Shown here one piece after another: positions 1 to 64,000 of a stretch of 64,000 bases of DNA. The notes under the pieces were generated by a model that was not told the origin of the DNA, did not search any database, and saw only the letters and a list, made by a program, of their open reading frames with translations. The DNA is taken from the IMG/VR virus record IMGVR_UViG_3300008117_000011, positions 1 through 64,000 of that record; one strand, written 5' to 3'. Numbering within the stretch: position 1 is the stretch's first letter; each line of letters starts with the position of its first letter. Made by a program: the position numbers and the translations under genes.

Positions 1-1671
1 AAGATTTATCCCTCTTTTTTTAGCTTCTTCCATTAACATCAACATAGAATTTGCGGCCTCATCAGCTAATTTCTTTTTTAGGGCTTCACCAAAAATACCA
101 TTCTCAACTAAATTCTTGGTGTCTTCATCTGATATTGTGAATTTTGGTGTTTTAATATTACCAGTTTCTCCATTTTTTCCAGATAAAAAGTATTTTGTCC
201 ATTCTGGTAATAATTTAATTTCCTCATCAATCTTTTTAATATTTTTTGCAATTTTTTCTTTTTGTTCTTTTGGTAATTGATTTAAATCAGTATTTTGTTT
301 TTTCTTTATTGATTCATAAACACCTAGTATGTTTTCAACTACTTTTATGTAAGTTAATGTTATACCAAAATCTTTTACAAGTGTTTTAAATAAACTTTCT
401 GTTGGCTTTTTAAGTAAAGCAACAATTTCTGCTTTATAAGCTAAATAATCCGCACCTTTATAAGATTTTTTGGCAATATTATCAACGGCTTTCATTATTT
501 TTGGAGATAGATTATTAGCTTCTTTAATAACTTGTGTGAATAATGCTTTTTCTTCCATTGTTAGTGTGTTCATAAAGGCTTTAATTTGTGCTTGAGTCAT
601 ATTTGTCTCAAGTTTATTTGCCATTATTTTTGTGGATATACCATAACAAGTCTGTAAACTAAAATCTGGTAATATATTAACAAGTGGTGTAAATCTTTGA
701 ACAACTGGTAATGCTATAAATGCTAATGATAACCATCCAGCGCTTTCATAACCTTCTCTATTGAAATAGTATATTGCAACTGGTGCGTTAACAATTGTCT
801 CAGATAATATTGAAGCAGCAAAAAGTCTAGATCTTATTGCATTTACAGAAGCAATTTCTTGAGCGGTTAATCGTGCTATAGCTAAATTTCTTGTAAGAAG
901 AGTTACACCAATTGCAAGACCAATTTGTGCTAAAATACCAACCCCGCTATCCATAAATTTATCAAACCCACCTCTGGTGTCCAAATCAAACGTTGAGTAA
1001 TCACCCGGAACAATAGGTGCTATTATGTTATATGGAATCTGCGTTTCTCCTTCTGTTCTATAGTAACCGGATCCACCATCATTACTTAACGCTGTTTTTG
1101 ATCCTGGGTAGCTTAAGGCCCAGCCACGACTTTTATTGTTTGGGTCTTCTAAATCAATAACAGATTTTGTTGGTTCAATTAGTTTTAAAATTAAATGAAA
1201 ATATTTTCCATCTGGTGTTTTAAATGAATAAGGAATTCCTTTTTTCTGAATAAATTTCCAATCTTCCCAATCATTTGTTGGGTAATACCTTCTTACCGGT
1301 TCTCCATAATTTTCAACGTCAATCTCATCATAGTAACCATATTTATCTTTTTTTGTTAATCCAAGAATTCTACCAGTATCTATATCTGTTAAACGATAAA
1401 ATTTGGTGCCAACAACATATGGTATTTTACTTAATCCACCAAAATCAAAATATTTTATTTTATCATCTTTTTTTTCTTTACCACTAATAGGTGTAAACTT
1501 ATTGAGTACTTCTTTTTGTTTTGCTGCTTTTGGGTCGTAGTTGAAGTTTACAGTACCATCTTGGTTATACTGATTTATATTATCAACAGATTGTTCAGAT
1601 AAAAAAATTGATTTATTAAAATAAATTAATTTATCAATTTCAGTTATTATATCATTTATTTTTTTATCCAT
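1..1671 (-). CDS. Large hypothetical protein, 3' end runs off the window (possible virion protein with hydrophobic segments)
   Basis: ATG at 1671 (MDKKINDIITEIDKLIYFNKSIFLSEQ); frame appears open to position 1; not in ORF track because it is truncated. Confidence 0.7.
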   Translation of the reverse strand, partial: MDKKINDIITEIDKLIYFNKSIFLSEQSVDNINQYNQDGTVNFNYDPKAAKQKEVLNKFTPISGKEKKDDKIKYFDFGGLSKIPYVVGTKFYRLTDIDTGRILGLTKKDKYGYYDEIDVENYGEPVRRYYPTNDWEDWKFIQKKGIPYSFKTPDGKYFHLILKLIEPTKSVIDLEDPNNKSRGWALSYPGSKTALSNDGGSGYYRTEGETQIPYNIIAPIVPGDYSTFDLDTRGGFDKFMDSGVGILAQIGLAIGVTLLTRNLAIARLTAQEIASVNAIRSRLFAASILSETIVNAPVAIYYFNREGYESAGWLSLAFIALPVVQRFTPLVNILPDFSLQTCYGISTKIMANKLETNMTQAQIKAFMNTLTMEEKALFTQVIKEANNLSPKIMKAVDNIAKKSYKGADYLAYKAEIVALLKKPTESLFKTLVKDFGITLTYIKVVENILGVYESIKKKQNTDLNQLPKEQKEKIAKNIKKIDEEIKLLPEWTKYFLSGKNGETGNIKTPKFTISDEDTKNLVENGIFGEALKKKLADEAANSMLMLMEEAKKRGINL

Positions 1672-1712
1672 TTTAAATTTTTATAATCTTTTGTTTAATA
1701 AATGTTTTAATC

Positions 1713-3218
1713 TTATCTTGGGTCGGCTAAAGGTTTAATTGGGACTCTTTTTAAAAATTCAACAGTATAATTTGTTTGTGACTCCATCTCGCTAGGTTTC
1801 TTGCAGAACTGAACGTTGTCTTCTCTAACCCAACCATATTTATAACCTAAACCACCTTCGTGCATATCCTGTTGTAGGTTTAAAAATTCTACTTGATACC
1901 AAAGCATATTTTTGTATTTTTTTGGTAATTTTTTGTAAAGTTCATCTGTGTAGAAGTCAATTGCATTATTAATACCCATCCCAAGTATATAGTTTTTTTG
2001 TTTTTGATTTCCTGTTAATAGAACATCTTTTATTGTTTTTCCTTTAAACCCTGGTGCTGGTTCATTTGAAACCCCTTTAGTATCTAAATGAGATATTAAT
2101 TTATTTAGTTCTGTTTTTGATCCTATAATATTTTTAAAAAACTTTAAAAGTGTGTTATCATCACGTATTTGTCCGTTGTAAAAGGCCGAAACCGGTCTTT
2201 GTCTTTTTTGTGAGATATATTTTCCAACAACTTCATCACTTGACCAATTAATAAAATTATCAGTAGGGTCTAAAAGTCCTGTGTCATCATTTACCTCATT
2301 TGTTGTTCTTAAATTTACATAATTAACACCTTGTTTTAAACAGATATATTCACCACCAATAAATTCATTATTTTGTGAAACTGGTGATTGACTTATTAAC
2401 ATTTTTTCATCATTTGTTAGTGGTAAATGTGATGCCAAATCAAACCCACCAATTGCGGTTGAATCCATTGATAATTTTTTACTTTCAGTGTCCAAGTTTA
2501 AGTCTTCAATGTCAATTTTTTTAACTTTACCTTGATCAGTGTAACTGTAACTCATATCTGAACGAATAAGATATGGTGCTTGAGGTGTATAATTATTATC
2601 TGCTTGATATTTTTTATATTCCGTTAAAAACCAACTTGTATATGATAAATATATTTCATAAAAAGGATTTTGATTACCCGTATTCTCTAGAGCTTTTGAA
2701 AAGACCGAAAAACTCATAGTACACCCTTTTGGTTTGTTTTGGACGACAAGGTAAGAGTTATTCATACAATTGTAGACCAATTCTTCAAATGAGCTGTTTA
2801 TTTGGTCTTGAATTATTTTATCATTACTCAGTTTTGCGTAAATACCGGTTTTTTTTGATATTTGATCTTTGATTATTTGTACGTAATAATTACAAGCAGT
2901 TAATTCATTAGCTTTATTTTGTGCTAATAAATCTTGTTGCTGTTGAATGTATTCACTGGTTGATTTATTTTTATATGGAACAACACTAGCAAAATTTGGG
3001 GATACGTATTGTTTACCTGTTTTACAATCAATTATTGTTCTATCAGTTAGATTCTGATTACCTTCACTTGATGTTATTTTTGGTGATTGGTTTGATTGTT
3101 TTTTTGCGGTAATAGTTACTTCTGGTTGTGCACTAACCGGTTGTTCAGACAAAGTCTTTCTTGAGTCATATTTCATATTAAGAAGTATTCTTTTCAGTAT
3201 TTCATCAGAATTATTCAT
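1713..3218 (-). CDS. Hypothetical protein, 501 aa
   Basis: Long ORF; leader-like N-terminus (EILKRILLNMKY...LSEQ); SH3b-like YVNLR...GWVR motifs near the C-terminus. Confidence 0.8.
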   Translation of the reverse strand: MNNSDEILKRILLNMKYDSRKTLSEQPVSAQPEVTITAKKQSNQSPKITSSEGNQNLTDRTIIDCKTGKQYVSPNFASVVPYKNKSTSEYIQQQQDLLAQNKANELTACNYYVQIIKDQISKKTGIYAKLSNDKIIQDQINSSFEELVYNCMNNSYLVVQNKPKGCTMSFSVFSKALENTGNQNPFYEIYLSYTSWFLTEYKKYQADNNYTPQAPYLIRSDMSYSYTDQGKVKKIDIEDLNLDTESKKLSMDSTAIGGFDLASHLPLTNDEKMLISQSPVSQNNEFIGGEYICLKQGVNYVNLRTTNEVNDDTGLLDPTDNFINWSSDEVVGKYISQKRQRPVSAFYNGQIRDDNTLLKFFKNIIGSKTELNKLISHLDTKGVSNEPAPGFKGKTIKDVLLTGNQKQKNYILGMGINNAIDFYTDELYKKLPKKYKNMLWYQVEFLNLQQDMHEGGLGYKYGWVREDNVQFCKKPSEMESQTNYTVEFLKRVPIKPLADPR

Positions 3219-3460
3219 AATAAAGTATTTGCTTTACCTCGTGTAATTTTATTTAATGATTTCCAAGTTACCTTATCATCAATTGTATTCGCATTACTTC
3301 TAACAAGCCCTGTTTCCCATTTTGTAACAGCAGGATATGCACCTCCACCACCAGATGATGTTGCACCTCCTCCAGCGTCATCCTCCTCGCCCAATTCACC
3401 ATTGTTTGTTGGGTTAAATGTGTATTTCTCAAGAAGTCCTATTAATTGGTCTAACTCCAT
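3215..3460 (-). CDS. Small hypothetical phage protein
   Basis: 81 aa, Gly-rich linker, ATGA overlap with downstream gene, TATTTAT upstream. Confidence 0.75.
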   Translation of the reverse strand: MELDQLIGLLEKYTFNPTNNGELGEEDDAGGGATSSGGGGAYPAVTKWETGLVRSNANTIDDKVTWKSLNKITRGKANTLL

Positions 3461-3482
3461 AAAAATTTTTCTTTTATAAATA

Positions 3483-3512
3483 TTTGTAAATAGAAAAAAA
3501 ATAGTATCTTTG
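3483..3512 (+). promoter_or_regulatory. Bacteroidota-type primary-sigma promoter
   Basis: TTTG-N18-TATCTTTG upstream of 3542. Confidence 0.55.
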
Positions 3513-3541
3513 TGATATAGATAATATTTAAATAATAAGAT

Positions 3542-4045
3542 ATGAAACGAATTTTTGTACTTTTCTTTTTGCTTGGACTTGTAACTTCTTGTACAAAATA
3601 TGCAGAACCTAGTCTTCTTAGTCTGAGTGGCGAGTATCGTGTAGATAAAATCACGTACGAACAGACTGATAATACAACTAACTCAAATAATATGGTATTT
3701 TACCCGGGTGATATGTATATTAACCCAAATGATTCACACCCATTTGATACGATTCCGGTTGGTTTTTACAAATTACATTTTGATTATTCTATTGTTAGTT
3801 TTTCACCAAATCAGAATATGGATGGGTCAACAACTTGGTCTGAACAATATTTCTATCACGTTCATAATCAAACAACACAATATGCTGGTGATTTAGAAAT
3901 TGAGATGAATGGTTCAAAAAGAATGTTCTCAATTATTGAAGATGGTCTTGAGCATATTGTAATTAGGTCAAAAGGGGCCTGGTTCTCAGGGTCGTCTGGA
4001 CCAAACGAATCTATTACATTATTTTTAACAAGAACTGGTCCGTGA
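3542..4045 (+). CDS. Lipoprotein (lipocalin-like beta-barrel possible)
   Basis: MKR + hydrophobic stretch + LVTSC lipobox; LSGEY motif. Confidence 0.75.
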   Translation: MKRIFVLFFLLGLVTSCTKYAEPSLLSLSGEYRVDKITYEQTDNTTNSNNMVFYPGDMYINPNDSHPFDTIPVGFYKLHFDYSIVSFSPNQNMDGSTTWSEQYFYHVHNQTTQYAGDLEIEMNGSKRMFSIIEDGLEHIVIRSKGAWFSGSSGPNESITLFLTRTGP

Positions 4046-4062
4046 TAAACGGGCCTTTTTTA

Positions 4063-4365
4063 TTATAGGATTTCTGACTTTGGAAGTTTGTCTTGATTTA
4101 CAATGTAATATTCATTTAGAAAGGATATAAGCTGCTCTTCATCTATTGACTGGAACTCTTCATCATAATAGTCATCTTCTTCGTCCTCAAACCCAAAAAA
4201 ATCATTGGTATCATCAACTAAATCATACCCAAAATCTTTTGCCTCATTTAAATCAACAATATCATTTCTGATTTCATCATCCGAATCACTAGATAACCTG
4301 AAAGAAATTTCAATTCTTTTAGTATCCTCAAAAAGATAGTACGAAACTAACTCCTGTATTTCCAT
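4063..4365 (-). CDS. Acidic hypothetical protein
   Basis: 100 aa ORF in operon. Confidence 0.75.
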   Translation of the reverse strand: MEIQELVSYYLFEDTKRIEISFRLSSDSDDEIRNDIVDLNEAKDFGYDLVDDTNDFFGFEDEEDDYYDEEFQSIDEEQLISFLNEYYIVNQDKLPKSEIL

Positions 4366-4367
4366 TT

Positions 4368-4937
4368 TTAATTGTAGTTTTTAAATCTCTTAAACATATC
4401 TAAAGATTTATTTACACTTTCCATTAGATTATTATCCTCATCAAATTCGTCTAATGGTTGTGAACTAAAATCATCAAGCTCATCAATATCATACTCATAA
4501 TAGTCCTCCATCATTTCTTCAGTATCAATATCAAAAACAATATCCAAATTGTCGTCATCACAATTTTTACACTCACCATCATCTTTCATTCCAAGAGACA
4601 TATAATCAATTTCATCCTCGTTTGGTGAAGGATATAAATCATGCATAAAATCTGGATTATCCAAATCAACAGTTCCATTTTCTAAATCATCCGAACCATC
4701 AGCAATTTGATCTCTTCTATCAATATCTTCGTTAATTTTTGTATTTGTATAATGTTTTACCTCACCTTTATTTGATACTGTAATTCCGTTCTTATCATTT
4801 GCCAGATCTTGCACATAAAGAGGTTGCATGTTGGACCCATTTGCGTATTCTGTTACATAACCATCATAAAGTGATTTATGTTTGTCTAGAATATCATTTT
4901 TCTCAGTTTGAGACATCTTAAAGAAATATTGTGCCAT
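4368..4937 (-). CDS. Acidic hypothetical protein with EK..IL-type leader
   Basis: MAQYFFKMSQTEKNDILDKH; C-terminal LMES motif. Confidence 0.75.
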   Translation of the reverse strand: MAQYFFKMSQTEKNDILDKHKSLYDGYVTEYANGSNMQPLYVQDLANDKNGITVSNKGEVKHYTNTKINEDIDRRDQIADGSDDLENGTVDLDNPDFMHDLYPSPNEDEIDYMSLGMKDDGECKNCDDDNLDIVFDIDTEEMMEDYYEYDIDELDDFSSQPLDEFDEDNNLMESVNKSLDMFKRFKNYN

Positions 4938-4941
4938 ATTA

Positions 4942-5328
4942 TTATTTTTTACATTCTTTTATTATTTGTTTTTTTGTTTTAAAAAACAAAACGCTTTCAT
5001 TTATATCTTCAACATCATCAATTTCAACTACCTTTCTCCACTGATCAATAGGTTCTAATTCTGTACTTCCACAATTTTTACACTCTGGAAATTCAGAACC
5101 TTGTTCGTTTCCACATTGTTTACATATTCTACCGTCAATAAGTGCTAAACTAGAACCACTTTTCCAATTTACATAGTACTGATTTAATCCGAAGACGTTT
5201 GAAACTGACTTTACGACACCCGGTGTTCCTCCGGCAACACCAGAGAATTTATCAGACATATTAATACAAATTACTTTGTCACCAGGTTCTAATAGTACGT
5301 TTTTTTCATATTTAACTTTCTTTGCCAT
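4942..5328 (-). CDS. DUF4314-like SH3-fold protein with inserted double CxxC zinc ribbon
   Basis: GDKVICINM..D..GTPGVV...VNWKSGSSLALI motif; CKQC...CKNC. Confidence 0.6.
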   Translation of the reverse strand: MAKKVKYEKNVLLEPGDKVICINMSDKFSGVAGGTPGVVKSVSNVFGLNQYYVNWKSGSSLALIDGRICKQCGNEQGSEFPECKNCGSTELEPIDQWRKVVEIDDVEDINESVLFFKTKKQIIKECKK

Positions 5329-5349
5329 ACAAATATAAATATAGCGTAA

Positions 5350-5356
5350 TATTTAT
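5350..5356 (+). promoter_or_regulatory. TATTTAT putative phage (late) promoter, example
   Basis: TATTTAT-N5-ATG at 5362; the motif recurs before dozens of genes. Confidence 0.6.
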
Positions 5357-5361
5357 TTGTT

Positions 5362-5979
5362 ATGAAGATAATACTTACAGAATCACAATATAAAAATTTA
5401 ATACTTGAAAACTTAGGTAGGGAAACAATTAATAAATTAAAATCTCTTCAGGAATTCTTTGATAACGTATCTTCTGAAAGTAAAAAACAAATAGGATTAG
5501 ACTTAGGATTTCTTGCGACCTGGGGTGTTACAATTGCTGGTTTTGTCAGACCGATTAGTGAATTTATGAAAGGTGAATTTCCGGAACTAACATCAACGGA
5601 AATAATTCTTTTGTCAACTGGTGTAATTTTAACTTACTTTACAACAAACAAGGATAAACTAAGAAAAGTTCTTGATTTAATAAAAGAAAAGAATCTTATT
5701 TTTGAGTTTGACATAGTTCTTGAAAAGGCGGATAAGTTAAAAAACGTATTTTTTGCTTTTATTGATAGTCTTGCAATCCCTATAAGTAAGATATCAAATA
5801 TGCTTGCTTATACATTCATTATTCCGATAATTCCTGAACTATATGAAATGGCTCAAGGAAATGAATCAATGGATGTATCTGAAATGGTTGGTAGAGTTCT
5901 TGGTTTTGTTGGTATCACATATGGTGGAAATTTAACAAAAAGACTTCTTAATGAAATTGTAAGAAGATTTAAATCTTAA
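5362..5979 (+). CDS. Leader-tagged membrane-associated hypothetical protein
   Basis: MKIILTESQYKNLILE leader; hydrophobic segments. Confidence 0.8.
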   Translation: MKIILTESQYKNLILENLGRETINKLKSLQEFFDNVSSESKKQIGLDLGFLATWGVTIAGFVRPISEFMKGEFPELTSTEIILLSTGVILTYFTTNKDKLRKVLDLIKEKNLIFEFDIVLEKADKLKNVFFAFIDSLAIPISKISNMLAYTFIIPIIPELYEMAQGNESMDVSEMVGRVLGFVGITYGGNLTKRLLNEIVRRFKS

Positions 5980-6410
5980 TAATTTGAGTAATCACCATAA
6001 GCTTCTTCTGGATCCCAGAATAGACCTAAAGTAATTTCACTAAATTCTGAATAAGATAAATTAACTTCGTGTATTATTATACCCCTAAATGAATTTGTCT
6101 TTTTATTAAGTTTTAAGTCTCTTGATAAACCCACTTGACAAATCTCTTGAACTACATTAAAATACCATTTTAAATTATCACCAATTGCGTCAGGTTCAAA
6201 ATCACAATTATCACAATCTGCGTTTTTTATTGTTAAACCTAAACTAATTTCATAAACTCGTTTTTTACCTTCTTTCCAATCAAAATCAATGTTGTCTAAT
6301 TGAATTAAAATATCACCTCTATCAATTTGTGGATTTAAACCAAGATTTACTGTTACATAGTTTTTTAATGTTTCAATTCTTGTTTGTAATTCTTGTGGGA
6401 TTTGTTTCAT
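5976..6410 (-). CDS. Hypothetical protein
   Basis: 144 aa ORF. Confidence 0.7.
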   Translation of the reverse strand: MKQIPQELQTRIETLKNYVTVNLGLNPQIDRGDILIQLDNIDFDWKEGKKRVYEISLGLTIKNADCDNCDFEPDAIGDNLKWYFNVVQEICQVGLSRDLKLNKKTNSFRGIIIHEVNLSYSEFSEITLGLFWDPEEAYGDYSNY

Positions 6411-7006
6411 TATCTATGATTTAATATTTTGTTTATCACATCTGGTATTTGCTCATCACTTAATCTGTGAACTTCTTTGTTTTTTTCAAACCAGTTCTTA
6501 ATTACAAAATCAAGAGGTTTTTGTGTTATTTTAGCAAGTCTTTTAAAACCGAATAATTGGGCATCAAGTTCTTTTGGTTGTGTGTAATACTCATAAGGGT
6601 CTTCCGGTTCATCCCCACCAAGTTCATAAGTTCCCTTTATGTTTTGATCTACGTGTCTTATTTCGTGAGCTATTAACTCATTTAGTTCACCAATTAAATC
6701 ATACATAATCTGCATTTTTACCTCTGGGTTATATTCAATACGGATAATAATTATATCATCCTCGTGTAAATATTCCCCATTGATTATAAATGATTGGATC
6801 TCATCATTTTTTACAAGTTGCATTTCAACCGATAGTGGTGTTGGGAGTTCTTTAAATTCATAAAAATCTTTTTCTTCATCAAAGTAATTTGGAAGGTAGA
6901 ATTCACCATCTTCTTCTATTTTAAAGACTTTTGTAATACCAGACACTATTTGTCTTATTACATTTCTTCTTCTGTTGTCTTCAAGTAAAATTTGTTCTTT
7001 GGTCAT
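6410..7006 (-). CDS. Zincin-like metallopeptidase-motif protein
   Basis: IAHEIRHVDQ (HExxH) plus downstream ELDA; start re-called at MTKEQ behind TATTTAT. Confidence 0.6.
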   Translation of the reverse strand: MTKEQILLEDNRRRNVIRQIVSGITKVFKIEEDGEFYLPNYFDEEKDFYEFKELPTPLSVEMQLVKNDEIQSFIINGEYLHEDDIIIIRIEYNPEVKMQIMYDLIGELNELIAHEIRHVDQNIKGTYELGGDEPEDPYEYYTQPKELDAQLFGFKRLAKITQKPLDFVIKNWFEKNKEVHRLSDEQIPDVINKILNHR

Positions 7007-7105
7007 ACAAATAAATATGTAAAGGTTATTAATATAACTATAAAAAAAATACACCAAAAATAAATTATGGTGTATTTTTTAATTTTTTATTAAAATAAAA
7101 TTATT

Positions 7106-7894
7106 TTAACCAAGAGTTTCAGTACATAACATTGTTATTTGTTCTGGCGTTAAAGATTCACCCATTTTCAATTGATTAAGAGCGTCTTGCGTTTTACAAC
7201 CCCAATAACCATCATCTTTAATACCAAGTGTTGGTAATTTTTTAGCTAAACATCTTTGTACTTCTTTTATTTTTTCACATTTATCACACTTGTGGTAATG
7301 TTGTGATTGTGAACAATCTTTGTATGCTGGACAAGCAGGAATTCCACTAGGGCATTTTTTAGTTGGGCTTACTTGTGATCCTTTACATTTATAACCATCC
7401 TCACCTAGTTTAGCCCAAGCTTTACTTCCAGGTCTATCGGTATCAGGCTTTAATTTTGTTCCACAACAAAACATTGATTTCATTTTTCCTATAAAATCAA
7501 CCGGGTCTGTATATATATACTCATATCTGTCAACCCAATTACCGCTATCGTCCTTCAATTTTCCAATTACTTTATTAGAATCACATTTTATTGTTAATAA
7601 CTCCCGATAAGCATAACCTCGTTGTAAATTATTCCAAAATGTTATCGCATTAAATCTTTCATCTCCCCAAACGACCGTTCCAAGTTTTAATTCAGCTGTT
7701 ACACCTTTACCACCTCCTTGTCCAATTTCTTGACCTCTAAAAGTAACATCGCCTTGAGTTATGTATTGACCTTTTTCGTTAAGAATATCCTTTTCTTTAC
7801 TATATTGCTCAAGAATTGGCTTTAAAGATAAGTTTTTGTGCATATCTAATATTCTTCTTTTTTCTTCTTCTGAAATTAAAATTCTTTTGTTCAT
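7106..7894 (-). CDS. Leader-tagged Cys-rich protein with C-terminal peptidoglycan-binding-like motif
   Basis: MNKRILISEEEKRRIL leader; IKEVQRCL...DGYWGCKTQDAL resembles PG_binding_1. Confidence 0.65.
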   Translation of the reverse strand: MNKRILISEEEKRRILDMHKNLSLKPILEQYSKEKDILNEKGQYITQGDVTFRGQEIGQGGGKGVTAELKLGTVVWGDERFNAITFWNNLQRGYAYRELLTIKCDSNKVIGKLKDDSGNWVDRYEYIYTDPVDFIGKMKSMFCCGTKLKPDTDRPGSKAWAKLGEDGYKCKGSQVSPTKKCPSGIPACPAYKDCSQSQHYHKCDKCEKIKEVQRCLAKKLPTLGIKDDGYWGCKTQDALNQLKMGESLTPEQITMLCTETLG

Positions 7895-7938
7895 AATTTA
7901 ACTTTTATTATAAATATATTTGATTATAAAAAAATAAT

Positions 7939-8859
7939 TTAAGTTTGATTTTTACTAGAGCAAAAATCACCATTTTGTACATAATAAGACCCAATGTCTG
8001 CAAGATTAAAAACATATGAAGGTATTTTCATTAATTCTTGGTATTTAGGATTGTTAATTACCCATTCTGGAACATTTATACAACCGGATGATAAATTTGA
8101 TGATTTATTTATACTTTCATCATCTAAATCAAAAATTGTTCTATCTTTTGCCTTAATTAATGCGTCTTTTCTTTCTGGATCATTTAATACTTTATGAATT
8201 GCTTGTGACAATAACTTACCATCTAATGTTTTTAAATATGTGTAGGGAACACTTAAATTACTTGTTGTATATATACCAGGATTTAAAGAGGCTCCACCAC
8301 TAAATTCAAAAACCTCTTTATCGGAAACATCACTAACTTTTTTATTTTTATATTTTGCAATATAAGCCCTTCTTTCTTCAAAATTTAAAAGATTAAATTT
8401 TTTAAATTCGTCTGATGTTGCTTGTTTTTCTCTACCGGTAATAATTGGAATTGGGGATTTTTTTTGTAAATCTTCATATGGCGTCACATCGTTTAATTCT
8501 TTATCAAAAAAATAAATTGTATGTCGCATAGAGTTTATAATTATTATATTTTTATCTCTAAATCTTGGTCTTATTGCAATGAGTCCCATTTCGCAAGCCG
8601 TATAAGTTTCAACCCCATCTGAAATTAATTTTGTTGCAAATAACTGAATATCATTATTTATTCCTGAAAAAACAACATTTAAATCATCAGTATTTAACTT
8701 TGTTTTGTACTTTGCAATAATTTCATCGTAATCAACAACATTAGTTTTTGATGATTCGTCAAATTTAAGACAAGAGTTTTCGGTCTGTTCAGTTACAATA
8801 CCATATAAATTTTTTATGTGGTTTTTTTCACTTTCTGTTATGACAAATCTTTTACTCAT
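7939..8859 (-). CDS. Leader-tagged L,D-transpeptidase (YkuD)-like protein
   Basis: AIH...LSSGCINV His/Cys catalytic motif; MSKRFVITESEK leader. Confidence 0.55.
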   Translation of the reverse strand: MSKRFVITESEKNHIKNLYGIVTEQTENSCLKFDESSKTNVVDYDEIIAKYKTKLNTDDLNVVFSGINNDIQLFATKLISDGVETYTACEMGLIAIRPRFRDKNIIIINSMRHTIYFFDKELNDVTPYEDLQKKSPIPIITGREKQATSDEFKKFNLLNFEERRAYIAKYKNKKVSDVSDKEVFEFSGGASLNPGIYTTSNLSVPYTYLKTLDGKLLSQAIHKVLNDPERKDALIKAKDRTIFDLDDESINKSSNLSSGCINVPEWVINNPKYQELMKIPSYVFNLADIGSYYVQNGDFCSSKNQT

Positions 8860-10095
8860 TTAAAATTCTTTAATTTTTACAATTAGTTCACCATCACCTT
8901 TGATTACTCTGTGGTAAACACCTTTAGGGATAAATATTGTTTGCCCTTCCTTTAGTTGTTTTGGTATTTCATTATCCATTTGTAGTTTCCACCCATTTGA
9001 TTTGACAACTTTTACTTTTCTATCCCTTTCGTCAAAATGCCATTTTAGTTCGTGTTCATTTATACCACTTTTAAATGTTCTACGTTTAACACCACTTTCA
9101 TTTACCTCATCAAATGGTAAGTCATCTGTATTTTGTTGTTTTGGTCCTAACTTGGGGTCTAGTAAATATTTTTCATTTAACCAGTTTCTTAATTCGTTTT
9201 CAACAAAGTATTCCGGAACCTCTTCATCTTCTGGTTTCGTACTTGCGATATCAGCAATATACCTAGCAAATTGAATTTTGTCGTTTTCTCTAATCATAGC
9301 TAAAAGGCCGTCCGATATAAAAAATATTTTAGATAATGGATCCTCAACGTTTAGTTCACCCTCAAATACATCAAAAGCCTTAAGGGTCATCTTTCCCCAC
9401 CAGGTTCTATATTTTTCAGTATCCTCAAGTGCCGGTCTTACAATTTTATTTATAGCCCTTGTAATTGATGCGGCGGCTCCAGCTAATGCAATTTGTGGTA
9501 AAAACCAGGGTAATAATCTTAATGTCGCTTTATACCCACCAACACCAAGATGTGTAAAAATTCTTTTTCTTGTTGCAGATTCAAATATTGCTTCTAGTTG
9601 ACCAAAAGTTATTTTTCCTTGTGCCTTACAAAACTTTTCAGAATCACAAATATTTTTTATGGCTCTTCCAGATGGGTTAACCTTTTCCTGGATGTTATTC
9701 CCAGTGACATATGTAATTGGGTTGGGTGGTCTTTGATTAAATAAAAAATTCACCATAAAGGTGCCTCCCAATCCAAAGTAATTATCCAGATTAAACTCCA
9801 ATATCTTTGAACCTCTGTCAAACATTACTTCTAAAAAAAAATTTTGAGGTATATCGTTTGATGTGCTATCAATAAAAAAAGTAACCCCTAACTCATCTGA
9901 CTTGTAATCAGAAAAATCTTCACCTGGTATATAAGGTTCCTTTGGTTTTATGTCAATTCCATATAAACTAAAGTCAAATTTACCACTATAATTTTTTTTA
10001 TACCTTTCACTAAAAGCCGGCTCAACCACTTTTTTTAAAAAGTAGTTAAATTTTTTAATGTAATTTGGGTTTGTAAATTTATCAAATAAATTCAT
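8860..10095 (-). CDS. Multi-module protein with C-terminal cupin domain
   Basis: WHFDERDR...GWKLQMD...IFIPKGVYHRVIKG cupin motif; modules separated by IQE/VNE. Confidence 0.7.
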   Translation of the reverse strand: MNLFDKFTNPNYIKKFNYFLKKVVEPAFSERYKKNYSGKFDFSLYGIDIKPKEPYIPGEDFSDYKSDELGVTFFIDSTSNDIPQNFFLEVMFDRGSKILEFNLDNYFGLGGTFMVNFLFNQRPPNPITYVTGNNIQEKVNPSGRAIKNICDSEKFCKAQGKITFGQLEAIFESATRKRIFTHLGVGGYKATLRLLPWFLPQIALAGAAASITRAINKIVRPALEDTEKYRTWWGKMTLKAFDVFEGELNVEDPLSKIFFISDGLLAMIRENDKIQFARYIADIASTKPEDEEVPEYFVENELRNWLNEKYLLDPKLGPKQQNTDDLPFDEVNESGVKRRTFKSGINEHELKWHFDERDRKVKVVKSNGWKLQMDNEIPKQLKEGQTIFIPKGVYHRVIKGDGELIVKIKEF

Positions 10096-10101
10096 TTTGT
10101 A

Positions 10102-10713
10102 TTACCAACTTCTTGATGACTTTAAGCCAAGTTTTTTTCTATATCTTGAGACATTACAACTCCAGTATCCGGCAGTTGTTCTATCTTTCTTTTGGTCACA
10201 TTTATGTCTTGCTCTAAAAGACTTTGCTCTTGCTTTACTTGCGTTTCTTACTCTCAAATTAGGATCTCCAAAAGTAACTTTTTTTACATTACCACCCGGG
10301 GTTTTAACATATACCGCAAATTTCTTTGGTCCTCCTGGGGTTCTAAATGGACTATTTAATTTAACATTTTTTCCACGATGTTTTACTTCAGTTAAAGTTT
10401 CCTCAATTTCAAATGGAGCGTCAAGATAAACAACTCTCCCATCATCAAGAGTTATAGATTTACCCAAATCACTTTCAATAATCCATTTATCATCTTTATT
10501 TAATTCAATCAGACCAAATTCATAAAGATTTCTAACTTCATTAATTAAATCAAAAAAAGATTCGGAATAAACTCTAAAAACGTTTTCCGAAAGTGTAATT
10601 TTATTGTCTAAATGATATTTTAAATTATCTGATATTTCAACCGATTCTTTTAATACCATTTTAGAATCCAATTCCTCAGAAAGTATTTTCTTTATATTAT
10701 TTTCTAAATTCAT
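10102..10713 (-). CDS. Leader-tagged DUF6321-like basic phage protein
   Basis: KKFAVYVK...VTFGDP...SFRARHKCD...AGYWSC motif; MNLENNIKKILSEE leader. Confidence 0.65.
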   Translation of the reverse strand: MNLENNIKKILSEELDSKMVLKESVEISDNLKYHLDNKITLSENVFRVYSESFFDLINEVRNLYEFGLIELNKDDKWIIESDLGKSITLDDGRVVYLDAPFEIEETLTEVKHRGKNVKLNSPFRTPGGPKKFAVYVKTPGGNVKKVTFGDPNLRVRNASKARAKSFRARHKCDQKKDRTTAGYWSCNVSRYRKKLGLKSSRSW

Positions 10714-10790
10714 ACCTTATTGTGATATTTATATCTATAAATACATTGAAAAATATTTAAATAAAAGATATTTATTATTAAAATCATTAT

Positions 10791-11327
10791 ATGAAAAGAA
10801 TTAGATTATCAGAAAATGATCTTGTCAAGGTGATAAAGAAGGTTCTTAGCGAAAACGAGCAGCCAGAATCAAATAAAGGTAAAAAAGAACCACCAAAACC
10901 TAGATGTATTCCGGAAAACATAATCCCACTTGATGAAATTGTTGGTCAAGCCGATGAATATGTTAAATATTCCCCTGGAATCACAAAAAGAAGAATGGGT
11001 GTTAACTCAATGGTTGATACGTTAGGAATCTTAAACAACATTAGATTATTTAAAGATGTAAAAGATGGTGGATCTCATCTTGCTTATGATATAATGCATA
11101 ACTTAAATCGTTTTAGAAATAAAAACTACTACGATGAAACAAGTGGTGAATGTCATAAAGCTATGGATAAAATCATTGAACTTTACAAAGAAAACGAACA
11201 CGGAACAGAACTTGTTAAAGATATTGAAAGGATTTTGAATCTACAGACTAAGGATGACGAATACACTCCATCCCCAAGAGCTAAAGAGTATTTAAAACAA
11301 TGCGTTAACCTAGTTAAAGGACAATAA
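10791..11327 (+). CDS. Leader-tagged hypothetical protein
   Basis: MKRIRLSENDLVKVIKKVLSE leader. Confidence 0.8.
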   Translation: MKRIRLSENDLVKVIKKVLSENEQPESNKGKKEPPKPRCIPENIIPLDEIVGQADEYVKYSPGITKRRMGVNSMVDTLGILNNIRLFKDVKDGGSHLAYDIMHNLNRFRNKNYYDETSGECHKAMDKIIELYKENEHGTELVKDIERILNLQTKDDEYTPSPRAKEYLKQCVNLVKGQ

Positions 11328-11363
11328 GAGTTTATTTAGGACCGTTGTCGTTAAGGCAACGAA

Positions 11364-11402
11364 CAAAAAGGGACAATTCGCTACTGTCCCTTTTCTTTTT
11401 TT
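11364..11402. terminator. Intrinsic terminator
   Basis: AAAAGGGACA...TGTCCCTTTT hairpin with T-run. Confidence 0.65.
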
Positions 11403-11439
11403 AAAAAGTAAATATTTATTGATATAAAAAACAATAATT

Positions 11440-11676
11440 ATGAAAGGATTTTTTAGAGAAATGTTAACGGATGAACACGGAGTTGTATCAACAAAGAGAA
11501 TTTCTGGGTTGATTTGTACACTAGGACTTGTTTTAGCTCTAGTTATAAACACCTTTACTCACGGAGATATTAAACCGTCTGATGCTTTAGTTGACGCAGT
11601 TGCTTTACTTGCTTTTGGTTGTCTTGGATTGACCTCAATTGACAAGTTTACAAAGAACAAATTTAAAAAAGATTAA
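11440..11676 (+). CDS. Small two-TM membrane protein
   Basis: Two hydrophobic segments, basic C-terminal tail. Confidence 0.75.
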   Translation: MKGFFREMLTDEHGVVSTKRISGLICTLGLVLALVINTFTHGDIKPSDALVDAVALLAFGCLGLTSIDKFTKNKFKKD

Positions 11677-11742
11677 AAATTTACTGGAAAATTGTTTGCT
11701 AAACCCTCATTATGTGAGGGTTTTTTATTATATTTGTAAACT

Positions 11743-11898
11743 ATGAGTAAAAGTAAGTCAAATACCAAAGGAGAACAAAAGAAATACGAAAGAACTTTTG
11801 TTTATGATGATTGTATTATCATCTGGAAATACGATAATTACAAAGCAACCTCTGGACCATACGAAATTGAGGTTAAAAATACACCTAAAAAGGGGTAA
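11743..11898 (+). CDS. Small hypothetical protein, 51 aa
   Basis: MSKSKSNTKG...KKG read by hand; TATATTTG promoter just upstream. Confidence 0.6.
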   Translation: MSKSKSNTKGEQKKYERTFVYDDCIIIWKYDNYKATSGPYEIEVKNTPKKG

Positions 11899-11991
11899 TT
11901 TTATACCTAATATGGCCTAAAAACAAGGGTTTTATCGGTGTTTTTTAACAATAAAACCCATTATTTTAGGTTAAAAAAGAGTAAAAATGGG

Positions 11992-12240
11992 TTATTTTTT
12001 TGGTTTTTTACCCATAATATCCTGTAACATCTTGATTTGTTGCTTATATTCATCAATATTTGGCATTTTTTTACCAAAATTAGCCGAAAATGCGTCATTT
12101 TTACCAAAATTTACCATATTTCCCATATTTTTTATGGTTTTAAAGAGATCTCTACCATATTTTCTCCACCAAAGGTACATCATAAGGGTCATTGTACCCA
12201 AAATTAACGTAAAAACGATTAAAACGATTGTAAATAACAT
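11992..12240 (-). CDS. Single-TM membrane protein
   Basis: N-terminal hydrophobic helix. Confidence 0.7.
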   Translation of the reverse strand: MLFTIVLIVFTLILGTMTLMMYLWWRKYGRDLFKTIKNMGNMVNFGKNDAFSANFGKKMPNIDEYKQQIKMLQDIMGKKPKK

Positions 12241-12332
12241 AATTTTCTTGTATTTTACCTAAAAATATGGTAATTTATAGGAAAAGTCAAACAAATACTG
12301 ACATTTTATATAAATTGTACTATATTTTAGGT

Positions 12333-12611
12333 ATGAAACAGAAAAAAACACTCCAAAAGTTTCTAAATACCCAGTTAAGGCCGACTATTGAGTCATATTT
12401 TGGTAAAAATAGTAAAATTAACATAAATAATGTGTTTTATGTGAGAAAATCAGATTCATATGCTATAGATGTTACCTTACATACCGATAATTTGGAAAAA
12501 TTGGAGGATTTATACCCAGATGGTGTTAATTTATGTGTTCAAACAGCCTGGAAAGTAGTAGGATTGGGTAATTCTATAATAATTAAGTCATCTTTTGATT
12601 TAAATGAGTAA
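12333..12611 (+). CDS. Hypothetical protein
   Basis: Start re-called at MKQKKTLQKFLN. Confidence 0.65.
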   Translation: MKQKKTLQKFLNTQLRPTIESYFGKNSKININNVFYVRKSDSYAIDVTLHTDNLEKLEDLYPDGVNLCVQTAWKVVGLGNSIIIKSSFDLNE

Positions 12612-12665
12612 AAACACATTTACAAATACATATAAAAGAATTAAAATTGATTAAAACATTAAATT

Positions 12666-12962
12666 ATGAGTAAAGTTAACGCAAACAGCACGGTGACTGT
12701 TCATTACACCGGGAGATTAGATGATGGTTCTATCTTTGATTCTTCTTTAAATGAGGGTAGAGAACCATTAAAAGCAACTTTAGGTCAAGGACAGCTGATT
12801 CCTGGGTTTGAGTCCGGTCTTATTGATATGACTATTGGTGATAAAAAAACAATTGAAATCCCACATACTGAAGCATATGGGGATGTTGTTGATGATTTGT
12901 TTATTACAGTCCCAAAAACACAAGTTCCTGAAGGGGTTCAAGTAGGTGCCCTACTAGAATAA
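12666..12962 (+). CDS. FKBP-type peptidyl-prolyl isomerase (SlyD/SlpA family), C-terminally truncated
   Basis: VTVHYTGRLDDGSIFDSS...GQGQLIPGFE...EAYG; lacks the usual NHPLAGK C-terminal part. Confidence 0.85.
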   Translation: MSKVNANSTVTVHYTGRLDDGSIFDSSLNEGREPLKATLGQGQLIPGFESGLIDMTIGDKKTIEIPHTEAYGDVVDDLFITVPKTQVPEGVQVGALLE

Positions 12963-12993
12963 AAAAAAGGAGGTTTTAAACCTCCTTTTTTTT
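12961..12993. terminator. Bidirectional intrinsic terminator
   Basis: A-run-GGAGGTTTTAAACCTCC-T-run between convergent genes. Confidence 0.8.
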
Positions 12994-13003
12994 ATTTATG
13001 TGT

Positions 13004-13723
13004 TTATCCTAATGTTTGCATACAAGGAGACCCATCTTTACGGGTAGCACCTAACTTTAATTTTTCAATAGCGCTAGCGTACTTTGTAGAGTCAAGTTTA
13101 ATCCATTTTATACCTTTATCTTTAGATGCGTACCAATTATTATTTTTAAAGGCGTAAGTCCATTCTTTATCACCACTTAGCGTACAATGTTGGTTAGCTG
13201 GTATGACAATTTGGTTATCAACCACTGGTCTTTTCTTTAATTTTGTTCCGTCGCAAAATAAAGTCAAAATTGTTTTAACAAATCCTTCTGGTGACCCAAG
13301 AGCTACTAGTTTTTTATTGTTATGATACATTATTGTTCCTTTACCACCACTTTGCATTCCTGTAACATCACCACAAGTCATTGAAAATTTTCCGTCTAAC
13401 TTTTGTGTTAAAGTTTCATTTCCGCGAGTATAATCAATATGACCATCAAACATTATATGTTTGTCATCTGCAGCTGGTGATAAAATAGTACCGGTTGGGA
13501 TTTTAATTTTAATACCTTTCATATCACCAGTTAATGTTACTGGTTTGCCTTCAATTGTTGCTTTTTGTGTGAAATCATCAGCATCAGTACCAGCCAAGCT
13601 TAATGTTTGTGTATTTTTTAAAGTGTAAGTTCCGTCGGAATTTAACTTATAAGTCTGTTCTTCTATAACTCTTCTTACAATTCTTGTAAGATCTGTTTCT
13701 GTAAGTGTAATTATTCTTTTCAT
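13004..13723 (-). CDS. Leader-tagged hypothetical protein, paralogue of 16888-17550
   Basis: MKRIITLTETDLTRIVRRVIEEQ; shared C-terminal WIKLD..KYASAIEKL.LGATR.DGSPC. Confidence 0.8.
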   Translation of the reverse strand: MKRIITLTETDLTRIVRRVIEEQTYKLNSDGTYTLKNTQTLSLAGTDADDFTQKATIEGKPVTLTGDMKGIKIKIPTGTILSPAADDKHIMFDGHIDYTRGNETLTQKLDGKFSMTCGDVTGMQSGGKGTIMYHNNKKLVALGSPEGFVKTILTLFCDGTKLKKRPVVDNQIVIPANQHCTLSGDKEWTYAFKNNNWYASKDKGIKWIKLDSTKYASAIEKLKLGATRKDGSPCMQTLG

Positions 13724-13761
13724 TGATTTTTATTTATAAATATTGGGTTTATATTGAAAAT

Positions 13762-14319
13762 TTACATATTTTTAGTTAAGTTCTTTGTTTCTTCATATAT
13801 TATTTGAGGATATGTTTCTTTAACCCAAGTTGTAAGGTCCTGGAATGTTTTAAAATTCATTGGTGTATCAATATAACTTTTAAAATCTATATTATAGTTT
13901 TTAACATCTTCTGTTTTATTATTATGTACGTATTTATCGCTAATTTCAATTGGTAACATTTCATCTCCTTCAAGAAAAGGTGTTGCATAACCATAATACG
14001 AAATCATTTCTTTGTCAGTAAAAACGTTTATCTCAATAGTTACGTAATAATTTCTATCACTACCAAAAACAATTTCAACGTTATCAAACATAAAATTAAC
14101 TTCAGTTAATTTATAACGAATTAAAAGAATAATAATATCACTAATTTTATCTACATCTAAATCAAAAACCTCTAAATCAACATCTTTTAGAATTTTATTA
14201 ATTCCAGTTAAGTTTAGATTAAATTTTTTCATAGTCTTAATAACCCCAATTTGATTAACTGAACTTATTATCATTTTTTGTGTTCTATTTATTTGTGATT
14301 CAGATAATATAACTTTCAT
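13762..14319 (-). CDS. Leader-tagged 'GYATP' family protein
   Basis: MKVILSESQ; YGYATPF shared with 33613 and 36537. Confidence 0.75.
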   Translation of the reverse strand: MKVILSESQINRTQKMIISSVNQIGVIKTMKKFNLNLTGINKILKDVDLEVFDLDVDKISDIIILLIRYKLTEVNFMFDNVEIVFGSDRNYYVTIEINVFTDKEMISYYGYATPFLEGDEMLPIEISDKYVHNNKTEDVKNYNIDFKSYIDTPMNFKTFQDLTTWVKETYPQIIYEETKNLTKNM

Positions 14320-14325
14320 AAAAAA

Positions 14326-14868
14326 TTAATTGTCTTCCGGTCTAGCCTGTGGTCTAAATTTATCAATTCTATTTTTAAAAGTTGTATGTGTTTTTAATAA
14401 CTCTTGATAATAACTAAGAAAATCGTCAAATAAATCATTAACTAACTTGGTTACTTTATTTATAACTTGTTTTTTATTTAAGTCTTCATCCCCAAATCGT
14501 AAAAGCGGTCTTGTTCTGTTTGTAAAAGATTTTAATTTATCAATTAAAATTTCACCTTTTTCTATTGTTAGTTTTTCAGAAAAGTCATTTAAGACAATCT
14601 CCATAATTTTAACTATTTCACCAATAAGATCGTTTGCTGCGGTTATATTTTCTTTTAAATCAACACTAGAAATGTCACCATCATTTAACATAATACGCAT
14701 TCCTTGTAAAACTTTAAGTAAGTCCTTTCCAGTTTCGTGAAGTAGTATCATTGAATGTCCTCCATGCATAATCATTGTATCAATGTCGTCATACCCAGAT
14801 ACCGCTTCGGCAATTAATTTTGCTAGTCTTTCTAGCTGACTTTCAGAAATTATAATTTTTTTTCCCAT
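14326..14868 (-). CDS. Leader-tagged helical hypothetical protein
   Basis: MGKKIIISESQLERLAKLIAE. Confidence 0.75.
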   Translation of the reverse strand: MGKKIIISESQLERLAKLIAEAVSGYDDIDTMIMHGGHSMILLHETGKDLLKVLQGMRIMLNDGDISSVDLKENITAANDLIGEIVKIMEIVLNDFSEKLTIEKGEILIDKLKSFTNRTRPLLRFGDEDLNKKQVINKVTKLVNDLFDDFLSYYQELLKTHTTFKNRIDKFRPQARPEDN

Positions 14869-14871
14869 AAT

Positions 14872-14985
14872 TTATTTTTTTAATTCTTTTGTATACTTGT
14901 TAAGTAACTCAACATTATTTTTAAGTCTTTTAAGAAATTTTTTTAAGTTTCTTTTGTTTCTTGGTTTTGATTCTTTTTTTTTCAT
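14872..14985 (-). CDS. Very basic 37 aa peptide
   Basis: MKKKESKPRNKRNLKKFLKRLK...; fills gap between genes; TATTTAT upstream. Confidence 0.5.
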   Translation of the reverse strand: MKKKESKPRNKRNLKKFLKRLKNNVELLNKYTKELKK

Positions 14986-14986
14986 A

Positions 14987-15505
14987 TTAATAAATACTTT
15001 CTACCATCTCATTAAGTTTATCAAAATCAACTTTTGGTTGCCAGTAAGAAATTTCCGTTTTAACTGGTTCTTTTTCGTTTTGCCATCTTTTTGCACCTTC
15101 TAAACTCATTGATACCGCTTTTTCTAATTGATCATCTGAATAACCTTCAAATATTGAATACCTCATATAATCTGGTAAGTGTGAGTAAAAACTATTCATA
15201 TGTTTTATAAATTCCGCATTATAATCTGACGAATAGTTTTCATCTGCTGATCCATCAACATATCTCATTAAATAATACCCCTCCTGCTCTAATATCTCCC
15301 ATAATGATTTATTTACAATATAATTTTTTGGGAATGGTGCTCCGGATTTATAAAATTTAACTAAGTCAAACTCAATATCAAAAGATAAAAAAGTTCCATA
15401 TCTTTCAAAAGCTTCAAAATTAGGTTTGAGTCCAGTTACAAATGGATACTTTTTTTTGATGTGGTTTAAAAGTAACTTGAAGCCGGCTTTTTTATATTTA
15501 TCCAT
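14987..15505 (-). CDS. Hypothetical protein
   Basis: 172 aa; IKKKYPFV motif similar to 20913. Confidence 0.75.
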   Translation of the reverse strand: MDKYKKAGFKLLLNHIKKKYPFVTGLKPNFEAFERYGTFLSFDIEFDLVKFYKSGAPFPKNYIVNKSLWEILEQEGYYLMRYVDGSADENYSSDYNAEFIKHMNSFYSHLPDYMRYSIFEGYSDDQLEKAVSMSLEGAKRWQNEKEPVKTEISYWQPKVDFDKLNEMVESIY

Positions 15506-15507
15506 AA

Positions 15508-15729
15508 TTAATCAATATCTATAATACCGATAATTTCTTGATCTTCCGGTAGGTTATCTTTAAATGATTCAAAATCAACTTCAGAGTCAAAAGTCATCAT
15601 TTTTGATTCATAAACTGGTTCTAAATTATCTTCGTGTGTGATTTTAAAGGCAATACCTTTTTTTATTTTATCCGAGTTCTCAGATAAAATATATTTAAGT
15701 TGACCTTCAGTGATAATATAATTTTTCAT
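15508..15729 (-). CDS. Leader-tagged small protein
   Basis: MKNYIITEGQLKYILSE. Confidence 0.75.
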   Translation of the reverse strand: MKNYIITEGQLKYILSENSDKIKKGIAFKITHEDNLEPVYESKMMTFDSEVDFESFKDNLPEDQEIIGIIDID

Positions 15730-15734
15730 ATAAA

Positions 15735-16025
15735 TTAAAAATCGTCTCCAGGTAGATTTTTATTTTTTGCCTTATCTAGATATTCATATGCTTTATCACC
15801 ATAGATTTCATATAGTCTGGCAAATATTTTTGCTGGACTTTTTCTCATATACCTTAAAACATCAATTGGAATGTAGGCACCATATTTTTGACCAAACACT
15901 TGTTTTACATCCTTTTCCCTTGATTGTGTTGGTATTTGTGGTTCAACAGAGTATTCGTTCTCCTTAACAATTTTTTCTATTAGGTTTATCAATTCAGATT
16001 CCGTTAGTCGTATTTGTTTTTTCAT
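15735..16025 (-). CDS. Leader-tagged small protein
   Basis: MKKQIRLTESELINLIEKIVKE. Confidence 0.8.
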   Translation of the reverse strand: MKKQIRLTESELINLIEKIVKENEYSVEPQIPTQSREKDVKQVFGQKYGAYIPIDVLRYMRKSPAKIFARLYEIYGDKAYEYLDKAKNKNLPGDDF

Positions 16026-16061
16026 TACTAGAGTTTTAATATAAATATCTAGTAAATAGAA

Positions 16062-16358
16062 TTACAAACCTTCAAATGTGATATAATCACTTAAATCCAT
16101 ATTGAATTTTGTTTCAACAACCCTAGTTGTTAGTCTATATAAAAGTTCTAACTCTATAAATCCAAATGTATTTGTAATTAAATCTAATAACATAGGACTT
16201 ATTCTATAGATTTTAACCCAACTATCAAATATAAATAATTGTCCTTCATTCCCAACTTTAATTATTTTAACATCTTTGATTATGTCAATGTCGGTAATTC
16301 TTGAATTTTTAAATATGTTATTAAGAAACTTCTGAATACTTTCTTCTTGATTAATCAT
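16062..16358 (-). CDS. Hypothetical protein
   Basis: 98 aa, ATGA-coupled. Confidence 0.6.
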   Translation of the reverse strand: MINQEESIQKFLNNIFKNSRITDIDIIKDVKIIKVGNEGQLFIFDSWVKIYRISPMLLDLITNTFGFIELELLYRLTTRVVETKFNMDLSDYITFEGL

Positions 16359-16597
16359 AGATTAAATAATTTATTCATATCGTAAGTATAAAGAAAATAA
16401 TTCATTTTTCTATTCCTCTTAACCTCACAGTCATCATACCCATTAATATATGCTCTATTAACAATGTCTTCTTCCATTTTTTTTAGTGTCTCAACCTCGG
16501 ATCTTAATTTATTCACATACTCAAGAGTCTCTGGAGAAAGATTATCCTCTTTTGATTTATCTAAAATATTAAAAAGTTTTTTTGTAACTGTTCCCAT
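16355..16597 (-). CDS. Hypothetical protein
   Basis: Start re-called at MGTVTKK; EEDIVNRAYINGY motif. Confidence 0.6.
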   Translation of the reverse strand: MGTVTKKLFNILDKSKEDNLSPETLEYVNKLRSEVETLKKMEEDIVNRAYINGYDDCEVKRNRKMNYFLYTYDMNKLFNL

Positions 16598-16602
16598 ATC
16601 AA

Positions 16603-16824
16603 TTAAAAAATTTTTAACCATTTATCTTCAAAGTTAGGGTAATACAAAACAAAGTTTCTATGTCTTGTTATTAACTCGTTTAGATCTGTTGCAACAACAA
16701 TTGATGATATAATTAAAAGTAAAATATCATTATTAATAAACGATAATATCATAACTGGGATAAAGATGTAAAGTAAGAATAAATCTAATAGAAATATTGC
16801 AAAATATTGATATAGTGTTTTCAT
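16603..16824 (-). CDS. Small membrane protein
   Basis: Two hydrophobic segments. Confidence 0.55.
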   Translation of the reverse strand: MKTLYQYFAIFLLDLFLLYIFIPVMILSFINNDILLLIISSIVVATDLNELITRHRNFVLYYPNFEDKWLKIF

Positions 16825-16854
16825 AAAATCAATTATATGAAATATTTTTTAAAT

Positions 16855-16888
16855 AAAAAACCCCTCCGGTTAGAGGGGATTGTTTTTT
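16855..16888 (-). terminator. Repeated intrinsic terminator CCCCTCCGGTTAGAGGGG (copy 1)
   Basis: Hairpin + T-run on minus strand; identical at 19681 and 21326, variants at 23675 and 25591. Confidence 0.8.
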
Positions 16889-17550
16889 TAACCTAAAGTT
16901 GGTGTACAAGGTGATCCATCACTACGTGTCGCACCTAATTCTAATTTTTCAATAGCACTAGCGTACTTAATTGGGTCTAATTTAATCCAATTTATTAAAT
17001 CTCTTTTGGTTGCGTACCAATCACTTCCAACTCTACCGTAAAACCATTTACTATCACCACCTAACATACAATATTTATCTTTTGGTATTTTTACTTTATC
17101 ATCAGTAATTGTTTTGTCTGTCAAATCTTCCCAAGGTTTTATTGTTGTACCATTACAGAAAGTTTTTTTCAAAAATGACATTAAACCATTTGATCCTGGA
17201 GTTATATTTTCGTGATATTGCTTATCTTCAATATAAAATTCATCTTTATCACAATACATAATAGCTTCATTATATATTTTACGCTCACCTTTTTTTACTT
17301 CACTAAAGAATACACCATTTTCTGGGTTGTTATTTTTAAAGTCTCTGTAAACTTTACTTCCCTTTGGTAGTGTATACTGTTTAGGTTCGTAAAATTCGCC
17401 AGCTCTTCTATCAACAACGTGGTCTCTAGTTAAAGTGTAAGTACCTTTTGTTTTATCAAATTGTTCACTAACAACTTTATTTTGGGGATAATATTTTGAT
17501 AATATTTCCTGTTTTTCTTTTTCTTCAATTAAAATTCTTTTGTAGCTCAT
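16888..17550 (-). CDS. Leader-tagged hypothetical protein, paralogue of 13004-13723
   Basis: MSYKRILIEEKEKQEIL...VSEQ; shared C-terminus. Confidence 0.8.
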   Translation of the reverse strand: MSYKRILIEEKEKQEILSKYYPQNKVVSEQFDKTKGTYTLTRDHVVDRRAGEFYEPKQYTLPKGSKVYRDFKNNNPENGVFFSEVKKGERKIYNEAIMYCDKDEFYIEDKQYHENITPGSNGLMSFLKKTFCNGTTIKPWEDLTDKTITDDKVKIPKDKYCMLGGDSKWFYGRVGSDWYATKRDLINWIKLDPIKYASAIEKLELGATRSDGSPCTPTLG

Positions 17551-17572
17551 AACATTTATAAATATTTAACTT

Positions 17573-18151
17573 TTATAAAAAATTCTTTTCAAGGTAATTC
17601 TTTAAATTAGCTTTCGCTTTAAATAGATTTGATTTAGACGTTCCGGTTGATATTCCAAGTTTTTTAGCAATTTCATCGTGTGTTAAATCATCAAAATAAT
17701 ATAACTCTAAAACTTTTTTATACATTGGTGATAGTGTGTCTATTGCATCTCTAATATCTTTTTCTGAATATTGACCCATAAATAAATCGTCATATTCTTC
17801 ATCCTTTGGATTGTATTTTGAAAAATCAAAATCTTTGACCTGTTTTTTATTTTTTTCTTTTCTTAATTCATCCAAAATATGATTTCTTATTACCATTGAT
17901 ACCCAACCGGCAACATTTTCACCTCTAAATTGATCAAATTTTTGATAAGCTTTAATAAACCCTGTTTGACAAAAATCTTGTGCTTTTTCATAATCACCAT
18001 CAGAATATTTTAAACAAACTGATTTTAACATTTTATCATAAAGTTCATTGTATATTTTATTAAAATTATGTTCTATTAAAATATTTTGTACTTTAGATTC
18101 TTTAATGTCAACAATTCTACTATATTGTGATTCGGTAATAATTATTTTCAT
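17573..18151 (-). CDS. ECF-type sigma-70 family RNA polymerase sigma factor with N-terminal leader
   Basis: Region 2 (AQDFCQTGFIKAY...GWVSMVIRNHILDELRK) and region 4 (LTHDEIAKKLGISTGTSKSNLFKAK). Confidence 0.9.
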   Translation of the reverse strand: MKIIITESQYSRIVDIKESKVQNILIEHNFNKIYNELYDKMLKSVCLKYSDGDYEKAQDFCQTGFIKAYQKFDQFRGENVAGWVSMVIRNHILDELRKEKNKKQVKDFDFSKYNPKDEEYDDLFMGQYSEKDIRDAIDTLSPMYKKVLELYYFDDLTHDEIAKKLGISTGTSKSNLFKAKANLKNYLEKNFL

Positions 18152-18188
18152 ATTTTATAAATATCCAAAAATTGTAAAATGATTGTTT

Positions 18189-19295
18189 TTACAAATCAAA
18201 AAATTCATTCATTAATCTTTTTGTTTCCGTCCAGTCTGGGTAATCCGGGAAACGCACATCTATCTGTTCAAAAACACCATTATAAAATAATTCGTTCATC
18301 ATTTCGGTATAACTCCCAATATACTCTAAAGTGTGAATGTAATAACCTTCTTGATTCTCTAAAAAAACTTTAACATCATATTTAAAATCTTTAATTCTTA
18401 TATAGGGAATATATCTTACCTTATCATTAACTTTAAATGGTTTTTCGTCAATTTTTGAACTAAAAAATTCTTCAAGACCATCATACACAGTTCTATAAAT
18501 TTCATCTTCGTAAGCTGAGTTTTCAGCGTTCCAGTAAAGATGTACAAGTTCACTATTTAATTCATCCAATTCTCCATTTAATAATTCATTTAAAGCTTTC
18601 TCATTTATAAAAAGTTCCATAACATTTTCATTTGTAATTTCAAATGTATTTTCAGTTCCCTGCTTTTCTGAAAGTTCTTTAAAAAATGAAGATGTATAAT
18701 CAAACGTTGACAATTTAACATTTCCAATTTCTTTAACAATTCTTTGACCTAGACGCTCAAGATTTACTTTATTTAAATTACTTATTACATCATCAAATAC
18801 ATTTACATTACTATCAAAATACCAATCGTGACTTAAACCGTGTTCACCAAATATTTTTTCAGCAATATATCTTGGACTTACATCTCTTCCGCGACTTTCT
18901 AAAAAATATTTGGCAAGTTCATCTCTATCTGTAAGTTTAAGCCAGTACCCATCATCTCTTATTTCAACATCATTTAATAAATTATTTGCAATAAAATTAA
19001 GAGTCTCAGTTGGATTTTTATCTAACCCCCAAAGTAAGTAACTATTTTTTACCTCATCTTCTAGTGGGTCATAATTCATATTTTTTAAAAAACCATTCTC
19101 AGATAAAAAATCCCAAAGTTCCGGATCATCGTTAAGTGCTTCAACTCTTAAATGTTCAATATCTACTTCGTCCTGTAAGTTATATTTAATAACCACTTTT
19201 AGGAAATTACGCAGCTTTACAAAGACTTTAATTAATCTTTCGTAGTCATCGTTATCTCCCTGGAAATCTTCTATGTATTGTCTTATATTTGCCAT
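18189..19295 (-). CDS. Acidic hypothetical protein, 368 aa
   Basis: Long ORF. Confidence 0.8.
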   Translation of the reverse strand: MANIRQYIEDFQGDNDDYERLIKVFVKLRNFLKVVIKYNLQDEVDIEHLRVEALNDDPELWDFLSENGFLKNMNYDPLEDEVKNSYLLWGLDKNPTETLNFIANNLLNDVEIRDDGYWLKLTDRDELAKYFLESRGRDVSPRYIAEKIFGEHGLSHDWYFDSNVNVFDDVISNLNKVNLERLGQRIVKEIGNVKLSTFDYTSSFFKELSEKQGTENTFEITNENVMELFINEKALNELLNGELDELNSELVHLYWNAENSAYEDEIYRTVYDGLEEFFSSKIDEKPFKVNDKVRYIPYIRIKDFKYDVKVFLENQEGYYIHTLEYIGSYTEMMNELFYNGVFEQIDVRFPDYPDWTETKRLMNEFFDL

Positions 19296-19301
19296 TACTA
19301 A

Positions 19302-19652
19302 TTACTCAACATCCAATAAAAATTCTGATAAGTCATCATCGTAATTTTCGGTACACTCCTCTTCTTTAATTAATCTATAAAAGTTATCTCTAATATAATC
19401 TAAAAAATTATGACGAACCCATTTATGTATTAGACTTGTTGTGTTATTTATTTCATCAGCCGAATCCTCAACTTCAATTCCAAAATCCTCTCTATTGTCA
19501 GAGACAAGCCAGCATACTTCGGTTACAAATTCCGCTAATGTAAAATCGCAAATATGAGATTTAAGTTCCTCAAATGTTTCGTCAATTACGTTTTGAATTT
19601 GTGTAAACCTACGGATTAATTCCTTTTGTGATTCGGAGATAATAATTTTCAT
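19302..19652 (-). CDS. Leader-tagged 'IRR' helical family protein
   Basis: Start re-called at MKIIISESQKELIRRF; TATTTAT-N4-ATG. Confidence 0.8.
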   Translation of the reverse strand: MKIIISESQKELIRRFTQIQNVIDETFEELKSHICDFTLAEFVTEVCWLVSDNREDFGIEVEDSADEINNTTSLIHKWVRHNFLDYIRDNFYRLIKEEECTENYDDDLSEFLLDVE

Positions 19653-19674
19653 ATAGATAAATACTTTATAAAAC

Positions 19675-19706
19675 AAAAAACCCCTCCGGTTAGAGGGGAT
19701 TGTTTT
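19675..19706 (-). terminator. Repeated intrinsic terminator (copy 2)
   Basis: Identical to the 16855 copy. Confidence 0.8.
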
Positions 19707-20068
19707 TAAGATCCTGGTAGTAGACTCATCATTATTACATCACCAACCCTAAAGCCATTTTTACTTTTTAAATCACATTGTGGATTCATAGTTTTTAAAG
19801 CTTCCTTTTGATCTATCTTCTCATAGACGTGACTTAACGTATCGCCTTGTTTTATTCTATATAATTCAATGTTGTGGTTTCCAGTATTTTTAATTTCTTT
19901 TATTAAATCAGAGTCTGAAAAACAATATTTACCACCTTGACCTGGTTTTGTAATTGATTTTTTATTCATAGCCATACTTTTAGCTTTTGAATCTGTTGGC
20001 TGTTCACTTATAACTCTTTTAACAATACGAACAAGGTCCGATTCTGTAAGTCTTATTACTTTTTTCAT
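19706..20068 (-). CDS. Leader-tagged LysM-domain protein
   Basis: YRIKQGDTLSHVY...MNP...FRVGDVI; MKKVIRLTESDLVRIVKRVISEQ leader. Confidence 0.7.
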   Translation of the reverse strand: MKKVIRLTESDLVRIVKRVISEQPTDSKAKSMAMNKKSITKPGQGGKYCFSDSDLIKEIKNTGNHNIELYRIKQGDTLSHVYEKIDQKEALKTMNPQCDLKSKNGFRVGDVIMMSLLPGS

Positions 20069-20112
20069 AAATTTTTTAATTAAAAATTATCACCAAAAAG
20101 GTTTTCATTTCT

Positions 20113-20550
20113 TTATTTTTCTAGTATTTTAAATATTTCATACATATCCATACCTTCGTTTGCAAGTTTTTTTGCCATTTCAAAAAAAGACTTTGCTTCG
20201 TCTGGATTTTCAGATATTCTCAATACTTGGTCTGGTACATCCTCATCAACACCAAATTCTATTTGTGGGAAATATATTGTATAATCACCATAATATGGGT
20301 CAAACGCAACAGAAATTTCAATACCATTTACGATGTCCTTATCACGATAATTTTCTTTTTTTTCTTCAGAACCAAATTCCGGATTATTAACATCAAAATC
20401 AATATCTTCATTGATTAATGGTTTAACATTTCCAAGTTGTGATTCAAGGAGTCTTTTAAAATTTTTAACATCAATTGTCTTTTCACCATTATATTGTTCA
20501 AGGATTCTATTTTTTTCATCCGAACTTAAATCATTTAATATATGTTTCAT
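20113..20550 (-). CDS. Leader-tagged hypothetical protein
   Basis: DEKNRILEQY...LLESQLGNVKPLINE. Confidence 0.75.
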   Translation of the reverse strand: MKHILNDLSSDEKNRILEQYNGEKTIDVKNFKRLLESQLGNVKPLINEDIDFDVNNPEFGSEEKKENYRDKDIVNGIEISVAFDPYYGDYTIYFPQIEFGVDEDVPDQVLRISENPDEAKSFFEMAKKLANEGMDMYEIFKILEK

Positions 20551-20581
20551 AATAATATTTTACTAATAAATATCTATAAGT

Positions 20582-20908
20582 TTAGTATTCTTCTTTATGA
20601 AGGGCGTAATAAAGTTTAAGATGTTTTTCATACACTTTTTTAATTACTGGAATAAGACCTTTCCATAAATCAATAGTTTTTTCTTCACCAATTGTATCAA
20701 TCTCATCATCTTTATATTCGTAAACAAATTCAACAATTGAATACTCAAGCACCAAATCAATATACTGGTCAGCATTTGGTGCGTTCCAGGTTTCGGCATT
20801 TTCACTTATAAACTTATGAAGATTTTTAAAATCTTCTTCATTTAATCTACGAAGTAAATCTCTTGGGATTTCATTAAAGTATGGTCTATATGCATCTATT
20901 CCTTTCAT
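20582..20908 (-). CDS. 'RR' helical family protein without leader
   Basis: IPRDLLRRLNEEDF, paralogue of 23777 and 24255. Confidence 0.7.
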   Translation of the reverse strand: MKGIDAYRPYFNEIPRDLLRRLNEEDFKNLHKFISENAETWNAPNADQYIDLVLEYSIVEFVYEYKDDEIDTIGEEKTIDLWKGLIPVIKKVYEKHLKLYYALHKEEY

Positions 20909-20912
20909 AATA

Positions 20913-21239
20913 TTAACGTACTGAATCAAGTCTTACTGTAAAAATAATAACTTCCCACTCTGTACCATATGAACCAAGGTTTAGTTTGAAAGTTTTATTT
21001 AACTCTTGTACTACTTCTTTTCCGAAATCCCCAACATATTCCCATCTCTTAGCAATGTTTCCTTCACCGACTTTGTAAGGATCTATAACAACCTCAAGAA
21101 CGTTTTTATCAATAATTTCACCATCAAATTTTTTAATTGGGTATGTACTATACCTAACACCTTTGACATATGGGAATCTCATCTTTAAGTACTTTCCTAT
21201 TGATCCGGCAAGTTTGCTTTCGGTTATTATATATTTCAT
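20913..21239 (-). CDS. Leader-tagged hypothetical protein
   Basis: Start re-called at MKYIITESKL. Confidence 0.75.
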   Translation of the reverse strand: MKYIITESKLAGSIGKYLKMRFPYVKGVRYSTYPIKKFDGEIIDKNVLEVVIDPYKVGEGNIAKRWEYVGDFGKEVVQELNKTFKLNLGSYGTEWEVIIFTVRLDSVR

Positions 21240-21319
21240 ATACGATAAATACTTTAAATTGTTGATAATTTTGTTGGTTCTAATAGATAATTTGGTTTTC
21301 ATAATTTCTATTATTAAAT

Positions 21320-21346
21320 AAAAAACCCCTCCGGTTAGAGGGGGAT
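21320..21346 (-). terminator. Repeated intrinsic terminator (copy 3)
   Basis: CCCCTCCGGTTAGAGGGGG. Confidence 0.75.
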
Positions 21347-21365
21347 TAATATTATTAAGATTAAA

Positions 21366-21935
21366 TTACCTTTTTCTTTTTCCTTTATAAGTAATTGTAA
21401 CTGTTCTCATACAGCCTTTACCTGTCTTCTTCTTCTTTGGTATCCGGCTTGTTAGTTTAACAATTGCAACAATTAATATTGTAAGAACAATTACACCAAT
21501 TGCAACCCAAGCCCATAGTGGTGCTGTAATGCCGGCAATTGTTGTACCAACGGCCGCCGCAGCAATAGTTTCGGCCTGTTCATTTGTTTCACCACTTTGT
21601 CCTTCTGTTTTTTGTTTATATTCTGATAAAAATGATTTTAATCCTTCTCTATCACCAGAATTAAAAAGTTGTTTAATTTTTTCTCTTACTTTAGTTAAAA
21701 GTTCTTCCGCTTGTGGTTTTAAATTTAAACTTACACCAGCCCCAACCTCATCTAAAGAACAAGATTCTGCCTCATTTTGTAAATCAACATCAATTTCAGT
21801 TCCAAGTTCCTGACCTAATTTATCATATGAGTCTTCAGTGAAAATTGGGTCACCCTCAACTTCCATTAATAATCTTTTTTCAAGACGCATATTCACTTCC
21901 TGAATATGTCTTATTTTGCTATAACTTTTATTCAT
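21366..21935 (-). CDS. C-terminally membrane-anchored protein
   Basis: MNKSYSKIRHIQEVN...LLME leader; TM helix followed by a basic tail. Confidence 0.75.
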   Translation of the reverse strand: MNKSYSKIRHIQEVNMRLEKRLLMEVEGDPIFTEDSYDKLGQELGTEIDVDLQNEAESCSLDEVGAGVSLNLKPQAEELLTKVREKIKQLFNSGDREGLKSFLSEYKQKTEGQSGETNEQAETIAAAAVGTTIAGITAPLWAWVAIGVIVLTILIVAIVKLTSRIPKKKKTGKGCMRTVTITYKGKRKR

Positions 21936-21963
21936 AATAATTTTTATTTATAAATATAAATAC

Positions 21964-22377
21964 TTAGAAAGATACGTTTTCGGCTTCCATCCCAAACTCT
22001 TTATTAAACCATTCAATAACGTAAAGCATTTTATCATCACCAAAAACAGTTTCAAGTCTTTCAAAAACCAATCTAAAAAGTTCTAAAGTTCTTTCACCTT
22101 CATAATATCTACAATAAGAGACTCCGGTTTTCTTATCTTTATATTCAATGGATCTTACGTGACGAAGTTCATTACCATAAGAATCTCTACCTTCAAAATA
22201 GTGTTTTATCTTTTCGGTATTTTTTTTAGTAAACCCCGGAAAATTCATTTTCATAAATCTTCCAATCATACGAACATTTTTTTCAAGCTCAGCGTAAAAA
22301 TCATCCTCTTCTTCAGATAAAACCTTTTTTACAATTCTATTTATATCCGATTCAGAAAGGTTTATAATATTTTTCAT
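21964..22377 (-). CDS. Leader-tagged hypothetical protein
   Basis: MKNIINLSESDINRIVKKVLSEE. Confidence 0.8.
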   Translation of the reverse strand: MKNIINLSESDINRIVKKVLSEEEDDFYAELEKNVRMIGRFMKMNFPGFTKKNTEKIKHYFEGRDSYGNELRHVRSIEYKDKKTGVSYCRYYEGERTLELFRLVFERLETVFGDDKMLYVIEWFNKEFGMEAENVSF

Positions 22378-22399
22378 ATATCAATAAATATATGACTAG

Positions 22400-23140
22400 T
22401 TAGAACTTACCAATTAAGTTAATATAGATATCTAGTTTGTCCTGATCTGTAATCTCTGGTGTTATAACATTGGAAATTTTAAAGTTAACTTCACCATTTA
22501 CAAGGTTTGATCTGTAGTACATACGAACAACGGTTCCATTTTTGTAATAAACATCAATTGTCCCATTACGACTATCAATAGCCTCGTGTCCCGGAAATCT
22601 TTTTTTAGCCACTTCAAGAGCCAAGTTAAGTTTATTTTGATGGTCCACAATTGAATTGTGTGCTCTATGAAGACTTTCAATCTCTTCATTAACTCTTTTA
22701 ATTAAACCTTTGGCTGATTTATAGTAAGTTGGCTTACCATAATTCATCTCAAGTTTAATTTTAAATCCGTGGTTTGTCGTACTAAAAGACCTTCTACCAT
22801 TATTTGTTTTATGCTCTTCAACACTAACATTAAAGTAAGCTCTTTGAGTTTCAGGAATTTTACCAACAAAACTAATTTGACAATGGTTCCACTCTTTTGA
22901 AACTTTGTCAACAACGGTTAATTTCCCATTTGGGTGTCTATAGTTAACATTCTGAGAATAAAACCTTTTTGTTTTAGTTAACGTAAAATCAGAAGACAAT
23001 TTTTGAATTTCAGAAAAGAACTTATCGTACTCCTTTTCAATAGTATTAAAAACATCAATATGAAAATCAACTTTTTTTGTAACACGATTTTTCTCTTCAA
23101 TTACGATGTCCCTTACTGATTTTGTTGTCTCTGTTGTCAT
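22400..23140 (-). CDS. Hypothetical protein, probably early
   Basis: 246 aa, no leader, host-type promoter upstream. Confidence 0.75.
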   Translation of the reverse strand: MTTETTKSVRDIVIEEKNRVTKKVDFHIDVFNTIEKEYDKFFSEIQKLSSDFTLTKTKRFYSQNVNYRHPNGKLTVVDKVSKEWNHCQISFVGKIPETQRAYFNVSVEEHKTNNGRRSFSTTNHGFKIKLEMNYGKPTYYKSAKGLIKRVNEEIESLHRAHNSIVDHQNKLNLALEVAKKRFPGHEAIDSRNGTIDVYYKNGTVVRMYYRSNLVNGEVNFKISNVITPEITDQDKLDIYINLIGKF

Positions 23141-23156
23141 ATCCGTTTATTTTTAA

Positions 23157-23187
23157 CAAATATACAAAATACATTTGACTTTCCAAA
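23157..23187 (-). promoter_or_regulatory. Bacteroidota-type promoter
   Basis: TTTG-N19-TATATTTG on minus strand. Confidence 0.7.
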
Positions 23188-23265
23188 ATATTTTTAAAAA
23201 AGAAACCTCATCTTTTTGGGATGAGGTCGGTCCGGCAATACTATCACCAGAGTGGTTTTTATAAT

Positions 23266-23646
23266 TTATTTATATTGTGACCACCTATCTTCGTCACTAT
23301 TCCCTCTTGGTCTCATTGGTCTTGGTTCAGGATCTCTTGGGGTACATCTATTTCTTTTAAATCTTCTTATTTTTCCACCACAAAGACTAAATTCATCAGA
23401 TCTCTCAACTCCATCAACTCTTTGAGTACCAAGTGCCCTGTTTAATAAATCCCACTTTTCTTCCATAACATTAATTTCAGAACAACTTGCAGATTCAATC
23501 ATTGAAACTTCATCACATAAAGAGTCAATTTCATCCATAAATTCACCGCTATTCATTTTAGAATATTTATGATGTTCATTTTCTTTAATAACCCTTTTAA
23601 CAATACGGGTTAAATCTGATTCAGTTAGTCTAATTACTTTTTTCAT
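23266..23646 (-). CDS. Leader-tagged hypothetical protein
   Basis: MKKVIRLTESDLTRIVKRVIKE. Confidence 0.8.
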   Translation of the reverse strand: MKKVIRLTESDLTRIVKRVIKENEHHKYSKMNSGEFMDEIDSLCDEVSMIESASCSEINVMEEKWDLLNRALGTQRVDGVERSDEFSLCGGKIRRFKRNRCTPRDPEPRPMRPRGNSDEDRWSQYK

Positions 23647-23776
23647 AATAATAAATATATCGTAAAATAAAAAACCCTCCGGCTGGAGGGTCTATGATGA
23701 GGTTTTATTTTTTAAATTGTTTATTATACCTCATCAACTGAAATATAAAAAATGATTTAAATATGGAAATGAAAAA

Positions 23777-24151
23777 TTATTGAATATCATTAAATCCATC
23801 TAGAATTATTGAATGATATATCTTTTCAAGATGGGGAATTAGCTGCCAGTACATATCAAAAACTCTATCCCTACTGTCATCGTTATAGACCATCCCATAC
23901 TCCGGGTCCATCTCGGTCTCAATTTCATCATCCTTTCTTTCAACAACAAACTCGTGAAGGGTACCGGCAATTATATCATATGAATAACCCTCAAAATCTT
24001 TTTTATAAGTATAATTTTTACCACCACTAATATTTTTATGAATTCTTCTTTCAATCCACTCAAGATCCTCCGTTGTTAATCTTCTTTTAAGATACACCGG
24101 AATACCTGAAAATAAAAGTTTGCTCTGGGATTCGGTTATAATGATTTTCAT
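23777..24151 (-). CDS. Leader-tagged 'RR' family protein
   Basis: MKIIITESQ...IPVYLKRRL; paralogue of 24255. Confidence 0.8.
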   Translation of the reverse strand: MKIIITESQSKLLFSGIPVYLKRRLTTEDLEWIERRIHKNISGGKNYTYKKDFEGYSYDIIAGTLHEFVVERKDDEIETEMDPEYGMVYNDDSRDRVFDMYWQLIPHLEKIYHSIILDGFNDIQ

Positions 24152-24254
24152 ATAAAATAAATATATTATAAACAATTAAAAAAAACGGCCCCCGCGAAAA
24201 AAAGACGGACGAAGTCCGGGTCCGGTTTATGTTAGGATTACAAAAGGAAGAAAA

Positions 24255-24620
24255 TTAGTTATATTGTTTCCAAATTTCATATAGTTTGTCACGATACATT
24301 TCAATTAGAAGCGGTGTCAAATCTTTATATAGTTCAACAACCTTATTAAAACTACTCTCATAAAACATTTCACCATAATCTGGATCAATAAAGGTTTCAA
24401 TTTCATCACCCTTTCTTTCCGTAACAAATTCGGTTATGGTATAACCAACAACATTATTAACAAAAGTCTCAAAACTAACATTTGCCGGTTCATAACGGGC
24501 CATACTGGGAATTTTATGTTCAATATAATCAAAATCATCAGCCGTTAATCGTCTCATTAGTGTGGGGGATAATTTACCTACTAGAGATTTGTGTTGTGAT
24601 TCTGTTATAATGATTTTCAT
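24255..24620 (-). CDS. Leader-tagged 'RR' family protein
   Basis: MKIIITESQ...LMRRL...EFVTERKGDEIET..DP.YG. Confidence 0.8.
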   Translation of the reverse strand: MKIIITESQHKSLVGKLSPTLMRRLTADDFDYIEHKIPSMARYEPANVSFETFVNNVVGYTITEFVTERKGDEIETFIDPDYGEMFYESSFNKVVELYKDLTPLLIEMYRDKLYEIWKQYN

Positions 24621-24639
24621 ATTACAAAAAAAATTTTAG

Positions 24640-24834
24640 TTAATTTAATAATCTAAACCTTAATAGTGGTTTTCCATTAATTGTAATATCCCCCTTGTCA
24701 TTTTTGCCAATGGTTTTAACAACAACCTTTTTGTTTTTAAATTTCCCACCCATAAGAGTGTCACCAACCTTAATATCAAGTTTAATCATTTCCAGGATGT
24801 TTTTATATTGTCTTTCAGTTAGGATGATTTTCAT
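24640..24834 (-). CDS. Leader-tagged KOW/SH3-like small basic protein
   Basis: MKIILTERQYKNILE then IKVGDTLMGGKFKNKKVVV. Confidence 0.7.
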   Translation of the reverse strand: MKIILTERQYKNILEMIKLDIKVGDTLMGGKFKNKKVVVKTIGKNDKGDITINGKPLLRFRLLN

Positions 24835-24906
24835 ATAAGATAAATATTAGATTAAATAAAAAACCCCACTCTTTAGGGAATGGGGATTTAAATTAATAGG
24901 TTAGGA

Positions 24907-25263
24907 TTACTTTGATGTGTGGGTTCTTAAACAATAAGCTCCCCACGCTCCCAGTCCCAAAATAAATGGAACAAGAACACCTTGTCCTCCCATCATAGAT
25001 AAGTGGATTGCCACAGCACCTGACAGATAAGAGGAAAGAAGTACCACACCATACTTAGCCGTTCTTGGAATAATGAGCAAAACAACCCCAAGTAGTTCCA
25101 CAACACCAAGCAATGCCAGGTAAGGTAGTAGATTCATAAATGTAAAGTTGTCAACCATTTCTTTGGTTCCAATAAGTTTGGACACCGCGGACATTCCCAG
25201 CATAAAGGAAACCAGAACGGTTAATAACCATCCCAAGTTTTTAAGTGTAAGATATTTTTTCAT
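24907..25263 (-). CDS. DoxX-family membrane protein
   Basis: Four TMs; SAVSKL...LGVVELLG.VLLIIPRT...GAVAIH. Confidence 0.8.
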   Translation of the reverse strand: MKKYLTLKNLGWLLTVLVSFMLGMSAVSKLIGTKEMVDNFTFMNLLPYLALLGVVELLGVVLLIIPRTAKYGVVLLSSYLSGAVAIHLSMMGGQGVLVPFILGLGAWGAYCLRTHTSK

Positions 25264-25369
25264 ATTAACAATTATATTAAATTTGTTTTGTTATGTAAAG
25301 ACCCATTTTCCAAAAATTTTTTTTTGAATAATAGGTTATTTTCTAGAAGGGGGGTCGTGTTTCTGGTAA

Positions 25370-25549
25370 TTACAAACGAGATGCTGTTTCCATAAGGAAT
25401 CTTAATTTGTTTTCTAGTTCCCTAATCTCATTTAATTGTTTTTGATTTAACTCAATTGATTCCCCCTTTATTGAAGAGATTTGATTCTGAGTTTTTGTAT
25501 ATTCATACATTAGTTGATTATACTGCCGTGCTTTTAGTTCGTTATCCAT
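25370..25549 (-). CDS. Small coiled-coil protein, 59 aa
   Basis: MDNELKARQY...ASRL read by hand. Confidence 0.55.
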   Translation of the reverse strand: MDNELKARQYNQLMYEYTKTQNQISSIKGESIELNQKQLNEIRELENKLRFLMETASRL

Positions 25550-25627
25550 AATTTATATATAGTTTATAAAAATAAAAAGGAAATAAAAAACCCCTCCGGT
25601 TATTGAAGGGGGGGATTAAAAGATAAA

Positions 25628-26374
25628 TTAAAAATCCAATGAGTTCTTTTTTATATCCCTATTTATGTGTGAACAAAGGGGTTGAAGGTTAGTATAATGG
25701 TTTAAACGAATAACATCTTCTTCTGTATTTGCAGAAGATACAGGTATTATATGATCAATGTCCCAACCATAACATTGTTGACCATTATATAATCCATGAT
25801 TATCCCAAGACATCCATGGATCAAACTTTGATTCAAGGTATAATTTGAAATCTTCGTAGGAACAACATAGTATTTCAATTGATTTAGAATTTTTCCTATG
25901 ATTTAATTTTTTTAATGATTTCAAAATTGTAACCCTACATTTATGTTTTAATTTAAAAATAATATCAGTATCGTATTTGTTTTTTACATAGATATTATTT
26001 TTAATTCTAAGTGATTCTTTGTTCTTTTCTTTATAAAGTTTAATTTGTTCTTTATTGTTTTTATTATAAAATTTAGTATATTCTTTTATTTTATCGTTAT
26101 TTAATTTTTTGTAGTTTTTTTTATAATCTTTTAATTTATTTCCATTATTTTTTAGGTACAACTTATTTTGTTCTTTGTAATAATTTAAATTATTGTAATA
26201 ATATTTTTTTCTTTTTTGTTTTATTGTTTCCTTATTTAGTTGGTAATTTTCTTTTTGCATGTTTTTATTGCATATTATACAATGTGCATACGTCCCCATT
26301 TTTCCTGTTTTTTTCTTGTAGTATTCCGACAACACCTTTTCCTCACCACATTTTGTACAAGTCTTCTTTTCCAT
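25628..26374 (-). CDS. HNH homing-endonuclease-like protein
   Basis: N-terminal CxxC pairs, K/Y-rich repeats, WDIDHIIP...NHYTNLQPLCSHIN. Confidence 0.85.
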   Translation of the reverse strand: MEKKTCTKCGEEKVLSEYYKKKTGKMGTYAHCIICNKNMQKENYQLNKETIKQKRKKYYYNNLNYYKEQNKLYLKNNGNKLKDYKKNYKKLNNDKIKEYTKFYNKNNKEQIKLYKEKNKESLRIKNNIYVKNKYDTDIIFKLKHKCRVTILKSLKKLNHRKNSKSIEILCCSYEDFKLYLESKFDPWMSWDNHGLYNGQQCYGWDIDHIIPVSSANTEEDVIRLNHYTNLQPLCSHINRDIKKNSLDF

Positions 26375-26379
26375 AAAAA

Positions 26380-26411
26380 CAAATATAAGAAATTATGAAA
26401 AAATTTCCAAA
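26380..26411 (-). promoter_or_regulatory. Bacteroidota-type promoter for HNH gene
   Basis: TTTG-N20-TATATTTG, 5 nt before ATG. Confidence 0.65.
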
Positions 26412-26671
26412 AATTTTTATTTCACTTTTACCCCTTTTTTTATCTATGTAGATTTTATGGGAAAAAATAAACATAGATACATCATATGTTTATCAAATGA
26501 ACATTCCCAAATTTTCTGAAAAAATTTCCCAAAAATTTTTTGCGAATATTTCATTTAAGGGATTGAGCCCCCTTATTGGGTGTCAAAATGTCATATATGG
26601 GGGGGATACCGGAGGGGGGAGGGGGTCATTATGTCATAAGGGTATAGGGGGGAGGGGGTATAAGGACCCTA

Positions 26672-26700
26672 TTGACAAATGTGAACTGATTGTTTACTAT
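26672..26700 (+). promoter_or_regulatory. TTGACA-N17-TACTAT sigma70-consensus promoter
   Basis: Read directly; ATG at 26707. Confidence 0.5.
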
Positions 26701-26706
26701 TGTAAT

Positions 26707-26868
26707 ATGTTTACAATGTTATTCCTAGTTATTGGTTTGATCTCCCTAATGTTCTGGGGGATGGTCATTATGTCAGTTCTTATTTTAAAGTATGGGAAAA
26801 AGGATGGGTATCTTTACCGGTGGGTTAATAGAAATATTATAACTGATAAGGACCTGGAGCAATCTTAG
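26707..26868 (+). CDS. Small single-TM protein
   Basis: MFTMLFLVIGLISLMFWG...; the upstream part of the track ORF crosses G-tracts and is probably non-coding. Confidence 0.55.
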   Translation: MFTMLFLVIGLISLMFWGMVIMSVLILKYGKKDGYLYRWVNRNIITDKDLEQS

Positions 26869-27332
26869 ATATCGTAGTCTGCTTCAGTAACCTCCGTATC
26901 ATATGGATCAACATTATATGGGTCTATATGCCAGGGACTTATGTATCCATCCCCTTCCAGGGTGTTAAGATAACTTCTTTCAACAATATCATTTGCAAGA
27001 TATGTGGGAAGTTTTATTTCCCTTGTTTCTACTTGGTGTACTACAATTGTTGCCACGTGATCTATTCTATCTACCGTAAACTCCGGTCTGTATACACCCT
27101 CTGAGAAATCATTTCCATTTAATACAAAACACATAAAGATATATTCCATATCAAGTCTTTCTAGTTCACCACCGAAAGGGCCGGCAATCTTTTTATAGTT
27201 TGGGGTCTCCTCAGTCATTTCAAAATAGAACTCTTCAATATTTGTTATTGAATCCTCATATACACTTAATACATAATTTAAGTATTTCTTAAGTTGGGAT
27301 TCCCCTAGTCTTTCAAGTCTTGATTTTTCCAT
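26865..27332 (-). CDS. Acidic hypothetical protein, paralogue of 27335
   Basis: LKKYL...PFG...MEYIF...YRP pattern shared. Confidence 0.75.
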   Translation of the reverse strand: MEKSRLERLGESQLKKYLNYVLSVYEDSITNIEEFYFEMTEETPNYKKIAGPFGGELERLDMEYIFMCFVLNGNDFSEGVYRPEFTVDRIDHVATIVVHQVETREIKLPTYLANDIVERSYLNTLEGDGYISPWHIDPYNVDPYDTEVTEADYDI

Positions 27333-27334
27333 AG

Positions 27335-27832
27335 TTATATTTCGTATATATCATAAAATTCTGAATCAAAGTAACCAAGGTCATCATCATCAGTGTCTAC
27401 TATCTCCCCATCATATATTTTAAACCAGTCACTCATTTCAAGTAAGTTAACGTACTCACTATCTGCATCACCCGGGTCTAAAAAAGATACTATGTCTTGT
27501 GTATATGTATCAGTTATCCTTACTTGTCTTTTAACTTCGTGTGTAACAGAGTATGATCTTTTCTTGGGAATATATAAATCTTCTTCAGTTTCATTTCCGT
27601 GCGTTATGTTTTCAATTAGAAACGCCCAGATAAATTCTAACATTAACCTCATCTCAGTTTTTTCCCACTGAAGGTTTTGTTTTCCAAATGGGGTCAATAA
27701 GAATGTGGTGTCAGCCTCGTCAATAAATGAATTAAATGATGAATAGTCAGATGGAAAGTCAATCCCCTTTGATTTAAAATACTTTTCACATACCTCCAGG
27801 TATTTTAAAAGCATCCTTTTTGAGTAGTCCAT
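27335..27832 (-). CDS. Acidic hypothetical protein, paralogue of 26865
   Basis: LLKYL...PFG...LEFIW...YIP. Confidence 0.75.
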   Translation of the reverse strand: MDYSKRMLLKYLEVCEKYFKSKGIDFPSDYSSFNSFIDEADTTFLLTPFGKQNLQWEKTEMRLMLEFIWAFLIENITHGNETEEDLYIPKKRSYSVTHEVKRQVRITDTYTQDIVSFLDPGDADSEYVNLLEMSDWFKIYDGEIVDTDDDDLGYFDSEFYDIYEI

Positions 27833-27853
27833 TTATTATATGATAGTAAAAAA

Positions 27854-27968
27854 TTATCCCCACAACTTAGTGTAAGGTTTACATTTGTTAATTGTTTTTG
27901 AACCCATCTTAATCTTTACGTATCACCGGGACTCCTGATTAACTAATTCCCTACCGTGGGGAAAATAA
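27854..27968 (-). ncRNA. Candidate structured small RNA
   Basis: ORF-free; TATTTAT immediately upstream on minus strand; ends pair (TCCCCAC 27857-63 / GTGGGGA 27956-62); T-run at 3' end. Confidence 0.35.
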
Positions 27969-28020
27969 GTTCTATTATAAATATACGAAACTCAAATAAA
28001 TTTTGTATCTTTGTAGTATT

Positions 28021-28305
28021 ATGCCACATAGAAAAATAGAAGCCGTTTTATCTTCAGCTGAAAATGCCTGTCACCAGATTGTTAGAAAAGATTTAACCGG
28101 AAAGAAAATTCAGATAGTTGAACTTAATAACAAATTCACAGCAATTGTTAAATCAGTTGACTTTGTAAAAATTGATGGTCCAAGACATATTCTTCTTTAT
28201 CTTACCCTTGATTTTGATGGTGATATTTTAGTTACAAGACAGCACCTTAGCTGCATTAAAGTTCTTTCAGATAATCATCAAGAACCTTCCTTGAGTGTGT
28301 CTTAA
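28021..28305 (+). CDS. Hypothetical protein
   Basis: Start re-called at MPHRK after TATCTTTG. Confidence 0.6.
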   Translation: MPHRKIEAVLSSAENACHQIVRKDLTGKKIQIVELNNKFTAIVKSVDFVKIDGPRHILLYLTLDFDGDILVTRQHLSCIKVLSDNHQEPSLSVS

Positions 28306-28555
28306 TAATATAATTTATTTTCTGTAGATCCTCAGCTCCCGTTATATGACCAACCTGGTATAAACACTCAATGATATCCTCCATATCAGTTTTTACTAGA
28401 AGGTATATTTCCTTTTTAAATTTTTTAATGTTTCCGGATATGACACATCTCTCATACTCACAAGTCCCGGAATATCCCTGGTACACATAAACTATAGTTA
28501 TAATACCATTCTCTGACACAATGTCAGTTGAAAAAATGTTCATTATCTCCATCAT
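28256..28555 (-). CDS. Hypothetical protein
   Basis: 99 aa; TATTTAT upstream. Confidence 0.6.
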   Translation of the reverse strand: MMEIMNIFSTDIVSENGIITIVYVYQGYSGTCEYERCVISGNIKKFKKEIYLLVKTDMEDIIECLYQVGHITGAEDLQKINYIIKTHSRKVLDDYLKEL

Positions 28556-29180
28556 AAATTGGGGTTTTGTTAATAAATATTTGTTAATTTTCTTGATTTT
28601 GTCAAAATGTCAGTCTCGTGTTAAACACCACACAATCCCCTTCCCCACTTTATTACCACTTTCTACCACCATTACACTCCCACTTTTTACCACACAATCA
28701 TTGTTTTAAATAGCTAAAAGAAGGATTTATCCCCTCTGTGGGTATCTAAAACAACACTTTTTTAAGTATACACATTTCCCAGTAAAAAGTGTATAGTTAT
28801 ATCCCCAGTGGCGTGGATAGACATTTATGTTGTTTAAATAGCTATTTACTGATCTTCAACCGGCAAACTTTAGTTGGTCCATAAGACATTTTGTTGGTAT
28901 ATTTTAAAGCAATAATAAACATATAATACTTAGTGGTAAATTGTGGGACAAGTTAAAATCATTAATGATTTCCATAGTGTCCCCTCACTTATTTACTTAT
29001 ATGTTCCTTTCATTAATTCCTTAAATAATAACTGTGTTATATGTAAATGAATATACTTTAGAACAACTAATATGTTACTTATTTGCTTACCTTACTTATT
29101 ACACAAAATGCGTTACACAAAATGTAGAATGGGGGACTATGTAAAGATGGGGGAAAAAGATTATAACATATGAGTGAATG

Positions 29181-29210
29181 AAAAAGGAGACCGGTTTGAG
29201 GTCTCCCTTT
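29181..29210. terminator. Intrinsic terminator
   Basis: AAAAGGAGACC...GGTCTCCCTTT; related hairpin at 32325-32354. Confidence 0.6.
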
Positions 29211-29258
29211 GTAATGAGTGAGTGTGTTGTAATGTTTTTACCTAACAATTTCTTTTAT

Positions 29259-29729
29259 CTAATCTATTTCTTCATCCTCACCATTCACTATTTGTTCGGA
29301 ATCTAATACCACCGTTACACTTCTACCAGCAAATGCAGGTTCCCAGGATGCCATTGTTCTAAATGGAAAAAACTTATTCATTTCATCACGTAATGTACTT
29401 ACAAGCCAAGATTCCATATTACTGGTCGGATTATTTGTGTTAAAATGTATTTTAATTCTTACTTTATCTGGTCTATCTTTATTAATTTCTAAATGTAATA
29501 TATCAACATCTTCTATATCTGCATGATAAATAAAACTTTTAACCAACATCTCCTGGGTTTTTAAATCATTTAAATCAAGGTTTAATACCTTTGATAAATT
29601 ATCTATCCCACCAACCGCTTTTGATGTTCTAACAACTCCTAGTGTTTTAATCATATTAGTTAACCTATCTTGACCTTTTTGTGATGTCTCTTCCCTTAAT
29701 ATTCTTCTTATGGATTCATGTATATTCAT
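29259..29729 (-). CDS. MNLQE-leader protein
   Basis: MNIHESIRRILREETS; KAVGGIDNL module. Confidence 0.8.
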   Translation of the reverse strand: MNIHESIRRILREETSQKGQDRLTNMIKTLGVVRTSKAVGGIDNLSKVLNLDLNDLKTQEMLVKSFIYHADIEDVDILHLEINKDRPDKVRIKIHFNTNNPTSNMESWLVSTLRDEMNKFFPFRTMASWEPAFAGRSVTVVLDSEQIVNGEDEEID

Positions 29730-29730
29730 A

Positions 29731-30414
29731 TTACATTACTTTATTTAAAAATATTTTGATTGCGTCTATTATTTTTTGTTCGTTATGGTCAAAATCTTTT
29801 TTGTAAATATTAAAAGGGTCAATTACTTCAAATGTAATTAAAACATCAAAGATTATTGCTATTTGGTGTCTTTCATTGATCCCTTTTTCTATAGCCCATG
29901 TTTTTCCATTTTTTTCAAAAAAAAGGGTTTTAACAATTCTAGATGTTTTTTCATCTCTAACGGGTATTTTTTTAACTTCAAAACGTCTTTTTAAAAAATT
30001 TAGTATTTTTTTAGTTATATATTCAGTTTCTTCTCTTAATACTTTTCTTATTGATTCTTGTAGGTTCGTATATAGTTCTGATATTAATCTTTCATATCTA
30101 ACCTTGATTCTATCTTTATAATATTCTTCTAAACTTTTTTTAGCGTCAACATACCATTGGATATCTCCCGGTATTGTACTATATAATTCATAATGGATCC
30201 CATCAATTAAAATTGAAATTGTTACTTCTACAAATCTTTTTAAACTCATAGCGTCCCCACCATTTTTAATTAAATTAAAAAACATATTTGATGCCATATC
30301 TAATGACTCCTCAAACTCTCTTTCTAAATCCTCGTGTGGTACTCTACGTCGGATTGCTAACATAAAATTGGTTTCTTCCCTTAATATTCTTCTTATGGAT
30401 TCTTGTAGGTTCAT
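29731..30414 (-). CDS. MNLQE-leader two-module fusion
   Basis: Leader + RRR domain, internal NLQESIRKVLREE, then a domain paralogous to 52956. Confidence 0.8.
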   Translation of the reverse strand: MNLQESIRRILREETNFMLAIRRRVPHEDLEREFEESLDMASNMFFNLIKNGGDAMSLKRFVEVTISILIDGIHYELYSTIPGDIQWYVDAKKSLEEYYKDRIKVRYERLISELYTNLQESIRKVLREETEYITKKILNFLKRRFEVKKIPVRDEKTSRIVKTLFFEKNGKTWAIEKGINERHQIAIIFDVLITFEVIDPFNIYKKDFDHNEQKIIDAIKIFLNKVM

Positions 30415-30418
30415 CTAT

Positions 30419-31522
30419 TTATGATTTAATTATTCTCATAATATTTTTAATCCTTTTAATATGTTCATTTAATCTTTGATTATTACCTAATTTTTGAAAA
30501 AACCAATTATACAATTTATTTTTTTTCATATTTTCAAGTGATTCATAATCTTCAAACTGAACATATCTGTCATGAACATCTTTTAATTTTTCAAAAGAAC
30601 AATCACATCTTTGACCTTCTTTATATATTTTATTTTCAAAATAATCAAGTTGTTCTTTGTATTCACTATTATTAGGATTATTATCTAATCTATTTTTCCA
30701 ATATTTTATATTATTAATATAAGTCTCATAATCACTATTAGTATTATCCACAACAGCCGTCATACTACGAGGATTTTGACAAATTGGGCAATAGTACCCC
30801 CATGACCAATCAGACATTTTTTCTGGTTTTTCTCCGTCAGGGTTACATTTTTTACAGACCTCAGATTTTTTTACCATTCCTTTTGGGTAATCGGCATCAG
30901 AACTCACCCATGGCATCATTGCGTCTGAACTACATTGATTACAAACATCTCTGTATTTACCTTCTTTTCTATTTTTGTAATATTCATCATTTTCTTTTCT
31001 TTTCTTATCTTGTTCTTTGTATGTTTTATAATGTCTACCACCAAACAAATAATCAAAATAAACTTTATTACCCATATAATTTACAACATCATCATTAGGT
31101 GTCCATATTGGAACATCTTCAACACTTTTAAAAATATTCATCTCTGAACCATCATAATCTGTGTAAGGTAAATATTCTCCCCTTTTTTTAAGCCATTCTT
31201 GATAAAACTTACCAGCGGCATCTTGATTTCCATTAAAAAATTTATCAACCAAAATATCTTGCATAATATACCTATCAAGTGGTCTATTATTTTTATCATC
31301 TTCTATTGCACTAATAGCCTTAAAATTATCTATTGCCCTCTGTCTAACATCATCAGTCCTACCAAAAGTATTGGGTCTTGTTGGACTAATTGGCTTTCCA
31401 TAACCTTTTTCTTTTAATACGGTTTCCAATTTATTTAAAAATTTTGATGGGTCACCTTTTACGTAGTTATCGTAAAAAACATTATCAATAATCTCATTCC
31501 AATTTATTTCTTTATCTTCCAT
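30419..31522 (-). CDS. Cys-rich (multiple CxxC) hypothetical protein with C-terminal leader-like motif
   Basis: CNQC, CKKC, CPIC, CDC; ends LNEHIKRIKNIMRII. Confidence 0.75.
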   Translation of the reverse strand: MEDKEINWNEIIDNVFYDNYVKGDPSKFLNKLETVLKEKGYGKPISPTRPNTFGRTDDVRQRAIDNFKAISAIEDDKNNRPLDRYIMQDILVDKFFNGNQDAAGKFYQEWLKKRGEYLPYTDYDGSEMNIFKSVEDVPIWTPNDDVVNYMGNKVYFDYLFGGRHYKTYKEQDKKRKENDEYYKNRKEGKYRDVCNQCSSDAMMPWVSSDADYPKGMVKKSEVCKKCNPDGEKPEKMSDWSWGYYCPICQNPRSMTAVVDNTNSDYETYINNIKYWKNRLDNNPNNSEYKEQLDYFENKIYKEGQRCDCSFEKLKDVHDRYVQFEDYESLENMKKNKLYNWFFQKLGNNQRLNEHIKRIKNIMRIIKS

Positions 31523-31532
31523 ACTATATAAT

Positions 31533-31571
31533 TTATTTTAATATTCTTCTTATGTTTTCTTGTAGGTTCAT
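31533..31571 (-). pseudogene. Orphan leader mini-ORF MNLQENIRRILK-stop
   Basis: DNA essentially identical to the leader of 34142-34657 but ends in TAA where E is expected. Confidence 0.6.
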
Positions 31572-31951
31572 ATTACTATATTTCTAATTTGTTTACCTCT
31601 CATTCCTTCAGTGGTCTGGCCAGAATAAAATGATTCACCCATAATAAATATTCTTTTTCCTTTATGTTCCTCCAAGAATGATAAAATAAATTCCATTGCC
31701 GTTAACACAGTATCTACCATTTCGTATTGAAGGCCATCTTGGTCAATAAGTTCTTTTCTTATAGAATTAAATTTTGATGTCAACTGGTGTTCTATAATTC
31801 TAAATACCGTATTTGTTCTAGCAATAAACTGTTTACCATCAATTGTAATCAAAGGAGAATCAATTATTTCAAATTCATATGTTGTATCTCTTCTTATAAT
31901 TGTCTCAATTTGATACTCCAATATTTCGTTAAGTTCTTCTTGTAGGTTCAT
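31568..31951 (-). CDS. MNLQE-leader protein
   Basis: MNLQEELNEILE. Confidence 0.75.
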   Translation of the reverse strand: MNLQEELNEILEYQIETIIRRDTTYEFEIIDSPLITIDGKQFIARTNTVFRIIEHQLTSKFNSIRKELIDQDGLQYEMVDTVLTAMEFILSFLEEHKGKRIFIMGESFYSGQTTEGMRGKQIRNIVI

Positions 31952-31995
31952 ATGTTATAAATATATCATACCTAGATTACCTAAGTATAATATAC

Positions 31996-32295
31996 CTATT
32001 TGTTGTATATCTTCCCCCTAATACTTTTACCATATTTATTTTTTATATATTCATATAACCCGGAATGAATTTTTTTCATCTCCTCTGTTTTTGAAAGCCA
32101 GACAATGAATGTATCCATATTAAGACTTTCGGTCATAATGTGATTTGAAATATCTGTTATTAGTCTATGTTCCCACACATCCGGTTTAAGTGTTTTAGAA
32201 AGCATCTTTGACCCATTACAATTTAAATATAAATTAAATACCTCATCAATTAATGGTACTCTTCTGGCAATTATGTGTTTTACGTCTGGACCCAT
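31996..32295 (-). CDS. 'RR' family protein without leader
   Basis: HIIARRV...YIKNKYGKSI. Confidence 0.65.
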   Translation of the reverse strand: MGPDVKHIIARRVPLIDEVFNLYLNCNGSKMLSKTLKPDVWEHRLITDISNHIMTESLNMDTFIVWLSKTEEMKKIHSGLYEYIKNKYGKSIRGKIYNK

Positions 32296-32373
32296 TTTTT
32301 AAAGATAATAAAACTACCCATAATAAAAAAGGGGACCTATATCTGGTCCCCTTTGTAATGTGTGATAAATATA

Positions 32374-32709
32374 TTAATCACCACAATGAAGGTGATAGTA
32401 TTGTTTTACTTTATCTCCGAATATATCTTTGATATAATTTTCCATTGCTTTGTATGCCTGTTCCCACTCCGGTGTTGCATAACTAATATGCTCCTCAAAA
32501 TATGCGTAGTACATATCTTCTATTACACCGGCTGTAAGATGTATTAAAACCTCATCCCCATTTCTATAGCGACAAATCTTCTCAGGACGATATGTTGTTG
32601 ACATATGGTAATATATCAAGTCTTCTAAATTAACAATTCTTCTTCTTATGTAGTGCGGAAGATTTGTTTCTTCTTTTAGAACTCTTCTTATGTTTTCTTG
32701 TTGGTTCAT
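32374..32709 (-). CDS. MNLQE-leader RRR family protein
   Basis: MNQQENIRRVLKEETNLPHYIRRRI. Confidence 0.8.
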   Translation of the reverse strand: MNQQENIRRVLKEETNLPHYIRRRIVNLEDLIYYHMSTTYRPEKICRYRNGDEVLIHLTAGVIEDMYYAYFEEHISYATPEWEQAYKAMENYIKDIFGDKVKQYYHLHCGD

Positions 32710-33572
32710 TATTTATTGTGATATATATTATATAACTCTTTAATTTCGTCCTCAAATACATTGGAAACTTCTGTAACAAATTCTATTTCTTCTTCCGATG
32801 GTAAATCTTCCCACCCAAGTTCATATTTATTCCAAATAATTGCTTCCACAGCCCTTAAAGTTAATTCATATTTAAATTGTTCATAACTTTCCGTTTCGTA
32901 ATATACTTGATCGGCATTTATTGGGAGCAGGTATTTAACCTCATCTAAATCAATTCTCCTATGAAAGAATTTTGATTCATTTAATATTCTTCTTATGGAT
33001 TCTTTTAATCCTAATAAATCATCCATACTAATTGTTGCACTATCATTACCTAGTTTATTAAGCATATCCGCAAATACATTAGGTTCTTCAGGTGTTTTTG
33101 GTTCTTCATATTTAGTTTTGTTACTTGGGTATTTTCCTGTTTTTTGATAAACCTCCATATCATCATCTTTTTGTTCGTCAGAACTAATTAATTTAAGAGC
33201 CGAAGGTGGTATTGGGTCTAAAGTTACATAGTATTTAAAATCATTCCCATCATCTTTATGTATTGGGTCATGAAACCATTGGTTATTTATTTTAGATAAA
33301 TCTATTTCCCATTCATCCCCACCAAAAAAACTATATTCAGGGTCTGAAGCAAAGACCATTGGTAATGGGTCTGAATCAGGAAAATTATGAGACATATAAT
33401 TTGAGGTGTATTTACCAACTTTGGGTAATAACCCGTGTTTTTGGATACTTTCTCTATTTTTATACGTTGTTCTATGTCGTAACACCCCTTTTGGATGTGC
33501 GGGAACTAAAACATCTCTTAATTGTTTAACCTCTTCCCTTAATATTCTTCTTATGGATTCTTTTAAGTTCAT
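32709..33572 (-). CDS. Leader-tagged ADP-ribosyltransferase-like (Tpt1/KptA-type fold) domain fused to RRR domain
   Basis: LRHRTT..NRESIQKHGLLPK...VFAS...WEIDL...IPPSAL; internal LKESIRRILNE; start re-called. Confidence 0.55.
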   Translation of the reverse strand: MNLKESIRRILREEVKQLRDVLVPAHPKGVLRHRTTYKNRESIQKHGLLPKVGKYTSNYMSHNFPDSDPLPMVFASDPEYSFFGGDEWEIDLSKINNQWFHDPIHKDDGNDFKYYVTLDPIPPSALKLISSDEQKDDDMEVYQKTGKYPSNKTKYEEPKTPEEPNVFADMLNKLGNDSATISMDDLLGLKESIRRILNESKFFHRRIDLDEVKYLLPINADQVYYETESYEQFKYELTLRAVEAIIWNKYELGWEDLPSEEEIEFVTEVSNVFEDEIKELYNIYHNK

Positions 33573-33612
33573 ATGTAATAAATATATTATTATTCTTATA
33601 TTTGTGGATATT

Positions 33613-34155
33613 ATGGATTGTATCGTCACCGAAAATAAAAAATCAAACACCATTAAACTTATTCATAGTAAAATAAGTGAGTGGGGAGTAATTGGTGCTA
33701 GTCAAAGACTTGGTCTTTCTATTGATAAGTTTGTTGAACTTGGTGTTTTTAACTATCGTTTTGACACATTTCTTAATTACACAGATCTTCTTTATTTATC
33801 ACTATATGTTGTTGAAAAGAGTGGTCTGGTAAGTAAAGTTGATGAGACTTATGATTTTATGTGGTGGGGTGGGAATTCTAGGATGTATTTTGATTGTGCT
33901 GACTTAATTAATAATAATACTATGGTCGGATATGGAACACCATATTATGATGATATTCCTTATCTGGAGATTGAATCTGAAGTTTTTAATAAGTATTCTA
34001 TTGATTTTCGTAGAACTTATAAGTTAAAGTCCATTTCAGAATTTAAATCATTTAATGAATTTGAATCTTATATCTTAAATGATGTGTCAAAACTTGTATC
34101 AGACACAATCTTTGATGTTATTGAAAGAGTTGAAAGGGAAATTAAGGAAGGGTAA
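33613..34155 (+). CDS. 'GYATP' family protein with degenerate leader
   Basis: MDCIVTENKK; VGYGTPYY; TATATTTG upstream. Confidence 0.7.
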   Translation: MDCIVTENKKSNTIKLIHSKISEWGVIGASQRLGLSIDKFVELGVFNYRFDTFLNYTDLLYLSLYVVEKSGLVSKVDETYDFMWWGGNSRMYFDCADLINNNTMVGYGTPYYDDIPYLEIESEVFNKYSIDFRRTYKLKSISEFKSFNEFESYILNDVSKLVSDTIFDVIERVEREIKEG

Positions 34156-34657
34156 CTGATGGTTCAAAACTTATAATATAATCATCTTCGTCTAATTTAA
34201 GTTGTCTTGCCAAATCATATGTAAAATCCTCAAATAGATATTTTAACTCCCATTTCATTGCTTTAAGATTAAAACCATCTTCACCATCTTTCAGATCTGC
34301 CAAATCATATGTTTTTTCCTCCCCATTCCTTAATGTAACTGTTACTGTTCCTTCTAATATCTTATAATAAAAGGTCATAGTCCCATACATATCAAGTTCT
34401 ACGTGTCTTATCTGGAATTTAAAATCGTATCCTTCTGTGTAGTCAGATTTAAAGTCATTTGATGAAAATATTTGATTCTGGAGATGTCGTCCAAGAAGTA
34501 TTGTTGGTCTTTCATTTAAAATCTTTCCCAGATTATTAATTCCATTTACTTTTTTTGCAACCGGAATGATACCATCCTTCTTAATCATCTTAAGTAGCCT
34601 GGACTGGATGGATGTTTCTTCTTTTAATATTCTTCTTATGTTTTCTTGTAGGTTCAT
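34142..34657 (-). CDS. MNLQE-leader protein (GYDF...EGTV family)
   Basis: Paralogous to the C-terminal half of 39709. Confidence 0.8.
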   Translation of the reverse strand: MNLQENIRRILKEETSIQSRLLKMIKKDGIIPVAKKVNGINNLGKILNERPTILLGRHLQNQIFSSNDFKSDYTEGYDFKFQIRHVELDMYGTMTFYYKILEGTVTVTLRNGEEKTYDLADLKDGEDGFNLKAMKWELKYLFEDFTYDLARQLKLDEDDYIISFEPSVTLP

Positions 34658-34983
34658 TTTTTTTTCATATTTCTATAATACATAATAAGAACTGGATCAT
34701 AAACTGATATCATATGTTTTACAAATGTATCTATATCTTCTTTTGGTAATTCTTTCTCAATCTCAATATTGTATTTGTTAAAAATATAGTTCTCTAGCGT
34801 TGCCTCAACTAATTTGTATTTGAACTCTTCTAGTGAGTTTGAATCGTAATACATATATGGAATTCCCTTTCTCATCATTTTCTCAAATTTATGATGATCA
34901 ACCCTTCTAGTGAAAAAATAAGGTAGTTTATTGTTTTCGGTTTCTTCTTTTAATATTTTTCTTATGGTTTCCTGTAAATTCAT
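34654..34983 (-). CDS. MNLQE-leader RR family protein
   Basis: MNLQETIRKILKEE...LPYFFTRRV. Confidence 0.8.
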   Translation of the reverse strand: MNLQETIRKILKEETENNKLPYFFTRRVDHHKFEKMMRKGIPYMYYDSNSLEEFKYKLVEATLENYIFNKYNIEIEKELPKEDIDTFVKHMISVYDPVLIMYYRNMKKK

Positions 34984-35176
34984 ATAACAATAAATATATA
35001 ACCGGGAGGTTTAATTAATACTTTTTTATTGTCATAAATGGGATATATACTCGGATTTTTTCCGATTATATATTTAAAATTCGTCATTAAGTCCGGCAAC
35101 TGTTATAAGTATAATCCCAACAATTAAAATTAGTGTCATATTATTTTTTACTGAGATATAAGTAAAAAATAATTAA

Positions 35177-35515
35177 TTATCTATAAATGTGTGTATACTC
35201 TTTTTTGATTTTATCATCAAAGTATTCCGAAAGGGCTGAAAAGGTCTCCTCATGCCATTCTTCATTTTCATCAAATGATGTATATAACTGCCAGTGAAGT
35301 CCATCAATTGTCATTGATATTACAACAAATTTATATCTATCTAAATCTGGTTTTGTTCCAGTTCTTGAGTATTCTCTTTGGAACATTTCTTTTGCTGAGT
35401 CTAATGACGATTCAAATTCTTCTTCAATATCCTCTTGTGAAACCCTACGTCTTATAAATGCCGGAAGTTTTGTTTCCTCTTTTAATATTCTTTTTATGGA
35501 TTCTTTTAAATTCAT
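35177..35515 (-). CDS. MNLQE-leader RRR family protein
   Basis: Start re-called; close paralogue of the first module of 29731 (IDGLHWQLY / IDGIHYELY). Confidence 0.8.
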   Translation of the reverse strand: MNLKESIKRILKEETKLPAFIRRRVSQEDIEEEFESSLDSAKEMFQREYSRTGTKPDLDRYKFVVISMTIDGLHWQLYTSFDENEEWHEETFSALSEYFDDKIKKEYTHIYR

Positions 35516-35665
35516 ATAATCATAAATACTATTAGAAATAAAAAACCCCATCTTTATCAGATGAGGTGATAAATTATTTCATCGTTTAGATTGAGGTAAT
35601 AAACCCACACCGTCACACCCGGTATTTGGCGGTCAGATTATTTATTAGGAGTTCTGACATCCTTT

Positions 35666-36040
35666 TTACATATCAAAGTATTTATACATACTACAATCAG
35701 CATTATTGTAATATTCTTTTATTTCTTTATCAAACATTCTTTTAATATTATAAAGTAACTCACCATAAACTGCATATTCCTCGTCCTCATCTTTTCTATA
35801 GTACTCCGGAAATATCTCAAGTGTTCTTTCAGCAACTGCTCTTACAACAACACTCCAGTAAAGTTGTAAACCATACTCAGGATCCTTATCTTTATACTTA
35901 TCTTTCCAGTAACAAGGTTCCTGGTCCTCAAGTTCTTGTTTTAATATTTTATCTACACTATCAAATCTTCTAATTATGAACATTTCATAATCATTTCTTT
36001 CTTCTCTTAGAACTTTTCTTATGGATTCTCTTAAATTCAC
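35666..36040 (-). CDS. MNLQE-leader RR family protein
   Basis: MNLRESIRKVLREE...FIIRRF. Confidence 0.8.
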   Translation of the reverse strand: MNLRESIRKVLREERNDYEMFIIRRFDSVDKILKQELEDQEPCYWKDKYKDKDPEYGLQLYWSVVVRAVAERTLEIFPEYYRKDEDEEYAVYGELLYNIKRMFDKEIKEYYNNADCSMYKYFDM

Positions 36041-36498
36041 TTATATGTTGTTTCAGGTATTTTATTAATATCTACATCATCTATTAGTAGCTGGACCACA
36101 TACTTTCTTCTAATAATTACTTCTATGTCCTCAATCAAATCTGAATAATATGAATGTATTCTTTTATCTGTTGATACAATTTTTGCACTTACACTAAATG
36201 TTGGCATTTTTTTACTAGTATAGTATTCTGCTTCACCTGTAACATTTTTAATTGATGTTATTTTAAATTCTTTAATTGTATCTATAATATCACAAGTAGT
36301 TGGTGACAACCATTCATTATTAATTGCAAAGTCAGCAAAGTCCATATATTGATCCTGGGTTTTACAAAGTTTGTTAGTTGAGGTGATTACCTCATCAATT
36401 ATCTTTTGAAATCTCTTAACTAGTTTATCGTCACTTTCATTAAGTTCAGATACATTCATTAAACCCTTTATTCTTGACAGCTCTTCATTTAATTTCAT
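36037..36498 (-). CDS. Leader-tagged protein, paralogue of 44659
   Basis: MKLNEELSRIKGLM; W.S...CD.I..I..(F/I)K shared. Confidence 0.75.
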   Translation of the reverse strand: MKLNEELSRIKGLMNVSELNESDDKLVKRFQKIIDEVITSTNKLCKTQDQYMDFADFAINNEWLSPTTCDIIDTIKEFKITSIKNVTGEAEYYTSKKMPTFSVSAKIVSTDKRIHSYYSDLIEDIEVIIRRKYVVQLLIDDVDINKIPETTYK

Positions 36499-36536
36499 AT
36501 ATATAAATATTTATATGTAACCTATTTTGTAAATAA

Positions 36537-37115
36537 ATGAAATATATAATCACAGAAAGTCAATTAAGTAGAACCAAAAACTTTGTTTTTAATAAGATAG
36601 ATGAGTGGGGTCTTTGGAAAACAATTGACAGACTTAATTTAAATATTGATACTCTTGATAGAATTTTTGATGGTGGTATGCCAGATTGGTTTAATTGTGG
36701 TGTACTTAATGATTTAATCAAGTTTTACTATAGTAAAGGAGAAATAAAACTAAATAAAACTAAAGAAATAGATGGTGTTTTATATGGTTTAAAATGTGAT
36801 TGGGATGACTTTGGTAATGCAAACTATTTTAAATTAACTAACTTTGAAACTAAAGAGGGTATTAGCGGTTATGCCACACCATACTGGGAAGGTAATTGTT
36901 ATTTACCAATTGATGCCGAATATTATACATACGATGCTGAAGAAGATTTTAACGAATTTAATTTTCACGAATACGAAACTTTTAATTTAAAAAGTAAATT
37001 TTCTTCTTTTAGGGAATTCAAAGAATACGCCGATAATGAAATCCCTGATATAATAATAAATTACATAGTAAGAATATTACCTAAGACAAGAGAAGAGTCC
37101 GGGAGTTGGGATTAA
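36537..37115 (+). CDS. Leader-tagged 'GYATP' family protein
   Basis: MKYIITESQL; SGYATPYWEG. Confidence 0.8.
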   Translation: MKYIITESQLSRTKNFVFNKIDEWGLWKTIDRLNLNIDTLDRIFDGGMPDWFNCGVLNDLIKFYYSKGEIKLNKTKEIDGVLYGLKCDWDDFGNANYFKLTNFETKEGISGYATPYWEGNCYLPIDAEYYTYDAEEDFNEFNFHEYETFNLKSKFSSFREFKEYADNEIPDIIINYIVRILPKTREESGSWD

Positions 37116-37116
37116 A

Positions 37117-37455
37117 TTATAAACTAATTGTAACCCCAACAAACATAACTAAAGCTCCGGTAACAATTGGGTAAAATCTTGGTTGAGAATAAAATGGTTT
37201 CTTTTCAGTTGTAGATCCTCCAACATAAACCGGTGGTGTTAGAACTCCGGCTAATATAAATGCTGCCCCACCCATTAACATTCCACCGCCAACCGAAATT
37301 CTAGATTGTGGTGAAGAATCATATGGAGGAAGATTAAGTTGCACCTTAGTTGTTTGTATTTCTTTTACTGGTGTAAAATCAAACGATTGGTACGAATCTT
37401 GAGAAAAACAAGTAAACGTAAATAAACTTAAAAGGATAACCAATATATTTTTCAT
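37117..37455 (-). CDS. Secreted/membrane protein with signal peptide
   Basis: MKNILVILLSLFTFTCFSQ; two C-terminal hydrophobic segments. Confidence 0.75.
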   Translation of the reverse strand: MKNILVILLSLFTFTCFSQDSYQSFDFTPVKEIQTTKVQLNLPPYDSSPQSRISVGGGMLMGGAAFILAGVLTPPVYVGGSTTEKKPFYSQPRFYPIVTGALVMFVGVTISL

Positions 37456-37586
37456 AGTTTTTGATAAATTTTAACGACAGTTGTTGTATCTGTTTTTTGT
37501 TTATGATTTCCGTAAGCATCACAATCAATTTTTTTTGATGATTTACAGGCAAATAGTAGTGGTAAAATAATTAATAGTTTTTTCAT
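37452..37586 (-). CDS. Small lipoprotein, 44 aa
   Basis: MKKLLIILPLLFAC...CDAYG; ATGA overlaps at both ends. Confidence 0.65.
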   Translation of the reverse strand: MKKLLIILPLLFACKSSKKIDCDAYGNHKQKTDTTTVVKIYQKL

Positions 37587-37744
37587 CCTTGAGGTTGTTT
37601 TTGAGTTTTCTTTTTATTTATAAATTTCCTAATCTCAACACCAAGGTCCTGATCATTAGCATATTGTTTAACTAGTTTTTCAATTATCTCCAGTTTTAAG
37701 TTCTCCTGGATATAACAAATTTTATTCAGACTATTGTTTTCCAT
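37583..37744 (-). CDS. Small hypothetical protein, 53 aa
   Basis: IEKLVKQYANDQDLGVEIRK read by hand. Confidence 0.6.
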   Translation of the reverse strand: MENNSLNKICYIQENLKLEIIEKLVKQYANDQDLGVEIRKFINKKKTQKQPQG

Positions 37745-37798
37745 CTTTCCAATCATTAAATGTCATATCAAATCCCATATCTTATCTTGTTTGTCTTA

Positions 37799-37830
37799 CA
37801 AAGATAAGAATATTATTTTATATTTCCAAA
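37799..37830 (-). promoter_or_regulatory. Bacteroidota-type promoter
   Basis: TTTG-N20-TATCTTTG. Confidence 0.7.
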
Positions 37831-37833
37831 TTT

Positions 37834-38322
37834 TTATTTAACAATTTCCCAACAAGTTTTATCAGCAACCCCCAAATCGTATGGACATCGTGTTTTAACC
37901 CCCTCTCTCAATCCAACAACACTATATTTATCACCACCTTTAATTATACTTGTTTTACCATTGGTATCTTGATACATACTACGAACATGAACAATACATT
38001 CTCCCCCAACAACTGAACAAAATACATCACCTCTGTTTGTTCCACTACTCGGTAATCTTAAAATTGTTCCCTTTGGTATGTCAATTGTTTCGGGTGTGTT
38101 ATATGAATTTGAAGTTCCTTTCAAATCTTTCTTTGCTCGGATAAGTATATCACCCTTTAATTCAAAATTGGGTTTCCTTTCCTCAAGAATATCCAAACTA
38201 TCTTTTGTTAATCGGCTTAACACTTGTTTGTCATCCAACTCATTTACCAATATCTCATTTAGAGTATCAGTATTACCACTCGCAAGTTCATCAGCAATTT
38301 GCTTAATCAATAAATCTCTCAT
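37834..38322 (-). CDS. Hypothetical protein, probably early
   Basis: Start re-called at MRDLLIKQ after host-type promoter. Confidence 0.7.
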   Translation of the reverse strand: MRDLLIKQIADELASGNTDTLNEILVNELDDKQVLSRLTKDSLDILEERKPNFELKGDILIRAKKDLKGTSNSYNTPETIDIPKGTILRLPSSGTNRGDVFCSVVGGECIVHVRSMYQDTNGKTSIIKGGDKYSVVGLREGVKTRCPYDLGVADKTCWEIVK

Positions 38323-38346
38323 AACGTTTGTTTTAATTAGAAAATA

Positions 38347-38377
38347 CAAAGATAAGAAAAATGTTTTGATTTGCAAA
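38347..38377 (-). promoter_or_regulatory. Bacteroidota-type promoter
   Basis: TTTG-N19-TATCTTTG. Confidence 0.7.
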
Positions 38378-38380
38378 GGA

Positions 38381-38707
38381 TTATTTTTGTTTGTTATACC
38401 AATTAATGAACTTCACAACACCATCATACGCAATATTAATTTCACAAGAAAAAACAGTTTCTTCAAGATCCCTAAGTATGTAAATATCATTTGCATCTTT
38501 TGGATTACTCAATAGGTTCTTACACGTTTTAACTACTGGCATCAACCATTCCCAAGACTTATTATATTTCATTTCATTAGGCTCTAAGAAAGGAAAATCC
38601 AAATCATAAAAATAGTATCTATCATCATTTATACCTTCGTGATATCTAAGTGTTTTAATACCCATAAAGTCCGCGATCATTACATTCTTTTCTTCAATTG
38701 TTACCAT
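38381..38707 (-). CDS. Conserved phage hypothetical protein
   Basis: N..IADFMG...KY..SW.WLMPVV...V.FI.WYN pattern common in Bacteroidota phages. Confidence 0.75.
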   Translation of the reverse strand: MVTIEEKNVMIADFMGIKTLRYHEGINDDRYYFYDLDFPFLEPNEMKYNKSWEWLMPVVKTCKNLLSNPKDANDIYILRDLEETVFSCEINIAYDGVVKFINWYNKQK

Positions 38708-38712
38708 ATCTC

Positions 38713-38793
38713 TTAGTCTTTTCTATTTATATTAATACCTATGATAATTCCCGTGATTATCCCAATCGCTAACATTAATGTTTCTATATTCAT
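38713..38793 (-). CDS. 26 aa hydrophobic micro-protein
   Basis: MNIETLMLAIGIITGIIIGININRKD; between repeated AAGAGATATG starts. Confidence 0.5.
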   Translation of the reverse strand: MNIETLMLAIGIITGIIIGININRKD

Positions 38794-38808
38794 ATCTCTT
38801 ATTGTTTA

Positions 38809-39030
38809 TTACTCATTAACTGAACCGTAGGTTTTACCCCAAAGACCAGTAACGATTACTTGTGTCTCTTTAAGCGGTAATGGTTCATTAATTTTGGTTT
38901 TACCTAACACCAATAACATACCTTCAATCGCACCCAATCGTCTTAGAATATCTTTACTATTGTGTTTTTGATCGTGCATGTTAATAATGATAATTGAAAT
39001 GTCTTTTTTGATTTCTTCTCTGGTCTTCAT
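38809..39030 (-). CDS. Small hypothetical protein
   Basis: Start re-called at MKTREEI after TATCTTTG. Confidence 0.6.
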   Translation of the reverse strand: MKTREEIKKDISIIIINMHDQKHNSKDILRRLGAIEGMLLVLGKTKINEPLPLKETQVIVTGLWGKTYGSVNE

Positions 39031-39121
39031 ATCTCTTATTGTTTCTACAAAGATACAACGCAAATAAAAAACCCACAACCTGTTAAAGTGTGGGTTTTGA
39101 TCTATTTTAATAGACAAAAAA

Positions 39122-39712
39122 TTACATAAGATTTTTAATTCTTTGGATTTCTTCTTTTACGATTTCGTGACCTCCACCATCTAACTTATCTGTAAAACCC
39201 ATAAGTTTGTCAAATGCCGGATGAGACTGAATTGGTTCTTTCTTTTTATCTTTCATTTGATTCCAGGTAGATGGTTTTACCTTCATATGGTTTTTAACAA
39301 GATATTTGATTTCATCAACATCTGTTCCTTCAAACGAACTAATCCACTCTTTGAATTGGTCAACATAGTCTGCTGACTTATCTTCGTGTCCATATGCTGT
39401 TGGTTGTCCGGTCTTTGGATTAATTGCATAAACATCCATCTTTCCAAGGTCGTGAAACAATGCTGCCATAATCATATTGGGGTCATCTGGGTAATGATGA
39501 TAAGCTCTTTTTAAAACAATAATGATATGTTTTAATGTGTTTCCTTCCGGATGCCATTCAGGGTTTTGTTTTGCACTCCATTGTTTAAATAATAATTCTT
39601 TTAATTCTGGTGTTAGATTTTTAATTAACTCTTGTGGTGTTGCGTGAAGTTTCTCTTCAGATATAATATTCATCATATTTTTAATTGTTTCTATATTTTC
39701 TCTTAAATTCAT
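39122..39712 (-). CDS. HD-domain phosphohydrolase with leader motifs at both termini
   Basis: QNPEWHPEGNTLKH...AALFHDLGK...GHE...NHM. Confidence 0.8.
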   Translation of the reverse strand: MNLRENIETIKNMMNIISEEKLHATPQELIKNLTPELKELLFKQWSAKQNPEWHPEGNTLKHIIIVLKRAYHHYPDDPNMIMAALFHDLGKMDVYAINPKTGQPTAYGHEDKSADYVDQFKEWISSFEGTDVDEIKYLVKNHMKVKPSTWNQMKDKKKEPIQSHPAFDKLMGFTDKLDGGGHEIVKEEIQRIKNLM

Positions 39713-40647
39713 TTTTTAAATATAACTCTAAATTTAACAAATCCTAAATCACTATCAAGTCTTAATTGTCTAAATAATTCACGATAATTATCATTTAATA
39801 TATCTTGTATTTCATATGTAACTTCCCAGAAATAATCAGCCTCTTGAAATTCCGGATCTAATAAATTGTGAGTTCTATCATCATTAGTCATTATTAATTC
39901 AACAGTTCCTTCCTGGACCTCAAAAATAAAATCAAATCTTCTAACACCAACATCACTATAATCATTATCTTGAATGTCTATAATTTTACCAACAAAGTCA
40001 TAACCACCAGTATCATTTAACTCGTAGGTTGATATTTCTTTTCCTAAAGCAAATTGTTTTAATAGTTCTAATACCGATGTGTCTAATACTTTTGCTAAAT
40101 TAAAAATTCCATTAACTTTTCTTGCGGTTCGGATAAGACCTTCCTTATCAATTAAATCTTTTAATTTTTTTTTTAATGAAGTTTCTTCTTTAAGTATTTT
40201 TGAGATGTGTTCTTTTAAACTATAACTTTCTTTAATGTCTTTACCTAAAAGTACGGCCCAAACACGAAAAAGATCTTCGGAATCCTTTTGTAAAGTTCTA
40301 TTAAAGTTGGCCATATATTTTCTATCAAACTCATCATAATCATCGGTTTCTTCATCGCCGGTATTTTCATTGGCCTTTGATATTTTCATTTGGACTCCAA
40401 CTTTCATAAGTCTTTCCATATTATCGGCCATATCTAGTAACTCTTCAAAATTTTCCTTATCTGGAATATGTTTATACTTAAATTCGTGTTCCAGTCTTTC
40501 TCTTCCGATATAAAGAAATGATGGTGCCTGCCACATATTAATAATCCCAGAATCTCTTAATACTTTAAAAAATTGTGATACCTTTTTAAAATTATAAAAT
40601 TTATTTAAGGTTGTCATTTTTTTTCTTGCCTCTGTTTTTGCATCCAT
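39709..40647 (-). CDS. Two-module fusion protein
   Basis: LRDSGIINMW module, internal LKEHISKILKEETS, then a 34142-like module. Confidence 0.75.
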   Translation of the reverse strand: MDAKTEARKKMTTLNKFYNFKKVSQFFKVLRDSGIINMWQAPSFLYIGRERLEHEFKYKHIPDKENFEELLDMADNMERLMKVGVQMKISKANENTGDEETDDYDEFDRKYMANFNRTLQKDSEDLFRVWAVLLGKDIKESYSLKEHISKILKEETSLKKKLKDLIDKEGLIRTARKVNGIFNLAKVLDTSVLELLKQFALGKEISTYELNDTGGYDFVGKIIDIQDNDYSDVGVRRFDFIFEVQEGTVELIMTNDDRTHNLLDPEFQEADYFWEVTYEIQDILNDNYRELFRQLRLDSDLGFVKFRVIFKK

Positions 40648-40683
40648 ACTAAATAAATATCAATTACAACGTAAATTATCATT

Positions 40684-40712
40684 TTGACAATAAGGATTAA
40701 TATTCCTATAAT
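40684..40712 (+). promoter_or_regulatory. Perfect TTGACA-N17-TATAAT promoter, overlapping a TAATTTTG element
   Basis: Read directly upstream of 40719. Confidence 0.6.
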
Positions 40713-40718
40713 TTTGTT

Positions 40719-41048
40719 ATGTCAAATTTAATAAATAATACGATTATGGAAGAAGAAAAGAAATCAGTTGTTGAAAAACTGAAGGTTATTGGGAAAAAAG
40801 TTGGTATAATTACCACACTTTGTGTTACTGTGTTAGGAGCCTTTTCTCTTGGGTATATCTATAGTAGAAGTACAACAAAAATAAAACCAATTGTTGTAAA
40901 TCATATTGATAATTCAGATGTCAATTTAGCTTTAGATCAAAATAATCATCTTATGGTTATTGATAAAAAAACTGGGAATTACACAATATATGATGATTCT
41001 GTTGGTGTTACAATTTTTAATATTTACGCAAGAAATCTAAGTCATTAA
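40719..41048 (+). CDS. Single-TM membrane protein
   Basis: One TM segment; start may be 40746. Confidence 0.75.
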   Translation: MSNLINNTIMEEEKKSVVEKLKVIGKKVGIITTLCVTVLGAFSLGYIYSRSTTKIKPIVVNHIDNSDVNLALDQNNHLMVIDKKTGNYTIYDDSVGVTIFNIYARNLSH

Positions 41049-41050
41049 TT

Positions 41051-41599
41051 ATGAAACCTAAATTTTATATATTGTTTTGTTATTTTACTATTGTGTTTGG
41101 TTTAGGTCTGTACGCATTTACTTTAAGTAAACAAGAAAGAGTACGTAAAATAGAATTGTCATATTGTTCAATGTATGATACAAGAACGCCAACATCTCTT
41201 AAAATGTACGCCTTAATTGAAAAGTACTCTTCAGAATATAATATACCAAAATATGTTGCTTATAACGTTGCGTACCGGGAAACAAGGTATATGGGTCCGT
41301 TCCATTGGAGATATAATCCCTATCAAACGTCTTGTGCCGGCGCTGAAGGGCCAATGCAGATTATGATTAAAACTTGTAATGGGTTAAATAAGTCAAGATA
41401 TTCAAAGAAGGAACTTAGAAGAAACCTTGAGTTAAATGTACGTACAAGTATGAAACTTCTTAATCGTTTACATAAAAAATATAAAAACTGGTCGGTTGTA
41501 TGTGGTTGGTACAATACCGGTAGACCTATTGTGAATGAGTATGGTAAGTACTGTGGTACAAATCTAAATTATAAAACCAAGTGGATTCAATTAGATTGA
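41051..41599 (+). CDS. Membrane-anchored lytic transglycosylase (SLT family)
   Basis: N-terminal TM; VAYRET (catalytic E), GAEGPMQI, GWYNTG. Confidence 0.8.
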   Translation: MKPKFYILFCYFTIVFGLGLYAFTLSKQERVRKIELSYCSMYDTRTPTSLKMYALIEKYSSEYNIPKYVAYNVAYRETRYMGPFHWRYNPYQTSCAGAEGPMQIMIKTCNGLNKSRYSKKELRRNLELNVRTSMKLLNRLHKKYKNWSVVCGWYNTGRPIVNEYGKYCGTNLNYKTKWIQLD

Positions 41600-44094
41600 T
41601 TCCCTCTATATATAACAATGTTGGCCCTAGTAATTCTTTTATTGGGTCCGACATTGTATCCTTTTTCTTTAAACTCCTCATTAAAGAATTCTCTAAAAGC
41701 TTCCTTAAATATATCCCCAATCCATCCTCTTGTTCTAATTTTACTCTCAGCTAAATCCATTATTTTAAAATCATAAGCCAGAGAGTTATTTTTAACATCA
41801 TAATATCCTAAACAATTCTCACCCTTATTATCCCCAAAAATAAAAAGTTTTGTCTTTGAGTCATTATAAGAATAAGATTTAAGTTCTTTTTTTAAAATCT
41901 TCTTAATTGCATTTTTTAATATTCTTTCACTTTTTTCTTCATTCTCATTAAGACCTCTTTTCTTTCTTCCCTGACAATGCGCTCTTTGTGAAAACCCTTG
42001 TGGATTATTACAATCAATACTTCTTTTATATTTTTCAGACCACTTTTCATTAACCTCTTTTTGGTTTGCAATTTTTCTGATACTTACAATTTTAACACCC
42101 TCACCTTTATTTTTAAGTGTGACCTCGTTTTCATTTGGGTAAAGTAAATTGTTATATATTGTTTGGTCAATATCCACCAATTCTTTTGGCGCAAGAACTG
42201 TGATCATAAATGAATTATCTCCAATACCATCAGCAAATGAGTGACTATCTAACAAATCTTTTTTGTTTTTTGCATAGTGATCTCCGGGTTTATCCGTATC
42301 AATATCTTTTCTATCGTCCGCTTTTATTATTCTAAATAATTTAATTTCTTCAGGTAGATTCTTAATTGATTTAATAATATATTCAATTTCTTCTTTTGAT
42401 TCTTCTTCAGAATAGCCCATATGTTTTTTACCTTGGTCTATTAAACTTTTCAATTGTTTTTTTGATAAGTTGAGTGGATCTTTTACTTCGGAAATAACTT
42501 TTTTTTTTCTTAACGATTCTGTAATCGTATTTTGTTTTTCAATTTCATCATTTAATACTCTTACAAATTCTCTTTGTATAGCTTTTGTTAGTTCAACATA
42601 AGTTCTAATTTCAGGTTCCTTTTCTTCACCCTCGGATCCAATTGATTGATTTTCTTTTTCAATAATTTTCATCGCAGCTTCAATTTGTTTATCTGACAAC
42701 GAACCAAATTTATTGTATTTGTATTGTAAATCATTTACAAATTTATTTGTCCCTAAATAATTTAAAATTGGTTTTACCTCATCTGGGGTATTCATTTCAA
42801 ATTTTACTGGGTTATTACGATACAAATATGAAAGACCTGAAATGTTTGTAATACATTTGTGACCACCGGAGTTTGCTTGAACTATATCCCAACCATTAAT
42901 AGATATTTTATTTAAAAGTTCTTTTTGTTTATCAGATAATGTTCTATATAGTTTTGTTGAGATGTTCTCAATAATTCTTAAAATATTTTCGTTCACACCT
43001 TTAGTACTAAAAGATTCTCTATTTCCATAAAGGGCCACAAAATCTTTATAGGTAAAACCAACAGAAGAATAATCTGTTTTAAATTCTGACAATTTTTTAA
43101 TCTCACCAAATGTAATCTTCATATCTTTAAGTAAAGTTTCAAATTTACTTAATACAACATCTTTCATTTTACCTAAATCAACCCCTTTAAGTGCTCTATC
43201 TTCTTTGAATGGGTTACAAGAAGCTTGGACTAGACCTAGTGGCCAAGCAATAACAATAAAGTCAGCATCTGGATTATTTTTAAATGGTGTGTATCTATCA
43301 TATGACCCAGGTTCTCTCATATTACCACCACCATATTGCACGATGATATTACCAAGCCTTTTTACTTCACCACTTTGTTTTTGTTTTTCAATATATGCTT
43401 CTTGGTTTTTTGTAAGTTCATCAGTATTAGCATAACCCTTATCTTTAATTTGTTTTTTAATATTATTTAAAATACTTAAAAGTGATGGTTGTGCATTCAT
43501 TACAATGTAATCTAGAAACCCCGGTTTGTTTTTAAATGCTAAAAGCAATTTATTTGCAACAAGACCCATCTTAATTTTATTTGCTCTTGACGTATCACTT
43601 GGGTCAAACTTGAATAGGTAGTTCATAACCATTTCTGGTGTAATCTTATTTACAGCAAAGTTTGCTGAGTCAACAATTGATATTAACTGAACATCTTCAT
43701 CCGGAAATATTAATGATGGTGATACAACTTGTGAAATAGTTTCAACGTTTGATCTTGATGGTCTAAAGTTTGTTGATGTTCCAGCTTCAACACCGGCTTG
43801 TGTGTCGTGATGATCTGTATGGATTTCAAACATTGGTTTTCCGTGGGCAAAGTCAACAAGTACTGGCATAACTTCTCCGTGAGCATCCGCTTTCTTAATT
43901 GACCATTCTTTATCACCATATTGGATTAATTCTGCGTCAACAACTTTGATTCCGTATTTTTCTAAATAGTTTTTCATTGCTAGGGCTGTAGTAACCCCAT
44001 CAAGATCCATATGATAATATATCTTAGCTTTCTTATATCTTTGTGCTAATTTATTTATATTTCTGATTCCAGATTCTTTTAAAATAGATTTCAT
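41587..44094 (-). CDS. DHH-family phosphoesterase-like polyprotein with appended modules
   Basis: HMDLDG, LVDF, HTDHH, GGH motifs; later modules follow ITES/ISE/VNE/LNE (e.g. KWSEKYKRSIDCNNPQGFSQRAHCQGRKK). Confidence 0.75.
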   Translation of the reverse strand: MKSILKESGIRNINKLAQRYKKAKIYYHMDLDGVTTALAMKNYLEKYGIKVVDAELIQYGDKEWSIKKADAHGEVMPVLVDFAHGKPMFEIHTDHHDTQAGVEAGTSTNFRPSRSNVETISQVVSPSLIFPDEDVQLISIVDSANFAVNKITPEMVMNYLFKFDPSDTSRANKIKMGLVANKLLLAFKNKPGFLDYIVMNAQPSLLSILNNIKKQIKDKGYANTDELTKNQEAYIEKQKQSGEVKRLGNIIVQYGGGNMREPGSYDRYTPFKNNPDADFIVIAWPLGLVQASCNPFKEDRALKGVDLGKMKDVVLSKFETLLKDMKITFGEIKKLSEFKTDYSSVGFTYKDFVALYGNRESFSTKGVNENILRIIENISTKLYRTLSDKQKELLNKISINGWDIVQANSGGHKCITNISGLSYLYRNNPVKFEMNTPDEVKPILNYLGTNKFVNDLQYKYNKFGSLSDKQIEAAMKIIEKENQSIGSEGEEKEPEIRTYVELTKAIQREFVRVLNDEIEKQNTITESLRKKKVISEVKDPLNLSKKQLKSLIDQGKKHMGYSEEESKEEIEYIIKSIKNLPEEIKLFRIIKADDRKDIDTDKPGDHYAKNKKDLLDSHSFADGIGDNSFMITVLAPKELVDIDQTIYNNLLYPNENEVTLKNKGEGVKIVSIRKIANQKEVNEKWSEKYKRSIDCNNPQGFSQRAHCQGRKKRGLNENEEKSERILKNAIKKILKKELKSYSYNDSKTKLFIFGDNKGENCLGYYDVKNNSLAYDFKIMDLAESKIRTRGWIGDIFKEAFREFFNEEFKEKGYNVGPNKRITRANIVIYRGNQSN

Positions 44095-44140
44095 AATAAT
44101 AAATAGTTGTAAATAAAATAAAAATGAAGTATATTTGGGT

Positions 44141-44464
44141 ATGATTGATTATAAAACGGAAAAACTACTTTTAAAATTTTTAAATCATAGTAGTGGTGGA
44201 AATATTGTGAGTATTCTTGGTTACACCCAAAAGCTTGAGTCTAGTGTATTAAACCTAGATGTATTTGAATTCCAAACAGCAAAAACATTTGTACCAAAAG
44301 TTGATAAAGTATTACAAATTAGATGTAATTGTAGGGATAATTTACATTTTAATGGAATGAATAATCTTTCACAAAGAACCTATCTAACTTTTAAAGATGT
44401 CTTAAAGGATTTTAGTAAAATAGAAATAGAATATAACTACTCTATGTATTGTTGTCGTGATTAA
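44141..44464 (+). CDS. Hypothetical protein
   Basis: TATATTTG-GGT-ATG; no leader. Confidence 0.6.
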   Translation: MIDYKTEKLLLKFLNHSSGGNIVSILGYTQKLESSVLNLDVFEFQTAKTFVPKVDKVLQIRCNCRDNLHFNGMNNLSQRTYLTFKDVLKDFSKIEIEYNYSMYCCRD

Positions 44465-44658
44465 GCTTTAAGATACTCCTTCCAGAACTTTAATAGTTCT
44501 TTATCGTTATATCTTTGTTCATCACTATCCCAACCACACATATGACAAAGGTTTGGGTGTTTGTCATCCTTTTCTTTTTTCCAGGAATGACCACACTTAC
44601 AACTTATTTTTTCTTCAAATAGTAATCTACTTTGTCTTTCTGTTATTATTATTTTCAT
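44461..44658 (-). CDS. Leader-tagged zinc-ribbon protein
   Basis: MKIIITERQ; CKCGH...CHMCG. Confidence 0.75.
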   Translation of the reverse strand: MKIIITERQSRLLFEEKISCKCGHSWKKEKDDKHPNLCHMCGWDSDEQRYNDKELLKFWKEYLKA

Positions 44659-45048
44659 TTACCAATTTCTATTTGTATTTGTATTCCATTCCTCGTGTGA
44701 GTTAATTATTAAATCCATTTTGTACTTTTGAAATACTCTGTAATTTATAACGTGTCTTAAACTTTCATAGTCTCTACTTTCAAAAATACTATAATAGTAT
44801 ATGTCAACCCAGACTCTAAACCTTGGGTAATTTTTACCTTGAAGGTTTGGTGTTGTTTCAACCTTTTCAATTTCAACTACTTTAATTTTTTCTAGACTCT
44901 CAACAAGGTCGCAATCATACCAGCTAAACCAATCACCATCCCCACCATCATTAAGTTTTTCACATTCGTTTTTCAATTCCTTTATGGTTTCCTGAATTGC
45001 ACGATTGATAAAATTATCTTGCTGTGATTCTGTTATTATAAATTTCAT
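44659..45048 (-). CDS. Leader-tagged protein, paralogue of 36037
   Basis: MKFIITESQ. Confidence 0.75.
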   Translation of the reverse strand: MKFIITESQQDNFINRAIQETIKELKNECEKLNDGGDGDWFSWYDCDLVESLEKIKVVEIEKVETTPNLQGKNYPRFRVWVDIYYYSIFESRDYESLRHVINYRVFQKYKMDLIINSHEEWNTNTNRNW

Positions 45049-45917
45049 TTAAACTTAATTTCTTCTGGTTTAATTGGCCCTGACTTAAATATAACTTTAT
45101 CATATGTAAATCCTTTTTTTGATTTGATTCCGGTTGTTATTTTCAAATCAGAATCATTTTCAAATATGTAATAAATACCTTTTGTTTTGTTTACAAAAAT
45201 TAAATAATCAACATCGTCTAAATTATATCCAGAAGCTGGATACTTTTGTGTTAAAACATCAAAAGATGTCTTGTTACCATTTAAAAACAAAAGTTGTTTA
45301 ACCTGAAATGTTGCTTTTGTATCTCCTTTTGTTAATATAAAATCAACACCTTGTTTTGCATCACTTTTAGATCCTGGACAAAAATTAATATTACCGGGTA
45401 ATTTAAGTGCGTTGATTAAAGTATCAAATACCGATTTTTCTGATTCAAAACCAAATCTGATTTTTTTTAAATTTTCAATTGCAAGGTTTTCAATCTTATC
45501 TGTATGTAGATTGTTCTTTATGTATTCTTTTACGTATTCAATAAAATTATCAACTGTTTCATCAACTGTTGTTTCAGCTCTAAATGATTTTAAAAGAGAA
45601 TCAAGTACTACACCACTTGTTATAAAGAAATTTATAACAGACCAGTTTGAGTTTGGGACATTCATTTTTTGACTATAATCAGTAAATGTATGTACACCAA
45701 TAACTCCATTAAGTGTATAACAATCAATTGCCGGATTATCAGCGGTTCCCCAATTTCCAAGTGGTATAAAAATTTCCTTAAGTACTCCTAAGAACTTGGA
45801 TTTAAAATCTTTGTTATTTTTTAATGAATCTGAAGTTAATACATTTCTAATTAACTCTTCTTCTTTTATAATTCCCATCAATTTTTTTATTCTACTATTT
45901 TCAACTATACTAGTCAT
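45045..45917 (-). CDS. PD-(D/E)xK nuclease-like protein
   Basis: E...GSKSDAKQGVDFI...FQVK; leader-like ENSRIKKLMGIIKEE; start re-called. Confidence 0.5.
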   Translation of the reverse strand: MTSIVENSRIKKLMGIIKEEELIRNVLTSDSLKNNKDFKSKFLGVLKEIFIPLGNWGTADNPAIDCYTLNGVIGVHTFTDYSQKMNVPNSNWSVINFFITSGVVLDSLLKSFRAETTVDETVDNFIEYVKEYIKNNLHTDKIENLAIENLKKIRFGFESEKSVFDTLINALKLPGNINFCPGSKSDAKQGVDFILTKGDTKATFQVKQLLFLNGNKTSFDVLTQKYPASGYNLDDVDYLIFVNKTKGIYYIFENDSDLKITTGIKSKKGFTYDKVIFKSGPIKPEEIKFK

Positions 45918-46611
45918 ATTTTTCCATATATTTACTATCAATTATGATTGTCTTTGCTTTTTTAGTTACAAGATTTATTTGATCAAGAACAATTCTGTTG
46001 TTACCATCTCTATTTAAAACTAAAGTCCCAGAACCACCCGGTTCGTTATGAATATTTAAATCAATAACTTCCTTTGCCACATTTAATACCCAATTATGAA
46101 ATGATGTTTCACCAAAAAACATTTCATAATATGATCTAACATTCATAATAGATTTGTTTGTTGATGTACTAACCTCATCTACTATAAAATCACCATACCC
46201 ATAAGTAAAATCAATAAGTAATGTATCATAACTTTTTATATAATTAAATAATCGTTCAGATGTGTTATCCGTGTATTGAAATTCTGTTGTCTTTTCTTTA
46301 TTTTCTCGTGCGTCATATTTTGCAACTAAAATTATTTGTCTTTTTTGTGGGTCTATTGTCACATCACACCACCAGGTATTATCCCAATATTCTACTTCCT
46401 CGGTAAACATTTCACTTCCGTGATCTTCTACTAATTTTATTATAAAATCTTCAAAGTAATCTAAAATAGGAACTTTAAATCCTTTTTCAGACCAAAATGC
46501 TGATGGAACATATTCAATTCTTTCAGAATACATATCAATATTAACCCCAATAGGTCCAATTGGATTAAGATATGCCATAAGTGCTTTAAATGTATTTTTA
46601 TAATTCATCAT
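45910..46611 (-). CDS. Tandem-array paralogue 6 (DUF6878-like, most diverged)
   Basis: FKALMAYL N-terminus; FTYGYGD; PGGSGTL. Confidence 0.65.
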   Translation of the reverse strand: MMNYKNTFKALMAYLNPIGPIGVNIDMYSERIEYVPSAFWSEKGFKVPILDYFEDFIIKLVEDHGSEMFTEEVEYWDNTWWCDVTIDPQKRQIILVAKYDARENKEKTTEFQYTDNTSERLFNYIKSYDTLLIDFTYGYGDFIVDEVSTSTNKSIMNVRSYYEMFFGETSFHNWVLNVAKEVIDLNIHNEPGGSGTLVLNRDGNNRIVLDQINLVTKKAKTIIIDSKYMEKYD

Positions 46612-47308
46612 TAAAATTATCTAGTGTTATTTGAATATTCATATCTGTAGGTTGATATTCTTCTTCAAATTCATATCCATCAATTAATACTTTACCATTT
46701 GCGTAAACAATAATTCTACCTTTAAAACCATTTTCACCATTCCAATAAAGATTTACATTACGTTTCATAATATCGTTTACAATGACCCAGTATCTATCTT
46801 CATCTTCACTATCAATTCTTGCGTCTATATCGTTTACATAAGCTTCAAATACTTCACCGTCATCCCATCTTCCATAAAAATGTAATTCAAGTTTTTTAAT
46901 AATATCATCTTCAAATATGTCATAAATAATTTCTTTTGTTCTTGTAGTAATATCATCAAGATTTACCATTTCCTTTTTTTTAATTGATATTTCTTGCTTA
47001 CACTCACTTGTAAAAACAATTCTATTTTCAAAAGGATATATTAAAGCGTATAAATACCAAAGTTCACTATATTCATAATCGTTATATTTTCTAAATTCTG
47101 GTGTAATTTTATTTAGTATTTCACTAAAAATTGAGATAATTGTGTCCGGAGGAGTTACAAGTGATTTTTGTCCGTCACTTTTTCTAAAGTAAAAATGCTT
47201 GTTCCAGTCTGGTTCAATTGTGTTTACATCAAATGGAATATCTGTGTCTACAGTTTTTACTTTTAGACCTTTAAAATACGAAAAAAACATTTTTAATTTA
47301 TTCTTCAT
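46598..47308 (-). CDS. Tandem-array paralogue 5 (DUF6878-like)
   Basis: MKNKLKMFFSYFKG; FYGRWDDGEV; YWNGENGFKG. Confidence 0.7.
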   Translation of the reverse strand: MKNKLKMFFSYFKGLKVKTVDTDIPFDVNTIEPDWNKHFYFRKSDGQKSLVTPPDTIISIFSEILNKITPEFRKYNDYEYSELWYLYALIYPFENRIVFTSECKQEISIKKKEMVNLDDITTRTKEIIYDIFEDDIIKKLELHFYGRWDDGEVFEAYVNDIDARIDSEDEDRYWVIVNDIMKRNVNLYWNGENGFKGRIIVYANGKVLIDGYEFEEEYQPTDMNIQITLDNFNDEL

Positions 47309-47993
47309 CTTCTTGTTTTAAATTATCTAGTGTAACTACAATGTCTAAACTTTCGGTAACATCATCATTTGTATTCCATTCGTGCATAACTTCAATATGG
47401 TTTCTTGTAACTTCAATTGTTCCTTGGGATCCTTCATTTATCTCCCAACCACCAAAATCTTCAAGTAACTGATAACAAATATTTTCAATTTCTCTAGTTA
47501 TTGTTCCAGATTTTTTTCTTGAAGAATAACTATCGTGAACTTGTCCACTATCGCCACCACCATCGTAAGTTATTTCAAGTGAATCAATTCCTTCTTTATC
47601 TAAAAATTTATCAAATTCTTCAAAATACTGAGAAACACTTTCACCATCTTCATCCCTATCATAATATATTCCAGAATCTTCTGTTCCATACTGAGTAAAA
47701 TCTGTACTTTCAAAAACTAATCTATCTGGATATATTGTCCCATCAACAGTAAAGTAATCACTTCCATCACCATAACTTCCAAGCCCACCATCATATAAAT
47801 CTTCAGCGTACAATTCAGCGATATCATAAAATATTTGCTCCATATTTGATGACATCTGAAATCCTGGGTTTTTTGCACAAGTAAAATCTATATAATCAAT
47901 TGAATCTCCATCATTATAAAATTGTATTGTAAAATCAATGTTACAATTTAGACCTCTAACATACCCTAAAAGGGCTTTAAATTTTTTATTCAT
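47298..47993 (-). CDS. Tandem-array paralogue 4 (DUF6878-like, intact motifs)
   Basis: YDGGGDSGQV...FGGWEINEGSQGTI. Confidence 0.75.
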   Translation of the reverse strand: MNKKFKALLGYVRGLNCNIDFTIQFYNDGDSIDYIDFTCAKNPGFQMSSNMEQIFYDIAELYAEDLYDGGLGSYGDGSDYFTVDGTIYPDRLVFESTDFTQYGTEDSGIYYDRDEDGESVSQYFEEFDKFLDKEGIDSLEITYDGGGDSGQVHDSYSSRKKSGTITREIENICYQLLEDFGGWEINEGSQGTIEVTRNHIEVMHEWNTNDDVTESLDIVVTLDNLKQEDEE

Positions 47994-48681
47994 AATCTTC
48001 TATATTATTTGGTGTTAATTCTATTCTCATATTACTCGGAAGTAATCTTTCTTGATGGTGTTTGTAGCTTACTTCTATTTTATTCTTTTCTATTCTCACG
48101 CTACCACTAACTCCGTCAATTCCCCATTCAATAGATTGATCTACAACATCCATAATGTTTTGAGCTATATCATAATATTTCTCTTCAATATTTGAGTCTA
48201 ATTCATAAATGTTTTTTTCATCACCATTTATATTCAAATTTGTAACTTCACCTTCATCTACACCCATCCAAAAATCAATTTCAATAAAATTATTATCGTC
48301 TTTTATATGTTTTTCTAATTCAACAATAGCCCAATCCTGCAATCTTTTTAAATATGTTTTTTTTTCTTTTTTTTCTGTAAATTTTTGATAGTCTTTGGCG
48401 GTAACAATTATTTGATTATCAAATGGTCTAATAGTAATACTTAAAATCCAATAATCAGAATACTCCCTTGAAACATTGTCTAAAATTTCTCTTTTTAATT
48501 TTCTACTAAAAAGTGATTTTATTGCATTGTTAATTGTTAAATTCGTATTCGTTTCTTTACCATCAATCATACAAAGTCCGTCATCATTAAATTCCCAATC
48601 AACCATATCAAATTCTATATCGGCTCGTGGTTTATTAAAACCCCTAAAATAGGCTAATATCATTTTTAATTTATTTTTCAT
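47986..48681 (-). CDS. Tandem-array paralogue 3 (DUF6878-like)
   Basis: MKNKLKMILAYFRG; FWMGVDEGEV; WGIDGVSG. Confidence 0.7.
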   Translation of the reverse strand: MKNKLKMILAYFRGFNKPRADIEFDMVDWEFNDDGLCMIDGKETNTNLTINNAIKSLFSRKLKREILDNVSREYSDYWILSITIRPFDNQIIVTAKDYQKFTEKKEKKTYLKRLQDWAIVELEKHIKDDNNFIEIDFWMGVDEGEVTNLNINGDEKNIYELDSNIEEKYYDIAQNIMDVVDQSIEWGIDGVSGSVRIEKNKIEVSYKHHQERLLPSNMRIELTPNNIEDYE

Positions 48682-49366
48682 CCGTATCATCAAAAAAATC
48701 TGGCGTTATTGTAATGTCCATATCTGTATTGCCCCATTCAACAAGTCTGTTCTCAAGGTCAAGGAAAATATCATCACCCCATATTGTGATATCTCCAGTA
48801 AAACCACCATCATCGGTCCAGTATTTTCCATAATTTTTTGACATTAACTCGTATGTTACATCGTGAAATAACATATCAAGTTCATTTGTTGTTTTAATAA
48901 ACTTGTCATCAAAAAGAATATTAAAAATTTCAACATCCCAAATACCTCTAAAATCAAACTGAATTTTTGTTAAATTATTTTCTTCTTCAATTTCGGTTAT
49001 CTTATCCTGGAATTCTTCAGATAAATCAGAAAACTCCATTTGTAGTTGTTCTGGAACTGAATTTGCGTATTTGCACTCACTTGTAAAATGTATCTCATTT
49101 TCAAATGGATAAATACTAACTTCTAATGACCACCAATCATCTTCGTTATAATCATTATAATGATGAAATGTTGGCATAAGTTTTTTAATAACCTCTTCTA
49201 TAATATCACGAATTGGTTTTGCCGGTTCTATAAACTTTCTAGTACCACCTAAAGATATATCACTAAACTCTTCAATTGTGTTATAACCAAAAGTTACGTT
49301 GAAAAACAACTCCTCTTGTTTAAACCCTCTAAAATATGCAAAAAGTGCTTTTAATTTATTTTTCAT
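48671..49366 (-). CDS. Tandem-array paralogue 2 (DUF6878-like)
   Basis: MKNKLKALFAYFRG; FRGIWD; YWTDDGGFTG. Confidence 0.7.
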   Translation of the reverse strand: MKNKLKALFAYFRGFKQEELFFNVTFGYNTIEEFSDISLGGTRKFIEPAKPIRDIIEEVIKKLMPTFHHYNDYNEDDWWSLEVSIYPFENEIHFTSECKYANSVPEQLQMEFSDLSEEFQDKITEIEEENNLTKIQFDFRGIWDVEIFNILFDDKFIKTTNELDMLFHDVTYELMSKNYGKYWTDDGGFTGDITIWGDDIFLDLENRLVEWGNTDMDITITPDFFDDTDEK

Positions 49367-50031
49367 TCGTTTAACATATCTTCGGTTATTTCAATTGGGT
49401 CCTGACAATCGTTCCAGACTCTCTGCTGCCAAGTTTGTTCTATTGTAATCATTTTTGTTGTTCCATAATACTCAGCAATTTCAAACTCACCTCTGGATCC
49501 GTCATCTATTTCCCATCCTCCAAATGCGGCTTCTAATCTGTCATAAAGATAATTTAATAGTTTTTCATATTCACCACCCCATCTTACAATTTCGGTTTGA
49601 CCATTAATTTCAATATCCTCGTGTATTTCACCGGAATCACCATAACCACTAAATTGTCCTTTTACAGATTCAATACCTTTTTCTTTAAGAAATTCTAAAA
49701 CTTCTTCATCTCTTATGTCATCAGAATATGTGTCAGGTTGTTCGTCAAAATTTTCACATCTAACACTATAAAACATTTTATTTTCAGATGGTTTTAAATC
49801 TAAAGTAATACTTTTATATTCTGTTTCACTATAAAGTTGTTCTATATCATATTCTTCAGCTAAAAATATTGCAATACCAGTTATTATATCTCTAATATTT
49901 CCTGGTACTGACATATTACTACTAAAGCTGTACCAGTCAACTTCTCCATCATAATATGCAAAAGAAAATGATATATTATCTTTCTTTAATGACTTAAAAA
50001 AAGACATTAGAACTTTAAATTTTTTTTTCAT
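49363..50031 (-). CDS. Tandem-array paralogue 1 (DUF6878-like, intact motifs)
   Basis: FSGYGDSGEI...FGGWEIDDGSRGEF. Confidence 0.75.
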   Translation of the reverse strand: MKKKFKVLMSFFKSLKKDNISFSFAYYDGEVDWYSFSSNMSVPGNIRDIITGIAIFLAEEYDIEQLYSETEYKSITLDLKPSENKMFYSVRCENFDEQPDTYSDDIRDEEVLEFLKEKGIESVKGQFSGYGDSGEIHEDIEINGQTEIVRWGGEYEKLLNYLYDRLEAAFGGWEIDDGSRGEFEIAEYYGTTKMITIEQTWQQRVWNDCQDPIEITEDMLNE

Positions 50032-50045
50032 ATTAAATAAATATC

Positions 50046-50399
50046 CTAGTCATCAAATTTAAGCTCTAAAGTTCTCATCATCCAGATAGGTTTCTCCTTG
50101 GATTCAATTGCTTTTATCCATTCTTTTGCTGATGGTACATAGTTGTAACAATCTTCCTTTACGTGATCTTCCCCAACGTATCTTGTATACACAGTTTTTC
50201 CATCACTATTAATAAAGGACTCTCCAAATATCTTTTCACATTCAAATATACCTTCTGAATGATGTCGGAACATTCTATGATATGAATGTCCAAACCAGGC
50301 CTTTGTCTGATCAAACCAATTGTGAATATGGATGTAGTCTTCTACTTTTCCTCCATATTTCTTAACTGAGCTTTTTGCGTGAATTAAAGGATGTGCCAT
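50046..50399 (-). CDS. DUF6915-like His-rich protein
   Basis: MAHP..HA.SS.KK.GG..EDY..IH.WFD..K......HR..RHH.EGIF...G...R..GE.HV.ED. Confidence 0.75.
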   Translation of the reverse strand: MAHPLIHAKSSVKKYGGKVEDYIHIHNWFDQTKAWFGHSYHRMFRHHSEGIFECEKIFGESFINSDGKTVYTRYVGEDHVKEDCYNYVPSAKEWIKAIESKEKPIWMMRTLELKFDD

Positions 50400-50458
50400 A
50401 ATGTGTCTTTTTGATAAGTATAACTTTAATAATCATATTTTTGAAGTATTTATTAGGT

Positions 50459-51079
50459 ATGAAAGATTTGATTCGTCAGGTTTTAAGGGAAACTATACAA
50501 AGTAAGTACAGAAGATTAAGTCCAGAACTTAATACTGTAATTATGAAAAAAATTACTTCTTTATTTAAAAATTTCAAAGTTGACTATAAAGACCCAAAAA
50601 AAACTTATGGAAATATTGATGTAGAATTTTGTTTAAATGGTAAAAAGGTTGTCAATTTTATTGGTGGTGATGAACCAGGGTGGGATGATTATGATACACC
50701 AGAAGGAACAAAAATTGACCCATATGGTCGTGTTACGTTTGATAAAAAGATTGTAAATCAATTAACTTCAACATTTAATATCAGAAAATCATTGGCCTTA
50801 CATCTTTTAACAGAATTTTTTGAGGATAATTATCTAAATACAATATCACAAAAATATGGAATTCAATTTAACGATTTAGATGATGGTCAAGAGTACGATT
50901 ATAAAAATGGTTTATGTCAATCTGAAATGGTAAAAAGTGTTCCAAATTATAATAGAGAACAAATGCTTGACTATATAGAATCAAGTGGAAGAGGAAGGAG
51001 ATATTGGGAAGAAATGGATGATGAGGAATTACAGAATTCTTTTGAGCAAATCTGGGTTATAATAAATTTTCGTGAGTAA
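50459..51079 (+). CDS. Leader-tagged hypothetical protein
   Basis: MKDLIRQVLRE; TATTTAT-N5-ATG. Confidence 0.8.
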   Translation: MKDLIRQVLRETIQSKYRRLSPELNTVIMKKITSLFKNFKVDYKDPKKTYGNIDVEFCLNGKKVVNFIGGDEPGWDDYDTPEGTKIDPYGRVTFDKKIVNQLTSTFNIRKSLALHLLTEFFEDNYLNTISQKYGIQFNDLDDGQEYDYKNGLCQSEMVKSVPNYNREQMLDYIESSGRGRRYWEEMDDEELQNSFEQIWVIINFRE

Positions 51080-52062
51080 TGAAAAAATTAATTAGACATA
51101 TATTACAAGAGGAAACCTCAATGTTTTTACCAGATAGATTTATTTACAATTCTATGATGGAAAGTAATGACGATATCATTAAGGCTTACCCTAAAAAGAA
51201 AAAACTAGCAATAAAATTTTTAGAGTCTTTTAAACTTGAGCACTGGGAAAATAAAAGATATCAAATGGAATACCTTGCGACACCAAAAGGTACTATTATT
51301 TTTATGTTAACGGATGCTGAGTTGTCTATTCAATCTGAAATTTATGATGTTTTAACACGGATTATGGATAATCCGGAATCTCTAACCTATTTCATAAATG
51401 ATTATGTTAGAAATAGAGGACTTTCTTTAGATTATATCTATGTAACTAGATCCGGTGGTATTGGTGAAATTGAGGATGATGATGACCGGGTAATTCAAAA
51501 CATTCAAGAATCAACTAGTAAAAACCCACTCAAACAATATTTTTTTAAAATCTGGGACAAAGAAAAAAAAGAAGGTAAAATTCCAATGATTGGTAATTTA
51601 GAAAGACTTGGTCTTATTGAAAAGCAAAATGAGATTATTCAATACTTTGCTGAGTATATGGGTTGGGACACAAACAGTAAATTGGAAGCAATTAAAATGT
51701 ATCTTTTAAACCAAACATTCACAGAAGATTATATTACTGGTATGAAAGATATCCCAGAAGGAAAAATAACAATTAAATTTACAGATATTCAAGTTGGTGA
51801 AAAGCCTAGTACAGATACGTATTTTGATGAAAGTTACATTGCTGGCGAATTTGTTGTTTTAGATGGTTCATTTTTAGAACCTGAAGTTGGTGAAACATTA
51901 CACTTTTCAAGTGGTGATATACCAATGTCTGATTTTCTTGAATACCACGATTTTAAAGATGCTGTTAGTGAGATTGTAGAAGGTTTTGTTGATAATATTT
52001 TAAAAACATTTGGTTATAAAAAGGGTGCCGTTAGTTATCCTTACGTTGATTTTAACTGGTAA
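51079..52062 (+). CDS. Leader-tagged two-module protein
   Basis: MKKLIRHILQEE; second module after IQES paralogous to 52062. Confidence 0.8.
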   Translation: MKKLIRHILQEETSMFLPDRFIYNSMMESNDDIIKAYPKKKKLAIKFLESFKLEHWENKRYQMEYLATPKGTIIFMLTDAELSIQSEIYDVLTRIMDNPESLTYFINDYVRNRGLSLDYIYVTRSGGIGEIEDDDDRVIQNIQESTSKNPLKQYFFKIWDKEKKEGKIPMIGNLERLGLIEKQNEIIQYFAEYMGWDTNSKLEAIKMYLLNQTFTEDYITGMKDIPEGKITIKFTDIQVGEKPSTDTYFDESYIAGEFVVLDGSFLEPEVGETLHFSSGDIPMSDFLEYHDFKDAVSEIVEGFVDNILKTFGYKKGAVSYPYVDFNW

Positions 52063-52619
52063 TGAAAGAGTTAATTAGAAATATATTAAGAGAAGATAAC
52101 AAAACTGAAATGGTGTTAAACTATTTTAGGAAGTTGTGGCAAAAGGATGTTGACTCTGGTAATGTTCCTACAATACCACATATTGATATTAAAAGAAAAA
52201 AATTAGATTCGTTCTATGATGATATAAAAGTTGCATATTTTGATTTTGTTGGTGGAAAAGAAAAAGCTTTTGAGTACTTTGAAAAATCAATTGAAAATAA
52301 AGTATTAACTGATAGGGACTTATCTAAGGTGCTTGATTTTCGTGGTCCGGATACTTTTACTTTTGAACTTTATGGTGTAACATCTGTTGATTACAAAGAT
52401 GGTGAAGTTGATGAAATTGAGTTTGTTTTTGATGTGTTAGATGGTAACTTTGAAACTGATGGTGGCGTTTTTGTTACCTGGTCTGAATTAATGCCTGAAG
52501 AAATGGATGATTTATACCACGATGTGTCAAATTGGATTAGGGGATTAATTGAGGACTACGTTGACACAATGGCGGAAAGTTATGGTTTTAAATTTGCATC
52601 ATATGGTTCCTGGGGATAA
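52062..52619 (+). CDS. Leader-tagged hypothetical protein
   Basis: MKELIRNILRED; YF.K.W.K....G..P shared with 51079. Confidence 0.8.
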   Translation: MKELIRNILREDNKTEMVLNYFRKLWQKDVDSGNVPTIPHIDIKRKKLDSFYDDIKVAYFDFVGGKEKAFEYFEKSIENKVLTDRDLSKVLDFRGPDTFTFELYGVTSVDYKDGEVDEIEFVFDVLDGNFETDGGVFVTWSELMPEEMDDLYHDVSNWIRGLIEDYVDTMAESYGFKFASYGSWG

Positions 52620-52620
52620 A

Positions 52621-52652
52621 AACAGAAAAGTCGGATTTCTCCGACTTTCTTT
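52621..52652. terminator. Bidirectional terminator
   Basis: AAAGTCGGA-TTTC-TCCGACTTT between convergent genes. Confidence 0.75.
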
Positions 52653-52903
52653 TATTTAATCCCGTATACTGTGGCTTTTTCCCCCAAAAGGAATTTTGCC
52701 ATATCAACTGCCTGATCTTTTGTCTTATAACCTTTCTCAACCAATTTTTTTGAGTGGTAGATGTTATAAACAGTTGATGCTACGTCCGGTTTAGCATACT
52801 TAAACTTACTTTCTTTTTTAGGTTTAAAACTGTCTTTAGCATAGACATCGTAAAAACCAACTTTGCAAATGTACCTTCCTCTTACTCCAGATTTTGTTGC
52901 CAT
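52652..52903 (-). CDS. Small basic hypothetical protein
   Basis: 83 aa ORF. Confidence 0.7.
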   Translation of the reverse strand: MATKSGVRGRYICKVGFYDVYAKDSFKPKKESKFKYAKPDVASTVYNIYHSKKLVEKGYKTKDQAVDMAKFLLGEKATVYGIK

Positions 52904-52955
52904 CTTTTTTTTAGATATTTAATGATTAATAATAAACAAATGTAATTCTTTTTTT

Positions 52956-53321
52956 TTAATTTTTCAAAACATTATTAAGAAATTTTCTAATTGTTTTGAT
53001 TATTTTCTGTTTTTTTGGGTGTTGATCCGGTAATTCAAAAAAATCATCACCAATCAAATCTGTTTCTTCAACAAGTAATGATAAAATATTATTCATCATT
53101 TCTTTTTTAGTTCTATAACTATTAAAACCATAACCTGGAAAACCTTCAAATGTATATTCAATTACCTTTAAAGGTTCTTCTTCCGTTTCAAAGTTAGACC
53201 AATTAAGTTTTTTTTCTTCAACTTTAATTCTTCTCATTAAAAAAAGTAAAATGTCAGAATCAAACTCCTCGTGTTTTGAGGAAATTTGATTCTTTTCATT
53301 TTCATTAATTATGATTTTCAT
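52956..53321 (-). CDS. Leader-tagged protein, paralogue of the second module of 29731
   Basis: MKIIINENEK; ILLFLMRR...QKIIKTIRKFLN. Confidence 0.75.
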   Translation of the reverse strand: MKIIINENEKNQISSKHEEFDSDILLFLMRRIKVEEKKLNWSNFETEEEPLKVIEYTFEGFPGYGFNSYRTKKEMMNNILSLLVEETDLIGDDFFELPDQHPKKQKIIKTIRKFLNNVLKN

Positions 53322-53845
53322 TTAAGAAATTTCAATTTATAAAGTGTTGAATTAACTAGTTCTTGAACTGTGTCAATCTGGTTTTGGATAAAACTATCGT
53401 CTACTGAATCTCTATTTTCTTCAATTATATCAAGTAGTCTTTCAAAATAAGAAATTGTCTTTTTACCATTCTTGTATTGCTCAATTTTGAATGACTTAAA
53501 GTTTTTCATTATACCATACTTTCCTTGGTAAGATTCAACTATCGCATCAAACAAAGGAACAACGGCATCATAATAACCATTAAGAGCAATATGTTCGGCG
53601 TATGATTTTGTTTGTAGGTGAAATACGTGAGCCTGATTTCTTGAGTGTAGTATATTACACATCATATCACAAAAGTCATCGTTTGAATCTGAATCATCTT
53701 CTACCTCATCAGTGTCGTCATCATCATCTTCGTCCTCTTCCTCGTCTTCCATTTCATCCTCAAGTTCGTCTTCATCTTCATCTTCCTCAAAGATATTTCT
53801 TTTTTTTAATTCTTCAAAAAGTTTATCACTTAGATTTTTTTCCAT
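53318..53845 (-). CDS. Ferritin/Dps-like (DUF5856-like) protein with acidic N-terminal extension
   Basis: QAHVFHLQTKSYAEHIALNGYYD...D.IVESYQGKYG...IQNQID...TLYKLKFL. Confidence 0.75.
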   Translation of the reverse strand: MEKNLSDKLFEELKKRNIFEEDEDEDELEDEMEDEEEDEDDDDDTDEVEDDSDSNDDFCDMMCNILHSRNQAHVFHLQTKSYAEHIALNGYYDAVVPLFDAIVESYQGKYGIMKNFKSFKIEQYKNGKKTISYFERLLDIIEENRDSVDDSFIQNQIDTVQELVNSTLYKLKFLK

Positions 53846-53882
53846 AATATTTAGTTTTTACTAATATATAAATATCATAAAA

Positions 53883-54587
53883 TTAGATAAATTCAAGAAT
53901 ATTTGTCACCTGATCCCACTCAAAAGTAACCGGTTTGTTGCGAAATTCATATCTTCCATTAAGAACCGCAGCATTGATGAAATGTGTTTGACCATCAAAT
54001 ACATAACCAAACCCTTCGTGAATATGGCCAAAAATATTGATTTTGGGTCTAATCTCCTCAATTCTTTTAAGAAGTTCTTCGCAACCAACATTCATATTGC
54101 CATAACCAACATAATCAAGTTTACCATAAGGAGGTCCGTGAGTAATAAGAATGTCAGTTCCGGCCGGAATCATATCCCACTTCTCTTTAAGTTTTTCACC
54201 ACGAGGAAGATTAAATGCCCAGTTATGAAATTCTGGCTGCCAAGGAGTTCCCCATATTTTAAGCATGTCATCATACTCAACTTCACCTTCACCAAGAAAC
54301 ATAAAATCATCTTGTAGGTAATCAATATTTTTGTAACCGGTAAGAATACCTTTCACCTTCAATAAATCATCCTGGAAGCCAAAATCGTGGTTTCCGGCAA
54401 TAAAAATCTTATGGTCGTAATTATCAATTTTATCATACCAAGTTGCAAAATTTTCAATTTCGGTAAGATATCCTCTACTAGTAATATCACCAGCACAAAT
54501 AAGAATATCACCACCGGGTAAAAAACCATCTAGTTTATTATGTTTAGTGTGAGTATCACTAATACAAGTTATTTTCCATTTTTTCAT
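53883..54587 (-). CDS. Calcineurin-like metallophosphoesterase (MPPED-type)
   Basis: ISDTH, AGD, IAGNHD, ITHGPP, FGHIHE. Confidence 0.9.
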   Translation of the reverse strand: MKKWKITCISDTHTKHNKLDGFLPGGDILICAGDITSRGYLTEIENFATWYDKIDNYDHKIFIAGNHDFGFQDDLLKVKGILTGYKNIDYLQDDFMFLGEGEVEYDDMLKIWGTPWQPEFHNWAFNLPRGEKLKEKWDMIPAGTDILITHGPPYGKLDYVGYGNMNVGCEELLKRIEEIRPKINIFGHIHEGFGYVFDGQTHFINAAVLNGRYEFRNKPVTFEWDQVTNILEFI

Positions 54588-54609
54588 AATACAAATATAA
54601 TAAAAAAAA

Positions 54610-54705
54610 TTAGATTGGTAATTTAATTTTAGATAATAATTGATTTGAGACGTGGGTGTATATCTCAGTTGTTTTTACATTACTATGACCGGCTATTTTT
54701 TGTAT
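54610..54705 (-). pseudogene. C-terminal relic of a tyrosine recombinase (IntI/Xer-like box II)
   Basis: Hand translation IQKIAGHSNVKTTEIYTHVSNQLLSKIKLPI*; contains catalytic His and Tyr; in-frame TGA just upstream, no start. Confidence 0.85.
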
Positions 54706-54787
54706 TGGTCAAAAAACCAATATTTTCCCATTTTGTGATTAATTCATTTGAGTTTTGTTCTTTTAATGTTTTTAATAATTCTCCCAT
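54683..54787 (-). pseudogene. Truncated ORF fused out of frame onto the integrase relic
   Basis: MGELLKTLKEQNSNELITKWENIGFLT then runs into integrase DNA and stops. Confidence 0.45.
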
Positions 54788-54798
54788 AATTTTTTTTA

Positions 54799-55005
54799 TT
54801 AATTAATTTTTTCATATTTAGTTTCCACAGCTCTTAGAATATCGTCACTGACAAAACAATTATTTTTTATTGACCATATTGATTCCATTTTTAAGAAGGG
54901 TTCATAACCACTAATTAAAACAATGTATTCTTCCATTTTTAAACCTTTTGTAGTTTTTTTAGTTGTTGTTAATCTATAACAACCAGCGTTAAATAGTGTT
55001 TTCAT
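54799..55005 (-). CDS. Small hypothetical protein
   Basis: 68 aa, ATGA-coupled. Confidence 0.6.
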   Translation of the reverse strand: MKTLFNAGCYRLTTTKKTTKGLKMEEYIVLISGYEPFLKMESIWSIKNNCFVSDDILRAVETKYEKIN

Positions 55006-55295
55006 TTTTTATTTATTTTTAAAATTTCATTAAACATTTCTTTAGTAGTTTTACCAACAAAATTATCATATTTACCTTCTTTAATTTCCTTACTTGTTTG
55101 ATGTTGGTCAATACATAATAAAGCTAATGAATCTATAGACATAGGATATATTCCACCAATTAAATTTAATGTGTTATTTATTGGTAAGTTTTTAATAAAA
55201 CCATCTTTAAATAATACAAAATCTTCATCGGTTACCCAACAATCACAACCAAAGTCTATTATTCTATTTTTAATTAATTCTATCTTATCACTCAT
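55002..55295 (-). CDS. Hypothetical protein
   Basis: Start re-called at MSDKIELIK after a TATATTTG promoter near 55313-55320. Confidence 0.6.
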   Translation of the reverse strand: MSDKIELIKNRIIDFGCDCWVTDEDFVLFKDGFIKNLPINNTLNLIGGIYPMSIDSLALLCIDQHQTSKEIKEGKYDNFVGKTTKEMFNEILKINKK

Positions 55296-55363
55296 ATAAC
55301 CAGTTTTATTCACAAATATACTAATTTATTTTGATAATATCAACCCAATGCACAAAATACTAT

Positions 55364-55417
55364 GTATAACAAATGATAAACAACATTAAAACGATTGTTT
55401 ATCATCGGACGTTAGCA
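55364..55417 (+). mobile_element. attC-like site A (short)
   Basis: GTATAAC-AA-ATGATAAACAA-cattaaaacga-TTGTTTATCAT-CGGAC-GTTAGCA. Confidence 0.75.
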
Positions 55418-55693
55418 AACATTAGACTGTGCTATAATTTTCAACCGAAGTTCTTTTATAATACCATCCCATTTATTAGCCATATCAAAGCAATATTGTT
55501 TTTCTTTACTTGATACAGTTCTTCTATATCCATCACCAGTATCATAAATATATCTAATTGAATAGTGTTGGAAATTATCTCTTGCATATTGCCATTGTTC
55601 AAACAACGTCATTTCATCCCAACTCTTAACACAACGTTTGCTAACAAAGTATAAACGTAATGTTTTCAGTCTTCCAATCAATCTTTTTATCAT
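55412..55693 (-). CDS. Cassette-1 gene (starts in site B loop, stops in site A core)
   Basis: MIKRLIGRLKTLRLYFV-SKRC...NVC*; the stop is the TAA of TAAC. Confidence 0.7.
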   Translation of the reverse strand: MIKRLIGRLKTLRLYFVSKRCVKSWDEMTLFEQWQYARDNFQHYSIRYIYDTGDGYRRTVSSKEKQYCFDMANKWDGIIKELRLKIIAQSNVC

Positions 55694-55759
55694 AATTTTT
55701 TAGTTTTGTATTTCAAATTAAGTTCAGTTAAACACTACGTTTATACTCAACCGTTATGT
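55639..55759 (+). mobile_element. attC-like site B (long)
   Basis: TGCTAAC-AA-AGTATAAACGTAATG...CACTACGTTTATACT-CAACC-GTTATGT. Confidence 0.8.
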
Positions 55760-55966
55760 GTAATAAGTTTTGTCTGTTTCATCTGAAAATCCTTTACTAA
55801 CATTTATACAATCATTTTTATCACACCACTTCATCCCACACCAGTTTTTACAACGAACATTATTATCGCTCAATCCATCTAATACTTTTTCTATATCAGA
55901 CTTATTACCACACATAACAAAGTATAAACGTAATGTTTTCAGTTTTTCAATCAATCTTTTTATCAT
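55754..55966 (-). CDS. Cassette-2 gene (Cys-rich; starts in site C loop, stops in site B core)
   Basis: MIKRLIEKLKTLRLYFV-MCG...YYT*. Confidence 0.7.
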   Translation of the reverse strand: MIKRLIEKLKTLRLYFVMCGNKSDIEKVLDGLSDNNVRCKNWCGMKWCDKNDCINVSKGFSDETDKTYYT

Positions 55967-56031
55967 AATTTCAAGTTTTGTATTTCAATTTAAGTTCAGT
56001 TAAGCACTACGTTTATACTCAACCGTTATAC
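55912..56031 (+). mobile_element. attC-like site C (long, near-copy of B)
   Basis: ACATAAC-AA-AGTATAAACGTAATG...CACTACGTTTATACT-CAACC-GTTATAC. Confidence 0.8.
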
Positions 56032-56043
56032 TCAATAAAAAAA

Positions 56044-56139
56044 TTATTTTAAGTTTTTAAGAGCCATAAACCCACAATATATTGCACCTAAACCACATAA
56101 AACCATTACAGCCAATAATATAATTTTAACTACTATCAT
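56044..56139 (-). CDS. Cassette-3 gene, 31 aa TM peptide
   Basis: MIVVKIILLAVMVLCGLGAIYCGFMALKNLK read by hand. Confidence 0.55.
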   Translation of the reverse strand: MIVVKIILLAVMVLCGLGAIYCGFMALKNLK

Positions 56140-56179
56140 TTTTTTTAATTTTTTAATTTGTAAATAATTTTTTAACTAA

Positions 56180-56233
56180 GTATAACAAAGAATATGTGTC
56201 ATTAAAACGAACACATATTCTCAACCGTTATAT
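56180..56233 (+). mobile_element. attC-like site D (short)
   Basis: GTATAAC-AA-AGAATATGTGT-cattaaaacga-ACACATATTCT-CAACC-GTTATAT. Confidence 0.75.
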
Positions 56234-56297
56234 ATACCTTACCGGTTGTTAATATTTTTTTAAATCCCATAATGTAAATATAGTAGTATTTATTGAT

Positions 56298-56891
56298 ATG
56301 AAAAAGTTTATATTATTTTTATTTTTAGTTTTTCCTTTTGTTTCTTTATCACAAAAAAAATTAAGAGATAGTGTCATTGTAAATGCTGACATATTCAAAA
56401 TCATTTATTCAGAAAAACTACAACAACCTCTTTCTGTAAAATATAATGTTCAATGTCCTTCTGGATCTGCGTCAAGAAAAGGTCTTGATTTTTTTACTTG
56501 TGATTCAATATTAACTTCAGATGGTAAGGATTATGATAACAATGTTTGGGATAAAGGTCATATGGCACCTGCCGCGGATTTTAATTGTACAAGAGATCTA
56601 ATGAAAAAAACTTTCACTTATTTAAATTGTACTTTACAACATCAAGATCTTAATAGAACCACTTGGAGGCTTTTAGAAACATATGAAAGATCGTTAGCTT
56701 TAAAATATAAAGTAGTTTCGGTTGAGGTTATTTGTGAATTTACTAAATCCTCTAAAGTGTTACCTTCAGGTGCAACTATACCCGATGGTTATTATAAAAT
56801 AATTAAATATAATAACACAACCGAAACCTATTATTTCAAAAACGAAAAACCTTCTTCAACTGATTATAAAAAATATCAAGTTAAAGGTTGA
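56298..56891 (+). CDS. Secreted DNA/RNA non-specific endonuclease (NucA/EndoG family)
   Basis: Signal peptide; WDKGHMAPAAD...TFTYLN..LQ...LN..TW..LE. Confidence 0.85.
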   Translation: MKKFILFLFLVFPFVSLSQKKLRDSVIVNADIFKIIYSEKLQQPLSVKYNVQCPSGSASRKGLDFFTCDSILTSDGKDYDNNVWDKGHMAPAADFNCTRDLMKKTFTYLNCTLQHQDLNRTTWRLLETYERSLALKYKVVSVEVICEFTKSSKVLPSGATIPDGYYKIIKYNNTTETYYFKNEKPSSTDYKKYQVKG

Positions 56892-57270
56892 TCTCAAACC
56901 GGGATTTCATCGTTTGAATCTTATCTTCCGGAACTCCGTGCTTATTCACACCTCCGTGTCTATTTTCAACAATTACTGAAAATACGGTGTATCCATATTC
57001 TTTGGCCATATTTACATAAGGCTCCATCTCCCACTCTTGTGTGAAAGTGTTTGACACAACAATTTTTGGGTATTCCAAAATCATATCCCCTTTAACCATT
57101 CCCTGACACCACTGGTGAGCATCTTTAATCTTTGTTGGGTCAAAATTGTAATTACCGGATTCACCAATAAAATACATATCAGCCTCATAGTGATTGCCAC
57201 CCAGTGTTTTTGCAAATGTTGATTTTCCGGATCCCGGAATTCCTCTTACGATATAAAGTACTTTTTCCAT
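56881..57270 (-). CDS. P-loop (AAA_33 / N4BP2-like) kinase
   Basis: VRGIPGSGKST, EADMYF, VSNTF, HGVP; start re-called at MEKVL. Confidence 0.85.
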   Translation of the reverse strand: MEKVLYIVRGIPGSGKSTFAKTLGGNHYEADMYFIGESGNYNFDPTKIKDAHQWCQGMVKGDMILEYPKIVVSNTFTQEWEMEPYVNMAKEYGYTVFSVIVENRHGGVNKHGVPEDKIQTMKSRFEINL

Positions 57271-57271
57271 C

Positions 57272-57481
57272 TTATTCTGATTTAAAGGTTTCGTTGTAGT
57301 ATTGTTCAACATTCCTATCCGCTTCCATTATAGCATCAACCCCTCCTTGCACATAGAAATTATATAAATGCTCCTTCTCCATTTCTTTGGCTTTTTCAAA
57401 TGCCTTTCCCATTTCTAATAAGTTGCCAGAATGTTTTATGTATTGCTCTTTTAACCATTCTACTGCTGTCTGTTTTTTCAT
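57272..57481 (-). CDS. 'KQTAVEWL...YYNETFKSE' small phage protein
   Basis: Common small-protein pattern in Bacteroidota phages. Confidence 0.7.
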   Translation of the reverse strand: MKKQTAVEWLKEQYIKHSGNLLEMGKAFEKAKEMEKEHLYNFYVQGGVDAIMEADRNVEQYYNETFKSE

Positions 57482-57493
57482 ATCATACACGTT

Positions 57494-57706
57494 TTAAAGG
57501 GTATCTCCTATTTGCCATTTACCACAATCAGCATAAAATCTAGTATAGTCCCATTTACCTATAAATACATATTCACACCTACCATTTCTATATTGTGTAA
57601 TCTCAGCACATATAGAAATTCCTTCTTTTATCTCCTTTCCATTATAATGATTGTCACAACTTACTAATATCATCATAATAAAAACTCCAATTAAGTATTT
57701 TCTCAT
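57494..57706 (-). CDS. Small lipoprotein
   Basis: MRKYLIGVFIMMILVSC lipobox. Confidence 0.65.
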   Translation of the reverse strand: MRKYLIGVFIMMILVSCDNHYNGKEIKEGISICAEITQYRNGRCEYVFIGKWDYTRFYADCGKWQIGDTL

Positions 57707-57825
57707 ATCACACACGTTTTATAAATTAGACATAAAAAAGCTGTAATTATACAACTCCCACATATAAACAAAAATCTTTTGTTGGGGGATAAATCTTCCC
57801 ATAACCATTTGTTAAATCTTTCCAT
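57703..57825 (-). CDS. 40 aa TM micro-protein
   Basis: MERFNKWLWEDLSPNKRFLFICGSCIITAFLCLIYKTCVI. Confidence 0.5.
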   Translation of the reverse strand: MERFNKWLWEDLSPNKRFLFICGSCIITAFLCLIYKTCVI

Positions 57826-57843
57826 ATCACACACGTTTTAAAA

Positions 57844-57906
57844 TTAAGGTCTATCACCCCAAGTAAACACTTGTTCTTCTAACCATTCTACTGCTGTCTT
57901 TTTCAT
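57844..57906 (-). pseudogene. Truncated KQTAVEWL paralogue, 20 aa
   Basis: MKKTAVEWLEEQVFTWGDRP*. Confidence 0.5.
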
Positions 57907-57921
57907 CTTATTCTGATTTAA

Positions 57922-57999
57922 TTATCTTTTCATTATGTTGTAACACATTGCGATTCCAGTAATCATTCCCATTAAAAAAAATATAATCTCTAGGTGCAT
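57922..57999 (-). CDS. 25 aa hydrophobic micro-protein
   Basis: MHLEIIFFLMGMITGIAMCYNIMKR. Confidence 0.45.
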   Translation of the reverse strand: MHLEIIFFLMGMITGIAMCYNIMKR

Positions 58000-58074
58000 C
58001 TTATTCTGATTTAAAGGTTAATAAATTTAATTACTACTAATGGTTGTTCTTCATTTTCTGATTTTATTCTCATC

Positions 58075-58221
58075 TTATTCTGATTTAAAGGTTAAAGGGT
58101 TTTCTGTCCAAATTGTGCCATCATCTTCTCTCATTGCTTCAATCATTGTCCAAGCAAACCAATAGGGTAAACTTACTGGAAGAAATATAATTGATAATAT
58201 TACTATTTGATATCTTTTCAT
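58075..58221 (-). CDS. 48 aa TM micro-protein ending TFKSE
   Basis: MKRYQIVILSIIFLPVSLPYWFAW...LTFKSE; TATATTTG 4 nt before ATG. Confidence 0.55.
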   Translation of the reverse strand: MKRYQIVILSIIFLPVSLPYWFAWTMIEAMREDDGTIWTENPLTFKSE

Positions 58222-58238
58222 ATCACAAATATAATAAA

Positions 58239-58652
58239 TTATTCTGATGTTTCTAATCTTTCAAGCATTTCTTTTATTCTCTTTACAGATTTTTCTTTTA
58301 ACGGTAATGGATTTCCATCTTCATCAATATATACAAATTTGGTATGTGTCTTTAGAACAACAGCTTGTCTACCGGTCCTTACATTGTGAGCTCTTGCTTC
58401 AATATATAATGTAACTGATGTATTTCCAATAGACGCCGGATATCCAAATATTTTAAGTAGTTGTCCTTCTTTACTTGGTTTTTCAAATACACATTTGTCA
58501 ATTGACACTGTGACCATTCTTGGTGTGTCACATAGTTGCATCGCATAAGCAACAGCGGCTGCGTCAAGCCATGCCAATAATTTTCCACCAAAAAGATTTC
58601 CGTGAAATCCAAGATCTGATTTTTTAATTGGGTGTGTTGTTATTAATTCCAT
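58239..58652 (-). CDS. Acyl-CoA thioesterase (hotdog fold, YciA-like)
   Basis: DLGFHGNLFGGKLLAWLD...MVTVSID...IGNTSVT...FVYIDEDG.P. Confidence 0.85.
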   Translation of the reverse strand: MELITTHPIKKSDLGFHGNLFGGKLLAWLDAAAVAYAMQLCDTPRMVTVSIDKCVFEKPSKEGQLLKIFGYPASIGNTSVTLYIEARAHNVRTGRQAVVLKTHTKFVYIDEDGNPLPLKEKSVKRIKEMLERLETSE

Positions 58653-58654
58653 TA

Positions 58655-59026
58655 TTATATCTTATCCCATTTATTATCGTGATTATATGAAAAAGAACCA
58701 ATATGTTCTTTATTCCATTGATTTGGTTCAATTAGTGATAAGAATATATCACCATTGTTAGAGTAATACAAATGATAAATTTGTCCAATTACCGGCTCAA
58801 AATTAAACTTTGCTTTATATACCAGTTCATTCCATTTGTATTCCTCAATTAGTTTTTCGTACTCCTTTTTCAAATTGTTAAATCTATCTTCAAATTGTTT
58901 ATTTACATTTTTAATTCTTGGTTCCTTCCAGGCTTGTATATTTTCTGTTCTAATAGCCGGAGCTCCAATATTTGACCCATATGGTAAAATACCCGGGTTG
59001 TCTGCAACGTTATCTGGTTTTTCCAT
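58655..59026 (-). CDS. DUF2452-like protein
   Basis: LPYGSNIGAP...VY.AKFNFEPVIGQIYHLY...FLSLIEP..W. Confidence 0.7.
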   Translation of the reverse strand: MEKPDNVADNPGILPYGSNIGAPAIRTENIQAWKEPRIKNVNKQFEDRFNNLKKEYEKLIEEYKWNELVYKAKFNFEPVIGQIYHLYYSNNGDIFLSLIEPNQWNKEHIGSFSYNHDNKWDKI

Positions 59027-59349
59027 TAATATGTGTCAATTTGTTTTTTTATTCTTTCAAGGATGTCCTCGTTCATAATATTCTCATTTATTATAATTTG
59101 TTCTAGAAGATCTTTGATGTCTCTTTTACTTCTTTCTTTTGACTTATATCTTGTTTTTAATTCAACTTGATATAAATGAAATGCAACCTCATCTACTTTT
59201 CTTAATTTTTGTAAGTATTTTTCAACTCTCTGGTCCAATTTTCTTTTTCTATTTAAATCAGAAATTGTTGGGAGCGCTTTAAATAGTTCATCTAGTCTTC
59301 CTTTAAGGTATTGAATTTCCCCGTATTTTAATATTTCCTGGTCCGTCAT
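59026..59349 (-). CDS. Basic helical hypothetical protein
   Basis: 107 aa ORF. Confidence 0.7.
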   Translation of the reverse strand: MTDQEILKYGEIQYLKGRLDELFKALPTISDLNRKRKLDQRVEKYLQKLRKVDEVAFHLYQVELKTRYKSKERSKRDIKDLLEQIIINENIMNEDILERIKKQIDTY

Positions 59350-59407
59350 AAAATATAATTTTTATAAAAAAAGTATAATGATTATTTATTATAAAATCAC
59401 CTGTTTT

Positions 59408-59602
59408 ATGAAATTTTTAAGATATCTTTTAATTGAGTTAACAAATAAATACGGATCCTTTGTTTGGTTTGGGACTCACGTATCAATGACACAAACAGAT
59501 TGGCACTGGATTTTAGAAAGTTTTTTATGTCTTTTTGTTAATATTATAATTATTTTTTCTTTATATTTGCAGTATAAAGACCTTGAGGATGGAAAAAGAT
59601 AA
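59408..59602 (+). CDS. Small membrane protein
   Basis: MKFLRYLL...; TM near C-terminus. Confidence 0.55.
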   Translation: MKFLRYLLIELTNKYGSFVWFGTHVSMTQTDWHWILESFLCLFVNIIIIFSLYLQYKDLEDGKR

Positions 59603-60179
59603 GATAAATGTACTTGAAAAAATATCTCTTTGGTGGAGATTTGAGGGTAGATATTACCACAAGGATTTTTATCGTGGAGTTAAAAATCTTATAAGATGGT
59701 TTCCTACTATTTGGAAAGATAGAGATTGGGATGATACCTTTATCTTTGAAATACTCCGTGTTAAATTGGAACATCAAGCAAAATACATTGGTGATAGGGG
59801 TATTCATATTAGTGCCAAAAGAGATTCTGAAAAGATGAGACTTGTTGCAAAACTTATCAAATTACAACAAGATGATTTCTACGGAATGGAGTATATGGAT
59901 TATCACGACACTAAATACGATTTTATTCCAACCGATGAAACAAAAAAATGGTTCAGAATGGAGGACTCTTTGATTTCTGAAAACTTTGATGATTACTTTA
60001 AAAAGTATCCTCGTCAGTACAAAAAAGTATTGTCAGGAGAAATTAATAGATTTGGTAAAGAAGTTGATGAAACTGACAAACAAAGAATTGCAATGGAAAT
60101 TGCCCACGAAAACCAAGACCGTTGTAGAAAACTTATTTTTAAAATTATGGAATCTGAAATTTCAAGATGGTGGGATTAA
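59589..60179 (+). CDS. Conserved phage hypothetical protein
   Basis: GVKNL.RW.PTIWKDRDWD...KL......I...WWD pattern. Confidence 0.8.
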   Translation: MEKDKINVLEKISLWWRFEGRYYHKDFYRGVKNLIRWFPTIWKDRDWDDTFIFEILRVKLEHQAKYIGDRGIHISAKRDSEKMRLVAKLIKLQQDDFYGMEYMDYHDTKYDFIPTDETKKWFRMEDSLISENFDDYFKKYPRQYKKVLSGEINRFGKEVDETDKQRIAMEIAHENQDRCRKLIFKIMESEISRWWD

Positions 60180-60412
60180 CGAATTATGTTAATCTCACTA
60201 TCAGTTTCAATAACTACTCTAGCACCACAACTTAAAATTGGTTTTTGGTCACCACTTCCACAATACTTTATAACACTAGGTCCAAGGATTTCAACCTCAT
60301 TACAATACGTATTTTTTCTCCCTTCCTTTATTGTTATAACCGGAAGGTCAGTATCTTTAGTTTTATTGGACCTAATGTGATGTTGATTAACGTGAATTCG
60401 TTTCTTTGCCAT
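60176..60412 (-). CDS. Conserved small phage protein
   Basis: MAKKRIHVNQH.IR.N...PVIT.K...V.I.GP...LSCGARV.IET; start re-called. Confidence 0.75.
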   Translation of the reverse strand: MAKKRIHVNQHHIRSNKTKDTDLPVITIKEGRKNTYCNEVEILGPSVIKYCGSGDQKPILSCGARVVIETDSEINIIR

Positions 60413-60434
60413 TAAAAATATGATAAAAAATAAA

Positions 60435-61253
60435 CTACTTAAGTAAATTATAAAACTCTTTAAAGTGTTTAATACGGTCTGAAAGTCCATTGGTACCACC
60501 ATTTACTCGTTTTGTTACGGCTGCAACGTCTGTGTCTGTAGTTCCTTTATCACATAGTGACCACAATTTATTTACGTCAAAGAAAAATGCGGCCGATGCC
60601 AATGGATATTTTGTTGCAACAAGATCTGGATTTGCAACACAATCTTCACCAATAAACTGTGTAAACTTTGAATAGTTTCCTTTACCTGTTAGTTGGATGT
60701 ATCCTCTTCCTCTAAATTTCCATCCTTCACCAGACGCTTCATTTCCATTTCCCATTCTATCGGCATATACTCTTGCAGCAATTTTTTCTGGTTGTCTAGC
60801 GTATTGTTCGGCAAGTGTTGATGGAAAGTATTTTCCAAATGTTCCTCTGAGTCCTTGAGCGGAATAATTAAGATTTTCGTTAACAGCTTTAAAGTTTCCG
60901 GATTCGTGAGCACATTGTGATAAGAAGTGTGCAAGTCTTAAATTATTTGTAATATTAAATTTCTTTGCGGTTTCTGGTATTTGTGTTAACACAGAATCTG
61001 GAATATGACCTTTAAGTTTATCAATGTTTAATCCTTCAACTTTTGCTATTACAACATCTTCTTTGATAACACCACCAAACATCTTTGACCAGGTTCCATC
61101 ACCAACAACACCATCGGCTTTTAATCCATTTTTATTTTGCCAGTCTTTAACAGCCGTTTCAGTTTTTGGTCCAAAGGAACCATCAGCTGTTAATCCTAAT
61201 TTTGATTGTAATTTTTTTACATCTTCACCGGTTGATCCTACTTTAAGTAACAT
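60435..61253 (-). CDS. Endolysin: PG-binding domain + glycoside hydrolase family 19
   Basis: LLKVGSTG.DVKKLQ...DG.FG..T; LAHFLSQCAHES...FRGRGYIQLTG...TKRVNGG.NGL.DR. Confidence 0.9.
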   Translation of the reverse strand: MLLKVGSTGEDVKKLQSKLGLTADGSFGPKTETAVKDWQNKNGLKADGVVGDGTWSKMFGGVIKEDVVIAKVEGLNIDKLKGHIPDSVLTQIPETAKKFNITNNLRLAHFLSQCAHESGNFKAVNENLNYSAQGLRGTFGKYFPSTLAEQYARQPEKIAARVYADRMGNGNEASGEGWKFRGRGYIQLTGKGNYSKFTQFIGEDCVANPDLVATKYPLASAAFFFDVNKLWSLCDKGTTDTDVAAVTKRVNGGTNGLSDRIKHFKEFYNLLK

Positions 61254-61264
61254 AATTTATAGTT

Positions 61265-61942
61265 TTAATTTTTATTTTCTGTTGCATATTTTATACCCAT
61301 AATTGTTCCTACAATTGAGAAAGCATTTGTTAATAAAATTCCAAATATATTAGACCAGGCCGCACTTATTACTTGTGTGTCTTTACCCATTATCATTGTA
61401 AACACATAAACCCCAGTTGTGACAATTCCGACCCCAACTATAATGTACAAAGCAACTCTTACAATTGTTGATATTAATTCAGTTTGATTTCTTTTTTGTA
61501 AAAGGTCAAGATCATTCTCAGCATTTTGTTTTGCTGTCTCGGCAGTAACTTTTGCTTGTTCGGCTTTTACCATTTCAATTTTTAATTCTTCGGTAAGTCT
61601 TAAATTATCTTGTTTCCATTCGTTAAGTTCCCGGTTTTGAACCTCAAAAGTTAGTCTTGATTCTTCAACTTCTTTTAATGTTTCCTGGAGTTCAGATAGA
61701 ATCCTTTCATTTTCTTGATTTGCAACAACCAACTCATCATTTTGTTTTTGAATTTGTTTTGTCATTTCAAGACGTTTTTTTCTTTTTTCTGTGTCATTTG
61801 TTAGACAATCTTCAAGGTACTTTTTGAACTCCGGGTCATTTTCATTATCAATAATTTTGGTAATATTTCCTTCAAGGCCTATTTTTTTCTTATTATATAG
61901 GTCAATAAGGGTACGTTTTGTATTACCATCAATTTTAATCAT
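61265..61942 (-). CDS. Coiled-coil protein with two C-terminal TM helices
   Basis: Long heptad region, then IVRVALYIIVGVGIVTTGVYVF and IFGILLTNAFSIVGTIMG. Confidence 0.8.
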   Translation of the reverse strand: MIKIDGNTKRTLIDLYNKKKIGLEGNITKIIDNENDPEFKKYLEDCLTNDTEKRKKRLEMTKQIQKQNDELVVANQENERILSELQETLKEVEESRLTFEVQNRELNEWKQDNLRLTEELKIEMVKAEQAKVTAETAKQNAENDLDLLQKRNQTELISTIVRVALYIIVGVGIVTTGVYVFTMIMGKDTQVISAAWSNIFGILLTNAFSIVGTIMGIKYATENKN

Positions 61943-62376
61943 CTGTAAATTTTAAATGGTGCTGTTCTATTTTTATAACCCTCAAAATCTTTTTTGAACT
62001 CTTCCAATCTTGGTTCTATTTCGTCCGATTTTATAATCCAAAACTGTGCTCCAGCCTGTAAAGCCTTTGCTTGTTCTTCCGGTTCATTTGAAGATGAAAT
62101 TATCCCAATAACTACGTGATTTCCGTATTGGAAGTTTATTCTTCTAATAAGTTCAATTCCATCAAACGAACTTCCAATTATGTTTAAATCAACAAACACA
62201 CATTCAGGTTTATCCTCTGTGTTGTTTTCTTCAAACCATTTTTTAAATCTTCTTTCCGCCTCGTCGGCGCTTGTTATAGAATTTAAAGAAAGACTTATGT
62301 CTAGTAGAGAACAGCTATCTTCAAATACCAAGTGGAAAAGATCCTCATCATCAACTAATAAAATAGATTCAATCAT
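61939..62376 (-). CDS. Stand-alone response-regulator receiver (CheY/Rcp1-like)
   Basis: ILLVDDED, VFVDLN (phospho-Asp), DGIELIR, IISSS, WIIK; no output domain. Confidence 0.9.
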   Translation of the reverse strand: MIESILLVDDEDLFHLVFEDSCSLLDISLSLNSITSADEAERRFKKWFEENNTEDKPECVFVDLNIIGSSFDGIELIRRINFQYGNHVVIGIISSSNEPEEQAKALQAGAQFWIIKSDEIEPRLEEFKKDFEGYKNRTAPFKIYR

Positions 62377-64000
62377 TTTTTTAATTTTATTTTCATTTTG
62401 GTCCCAATGTCATTCTTTTCACAAGAAACACTAAAACCGTGTTCATTTAATATCGCCAGACATATGTTTAAACCAAGTCCGGTTCCCGATTCCTTTTGTC
62501 CTTCTTTTCTAACATATGGTTTTGATAACAAGTTAAATTCTTCTTGTGTTAATCCTCTACCGTTATCCTGAACTACAAGGTCATTATTTTCTAAATAAAT
62601 ATGTACATATTTTGTATCGTTATCATTATATTTTAATCCGTTTCTAATAAGGTTGTCAACCGCAGTACAAAATAGTGGTTCGTTAACATCAATATTTAAT
62701 AATTCATCAATTTTAACTTGTGATTTATATGATGTTGTTGCAAGGTAATTTTCAAGTATTACTTTTAAATCACATTCTGTTTTATTTAAAACAACATCTT
62801 TTTTAACTAGATTTGTAAACTCAAACACACCTTTATACACTTTTTGTGTGTGTAACAATCCTTCTTTTAACATTTTTAATGGTGCTTCAAGTTTCAAATT
62901 AGAAATCACATCATCTGTTAATCTTCTTTCAAGGGATGAGATACCTCTTGGTATATATGTGTTAATTCCAGAATGCATATCGTGTCTTAATATTTTTGCG
63001 GCATGTTCTAGATATGTATTTTGTTTTTGTATTTGATTTGAGTTTTCAACTATTTCAGTAATATCCCTAGCAATTTTTAAAACTCTATATGGTTTGCCTT
63101 CATCATTTATAATTGGGTTATAAGTTGCACTTAAATGAATTGGTGACCCATCTTTTTTCTTTCTAATTATTTCCCCACTATAATACTTCCCTTCTTTTAA
63201 TTTTTTCCAAAAGTTTTTATATTCTTTTGAATTTATATCTTCATCATATAAGAATATACTGTGGTGTTTACCTTTTATTTCCTCATTTGTATATCCCATT
63301 GCGTCTAAAAAAGAATTATTTGCATAGCAAATTTCACCATCAATAGTGAATTCAATAACAGGACTTGATCTATTGATAGCATCCATTCTATTTGTTAATT
63401 CTGCTTCTTTTTGAATAACTTTTTTTGTTAAGGTGTCTCCTTCTTTTACCGAAAAAGCAAATGAATAAAGTGATGCTAGCATTTGAGCAAAATTTACTTC
63501 ATATTCTTTCCATTCCCTACTGGTCAAACTTTCAATACATATAACACCAAGAACATCTCCTTTATGAATGATTGGGACATCAAGCATTGATTTGATTCCA
63601 AGCGGTTTCAAATAACTTTCTGTAAAACAAGATGTCGCATGGTGCGTTTCGGCATTATTTGCAACTATTATTGGATTAATTAATAGTGCCAAAAAATACT
63701 CCTGGAAATCTTTTTTAAATAGTTCAATATCTTGATACCACTTATGCTCCGCTTTTATATATAACTGATGACAAATAATTGAAGTTCTATCGTTATTATA
63801 TAACCAAATAGAACACCTATCAGTATTAATTGTTTGTGTAACATCTTGAGTTAATGCCTTTGCTCCTTCATTTACATTTCCTTCATAAAATAAAGAATTG
63901 TGAGATTGTGAGATAATAACATCATTTAGTTCTTTTTGGTACAAACTAATAAATTTTGTTTTTTTACTTTTTTTGATGTACTCAAAAATGTTTACAATAA
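62373..64000 (-). CDS. Sensor histidine kinase GAF-PAS-HisKA-HATPase, 5' end outside window
   Basis: GAF (RCSIWL...GIKSMLDVPI..G.VLGVIC.E), PAS (ANNSFL..MGY...GKHHSIF), ILRHDM, NLIRNGLKY, DNGRG, GTGLGL; frame open to 64000. Confidence 0.92.
   Translation of the reverse strand, partial: IVNIFEYIKKSKKTKFISLYQKELNDVIISQSHNSLFYEGNVNEGAKALTQDVTQTINTDRCSIWLYNNDRTSIICHQLYIKAEHKWYQDIELFKKDFQEYFLALLINPIIVANNAETHHATSCFTESYLKPLGIKSMLDVPIIHKGDVLGVICIESLTSREWKEYEVNFAQMLASLYSFAFSVKEGDTLTKKVIQKEAELTNRMDAINRSSPVIEFTIDGEICYANNSFLDAMGYTNEEIKGKHHSIFLYDEDINSKEYKNFWKKLKEGKYYSGEIIRKKKDGSPIHLSATYNPIINDEGKPYRVLKIARDITEIVENSNQIQKQNTYLEHAAKILRHDMHSGINTYIPRGISSLERRLTDDVISNLKLEAPLKMLKEGLLHTQKVYKGVFEFTNLVKKDVVLNKTECDLKVILENYLATTSYKSQVKIDELLNIDVNEPLFCTAVDNLIRNGLKYNDNDTKYVHIYLENNDLVVQDNGRGLTQEEFNLLSKPYVRKEGQKESGTGLGLNICLAILNEHGFSVSCEKNDIGTKMKIKLKK

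Follow-up and report, generated by a model that had tools for sequence, protein, structure and literature searches.

Phage T4 packs a handful of tagged proteins into its head using essentially one leader type. These gp21-cleaved proteins (IPI, IPII, IPIII and Alt) have short N-terminal pre-sequences that end in (I/L)-x-E and precede otherwise unrelated small proteins. Capsid-targeting sequences are 10-20 residues long, and Alt is cleaved at ITE-6 and LTE-619 (PMC5694885). N-termini in the T4 record read MELITE↓L for Alt, MKTYQEFIAE↓A for IPII and IPIII, ...ITE↓A for IPI and MAKINELLRE↓S for gp24, with the arrow denoting the junction. Giant phages of the phiKZ type (phiKZ, SPN3US) load dozens of proteins into the head, use an S80 protease that cleaves after Glu in a three-residue motif, and can have paralogues with identical N-termini (PMC5694885). 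Their propeptides are mostly >100 residues in length with an (S/A/G)-x-E motif. Far-T4 phages are uncultured freshwater relatives of T4 with a longer capsid protein, and their description makes no mention of N-terminal leaders (Roux et al. 2015, PMC4360716).

Here we analyzed a 64-kb stretch of DNA (the window) from an uncultured freshwater T4-related lineage, a giant lake phage with genomes of roughly 300 kb. About a third of its ORFs (35-39 of about 117) open with one of five leader classes, as shown in Table 1. Similarity is confined to the N-termini: over positions 2-21, 76 protein pairs are identical at 8 or more of the 20 residues, compared with 1-3 pairs for internal or C-terminal control windows of 20 residues and 1.35 pairs for shuffled N-termini. 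The N-terminal sharing is not due to chance. An earlier note on this DNA listed 35 start codons, all of which are present with the motifs given for them. Three of these (21239, 33572 and 35515) are ATGs that lie within longer mechanical ORFs and likely represent the true starts of their respective leader genes. Class C membership is weak for 10713, 31951 and 39712, and the list lacked 14868 (class B), 33613 and 53321 (both weak B), and a D-like helix at 4937.

Table 1. Leader genes of the window, by class, and one associated hairpin.
Class or feature	Coordinates	Strand	Length (aa)	Remarks
A	10791..11327	+	178	MKRIRLSENDL...
A	13004..13723	-	239	C-terminal 113 aa common to class D gene 17550
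A	15735..16025	-	96	
A	19706..20068	-	120	MKKVIRLTESDLVRIVKRVISE
A	21964..22377	-	137	
A	23266..23646	-	126	Consensus leader
B	5362..5979	+	205	MKIILTESQ
B	13762..14319	-	185	Paralogue of 36537 and 14868
B	14326..14868	-	180	MGKKIIISESQ; missing from the earlier note
B	15508..15729	-	73	
B	17573..18151	-	192	ECF-type sigma-70 factor
B	19302..19652	-	116	
B	20913..21239	-		MKYIITESK; start 21239 within mechanical ORF from 21302
B	23777..24151	-	124	Paralogue of 24620
B	24255..24620	-	121	
B	24640..24834	-	64	
B	36537..37115	+	192	
B	44461..44658	-	65	Cys-rich
B	44659..45048	-	129	
B-like, weak	52956..53321	-	121	MKIIINENEK
C	29259..29729	-	156	MNIHESIRRILREE
C	29731..30414	-	227	Second motif copy internal, residue 117
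C	32374..32709	-	111	
C	32709..33572	-	287	Start 33572; internal C-like copy near residue 187
C	34142..34657	-	171	Body homologous to residues 143-306 of gene 39709-40647
C	34654..34983	-	109	
C	35177..35515	-	112	Start 35515
C	35666..36040	-	124	GTG start
C-like, weak	10102..10713	-	203	MNLENNIKKILSEE
C-like, weak	31568..31951	-	127	MNLQEELNEILE
C-like, weak	39122..39712	-	196	MNLRENIETIKNMM; HD-domain protein
D	7106..7894	-	262	MNKRILISEEEKRRIL
D	7939..8859	-	306	
D	16888..17550	-	220	C-terminal domain common to class A gene 13723
E	50459..51079	+	206	MKDLIRQVLRE
E	51079..52062	+	327	
E	52062..52619	+	185	
Terminator-like hairpin	23672..23693	-		Directly upstream of ATATTTAT and leader gene 23646

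Leaders span 7-24 residues starting at Met, and (I/L/V)-x-E, which the earlier note had seen in most of them, is present in the consensus of all five classes. Class A has an invariant Leu7, Glu9 and Glu22 and a nearly invariant Ile20, with a variable residue at position 21 as expected of a P3-x-P1 site. Conservation drops from ~0.9 at Glu22 to ~0.3 at the following residue. The class A leader is 29% basic and 14% acidic (net charge about +3), amphipathic and free of any uninterrupted hydrophobic run; an AlphaFold2 model of the class A protein 23646 has residues 1-8 extended, followed by a helix at 9-29. Class B (MKIIITE↓S) closely resembles the T4 Alt N-terminus and the end of the IPI pre-sequence, and class A contains LTE, as do the T4 gp23 and Alt sites. 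However, the class A leader comprises 22-24 almost invariant residues, and the leaders have no sequence similarity to T4 MKTYQEFIAE. Leaders also differ from phiKZ-like propeptides in being far shorter and in having I or L at P3.

The lineage is T4-like in its head module, which holds Terminase_6N, Portal_T4, Peptidase_S77, an acidic protein of ~500 aa and Gp23, with the gp20, gp21 and gp23 homologues in T4 gene order. Its closest cultured phages have major capsid proteins (MCPs) that are only about 43% identical. The lineage resembles far-T4 phages in its freshwater habitat and in the size of its MCP, 617-642 aa as compared to 521 aa in T4. The acidic protein is encoded between the protease and MCP genes, which is the position of gp22 in T4, and its sequence matched neither gp22 nor any PHROG family. 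In place of the S80 protease of phiKZ-like phages, the lineage has a direct gp21 (S77) homologue that is 32-38% identical to T4 gp21, matches the structure of the latter (5JBL) at E=4e-14, and keeps the conserved active-site blocks with His, Ser and Asp (ELNHP, SSRG and D..V..PS). The gp21-like protease that the earlier note called for is thus present in the lineage, but no head module encoding it turned up on the contig of the window itself. The S77 protease (PF03420) also lies in a head module on Ga0114351_1000187, another contig of the window's sample. We infer that these two contigs belong to one genome because they sum to 223.7 + 86.5 kb, as compared to 296-322 kb for relatives. A 296-kb contig holds the MCP together with leader-A arrays, and at least 15 loci have leader genes no more than 10 kb away from the MCP.

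The earlier note proposed comparing the leaders with the MCP propeptide, and this comparison proved favorable: I-x-E↓A (LINE↓ATS) is kept at the position of T4's maturation cut. In the 12 commonest N-terminal variants of the MCP, SFLINE↓AT lines up with the T4 gp23 site, SFL-TE↓AE, and FLINEA occurs as an exact string in 45 of all 83 variants. Furthermore, proteins of a ~240-aa head-module family open with a variable pre-sequence (9-37 residues) that ends in (I/L)-x-E in all 38 unique N-termini, followed by a conserved ATS..G..GSY start. These alignments suggest that (I/L)-x-E marks the putatively cleaved maturation sites of the lineage's own head proteins. Leader genes and head genes also have a promoter-like motif in common, ATATTTAT. 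This motif precedes the protease gene at 33 of 36 loci, the putative scaffold gene at 8 of 10 and the TerL gene at 8 of 12, as well as 136 of 251 leader genes versus 568 of 2211 other genes (p=2e-19).

The best explanation, and in our estimation a probable one, is that the leaders are cleaved capsid-targeting pre-sequences of the phage T4 type. Leader-tagged proteins would be made late in infection together with head proteins. The tag, an extended stretch plus a basic amphipathic helix, would dock its protein on the acidic scaffolding core of the prohead, and the gp21-family prohead protease would cut after the Glu of (I/L)-x-E. Candidate cut motifs are LTE and IKE in class A, ITE in class B, I(S/T)E in class D, and LRE or LKE in classes C and E. 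Mature cargo would be retained in the head and enter the host with the DNA, and the five classes would be interchangeable versions of one tag. The head-loading idea of the earlier note is partly supported in that all of its computationally testable predictions held: the tags are strictly N-terminal, modular and interchangeable, and they come with a T4-like protease, a shared junction and a shared motif. We infer the steps of scaffold docking, leader cleavage, presence in the virion and injection. Whereas cleavage and packaging are established in T4, here they are putative.

The resemblance of the tags to T4 head-loading signals suggests that dozens of different proteins are packed and injected. 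With at least 35 tagged genes in 64 kb, ~190 body families in the lineage and five leader classes, the system appears to be a greatly expanded, new version of T4-type tagging. It is quite possible, if somewhat short of probable, that a multi-class N-terminal code of interchangeable tags loads and injects many dozens of fast-evolving proteins per head in this abundant lineage. Enzymes that remodel the cell wall, and even an ECF sigma factor, would then be among the cargo. If true, the lineage would have a natural, programmable means of protein delivery on a far larger scale than the internal proteins of T4, and its sigma factor would be the first known to be injected.

Several observations count against capsid targeting. 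To our knowledge, no other system comes close to this number of tagged genes. Of the other genes, 26% likewise have ATATTTAT upstream, the class C motif is also internal in three proteins, and the putative cut is followed by Q, N or S in leaders rather than by the A of the two head proteins. The role of an ECF sigma factor could just as well be intracellular, at a late stage of infection. Finally, conservation of the 24-residue class A leader exceeds the need of a cleavage site alone.

Conservation this strong along the entire leader points to a specific binding surface, and it would fit leaders that dock to some shared partner other than the prohead, such as a phage or host protease or unfoldase (making the leader a tag for timed degradation), a chaperone or a hub for assembly within infected cells. 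The (I/L)-x-E would then be a by-product of a charged amphipathic helix; the motif is not uncommon where an AT-rich genome encodes I/L/K/E-rich proteins, and leaders are found on both a sigma factor and an HD-domain enzyme. Nevertheless, we consider docking of this kind unlikely: it leaves unexplained why conservation ends exactly at Glu, why the same junction occurs in the capsid protein and the 240-aa head-module family, why cell-wall enzymes predominate among recognisable cargo, and why the lineage is T4-like with a gp21 homologue. Comparable tags exist outside phages. The encapsulation peptides of bacterial microcompartments are short amphipathic N-terminal helices that deliver varied cargo to the shell, and the trafficking domains of polymorphic toxins are conserved N-terminal modules, followed by a linker, that bring varied cargo to an injection machine. 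In contrast, the present leaders occur in a phage head-module context, and no shell or secretion-system genes were seen.

Few cargo domains are recognisable with Pfam, and most of them belong to peptidoglycan enzymes that bear class A, B or D leaders (YkuD/Tlde1, Tae4, M23, SLT, lysozyme+LysM and PG_binding_1). The Tae4 and Tlde1 domains, both found on leader proteins, are also known as type VI secretion effectors. Recognisable cargo is of the kind that must leave the cytoplasm, and peptidoglycan-binding or -cleaving domains on at least seven leader proteins would also suit an unconventional periplasm or cell-wall signal that acts during infection or lysis and bypasses the virion, for example by marking auxiliary lysis enzymes released through holin lesions. 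The occurrence of ATATTTAT before the operon holding the endolysin is in keeping with such a role, yet the canonical endolysin itself (60435-61253) has no leader. Moreover, most cargo has no cell-wall domain and one is the sigma factor at 18151 (region 2 at residues 38-100, region 4 at 132-183). The leaders are highly charged, leader A has no hydrophobic core of a Sec, Tat or lipoprotein signal peptide, and typical signal peptides are present on other genes of the same phage (e.g., 3542 and 56298). Leaders are essentially absent from cellular genomes, with only 7 matches in 185,579 species genomes, all of them MAGs and five on contigs <7 kb; hence, no host export route is known to read the tag. 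An export signal is therefore very unlikely. A tblastn search of a phage collection with the leader also gave no match.

We examined 2.4 Mb of related phage DNA, with position statistics taken from the first 1.33 Mb of loci plus the window. Leader motifs were found almost only at true N-termini, on ~190 unrelated bodies. A Met was present 2-6 residues upstream in 188/189 class A, 146/147 class B, 20/20 class E and 24/28 class C motifs (1.33 Mb), and the median distance from the upstream in-frame stop was 3-8 codons. The earlier note's description of the bodies as unrelated is borne out across relatives, where 287 unique leader proteins fell into 188 body clusters, including 139 singletons. Within the window it applies to class A, whose bodies match each other only in the first 22-33 residues, but not to several proteins of classes B, C and E that are full-length paralogues in tandem clusters. 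Such clusters, and third codon positions in class C that are as conserved (0.77) as in recent duplicates, would be expected if the shared N-termini were duplication remnants of fast-evolving paralogue families with no common function. This is highly improbable given that class A bodies have nothing in common beyond the leader, and that leaders are 76-100% identical across genomes having MCPs only 73-79% identical to the reference MCP (L085) and bodies that turn over completely. Different leader classes also occur on homologous bodies, with A+B, B+E and B+C+E mixed within single body clusters. The body of one leader protein has only 2 homologues among 5.8 billion proteins, though its leader is widespread.

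Identity at the third codon position was 0.50-0.55 in classes A and B, compared with 0.79-0.90 at the second; these classes are conserved as protein and not as DNA. The codon test was ambiguous for class C, in which DNA is nearly as conserved as protein. Many leader genes are single-gene cassettes in which a terminator hairpin is followed by ATATTTAT 5-15 nt before the ATG and then the gene. Despite these cassettes and class C, conservation at the nucleic-acid level, as an element acting in translation initiation or in the mRNA or as a handle for recombination that swaps cassettes, is extremely improbable, since classes A and B encode 42-45% of their identical residues with different codons and are least conserved at the third position, rather than being conserved regardless of frame and codon position as in a DNA repeat or mobile cassette end, and since the motif is read in only one frame starting at Met. 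The cassette layout would result in very short or leaderless mRNAs, and further cassettes of this type have hairpins at 16861-16878, 19681-19698, 21326-21343 and 24864-24885.

All start codons at which the earlier note had placed leaders, five short conserved N-terminal tag classes (A-E), were recovered in the window with regular expressions for the classes, with a few extra besides. In an unbiased test of 104 ORFs, 76 pairs matched at 8 or more of the 20 residues from position 2 to 21, against 1-3 pairs in internal or C-terminal windows and 1.35 with shuffled N-termini. Six-frame translation of the window and the first 1.33 Mb of related DNA placed the motifs nearly always at a Met, with a median gap of 3-8 codons from the upstream stop to the motif. 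The leaders had been described as standing on unrelated bodies (the rest of each tagged protein). Within the window this held for class A, whose bodies have no mutual similarity past residues 22-33, but not for several class B, C and E proteins, which are full-length paralogues. A 113-residue C-terminal domain is common to the proteins starting at 13723 (class A) and 17550 (class D) despite their different leaders, and three proteins resembling two-unit fusions also contain an internal copy of the class C motif. Across the first 1.33 Mb, 287 unique leader proteins fell into 188 body clusters (139 singletons), some of which mixed leader classes.

Leader classes and positions of individual features. 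Consensuses are anchored patterns over the full 2.43 Mb. L170 is a head module from the window's own sample and L086 is a stretch of the window's contig just beyond the window.
Feature	Position (strand)	Consensus or content	Unique proteins	Recognisable cargo
Class A leader		MKK(I/V)(I/V)RLTESDLTRIVKRVIKE	162	PG_binding_1 + YkuD/Tlde1; Tae4; PG_binding_1
Class B leader		MK(I/Y)I(I/L)TESQ	65	Phage_lysozyme + LysM; Peptidase_M23
Class C leader		MNLQExIRRxLxEET	17	
Class D leader		MKKFIITEEEKSRILGMH	27	SLT; PG_binding_1
Class E leader		MKxLIRxILxE	11	
ECF-type sigma factor	window 17573-18151	class B leader		
HD-domain protein	window 39122-39712	weak C-like start		
Repeated hairpin	window 16861-16878, 19681-19698, 21326-21343	CCCCTCTAACCGGAGGGG + T-run		
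Three N-termini with a common helix motif	window 36037-36498, 39122-39712, 45045-45917 (-)	E.L/I S/E R/T IK.LM..I/V.E		
Two small proteins with a common N-terminus	window 55412-55693 and 55754-55966 (-)	MIKRLI.+LKTLRLYFV		
Secreted-looking NS-type endonuclease and S8 peptidase	L170 13467-16397 (near head genes) and window 56298-56891	signal peptides ending ..S/GQ		
Ribosomal protein S21 gene	L170 6529-6720 (opposite strand)			
Small-gene runs just beyond the window	L086 866-4473 (contig 67.5-71.1 kb)	TTTAAATCAGAATAAG or ACAACAACGAAANAATAGAAAGTT		
DHH-like protein, 835 aa	window 41587-44094 (-)			
GAF/PAS histidine kinase + response regulator	window 61939-63944 and beyond (-)			
Six tandem paralogues, ~222-236 aa	window 45910-50031 (-)	MK(N/K)K(L/F)K.L..YF+G		

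Copy-to-copy identity of class A and B leaders was 0.79-0.90 at the second codon position versus 0.50-0.55 at the third. Different codons encoded 42-45% of identical residues. Leaders of these two classes are conserved as protein. For both, codon-position analysis ruled out a DNA-level repeat. Class C was about equally conserved at all three codon positions (0.77-0.81), the pattern expected of recent tandem duplicates. Conservation of class A stood at ~0.9 at Glu22 and ~0.3 one residue on, with position 21 variable. Leader A carries a net charge of ~+3; the stretch after it is less hydrophobic and enriched in acidic residues. In an AlphaFold2 model of the class A protein starting at 23646, residues 1-8 are extended and residues 9-29 form a helix (pLDDT ~70). 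Two other sets of window proteins have N-termini in common. Two small proteins are 88% identical over their first 17 residues and then diverge, which may represent a further hydrophobic-basic leader type, and a helix motif common to three N-termini may define a sixth leader class.

The earlier note had suggested cleavage after (I/L)-x-E, the motif of the T4 gp21 prohead protease, and the N-terminus of the gp23-type major capsid protein (MCP) agrees with this. Aligning T4 gp23 with the 12 most frequent N-terminal MCP variants, MAFFT paired the T4 site ..SFL-TE/AEIGG (slash, known or putative cleavage site) with ..SFLINE/ATSDG, and the exact string FLINEA occurred in 45 of 83 MCP sequences. A second family, of ~240 aa and found in head-module loci only, has a pre-sequence variable in both sequence and length (9-37 residues, median ~13). 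In 38 of its 38 unique versions (I/L)-x-E closes that pre-sequence, immediately before a conserved ATS..G..GSY, and many of the pre-sequences (..IIKKVLxE, ..IIRKVIKE) are akin to the leader A helix and to leaders C and E. These junctions are sequence evidence for (I/L)-x-E as the lineage's cleavage motif, from which we infer the cut itself. In the leaders, the predicted cut would follow LTE or IKE in class A, ITE in class B, and LRE or LKE in classes C and E. T4 N-termini follow the same logic in the GenBank record: Alt begins MELITE/L, IPII and IPIII MKTYQEFIAE/A, and IPI ..ITE/A, as likewise do gp24 (MAKINELLRE/S) and gp67 (MEGLIE/A). T4 Alt is cleaved at ITE-6 and LTE-619, and capsid-targeting sequences of 10-20 residues bring diverse internal proteins onto the scaffolding core (PMC5694885).

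We asked whether the lineage encodes a matching head. On a short contig from a relative (L085), a gp23-like MCP gene adjoins genes of classes A and D, and scanning the viral contig collection with this MCP confirmed at least 597 loci. Gene order in the head module is that of T4, running from the large terminase through Portal_T4, two small proteins, a Peptidase_S77 protease and an acidic ~500-aa protein to Gp23. The protease, one example of which is encoded at L170 7306-8028, is 32-38% identical to T4 gp21 and matches the gp21 structure 5JBL (E=4e-14), with the His, Ser and Asp blocks conserved. The gp21-like protease that a capsid-targeting code would need is found in the lineage and in the window's own sample, but on a separate contig from the window. 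That contig, Ga0114351_1000187 (86,466 bp), carries the head module. The window is the first 64,000 bases of JGI contig Ga0114351_1000034 (IMGVR_UViG_3300008117_000011; 223,671 bp, freshwater sample), and 86,466 bp plus 223.7 kb gives ~310 kb, comparable to relatives of 296-322 kb. Among the IMG/VR matches listed, one contig has an MCP identical to the same-sample MCP and lacks the window genes, so the link between the window phage and the head module is indirect. Elsewhere, an MCP gene and leader-A arrays lie together on one 296-kb contig, and in at least 15 loci the MCP gene has leader genes no more than 10 kb away. The closest cultured MCPs are only ~43% identical. Inside the same-sample head-gene cluster, a ribosomal protein S21 gene sits between a portal-proximal 239-aa gene and a 153-aa gene.

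Searching 5.8 billion proteins with the 23646 protein returned 168 matches, most of which align over the first ~26 residues only (76-92% identity) on many different bodies. A leader-A alignment scan of IMG/VR confirmed at least 485 loci, whose contigs measure up to 304 kb. Across 185,579 bacterial and archaeal species (one genome each), leaders matched only 7 times, always in metagenome-assembled genomes and in 5 of 7 cases on contigs under 7 kb, and therefore the tag is phage-specific. A tblastn search of 50,697 phage records with a class A protein yielded no hit with an E-value of 1 or below, which indicates that the tag is carried by no cultured phage. In a full-text search, four leader strings appeared in none of the papers covered, and N-terminal leaders go unmentioned in a study of freshwater Far-T4 phages (PMC4360716).

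Recognisable domains occur in few bodies, and those are mostly cell-wall enzymes. Most bodies had no Pfam or PHROG match. The 13723 body has only two homologues among 5.8 billion proteins, and the 23646 model (pLDDT 74) had no significant PDB fold match (best E=1.3). Charge does not discriminate bodies, since their median pI is 5.8 versus 6.3 for other proteins. The canonical endolysin has no leader. Delivery from the virion fits peptidoglycan enzymes lacking an export signal. Separately, the secreted-looking NS-type endonuclease and S8 peptidase proteins have classical hydrophobic signal peptides, and therefore the phage employs ordinary export signals besides leaders.

Many leader genes are single-gene cassettes in which a GC-rich terminator hairpin precedes ATATTTAT, 5-15 nt upstream of the ATG. 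Between 13 and 26 kb we observed 18 terminator-like hairpins versus 4.0 ± 2.6 expected. One identical hairpin occurs three times, each copy flanked by two leader genes and scoring as a terminator on both strands. ATATTTAT lies upstream of 54% of leader genes versus 26% of other genes (p=2e-19). It also precedes the protease gene (33 of 36 loci), the putative scaffold gene (8 of 10), the terminase gene (8 of 12) and the endolysin-containing operon. By analogy with T4's TATAAATA, we infer that it is a late promoter. Consensus sigma-70 promoters were not enriched (70 observed versus 78 expected). In one freshwater metatranscriptome the region appeared only as scraps, as contigs. Beyond the window, at 64-72 kb of the contig, genes for thymidylate synthase and a homing endonuclease lie among small ORFs that lack leaders; ATATTTAT is largely absent from this block, which has other repeated upstream elements. 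Each gene of the small-gene runs there has TTTAAATCAGAATAAG or ACAACAACGAAANAATAGAAAGTT directly before its ATG, and these elements, distinct from ATATTTAT, may mark another temporal class.

The most economical reading of these results is that of the earlier note, and on balance we think it probable: the leaders would be T4-type capsid-targeting pre-sequences, carried into the virion and cut by the gp21-like protease. A T4-type system would then have grown to comprise five interchangeable classes, with a cargo set that is very large and evolves fast. Docking onto another shared partner would explain part of the evidence, as would a non-virion route to the cell wall or the inheritance of paralogue remnants, but none of these accounts for the abrupt end of conservation at Glu, the corresponding junctions of head proteins or the codon pattern. 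A nucleic-acid element, which also explains part, fails on the same three counts. If the leaders are indeed capsid-targeting pre-sequences, the mechanism would be known from T4, with novelty in its scale, in a tag of several classes and in the kind of cargo. Roughly one-third of the region's genes, along with hundreds of orphan gene families from a very common lake-phage group, would gain a common address: the head interior, then the host. Their "hypothetical proteins" would become a defined arsenal of injected effectors, with a simple sequence rule to spot such cargo in metagenomes and a handle on giant-phage host takeover in the first seconds of infection. The T4 tag already serves to package foreign proteins into phage heads, and the leaders would supply new short tags for this use.

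The window is AT-rich (GC 0.27-0.31) and crowded with short ORFs, the majority on the minus strand, and its recognisable genes are phage-like. They include an SLT domain protein, a metallophosphatase, an NS-type endonuclease and an endolysin (PG_binding_1 + GH19) that adjoins a two-component system. Directly downstream of the histidine kinase and response regulator come a 225-aa gene and the endolysin, an arrangement noted also at L001 and L086 and kept in relatives, there with a holin next. Apparently, a two-component sensor is wired to the phage lysis cassette, which is unusual. The DHH-like protein is ~40% identical to proteins of two uncultured phages exceeding 600 kb; a ~35-residue segment of it (residues 679-713) matches, at 70-86% identity, hypothetical proteins from many T4-like cyanophages, to which the remainder is unrelated. 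The six tandem paralogues all begin with one motif, have mutual identities of 20-33% and include two with a faint DUF6878 match. They are a separate expanded family, related along their whole length rather than at the N-terminus alone.

Follow-up and report, generated by a model that had tools for sequence, protein, structure and literature searches.

Phage T4 directs its internal proteins IPI/II/III and Alt, a packaged ADP-ribosyltransferase, into the prohead by means of a capsid targeting sequence (CTS), a short conserved N-terminal leader on otherwise unrelated, fast-evolving small proteins. The leader is processed by the prohead protease gp21, which cuts after L/I-X-E; a 10-residue CTS suffices for packaging, and Alt loses propeptides at both ends (PMC9026906, PMC3012670). 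Giant phages such as phiKZ, 201phi2-1 and SPN3US have a gp21-related protease that cuts many head proteins after Glu at a three-residue motif, and paralogues of their propeptide-bearing ejection and inner-body proteins share identical N-terminal propeptide starts despite diverged bodies, with redundant sites within the propeptides (PMC5694885, PMC9026906). In the hyperplastic regions of T4-type phages, promoter-terminator cassettes called PeSLs mediate modular shuffling of small variable genes (PMC2839356, PMC4122927). Here we describe a 13-residue tag of a T4-like jumbo phage which begins dozens of small genes, and which also sits at the joints and ends of fused multi-module proteins.

The window analyzed, a stretch of 64,000 nucleotides, is part of one genome of roughly 305 kb, since two IMG/VR contigs overlap at both ends at 99.97-100% identity. 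This T4-superfamily genome carries a head module in T4 order: portal, two small proteins, a Peptidase_S77 protease, an acidic 494-aa protein and a gp23-like MCP. The protease, found in the overlapping sister contig of the same genome, matches PF03420 at 80 bits against a cut-off of 27, and phrog_207 at E 1.5e-43. The protein features considered here all lie on the minus strand:

29731..30414 (-), two-module protein (227 aa): tag and RRR module (like 35177), then internal tag and a second module weakly like 52956
30028..30066 (-), internal tag A of 29731 (aa 118-130); ACG stands where the stand-alone genes have ATG, with no in-frame stop upstream
30419..31522 (-), 367-aa protein ending in a RIKxLM-type tag (about 30437-30472) preceded by L-N-E
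32709..33572 (-), two-module protein (287 aa from M28): tag, predicted ART/KptA-like domain, disordered linker of about 50 aa, internal tag and RRR module
32976..33008 (-), internal tag A of 32709; it shares an exact 28-nt repeat with the same gene's N-terminal tag at about 33566
34142..34657 (-), stand-alone tag A and module, the comparator for the C-module of 39709; 29259..29729 is a paralogue
34654..34983 (-), stand-alone tag A and RRR module, the comparator for the C-module of 32709; further RRR genes are 32374..32709, 35177..35515, 35666..36040, and 23777..24151 and 24255..24620 with the ITESQ-type tag
39122..39712 (-), HD-domain protein with a RIKxLM-type tag at the N-terminus and another as its last 12 residues (39125-39160), followed by a terminator-like hairpin
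39709..40647 (-), two-module protein (312 aa): DUF4314-like N-module, internal tag and 34142-like module; the fusion is conserved in more than 20 orthologues
40183..40218 (-), internal tag A of 39709 (aa 144-155); it starts the helix of the second module after a low-confidence linker
41587..44094 (-), 835-aa DHH multi-module protein with homology breakpoints against its relative at ITES (42514-42525), VNE (42046-42054) and LNE (41944-41952)
52956..53321 (-), stand-alone gene with an ITESQ-like start, a weak relative of the C-module of 29731

A sequence-only reading of this DNA had claimed that the tag recurs inside 29731, 32709 and 39709 between domains that are stand-alone genes elsewhere, that copies end 30419 and 39122, and that the DHH protein has extra modules after ITES, ISE, VNE and LNE. 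This observation holds, with all motif copies found where they had been placed. In 29731, an N-terminal tag is joined by an internal NLQESIRKVLREE at aa 117-130; residues 1-110 match stand-alone 35177 (44% identity, E 2e-28), while the C-terminal half resembles 52956 only weakly (25% global identity, same length, shared FLxRR and C-terminal QKII..FLN; BLAST E 0.006), so that its description as 52956-like is the weak part of the claim. The ORF 32709..33653 probably starts at M28 (33572), as in the orthologues, and its internal tag at aa 216 precedes a module matching stand-alone 34654 (33%, E 5e-12) and, in an alignment, the RRR family. The internal tag of 39709 at aa 144 precedes a module matching stand-alone 34142 (34%, E 2e-21) and 29259. 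The DHH protein was compared with a 60%-identical relative: homology breaks at ITES (aa 524-527), resumes at VNE (681-683) and breaks again after LNE (715-717), while ISE has no separate support. A degenerate 11-position pattern is expected 0.016 times in the 93,829-residue proteome and occurs 0.03 times on average in 200 shuffles, yet it is seen 9 times, 3 of them internal. We also considered whether the C-terminal tag of 39122 hides a decayed downstream module and rejected this, because the terminator follows it directly.

Whether the motifs fall inside folded domains had been named beforehand as a possible refutation. In AlphaFold models the tag helices lie in low-confidence (low-pLDDT) linkers outside the folded domains and next to confident domains, and Pfam DUF2237 begins 2-3 residues after the tag. 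The modules are independent units that also occur alone or in other combinations, and tandem modules with tags at the joints are common in metagenomic relatives; the architecture covers 564 clusters, and 79 of the 150 best family representatives are multi-module. One module may carry different tag classes and orthologues swap tag class. The tagged modules are diverse, including RRR, HD, DHH, DUF2237, DUF4314 and a predicted ART/KptA-like fold. Internal tags are under purifying selection: the tag is the most conserved block in 23 orthologues of 39709 (0.994 against 0.94 overall), and the 32709 fusion and its tag are kept in an orthologue at only 49% identity.

Every tag class, including the ITESQ, LTESD and RIKxLM..INES classes, carries L/I-x-E, the site of T4 gp21. 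In 261 tags anchored only on the downstream helix, P3 is L/I in 94%, and P1 is Glu in 90% and Asp in 1%. In the second triad Glu is found in 221 of 237 and Asp in 0, while the next position tolerates Asp (17). Internal tags keep L/I and Glu as strictly as N-terminal ones, though the tagged sequences are related by descent and were retrieved with tag-containing queries. Of 95 internal RRR-module joints, 85% carry [ILVM]xE[STAG], against 19% of background windows; some joints keep only a minimal INE-type triad, for example at 7005..7661 in a relative, L003. Of 128 genomic [LIV]xES sites, 28 lie within about 10 residues of a start Met.

We next ranked 366 ORFs by [LIV]xES enrichment. The acidic protein between the protease and the MCP ranks first (8 seen, 0.95 expected, P 7e-6) and the 239-aa protein between the portal and the protease ranks second (6 seen, 0.73 expected, P 1e-4). 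In these two proteins 56% of [LIV]xE are followed by Ser, against 7% in the rest of the proteome, and control motifs are flat. The enrichment persists in five sister genomes at 40-68% identity, and in a whole-genome replicate the head-cluster proteins rank 1, 2 and 7 of 378. The scaffold and core identities of these proteins rest on gene order and composition only, with no family match, and PHROGs did not name them. All 5 complete tag-bearing genomes of about 300 kb encode the protease, but this co-occurrence is within one clade and is not independent evidence.

Other searches were less informative. Pfam and PHROGs searches of the tagged proteins gave only HD, weak DHH and DUF hits, and no family for the tag or the RRR module. 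DNA and protein searches of the phage collection found no close cultured relative; the only hits were distant DHH matches in 634- and 642-kb uncultured phages and a small Cys-rich module in cyanophages. A single-protein search of prokaryote genomes for the RRR module, which finds close relatives only, had no confirmed hit. An Atlas feature search was uninformative, a literature search for the motif strings returned only noise, and no paper was found that describes these tags. A complex prediction of the protease with the 29731 joint peptide gave no verdict and is evidence neither way. L/I-x-E is not depleted inside tagged modules, which was examined in a small sample as a possible sign of protease exposure. 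In a search for a late-promoter signature, a strong promoter-like ATATTTAT(A) motif was found 12-25 nt upstream of 75 genes, yet it precedes structural, replication and tagged genes alike and thus does not date expression.

The best reading, which we consider about as likely as not, is that the tag is a short amphipathic propeptide bounded by Leu/Ile-x-Glu triads. In this view it works like the T4 CTS, taking diverse small proteins and enzymes into the prohead core, and is removed by the phage's gp21-type protease. The roughly 40 nt that encode the tag are shared by many neighboring genes, so they also act as an in-frame crossover point, where recombination swaps, deletes and fuses modules. 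A fusion keeps a tag, and therefore a putative cleavage site, at each joint, and would be cut back into separate modules during head maturation, which is why such fusions would be tolerated and common; C-terminal copies would be C-terminal propeptides of the kind T4 Alt has. The sequence-only reading had likewise inferred that the fusions are polyproteins cut into independent cargo, with a tag that works regardless of position, and this interpretation is partly supported. Our analysis establishes the tag positions, the domain boundaries, module shuffling at the tag, conservation of the internal tags, the presence of the protease and the motif statistics, whereas targeting to the capsid, cleavage, separation into individual chains and ejection into the host are inferred from motifs, without peptide, virion or expression data. 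One hint comes from the L003 DHH protein, whose C-terminal module is a weak C45/AAT Ntn-hydrolase match (E 7e-4, below cut-off) that begins with Cys directly after L-N-E; this enzyme class needs a free N-terminal Cys. Some observations sit uneasily with the model: L/I-x-E is a short motif in Ile/Leu/Glu-rich proteins, Glu is favored over Asp in any helix, and about 45 or more tagged genes, including an 835-aa enzyme, exceed any characterized T4-type cargo set and sit in long same-strand arrays that look like a hyperplastic early region.

The main alternative, possible but less likely, is that the tag is an in-frame recombination joint and an uncleaved inter-domain or N-terminal helix, for example a docking or oligomerization helix for a common partner. 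The multi-module proteins would then act intact as beads on a string, and L/I-x-E would be a by-product of an amphipathic helix with an N-cap. The crossover role of the tag-coding DNA, which the sequence-only reading did not address, could alone explain why tags sit at joints. Homology between 58-74%-identical relatives ends inside or just after the internal tag and different modules follow, the two tags of 32709 share their 28-nt repeat, and the rare Ser codon TCC (5.4% genome-wide) is used in 6 of 9 tags. The swapping of tag class among orthologues and the stable retention of the 39709 fusion also fit, as does the tag of 39709, predicted helical and running on into the module's first helix, which could indicate a structural role. 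However, this reading does not explain why the same four-residue motif is concentrated 16-fold in the two proteins flanking the prohead protease, why degenerate joints keep just [ILV]NES after losing the helix, or why Asp is excluded at both P1 positions but tolerated next door, and a linker helix has no obvious use at the extreme N- or C-terminus.

It is unlikely that the tag functions only at N-termini, as a signal or in translation initiation, with internal and C-terminal copies being non-functional scars of recent fusions between adjacent tagged genes. The ACG in 29731 and the absence of an upstream stop do look like a fused gene pair, internal tags are more often degenerate (56 of 96) than N-terminal ones (23 of 107), and one relative (P0162) ends 8 residues after the tag. 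The purifying selection seen so far argues against this, as do the persistence of the 32709 fusion and the strictly kept L/I and Glu. Internal copies lack ATG, GTG or TTG at the tag, so internal initiation is unlikely. That the fusions are assembly or frameshift artifacts of one metagenomic contig is very unlikely: although a second assembly differs by two small indels elsewhere, identical ORFs are present in an independent contig, and full-length orthologues from many samples, together with the many multi-module representatives, contradict it.

A bolder possibility, which we hold to be somewhat less likely than not, is that a clade of roughly 300-kb T4-superfamily phages uses a set of interchangeable CTS-like tags to load dozens of different enzymes and small effectors into the capsid, encoding them as freely recombining beads on a string that the prohead protease cuts apart. 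That would be a natural, modular, polyprotein-based cargo system in which gene fusion and fission are selectively neutral. If the tags are capsid-targeting, protease-removed leaders, this group would carry by far the largest and most modular set of injected proteins known for a T4-type virus, and much of the dark matter in its hyperplastic region would be explained as cargo, with ART-like, HD, DHH, DUF2237 and many unknown modules as candidates for host take-over or anti-defense. It would show how a coding repeat can be both a sorting and cleavage signal and a recombination joint, making domain shuffling cheap because fusions are undone by processing. Natural interchangeable tags with defined cut sites would also interest those who load proteins into phage capsids. 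Even if cleavage proves wrong, the tag-delimited combinatorial architecture is a clear, testable case of in-frame module exchange in phages.

With the T4 internal proteins the tagged proteins share a short conserved N-terminal leader, ending in L/I-x-Glu with Glu required, on otherwise unrelated, fast-evolving small proteins, a gp21-family protease in a T4-order head gene cluster, an ADP-ribosyltransferase-like enzyme among the tagged proteins, and a C-terminal propeptide precedent in Alt. Short of a formal alignment, no sequence similarity to the T4 leader is evident, and we claim functional analogy, not homology. There are tens of tagged genes rather than four or five, several interchangeable tag classes, and tags inside and at the end of multi-module ORFs, which is not described for T4, and packaging and processing here are inferred from sequence. 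The giant-phage system is similar in its gp21-related protease, its three-residue motif with Glu, and its common propeptide starts on diverged bodies with redundant sites, but there the motifs are S/A/G-x-E or A-x-E, the propeptides are often more than 100 residues, and the modular polyprotein-like architecture is not reported; the phage studied here is closer to the T4/Rak2-like MCP lineage. PeSLs likewise are short conserved sequences repeated between small variable genes that act as crossover points for insertion, deletion and replacement of genes, but they are intergenic regulatory DNA. The tag repeat is coding and in frame, so recombination yields protein fusions and domain swaps, and the tag is analogous in mechanism without being a member of that class. 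As in viral polyproteins, one ORF holds several independently folding units with a repeated short motif, here a putative protease site, at most joints. The units are, however, not a fixed set in a fixed order, the same modules are also encoded as single genes, and the inferred processing would take place inside the prohead.

The 64-kb window is the first part of a 223,671-bp IMG/VR virus contig with 31% G+C. A second IMG/VR contig of 154 kb (G001; loci L015-L022), from a different assembly, overlaps both of its ends at 99.97-100% identity, and the two therefore close into one circular or circularly permuted genome of about 305 kb. The window's own contig lacks the whole head module, which lies in the missing part and shows the T4 gene order:
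portal
a 239-aa protein and a 156-aa protein
a Peptidase_S77 (gp21-type) prohead protease (80 bits against a cut-off of 27; phrog_207 E 1.5e-43)
a very acidic 494-aa protein
a gp23-like major capsid protein (MCP), which aligns with T4 gp23 in the PDB and is nearest to Rak2/GAP32-like jumbo phages and some Flavobacterium phages

The sister assembly carries an extra stretch of about 420 bp, with a small additional ORF, at 38724-38818, and about 128 extra bases near 12955, next to an FKBP-like gene. This represents population-level variation in gene content that is not linked to the tags.

The window itself is a hyperplastic array of small, mostly minus-strand genes, and the products of these genes start with a few recurring motifs. 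We distinguish tag A, which is MNLQESIRRILREE-like, tags B and C, with ITESQ or LTESD after a hydrophobic run, and tag D, with RIKxLM, often followed by INES. Some longest-ORF starts are probably wrong, since orthologues begin at the internal Met that starts the tag. Features of the array beyond the four tags, together with these corrected starts, are as follows:
window 1-25000 (for example 7106-7894, 16888-17550 and 20113-20550), further recurring N-terminal motifs, one being an E-K-x-R-I-L-x-M-H-like helix followed by a hydrophobic-x-E-Q triad
50459-52619, plus strand, three genes starting with a MK-x-LIR-x-IL-x-E variant of tag A that lacks the first triad
45910-50031, five or six tandem paralogues of about 230 aa with a shared MKNKLK..F..YF.G start; one relative has a faint DUF6878 hit, and the family is conserved in the related locus L003
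32709-33653, probable true start at M28 (33572)
35177-35551, probable true start at M13 (35515)
35666-36040, tag starting with GTG

Every motif copy listed in the sequence-only reading was found where that reading had placed it, and its observation is confirmed. The N-terminal half of 29731 is 44% identical to stand-alone 35177, while the C-terminal modules of 32709 and 39709 match stand-alone 34654 and 34142, respectively (E 5e-12 and 2e-21). The proposed resemblance of the second half of 29731 to 52956 is weak, resting on 25% identity over equal length and a shared C-terminal motif. The degenerate tag pattern is expected 0.02-0.03 times in the proteome and occurs nine times, three of them internal. 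The two C-terminal copies, in 30419 and 39122, are real, and 39122 is followed directly by a terminator-like hairpin. The 835-aa DHH protein had been described as carrying extra modules after ITES, ISE, VNE and LNE; comparison with a 60%-identical relative shows that homology stops at ITES, resumes at VNE and stops again after LNE, so that three of the four short motifs are true module breakpoints.

The tags are located at domain boundaries. An AlphaFold model of 32709, built on a 100-sequence alignment, gives a confident alpha/beta domain at residues 20-145 and a confident helical RRR module at 200-287. The predicted fold of the first domain (window 32709-33572) resembles ADP-ribosyltransferase / RNA 2'-phosphotransferase (KptA/Tpt1, Scabin), although the match is weak (Foldseek E 1e-3, TM about 0.4), and a paralogous module occurs in many tagged fusions. 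Both tags of 32709 are low-confidence helices outside these domains, the internal one sitting at the end of a roughly 50-residue disordered linker. In 39709 the tag starts the second module, right after a low-confidence stretch. In relatives, the curated Pfam domain DUF2237 begins two or three residues after the tag, whether the tag is N-terminal or internal. Location of the motif inside folded domains, which had been named in advance as a refuting result, was thus not observed.

A profile of the RRR module found 564 clusters among 1.8 billion representatives, and 79 of the best 150 carry two to four modules in tandem. The observation is much broader than the window. Of 96 internal modules, 40 are preceded by a full tag, and most of the rest have a shortened [ILV]NES-type remnant. 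Of the 95 internal joints that could be anchored on the RR motif, 85% carry [ILVM]xE[STAG], against 19% of background windows. Relatives of 32709 at 58-74% identity share the N-domain, the linker and the internal tag and then continue with different modules, namely RRR of another subtype, DUF2237, an ART-like paralogue, or others; one ends eight residues after the tag. The 32709 fusion itself persists in a relative at 49% identity, and the 39709 fusion persists in more than 20 orthologues, where the tag is the most conserved block. The same module occurs with tag A, B or D, or with none. A 70%-identical orthologue of the HD protein has a tag of another class at its N-terminus and a different helix at its C-terminus. 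At the DNA level, the two tags of 32709 share 28 identical bases, and six of nine tags use the rare Ser codon TCC, which is 5.4% genome-wide. The tag-coding DNA is therefore an in-frame recombination joint.

In the relative's DHH protein (L003 4331-7000), the C-terminal module at residues about 600-889 is a weak match to Pfam AAT (peptidase C45, an Ntn hydrolase; E 7e-4, below cut-off). It begins with Cys directly after L-N-E, and enzymes of that class need the Cys as a free N-terminus. At window 41944-42054 (DHH residues about 681-717), a small Cys-containing module (KWSxKYKxSIDCxxPxGFSQRAHCxGRKK) is shared with T4-like cyanophages such as S-PRM1, S-CAM9 and P-TIM68, where it is one bead in long multi-motif hypothetical proteins. 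A 642-kb uncultured phage (LR756502.1) lacks tags A-D, yet several genes neighboring its DHH homologue start with another recurring motif (MK-H/Y-LK-x-Y/F-E-x-F). Recurrent N-terminal leaders may be a wider habit of very large phages.

While the module exchange at the tag is shown by these comparisons, the mechanism proposed for the tags, including cleavage and packaging, is inferred from motifs. When tags were anchored only on their downstream helix, the three preceding positions were L/I (94%), Q/K, and Glu (90%, Asp 1%). The second triad, at the end of the tag, has Glu in 221 of 237 cases and Asp in none, while the next residue tolerates Asp. Internal tags are as strict as N-terminal ones, and all tag classes share the triad followed by Ser. 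Ranking all 366 ORFs by excess of [LIV]xES places the acidic protein between the protease and the MCP first (8 against 0.95 expected) and the 239-aa protein between the portal and the protease second (6 against 0.73 expected). These are the positions of T4 gp22 and gp67/68, which gp21 cuts at many sites, although scaffold and core roles are assigned here by synteny and composition only. In these two proteins 56% of [LIV]xE are followed by Ser, against 7% elsewhere, and control motifs are flat. The excess persists in five sister genomes at 40-68% identity, and in a whole-genome replicate the head-cluster proteins rank 1, 2 and 7 of 378. Among the proteins most enriched in [LIV]xES in the sister genome is a roughly 500-aa protein (full-genome coordinates 273940-275439, outside the window; homologue in sister genome G005 at 282611-283999) with a tag D-like start followed by Y-N-E-S and long acidic, proline-rich repeats, which may be another scaffold or internal head protein. 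The MCP has L-L-E-S at residues 4-7 and I-N-E-A near the place that aligns just upstream of mature gp23.

The sequence-only reading, in which the fusions are polyproteins cut into independent cargo and the tag works regardless of position, is partly supported, and we consider the CTS and polyprotein interpretation about as likely as not. The motif is short, no depletion of sites inside modules was seen, the co-occurrence with the protease is within one clade, and a predicted complex of the protease with the 29731 joint peptide favored neither outcome. An ATATTTAT(A) motif lies 12-25 nt upstream of the start codon of about 75 genes (for example at window 23646-23670, 34983-35000 and 40647-40665, and upstream of the sheath, protease and terminase genes outside the window) and is 16-fold enriched in intergenic DNA. 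This is probably a phage promoter or initiation element with very short leaders, but it precedes structural, replication and tagged genes alike and does not discriminate timing. The main alternative is that the tag is an uncleaved joint or docking helix whose coding DNA mediates shuffling. This would explain the boundaries and the breakpoints, yet it does not explain the scaffold enrichment, the exclusion of Asp, or the survival of bare INES-type remnants.

The simplest reading is that [LIV]-x-E, usually followed by Ser, is the site of this protease. T4 gp21 cuts after L/I-X-E, the 10-residue CTS of the T4 internal proteins is sufficient for packaging, Asp in place of Glu blocks processing, and Alt loses propeptides at both ends (PMC9026906; PMC3012670). 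The triad in the tags, the motif in the scaffold-position proteins, and its specificity and replication all match that picture. About 45 or more tagged genes, however, is far beyond any known T4-type cargo. In this view the tags would be CTS-like propeptides, a variation on the T4 system in which fused proteins would be cut at their internal tags inside the prohead.

Follow-up and report, generated by a model that had tools for sequence, protein, structure and literature searches.

A relic integron-like cassette array in a large freshwater phage

Results

A large freshwater phage carries the probable remains of an integron-like gene-capture platform

We found that a large freshwater phage carries the decayed remains of a gene-capture platform that is built like a bacterial integron, and that in intact relatives this platform sits next to a shorter Xer-type recombinase. 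No description of this family was found in the papers that could be searched. The window we analyzed is a stretch of 64,000 nucleotides (positions 1 to 64,000 of the IMG/VR record IMGVR_UViG_3300008117_000011) of a 223,671-bp genome, and coordinates refer to this window unless marked as genome positions. A preceding sequence-only reading had noted four imperfect palindromes that delimit segments with complementary ends, as well as a tyrosine recombinase fragment on the minus strand, and had interpreted them as a decayed, phage-borne integron used to acquire and shuffle very small genes. The observation was confirmed, while the interpretation was supported only in part, as detailed below.

All four palindromes exist and share, on the plus strand, the layout TAAC, AA, stem, loop, stem, C(A/G)(A/G)(A/C)C and GTTA. 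Measured from core to core, sites E1 (55367-55414) and E4 (56183-56230) are 48 bp long with an 11-bp stem and an identical 11-nt loop (CATTAAAACGA) but different stems, whereas E2 (55642-55756) and E3 (55915-56028) are 115 and 114 bp long and 94% identical to each other. E1, whose 5-nt spacer before GTTA reads CGGAC, is the innermost surviving site. The sequence CAACCGTTA occurs only four times in the genome, always in these elements. A covariance model of the 48-bp hairpins hit E1 with 86.9 bits and E4 with 80.3 bits, and found no further sites in the genome beyond E1, E4, E5 and E6. A second locus, which lies outside the window at genome 84484-84895 and was missed by the sequence-only reading, comprises two more hairpins around one 81-aa ORF with an R box of 10/10, and the E1 site type recurs there at genome 84484-84536 as well as in many related phages. 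The hairpins fold as predicted, with DNA z-scores of -2.7 to -5.9 for the 48-bp ones. Moreover, nine of the 11 stem pairs show compensatory changes across 12 family members, with 0 of 500 shuffles as good, even though these figures are inflated because the members were picked by a scan that requires pairing. An Rfam scan of positions 54000-57000 and of the related phage locus L049 (L numbers denote loci of our collection of relatives) gave only noise, Rfam holding no attC model.

The hairpins delimit three small cassettes whose own two ends are complementary over GTTA+6 against 6+TAAC. Cassette 1 (55412-55753, minus strand), taken from the TTA of the E1 core to the G of the E2 core, comprises segment 55411-55645 with an R box of 10/10 and its own distal hairpin E2. 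Its ORF (55412-55693, 93 aa) starts in the E2 loop, and its stop codon is the TAA of the core. Cassette 2 (55754-56025, minus strand) comprises segment 55753-55918, with an R box of 9/10 followed by a 2-nt offset and six more pairs, and hairpin E3. Its Cys-rich ORF (55754-55966, 70 aa) starts in the E3 loop and likewise stops at the core TAA. Cassette 3 (56026-56227, minus strand) comprises segment 56025-56186, with an R box of 9/10 and an extended complementarity of 22/25, and hairpin E4, while its ORF (56044-56139) encodes a 31-aa hydrophobic peptide. The distal edge of the array (56227-56240, plus strand) reads GTTATATATAC, which is the core plus a flank with no cassette behind it, and is followed by a nuclease gene (56298-56891, plus strand). 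Genome-wide, only seven perfect 10/10 pairs are spaced 60-1500 bp apart, two of which are hairpin-bounded cassettes. To find other genomic contexts of cassette 1, we searched viral contigs with its protein and metagenome contigs with its exact DNA sequence, but both searches returned only the same phage at 100% identity.

The integrase fragment (54610-54708, minus strand) reads PIQKIAGHSNVKTTEIYTHVSNQLLSKIKLPI* and consists of the last 32 codons plus the stop, including the second catalytic His and the Tyr motif (GH...IYTH), without a start codon and preceded by a stop. It hits positions 150-170 of PF00589 (E 3.8e-4), is 84-93.5% identical to the C-terminus of the 266-aa integrases in L007/L049, L055 and L058, and shows DNA homology to those genes from about 54708 onwards. 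It sits next to the phosphoesterase gene, as in L049, L064 and L070, and its orientation, with the 5' end facing the array, is typical of the family. The stretch that replaces the integrase N-terminus and the attI-like site described below (54709-55366, minus strand) holds two ORFs of unknown function at 54799-55005 (68 aa) and 55002-55313 (103 aa), which have no homologues in other arrays and no Pfam hit. As the left flank of E1 has no R-box partner, these ORFs do not fit the cassette rule and could not be shown to be cassettes. The platform of this phage is decayed, given that PF00589 hits only the fragment, that no attI-like site was found anywhere in the genome with a position weight matrix, and that the array is identical in three samples.

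Intact relatives combine a full-length recombinase, an attI-like site and variable cassette arrays

To understand whether the fragment and the hairpins belong together, we examined related phage contigs, addressing two conditions that had been set beforehand as grounds for rejecting the integron reading, namely absence of the IntI insertion together with absence of linkage to such sites, and invariant content between the sites. A full-length integrase followed by an array occupies the same genomic position in L007/L049, and all six catalytic residues (R, K, H, R, H, Y) are invariant in 28 homologues. At the 64 integrase loci in viral contigs, a strict scan found 136 hairpins in one orientation and 2 in the other, in arrays of up to eight, and all but one, a non-consensus hit, lie on the 5' side of the integrase. 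The 35 phosphoesterase-matched relatives without the integrase have none beside that gene, although one of them (L026) has a single orphan site about 4.7 kb away. However, some complete or large phages (LR756500.1 at 462 kb; another phage, G004, at 389 kb and 100% complete) have arrays but no integrase. No close integrase homologue was found in cultured phages, where the best match was 41% identical (Cellulophaga phage Ingeline). Polaribacter phage Freya isolates vary in length upstream of a 36%-identical integrase, but a loose hairpin scan of these gave only noise.

The integrase genes are preceded by a conserved attI-like site (..TATATAATA|GTTA). All 50 distinct integrase-upstream regions have a GTTA 31-52 bp from the start codon, 47 of them show the ..TATATA(A/T)ATA|GTTA consensus, and in at least 25 loci the 6 nt after GTTA are complementary to the left flank of the first hairpin. 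All hairpins collected by the scan, which requires TAAC and GTTA, fit one layout. Furthermore, 28 of 76 cassettes have exactly 10 perfect pairs between their own ends, compared to 1.9% for ends of different cassettes and 1 of 134 for the two flanks of one hairpin.

Cassette contents are almost all different between loci, and the encoded proteins have no known family. As only near-identical phages share cassettes, DNA-level cassette homologues did not reveal which hairpin travels with a cassette; this question was settled instead by the attI-like junction and by the pairs L100/L102 and L007/L009, which support a unit made of a segment plus its distal hairpin. Near-identical phages differ by whole cassettes, with homology breaking at GTTA: L092 and L093 are 99.97% identical and diverge immediately after the attI-like GTTA, while L100 and L102 (92-96% identical) differ only between the attI-like GTTAG and the GTTA that follows the second hairpin. 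In one near-identical pair (L062/L063), homology breaks about 35 nt before TAAC rather than at the core, and ordinary homologous recombination therefore also reshuffles these arrays.

A homologous system is present in Flavobacterium chromosomes, with a 45% identical integrase, hairpins of about 125 bp and the same 9-10-bp R box in 33 of 44 cassettes.

The recombinase and its sites differ from those of IntI-type integrons

The comparisons support the reading of the palindromes as recombination-type sites with a conserved TAAC/GTTA core and cassette-specific complementary ends, and of the fragment as the C-terminus of the recombinase that belongs to them. Even though the full-length homologues are tightly linked to the arrays and cassette content varies, the reading as an IntI-type integron was not supported. 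Against the Vibrio integrase VchIntIA (2A3V), the match splits into query 11-177 with chain 10-180 and query 208-263 with chain 259-314, so that about 48 residues of VchIntIA have no counterpart, and the Foldseek alignment to 2A3V needs 308-315 columns for a 266-aa query. The Flavobacterium homologue is colinear with the phage protein and matches the IntI profiles in two stretches on either side of the insertion region. Scores fall below the cut-offs of the curated integron-integrase models (149.6 and 197.1 bits against 265 for TIGR02249; 91.3 and 119.8 against 435 for NF011946) but also below those of the Xer models (180.9 and 210 against 220 for XerA_Arch; 136.6 and 177.3 against 329.6 for XerD; 131.5 and 170.7 against 335 for XerC). 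The protein scores highest on the XerA model, TIGR02249 is the second-best NCBIfam hit, and VchIntIA ties with XerA as the best structural match. The placement of the enzyme rests on these HMM scores and the structure match.

The sites differ as well. The attC sites of integrons reportedly carry extrahelical bases in the L box and a roughly symmetric unpaired central spacer (Bouvier 2009; Nivina 2016). In the phage hairpins, the 11-bp stems are perfect, without extrahelical bases, and the spacer is 2 nt against 5 nt, which folds on the minus strand as a continuous helix with a 3-nt bulge. Lastly, 74 of 76 phage cassettes have the ORF on the integrase strand, read towards the integrase with the hairpin 5' of it, which is the reverse of classical cassettes, whereas the classical order holds in 38 of 44 Flavobacterium cassettes.

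Discussion

We consider it likely that the window holds the stranded remnant of an integron-like gene-capture platform found in large phages of Bacteroidota, probably Flavobacteriia. In intact relatives, this platform would consist of a 266-aa Xer-type tyrosine recombinase, an attI-like site 30-50 bp upstream of its start codon and an array of small cassettes, each ending in a hairpin site made of six cassette-specific nucleotides plus TAAC, a short unpaired spacer, an 11-bp or longer stem, a variable loop, a 5-nt spacer and GTTA. What the comparisons show is that cassettes are exchanged as units of a segment plus its distal hairpin, with the boundaries inside GTTA. The recombination itself is inferred by analogy with integrons: the recombinase would cut at the G/TTA of a folded single-stranded hairpin, likely on the strand that is minus in the window, which can form G-T wobbles where the other strand has A-C mismatches, and would join it to the attI-like site or to another hairpin, while an excised cassette would be a circle in which the two ends pair into a 10-bp R box. 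Recognition of folded DNA by this enzyme is likewise an inference, as it lacks the IntI insertion that MacDonald et al. 2006 tie to hairpin recognition (as cited in PMC8138268). In this view, a deletion or replacement removed the attI-like site and all but the last 32 codons of the integrase in the present phage, leaving three cassettes at 55412-56227 and one more at genome 84.5 kb. Their sites look intact, but as no recombinase is encoded in cis, they could now move only if a co-infecting phage or the host supplied one.

Several alternatives could account for parts of these data, but we consider each of them unlikely. A decayed canonical integron, as the sequence-only reading proposed, would fit the TAAC/GTTA cores, which match the AAC/GTT cores of the attC R''/R' boxes, as well as the R and L boxes, the variable loop, the complementary cassette ends and the TIGR02249 and VchIntIA matches, but is contradicted by the missing insertion, the low scores, the perfect stems and the reversed ORFs. 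Similarly improbable is that the hairpins are intergenic regulatory elements, such as terminators or promoter-plus-stem-loop modules like the PeSLs of T4-type phages, shuffled by homologous recombination between repeats. They do sit between small genes in a variable region, E2 and E3 contain the start codon of the neighboring ORF, the L062/L063 break lies outside the core, and arrays occur in phages without the integrase. A scan for G+C-rich stems followed by a T run found no terminator-like sites, and one based on the sigma-70 consensus, which Bacteroidota do not follow, counted 22 promoter-like sites against 17 +/- 4.2 in shuffles. A regulatory role predicts neither that each gene's own two ends are complementary while the two flanks of one hairpin are not, nor the fixed polarity and position relative to an integrase gene, the hairpin-less attI-like junction or the clean breaks at GTTA.

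The same objections apply to the even less likely possibility that the complementarity acts in RNA, with the 5' and 3' ends of each cistron pairing and the hairpins serving as processing or stability elements on the minus-strand transcript. This reading draws on the conserved A-C mismatches of the plus strand, which become G-U wobbles on the minus strand, the mRNA sense strand in the phage. Yet in the homologous Flavobacterium arrays the wobble-capable strand is antisense to the ORFs, which are on the plus strand in 38 of 44 cassettes, and the asymmetry therefore follows the attI-like site and integrase side rather than transcription. Least likely are miniature transposable elements, or IS200/IS605- or REP-like elements moved by a single-strand transposase, despite the terminal inverted repeats, subterminal hairpins and conserved tetranucleotide. 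No Y1 transposase (PF01797, no hit at E <= 1) and no serine recombinase were found in the 223,671-bp genome, the terminal repeats differ from cassette to cassette beyond GTTA, unlike in a transposon family, and the arrays are head-to-tail and anchored to a tyrosine recombinase gene.

Among described systems, integrons (for example, the class 1 and Vibrio chromosomal integrons) share with the phage platform a tyrosine recombinase gene next to a non-palindromic primary site, followed by a head-to-tail array of small cassettes that each end in an imperfect palindrome with AAC/GTT cores, an R box, an unpaired spacer, an L box and a variable loop. They also share the boundary at G/TT(A), R-box halves that complement each other within one cassette rather than those of the neighboring cassette, highly variable contents mostly of unknown function and strand asymmetry. 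Besides the differences in integrase, stem and ORF direction described above, the phage R box is 10 bp long, and the carriers are phages of about 100-290 kb. The remark of the sequence-only reading that integrons are not described on lytic phages is out of date, as attC clusters were reported in virulent phages (Qi et al. 2023, PMC9892861), and the array in the window is, descriptively, such a cluster of cassette sites without an integrase in a phage that has no integration machinery. The sites in that study were found with the IntegronFinder/HattCI attC models and recombined by IntI1, and its complete integrons were in temperate phages and prophages of Vibrio, Escherichia and Shewanella hosts; none pairs a phage-encoded insertion-less integrase with an attI-like site, and the present system was not reported there. 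With regard to Xer recombinases, the enzyme has the size and fold of a Xer protein, and CTX-phi, which integrates through a folded single-stranded attP, shows that a Xer enzyme can use a folded hairpin as substrate. However, XerC/D-dif and archaeal XerA systems use one dif site per replicon, and the pdif modules of Acinetobacter plasmids are 28-bp double-stranded sites in alternating orientation; arrays of directly repeated hairpins beside the recombinase gene are not known from them. The PeSL cassettes of T4-type phages (Arbiol et al. 2010) are likewise small phage genes in hyperplastic regions, reportedly bracketed by stem-loop repeats and shuffled as modules, possibly through circles, but these repeats are thought to recombine by homology and are not known to have a dedicated recombinase, an attI-like site, a conserved crossover core or cassette-specific end complementarity.

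Integrons are defined by the IntI insertion, and surveys that rely on it report almost none in Bacteroidota, namely In0 elements and one complete integron, in Salinibacter (PMC9024848). Here, the same architecture appears with a recombinase that such surveys would discard, in at least 64 phage contigs of up to 288 kb, in hundreds of metagenomic protein clusters and in at least 16 sampled Flavobacterium and other Bacteroidota genome loci with two or more hairpins beside a homologous integrase. For this window alone, the result is a stranded remnant and not an active platform. Beyond it, we think it slightly more probable than not that Bacteroidota and their large phages carry a widespread, so far unrecognized family of integron-like platforms, of which the window shows a decayed member, and whose short Xer-type enzyme services folded-hairpin cassettes and an attI-like site without the IntI insertion. 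This would mean that hairpin-cassette recombination either does not need the IntI-specific domain or arose a second time. The phage-borne version is turned round, such that each cassette carries its hairpin, and often its start codon, upstream of the gene, and it may serve large lytic phages as an exchangeable store of small accessory genes, possibly anti-defence genes. If the mechanism is confirmed, the range of integron-type gene capture would extend to a major phylum and to virulent-type large phages, there would be a natural test of which protein features are needed to recognize folded DNA sites, and the arrays would point to a pool of very small, fast-turning-over phage genes as candidates for host-takeover or anti-defence functions.

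A cassette-like array with complementary ends in a freshwater phage genome

The 223,671-bp IMG/VR virus record that begins with the window was estimated by CheckV to be 76% complete and has a GC content of about 29%. The public sequencing runs that hold it are lake and freshwater metagenomes, the same sequence occurs at 100% identity in two other assemblies, and a neighbouring nuclease gene resembles one of Flavobacterium phages. The four palindromes and the integrase fragment picked out in the sequence-only reading were confirmed. Indeed, four elements share one layout on the + strand, namely TAAC, AA, stem, loop, stem, C(A/G)(A/G)(A/C)C and GTTA. Elements E1 (55367-55414) and E4 (56183-56230) are 48 bp long, with 11-bp stems of different sequence and the same 11-nt loop, whereas E2 (55642-55756) and E3 (55915-56028) are 115 and 114 bp long and 94% identical. 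The loop, CATTAAAACGA (window 55384-55394 and 56200-56210; columns 29-39 of the hairpin alignment A1), stays nearly the same across four different stem sequences in many phages, which suggests a function of its own, such as protein binding or a promoter element. The three segments between the elements start with GTTA plus 6 nt and end with the complementary 6 nt plus TAAC, with 10/10, 9/10 and 9/10 matches, the third extending to 22/25. By contrast, the two flanks of any one hairpin pair only through TAAC/GTTA.

A second, single-cassette locus lies outside the window at genome 84484-84895 (4484-4895 of the extracted region L003), far from the integrase relic. It comprises an E1-type 48-bp hairpin, an 81-aa minus-strand ORF with a perfect 10/10 R box, and a further hairpin of 86 bp. 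A covariance model of the 48-bp type found no more sites in the genome. In folding predictions the hairpins fold as drawn and are somewhat more stable on the minus strand. Nine of 11 stem pairs show compensatory changes among 12 family members, with the caveat that these members were chosen by a scan that requires pairing. The integrase fragment comprises 32 codons at 54610-54708 (-) and has no start codon. Nearby, the 175-aa protein encoded at window 53318-53845 (-) has a long Asp/Glu run, which draws low-complexity nucleotide matches from many unrelated phages.

Intact integrase loci in related phages

To understand what the fragment derives from, we examined related viral contigs. A contig found through the E2 arm (L007/L049) has a complete 266-aa tyrosine recombinase gene between a phosphoesterase homologue and a hairpin array, and the C-terminus of this recombinase is 84% identical to the fragment; two further loci, L055 and L058, reach 93.5%. 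The phosphoesterase gene lies downstream of the integrase in several such contigs, as in the window. In L007/L049 a GC-rich stretch of about 300 bp (2700-3000), with a run of ten G and no Rfam match, lies between the integrase stop and the phosphoesterase gene; it is absent from the window, where only 22 bp separate the two. At the distal end of the L007 array (761-1057) only the left arm of an E2-type hairpin survives, and it is read as an internal part (LIEKLKTLRLYFV) of a 98-aa ORF with an unrelated N-terminus.

In total, 64 integrase loci were recovered from viral contigs of up to 288 kb. A strict hairpin scan gave 136 hits in the window's relative orientation against 2 in the other, and all but one, a non-consensus hit, lay on the 5' side of the integrase. 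Loci without hits mostly lacked upstream sequence. Conversely, 35 relatives matched by the phosphoesterase but lacking the integrase have no array beside that gene, although one of them (L026) has a single orphan E1-type site about 4.7 kb away. In about ten of these relatives the homologue of the gene at window 58239-58652 directly abuts the phosphoesterase gene. The whole 3.6-kb stretch at window 54590-58230, comprising the relic, the array, the nuclease gene, a kinase-like gene and small ORFs, is therefore a variable insert region.

Cassette boundaries and an attI-like junction

Among 76 distinct phage cassettes, the run of perfect complementarity between a cassette's own ends peaks at exactly 10 (28 of 76), while the rate is 1.9% for ends of different cassettes and 1 of 134 for hairpin flanks. 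All 50 distinct integrase-upstream regions have a GTTA 31-52 bp from the start codon with no hairpin on the integrase side, and 47 of them show the conserved ..TATATA(A/T)ATA-GTTA. In at least 25 loci the next 6 nt are complementary to the left flank of the first hairpin. A cassette is therefore a segment plus the hairpin distal to the integrase, and the integrase-proximal junction behaves like attI.

Comparisons of closely related contigs bear on these boundaries. L092 and L093 are 99.97% identical and diverge immediately after this GTTA, and L100 and L102 (92-96% identical) differ only between the attI-like GTTAG and the GTTA after the second hairpin. L007 and L009 share one cassette with the same distal hairpin type but different proximal hairpins. 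One pair, L062/L063, breaks about 35 nt before TAAC, so homologous recombination also acts on these arrays. Cassette contents are otherwise almost never shared, and 70 cassette proteins gave no meaningful Pfam or PHROG match.

The recombinase lacks the IntI insertion

Next, we compared the full-length enzyme with known recombinases. It contains PF13495 and PF00589. The NCBIfam models rank XerA_Arch first (181 bits, cut-off 220) and integron integrase second (150 bits, cut-off 265), so that neither cut-off is reached. Against VchIntIA the match splits around a gap in which about 48 IntI residues have no counterpart, while an AlphaFold model (mean pLDDT 87) matches XerA and VchIntIA about equally. 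The catalytic R, K, H, R, H and Y residues are invariant in 28 homologues. The defining IntI insertion is therefore absent. The proposal, made from sequence alone, that the phage carries a decayed integron was thus only partly supported, as the architecture is integron-like but the recombinase is not of the IntI type.

Strand asymmetry and a host counterpart

The consensus of 102 distinct hairpins is TAAC-AA-nnnnTA..TAnnnn-CAACC-GTTA, with AAT at +6..+8 and AAC at -9..-7. The conserved A-C oppositions on the + strand become G-T wobbles on the minus strand, which turns the 2/5-nt spacer into a 3-nt bulge in a continuous helix. In phages the minus strand is also the coding strand, as 74 of 76 cassettes have their ORF there; 16 ORFs start inside the distal hairpin, and 11 use the core TAA as their stop codon.

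Homologues at 42-49% identity occur in many Flavobacterium and other Bacteroidota genomes. In these bacterial chromosomes, for example at L191 5764-12795 (Flavobacterium mekongense NZ_CP174374.1) and at the further bacterial loci L116, L144, L145, L148, L152, L185 and L190, an integrase gene (45% identical) is followed on its own strand by arrays of hairpins of about 125 bp with the same TAAC..GTTA cores. The R box is 9-10 bp in 33 of 44 cassettes, and ORFs are in the classical order in 38 of 44. An attI-like junction is visible in L191, whose protein is colinear with the phage one and also lacks the insertion. Because the wobble-capable strand is antisense to the ORFs in bacteria and sense in phages, the asymmetry follows the recombination polarity rather than transcription.

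Among cultured phages, the Polaribacter phage isolates Freya_1 to Freya_10 (MT732463-MT732472) differ by 0 to about 4.1 kb of small ORFs upstream of a 36%-identical integrase, but a loose hairpin scan of Freya_10 1-9459 showed nothing above noise.

Relation to previous work and state of the platform in this phage

Previous work using IntI/attC models reported attC clusters in virulent phages and complete integrons in temperate ones (Qi et al. 2023, PMC9892861). IntegronFinder 2.0 found only In0 elements and one complete integron (Salinibacter) in Bacteroidetes (PMC9024848), and Smyshlyaev et al. note that the insertion is not fully conserved in their 'integron-like' subgroup (PMC8138268). Our literature searches found no description of the present platform, although they covered an incomplete collection and prior description cannot be excluded.

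In the genome studied here, PF00589 hits only the fragment in 223,671 bp, and a position weight matrix of the attI-like site gave no hit, although true sites score 20-21. Neither a Y1 transposase nor a serine recombinase was found. Other huge phages also carry arrays of the same hairpin cassettes without the integrase, namely the 462-kb uncultured phage LR756500.1 (L005 5000-7600) and a 100% complete record of 388,594 bp (G004); these include an E2-type hairpin 92.6% identical to that of the window, and neither phage gave any tyrosine recombinase hit.

Taken together, our comparisons establish the anatomy of the arrays, their linkage to the integrase, the attI-like junction, the replacement of cassettes as units at GTTA and the absence of the IntI insertion. 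That the enzyme would cleave at G/TTA, act on folded single-stranded DNA, choose the minus strand and generate circular intermediates, and that the remaining cassettes might be mobilised in trans, are inferences. The hairpins of this phage match the family consensus, and the array is invariant in three samples. We conclude that the array is a stranded remnant, comparable to a cluster of cassette sites without an integrase.
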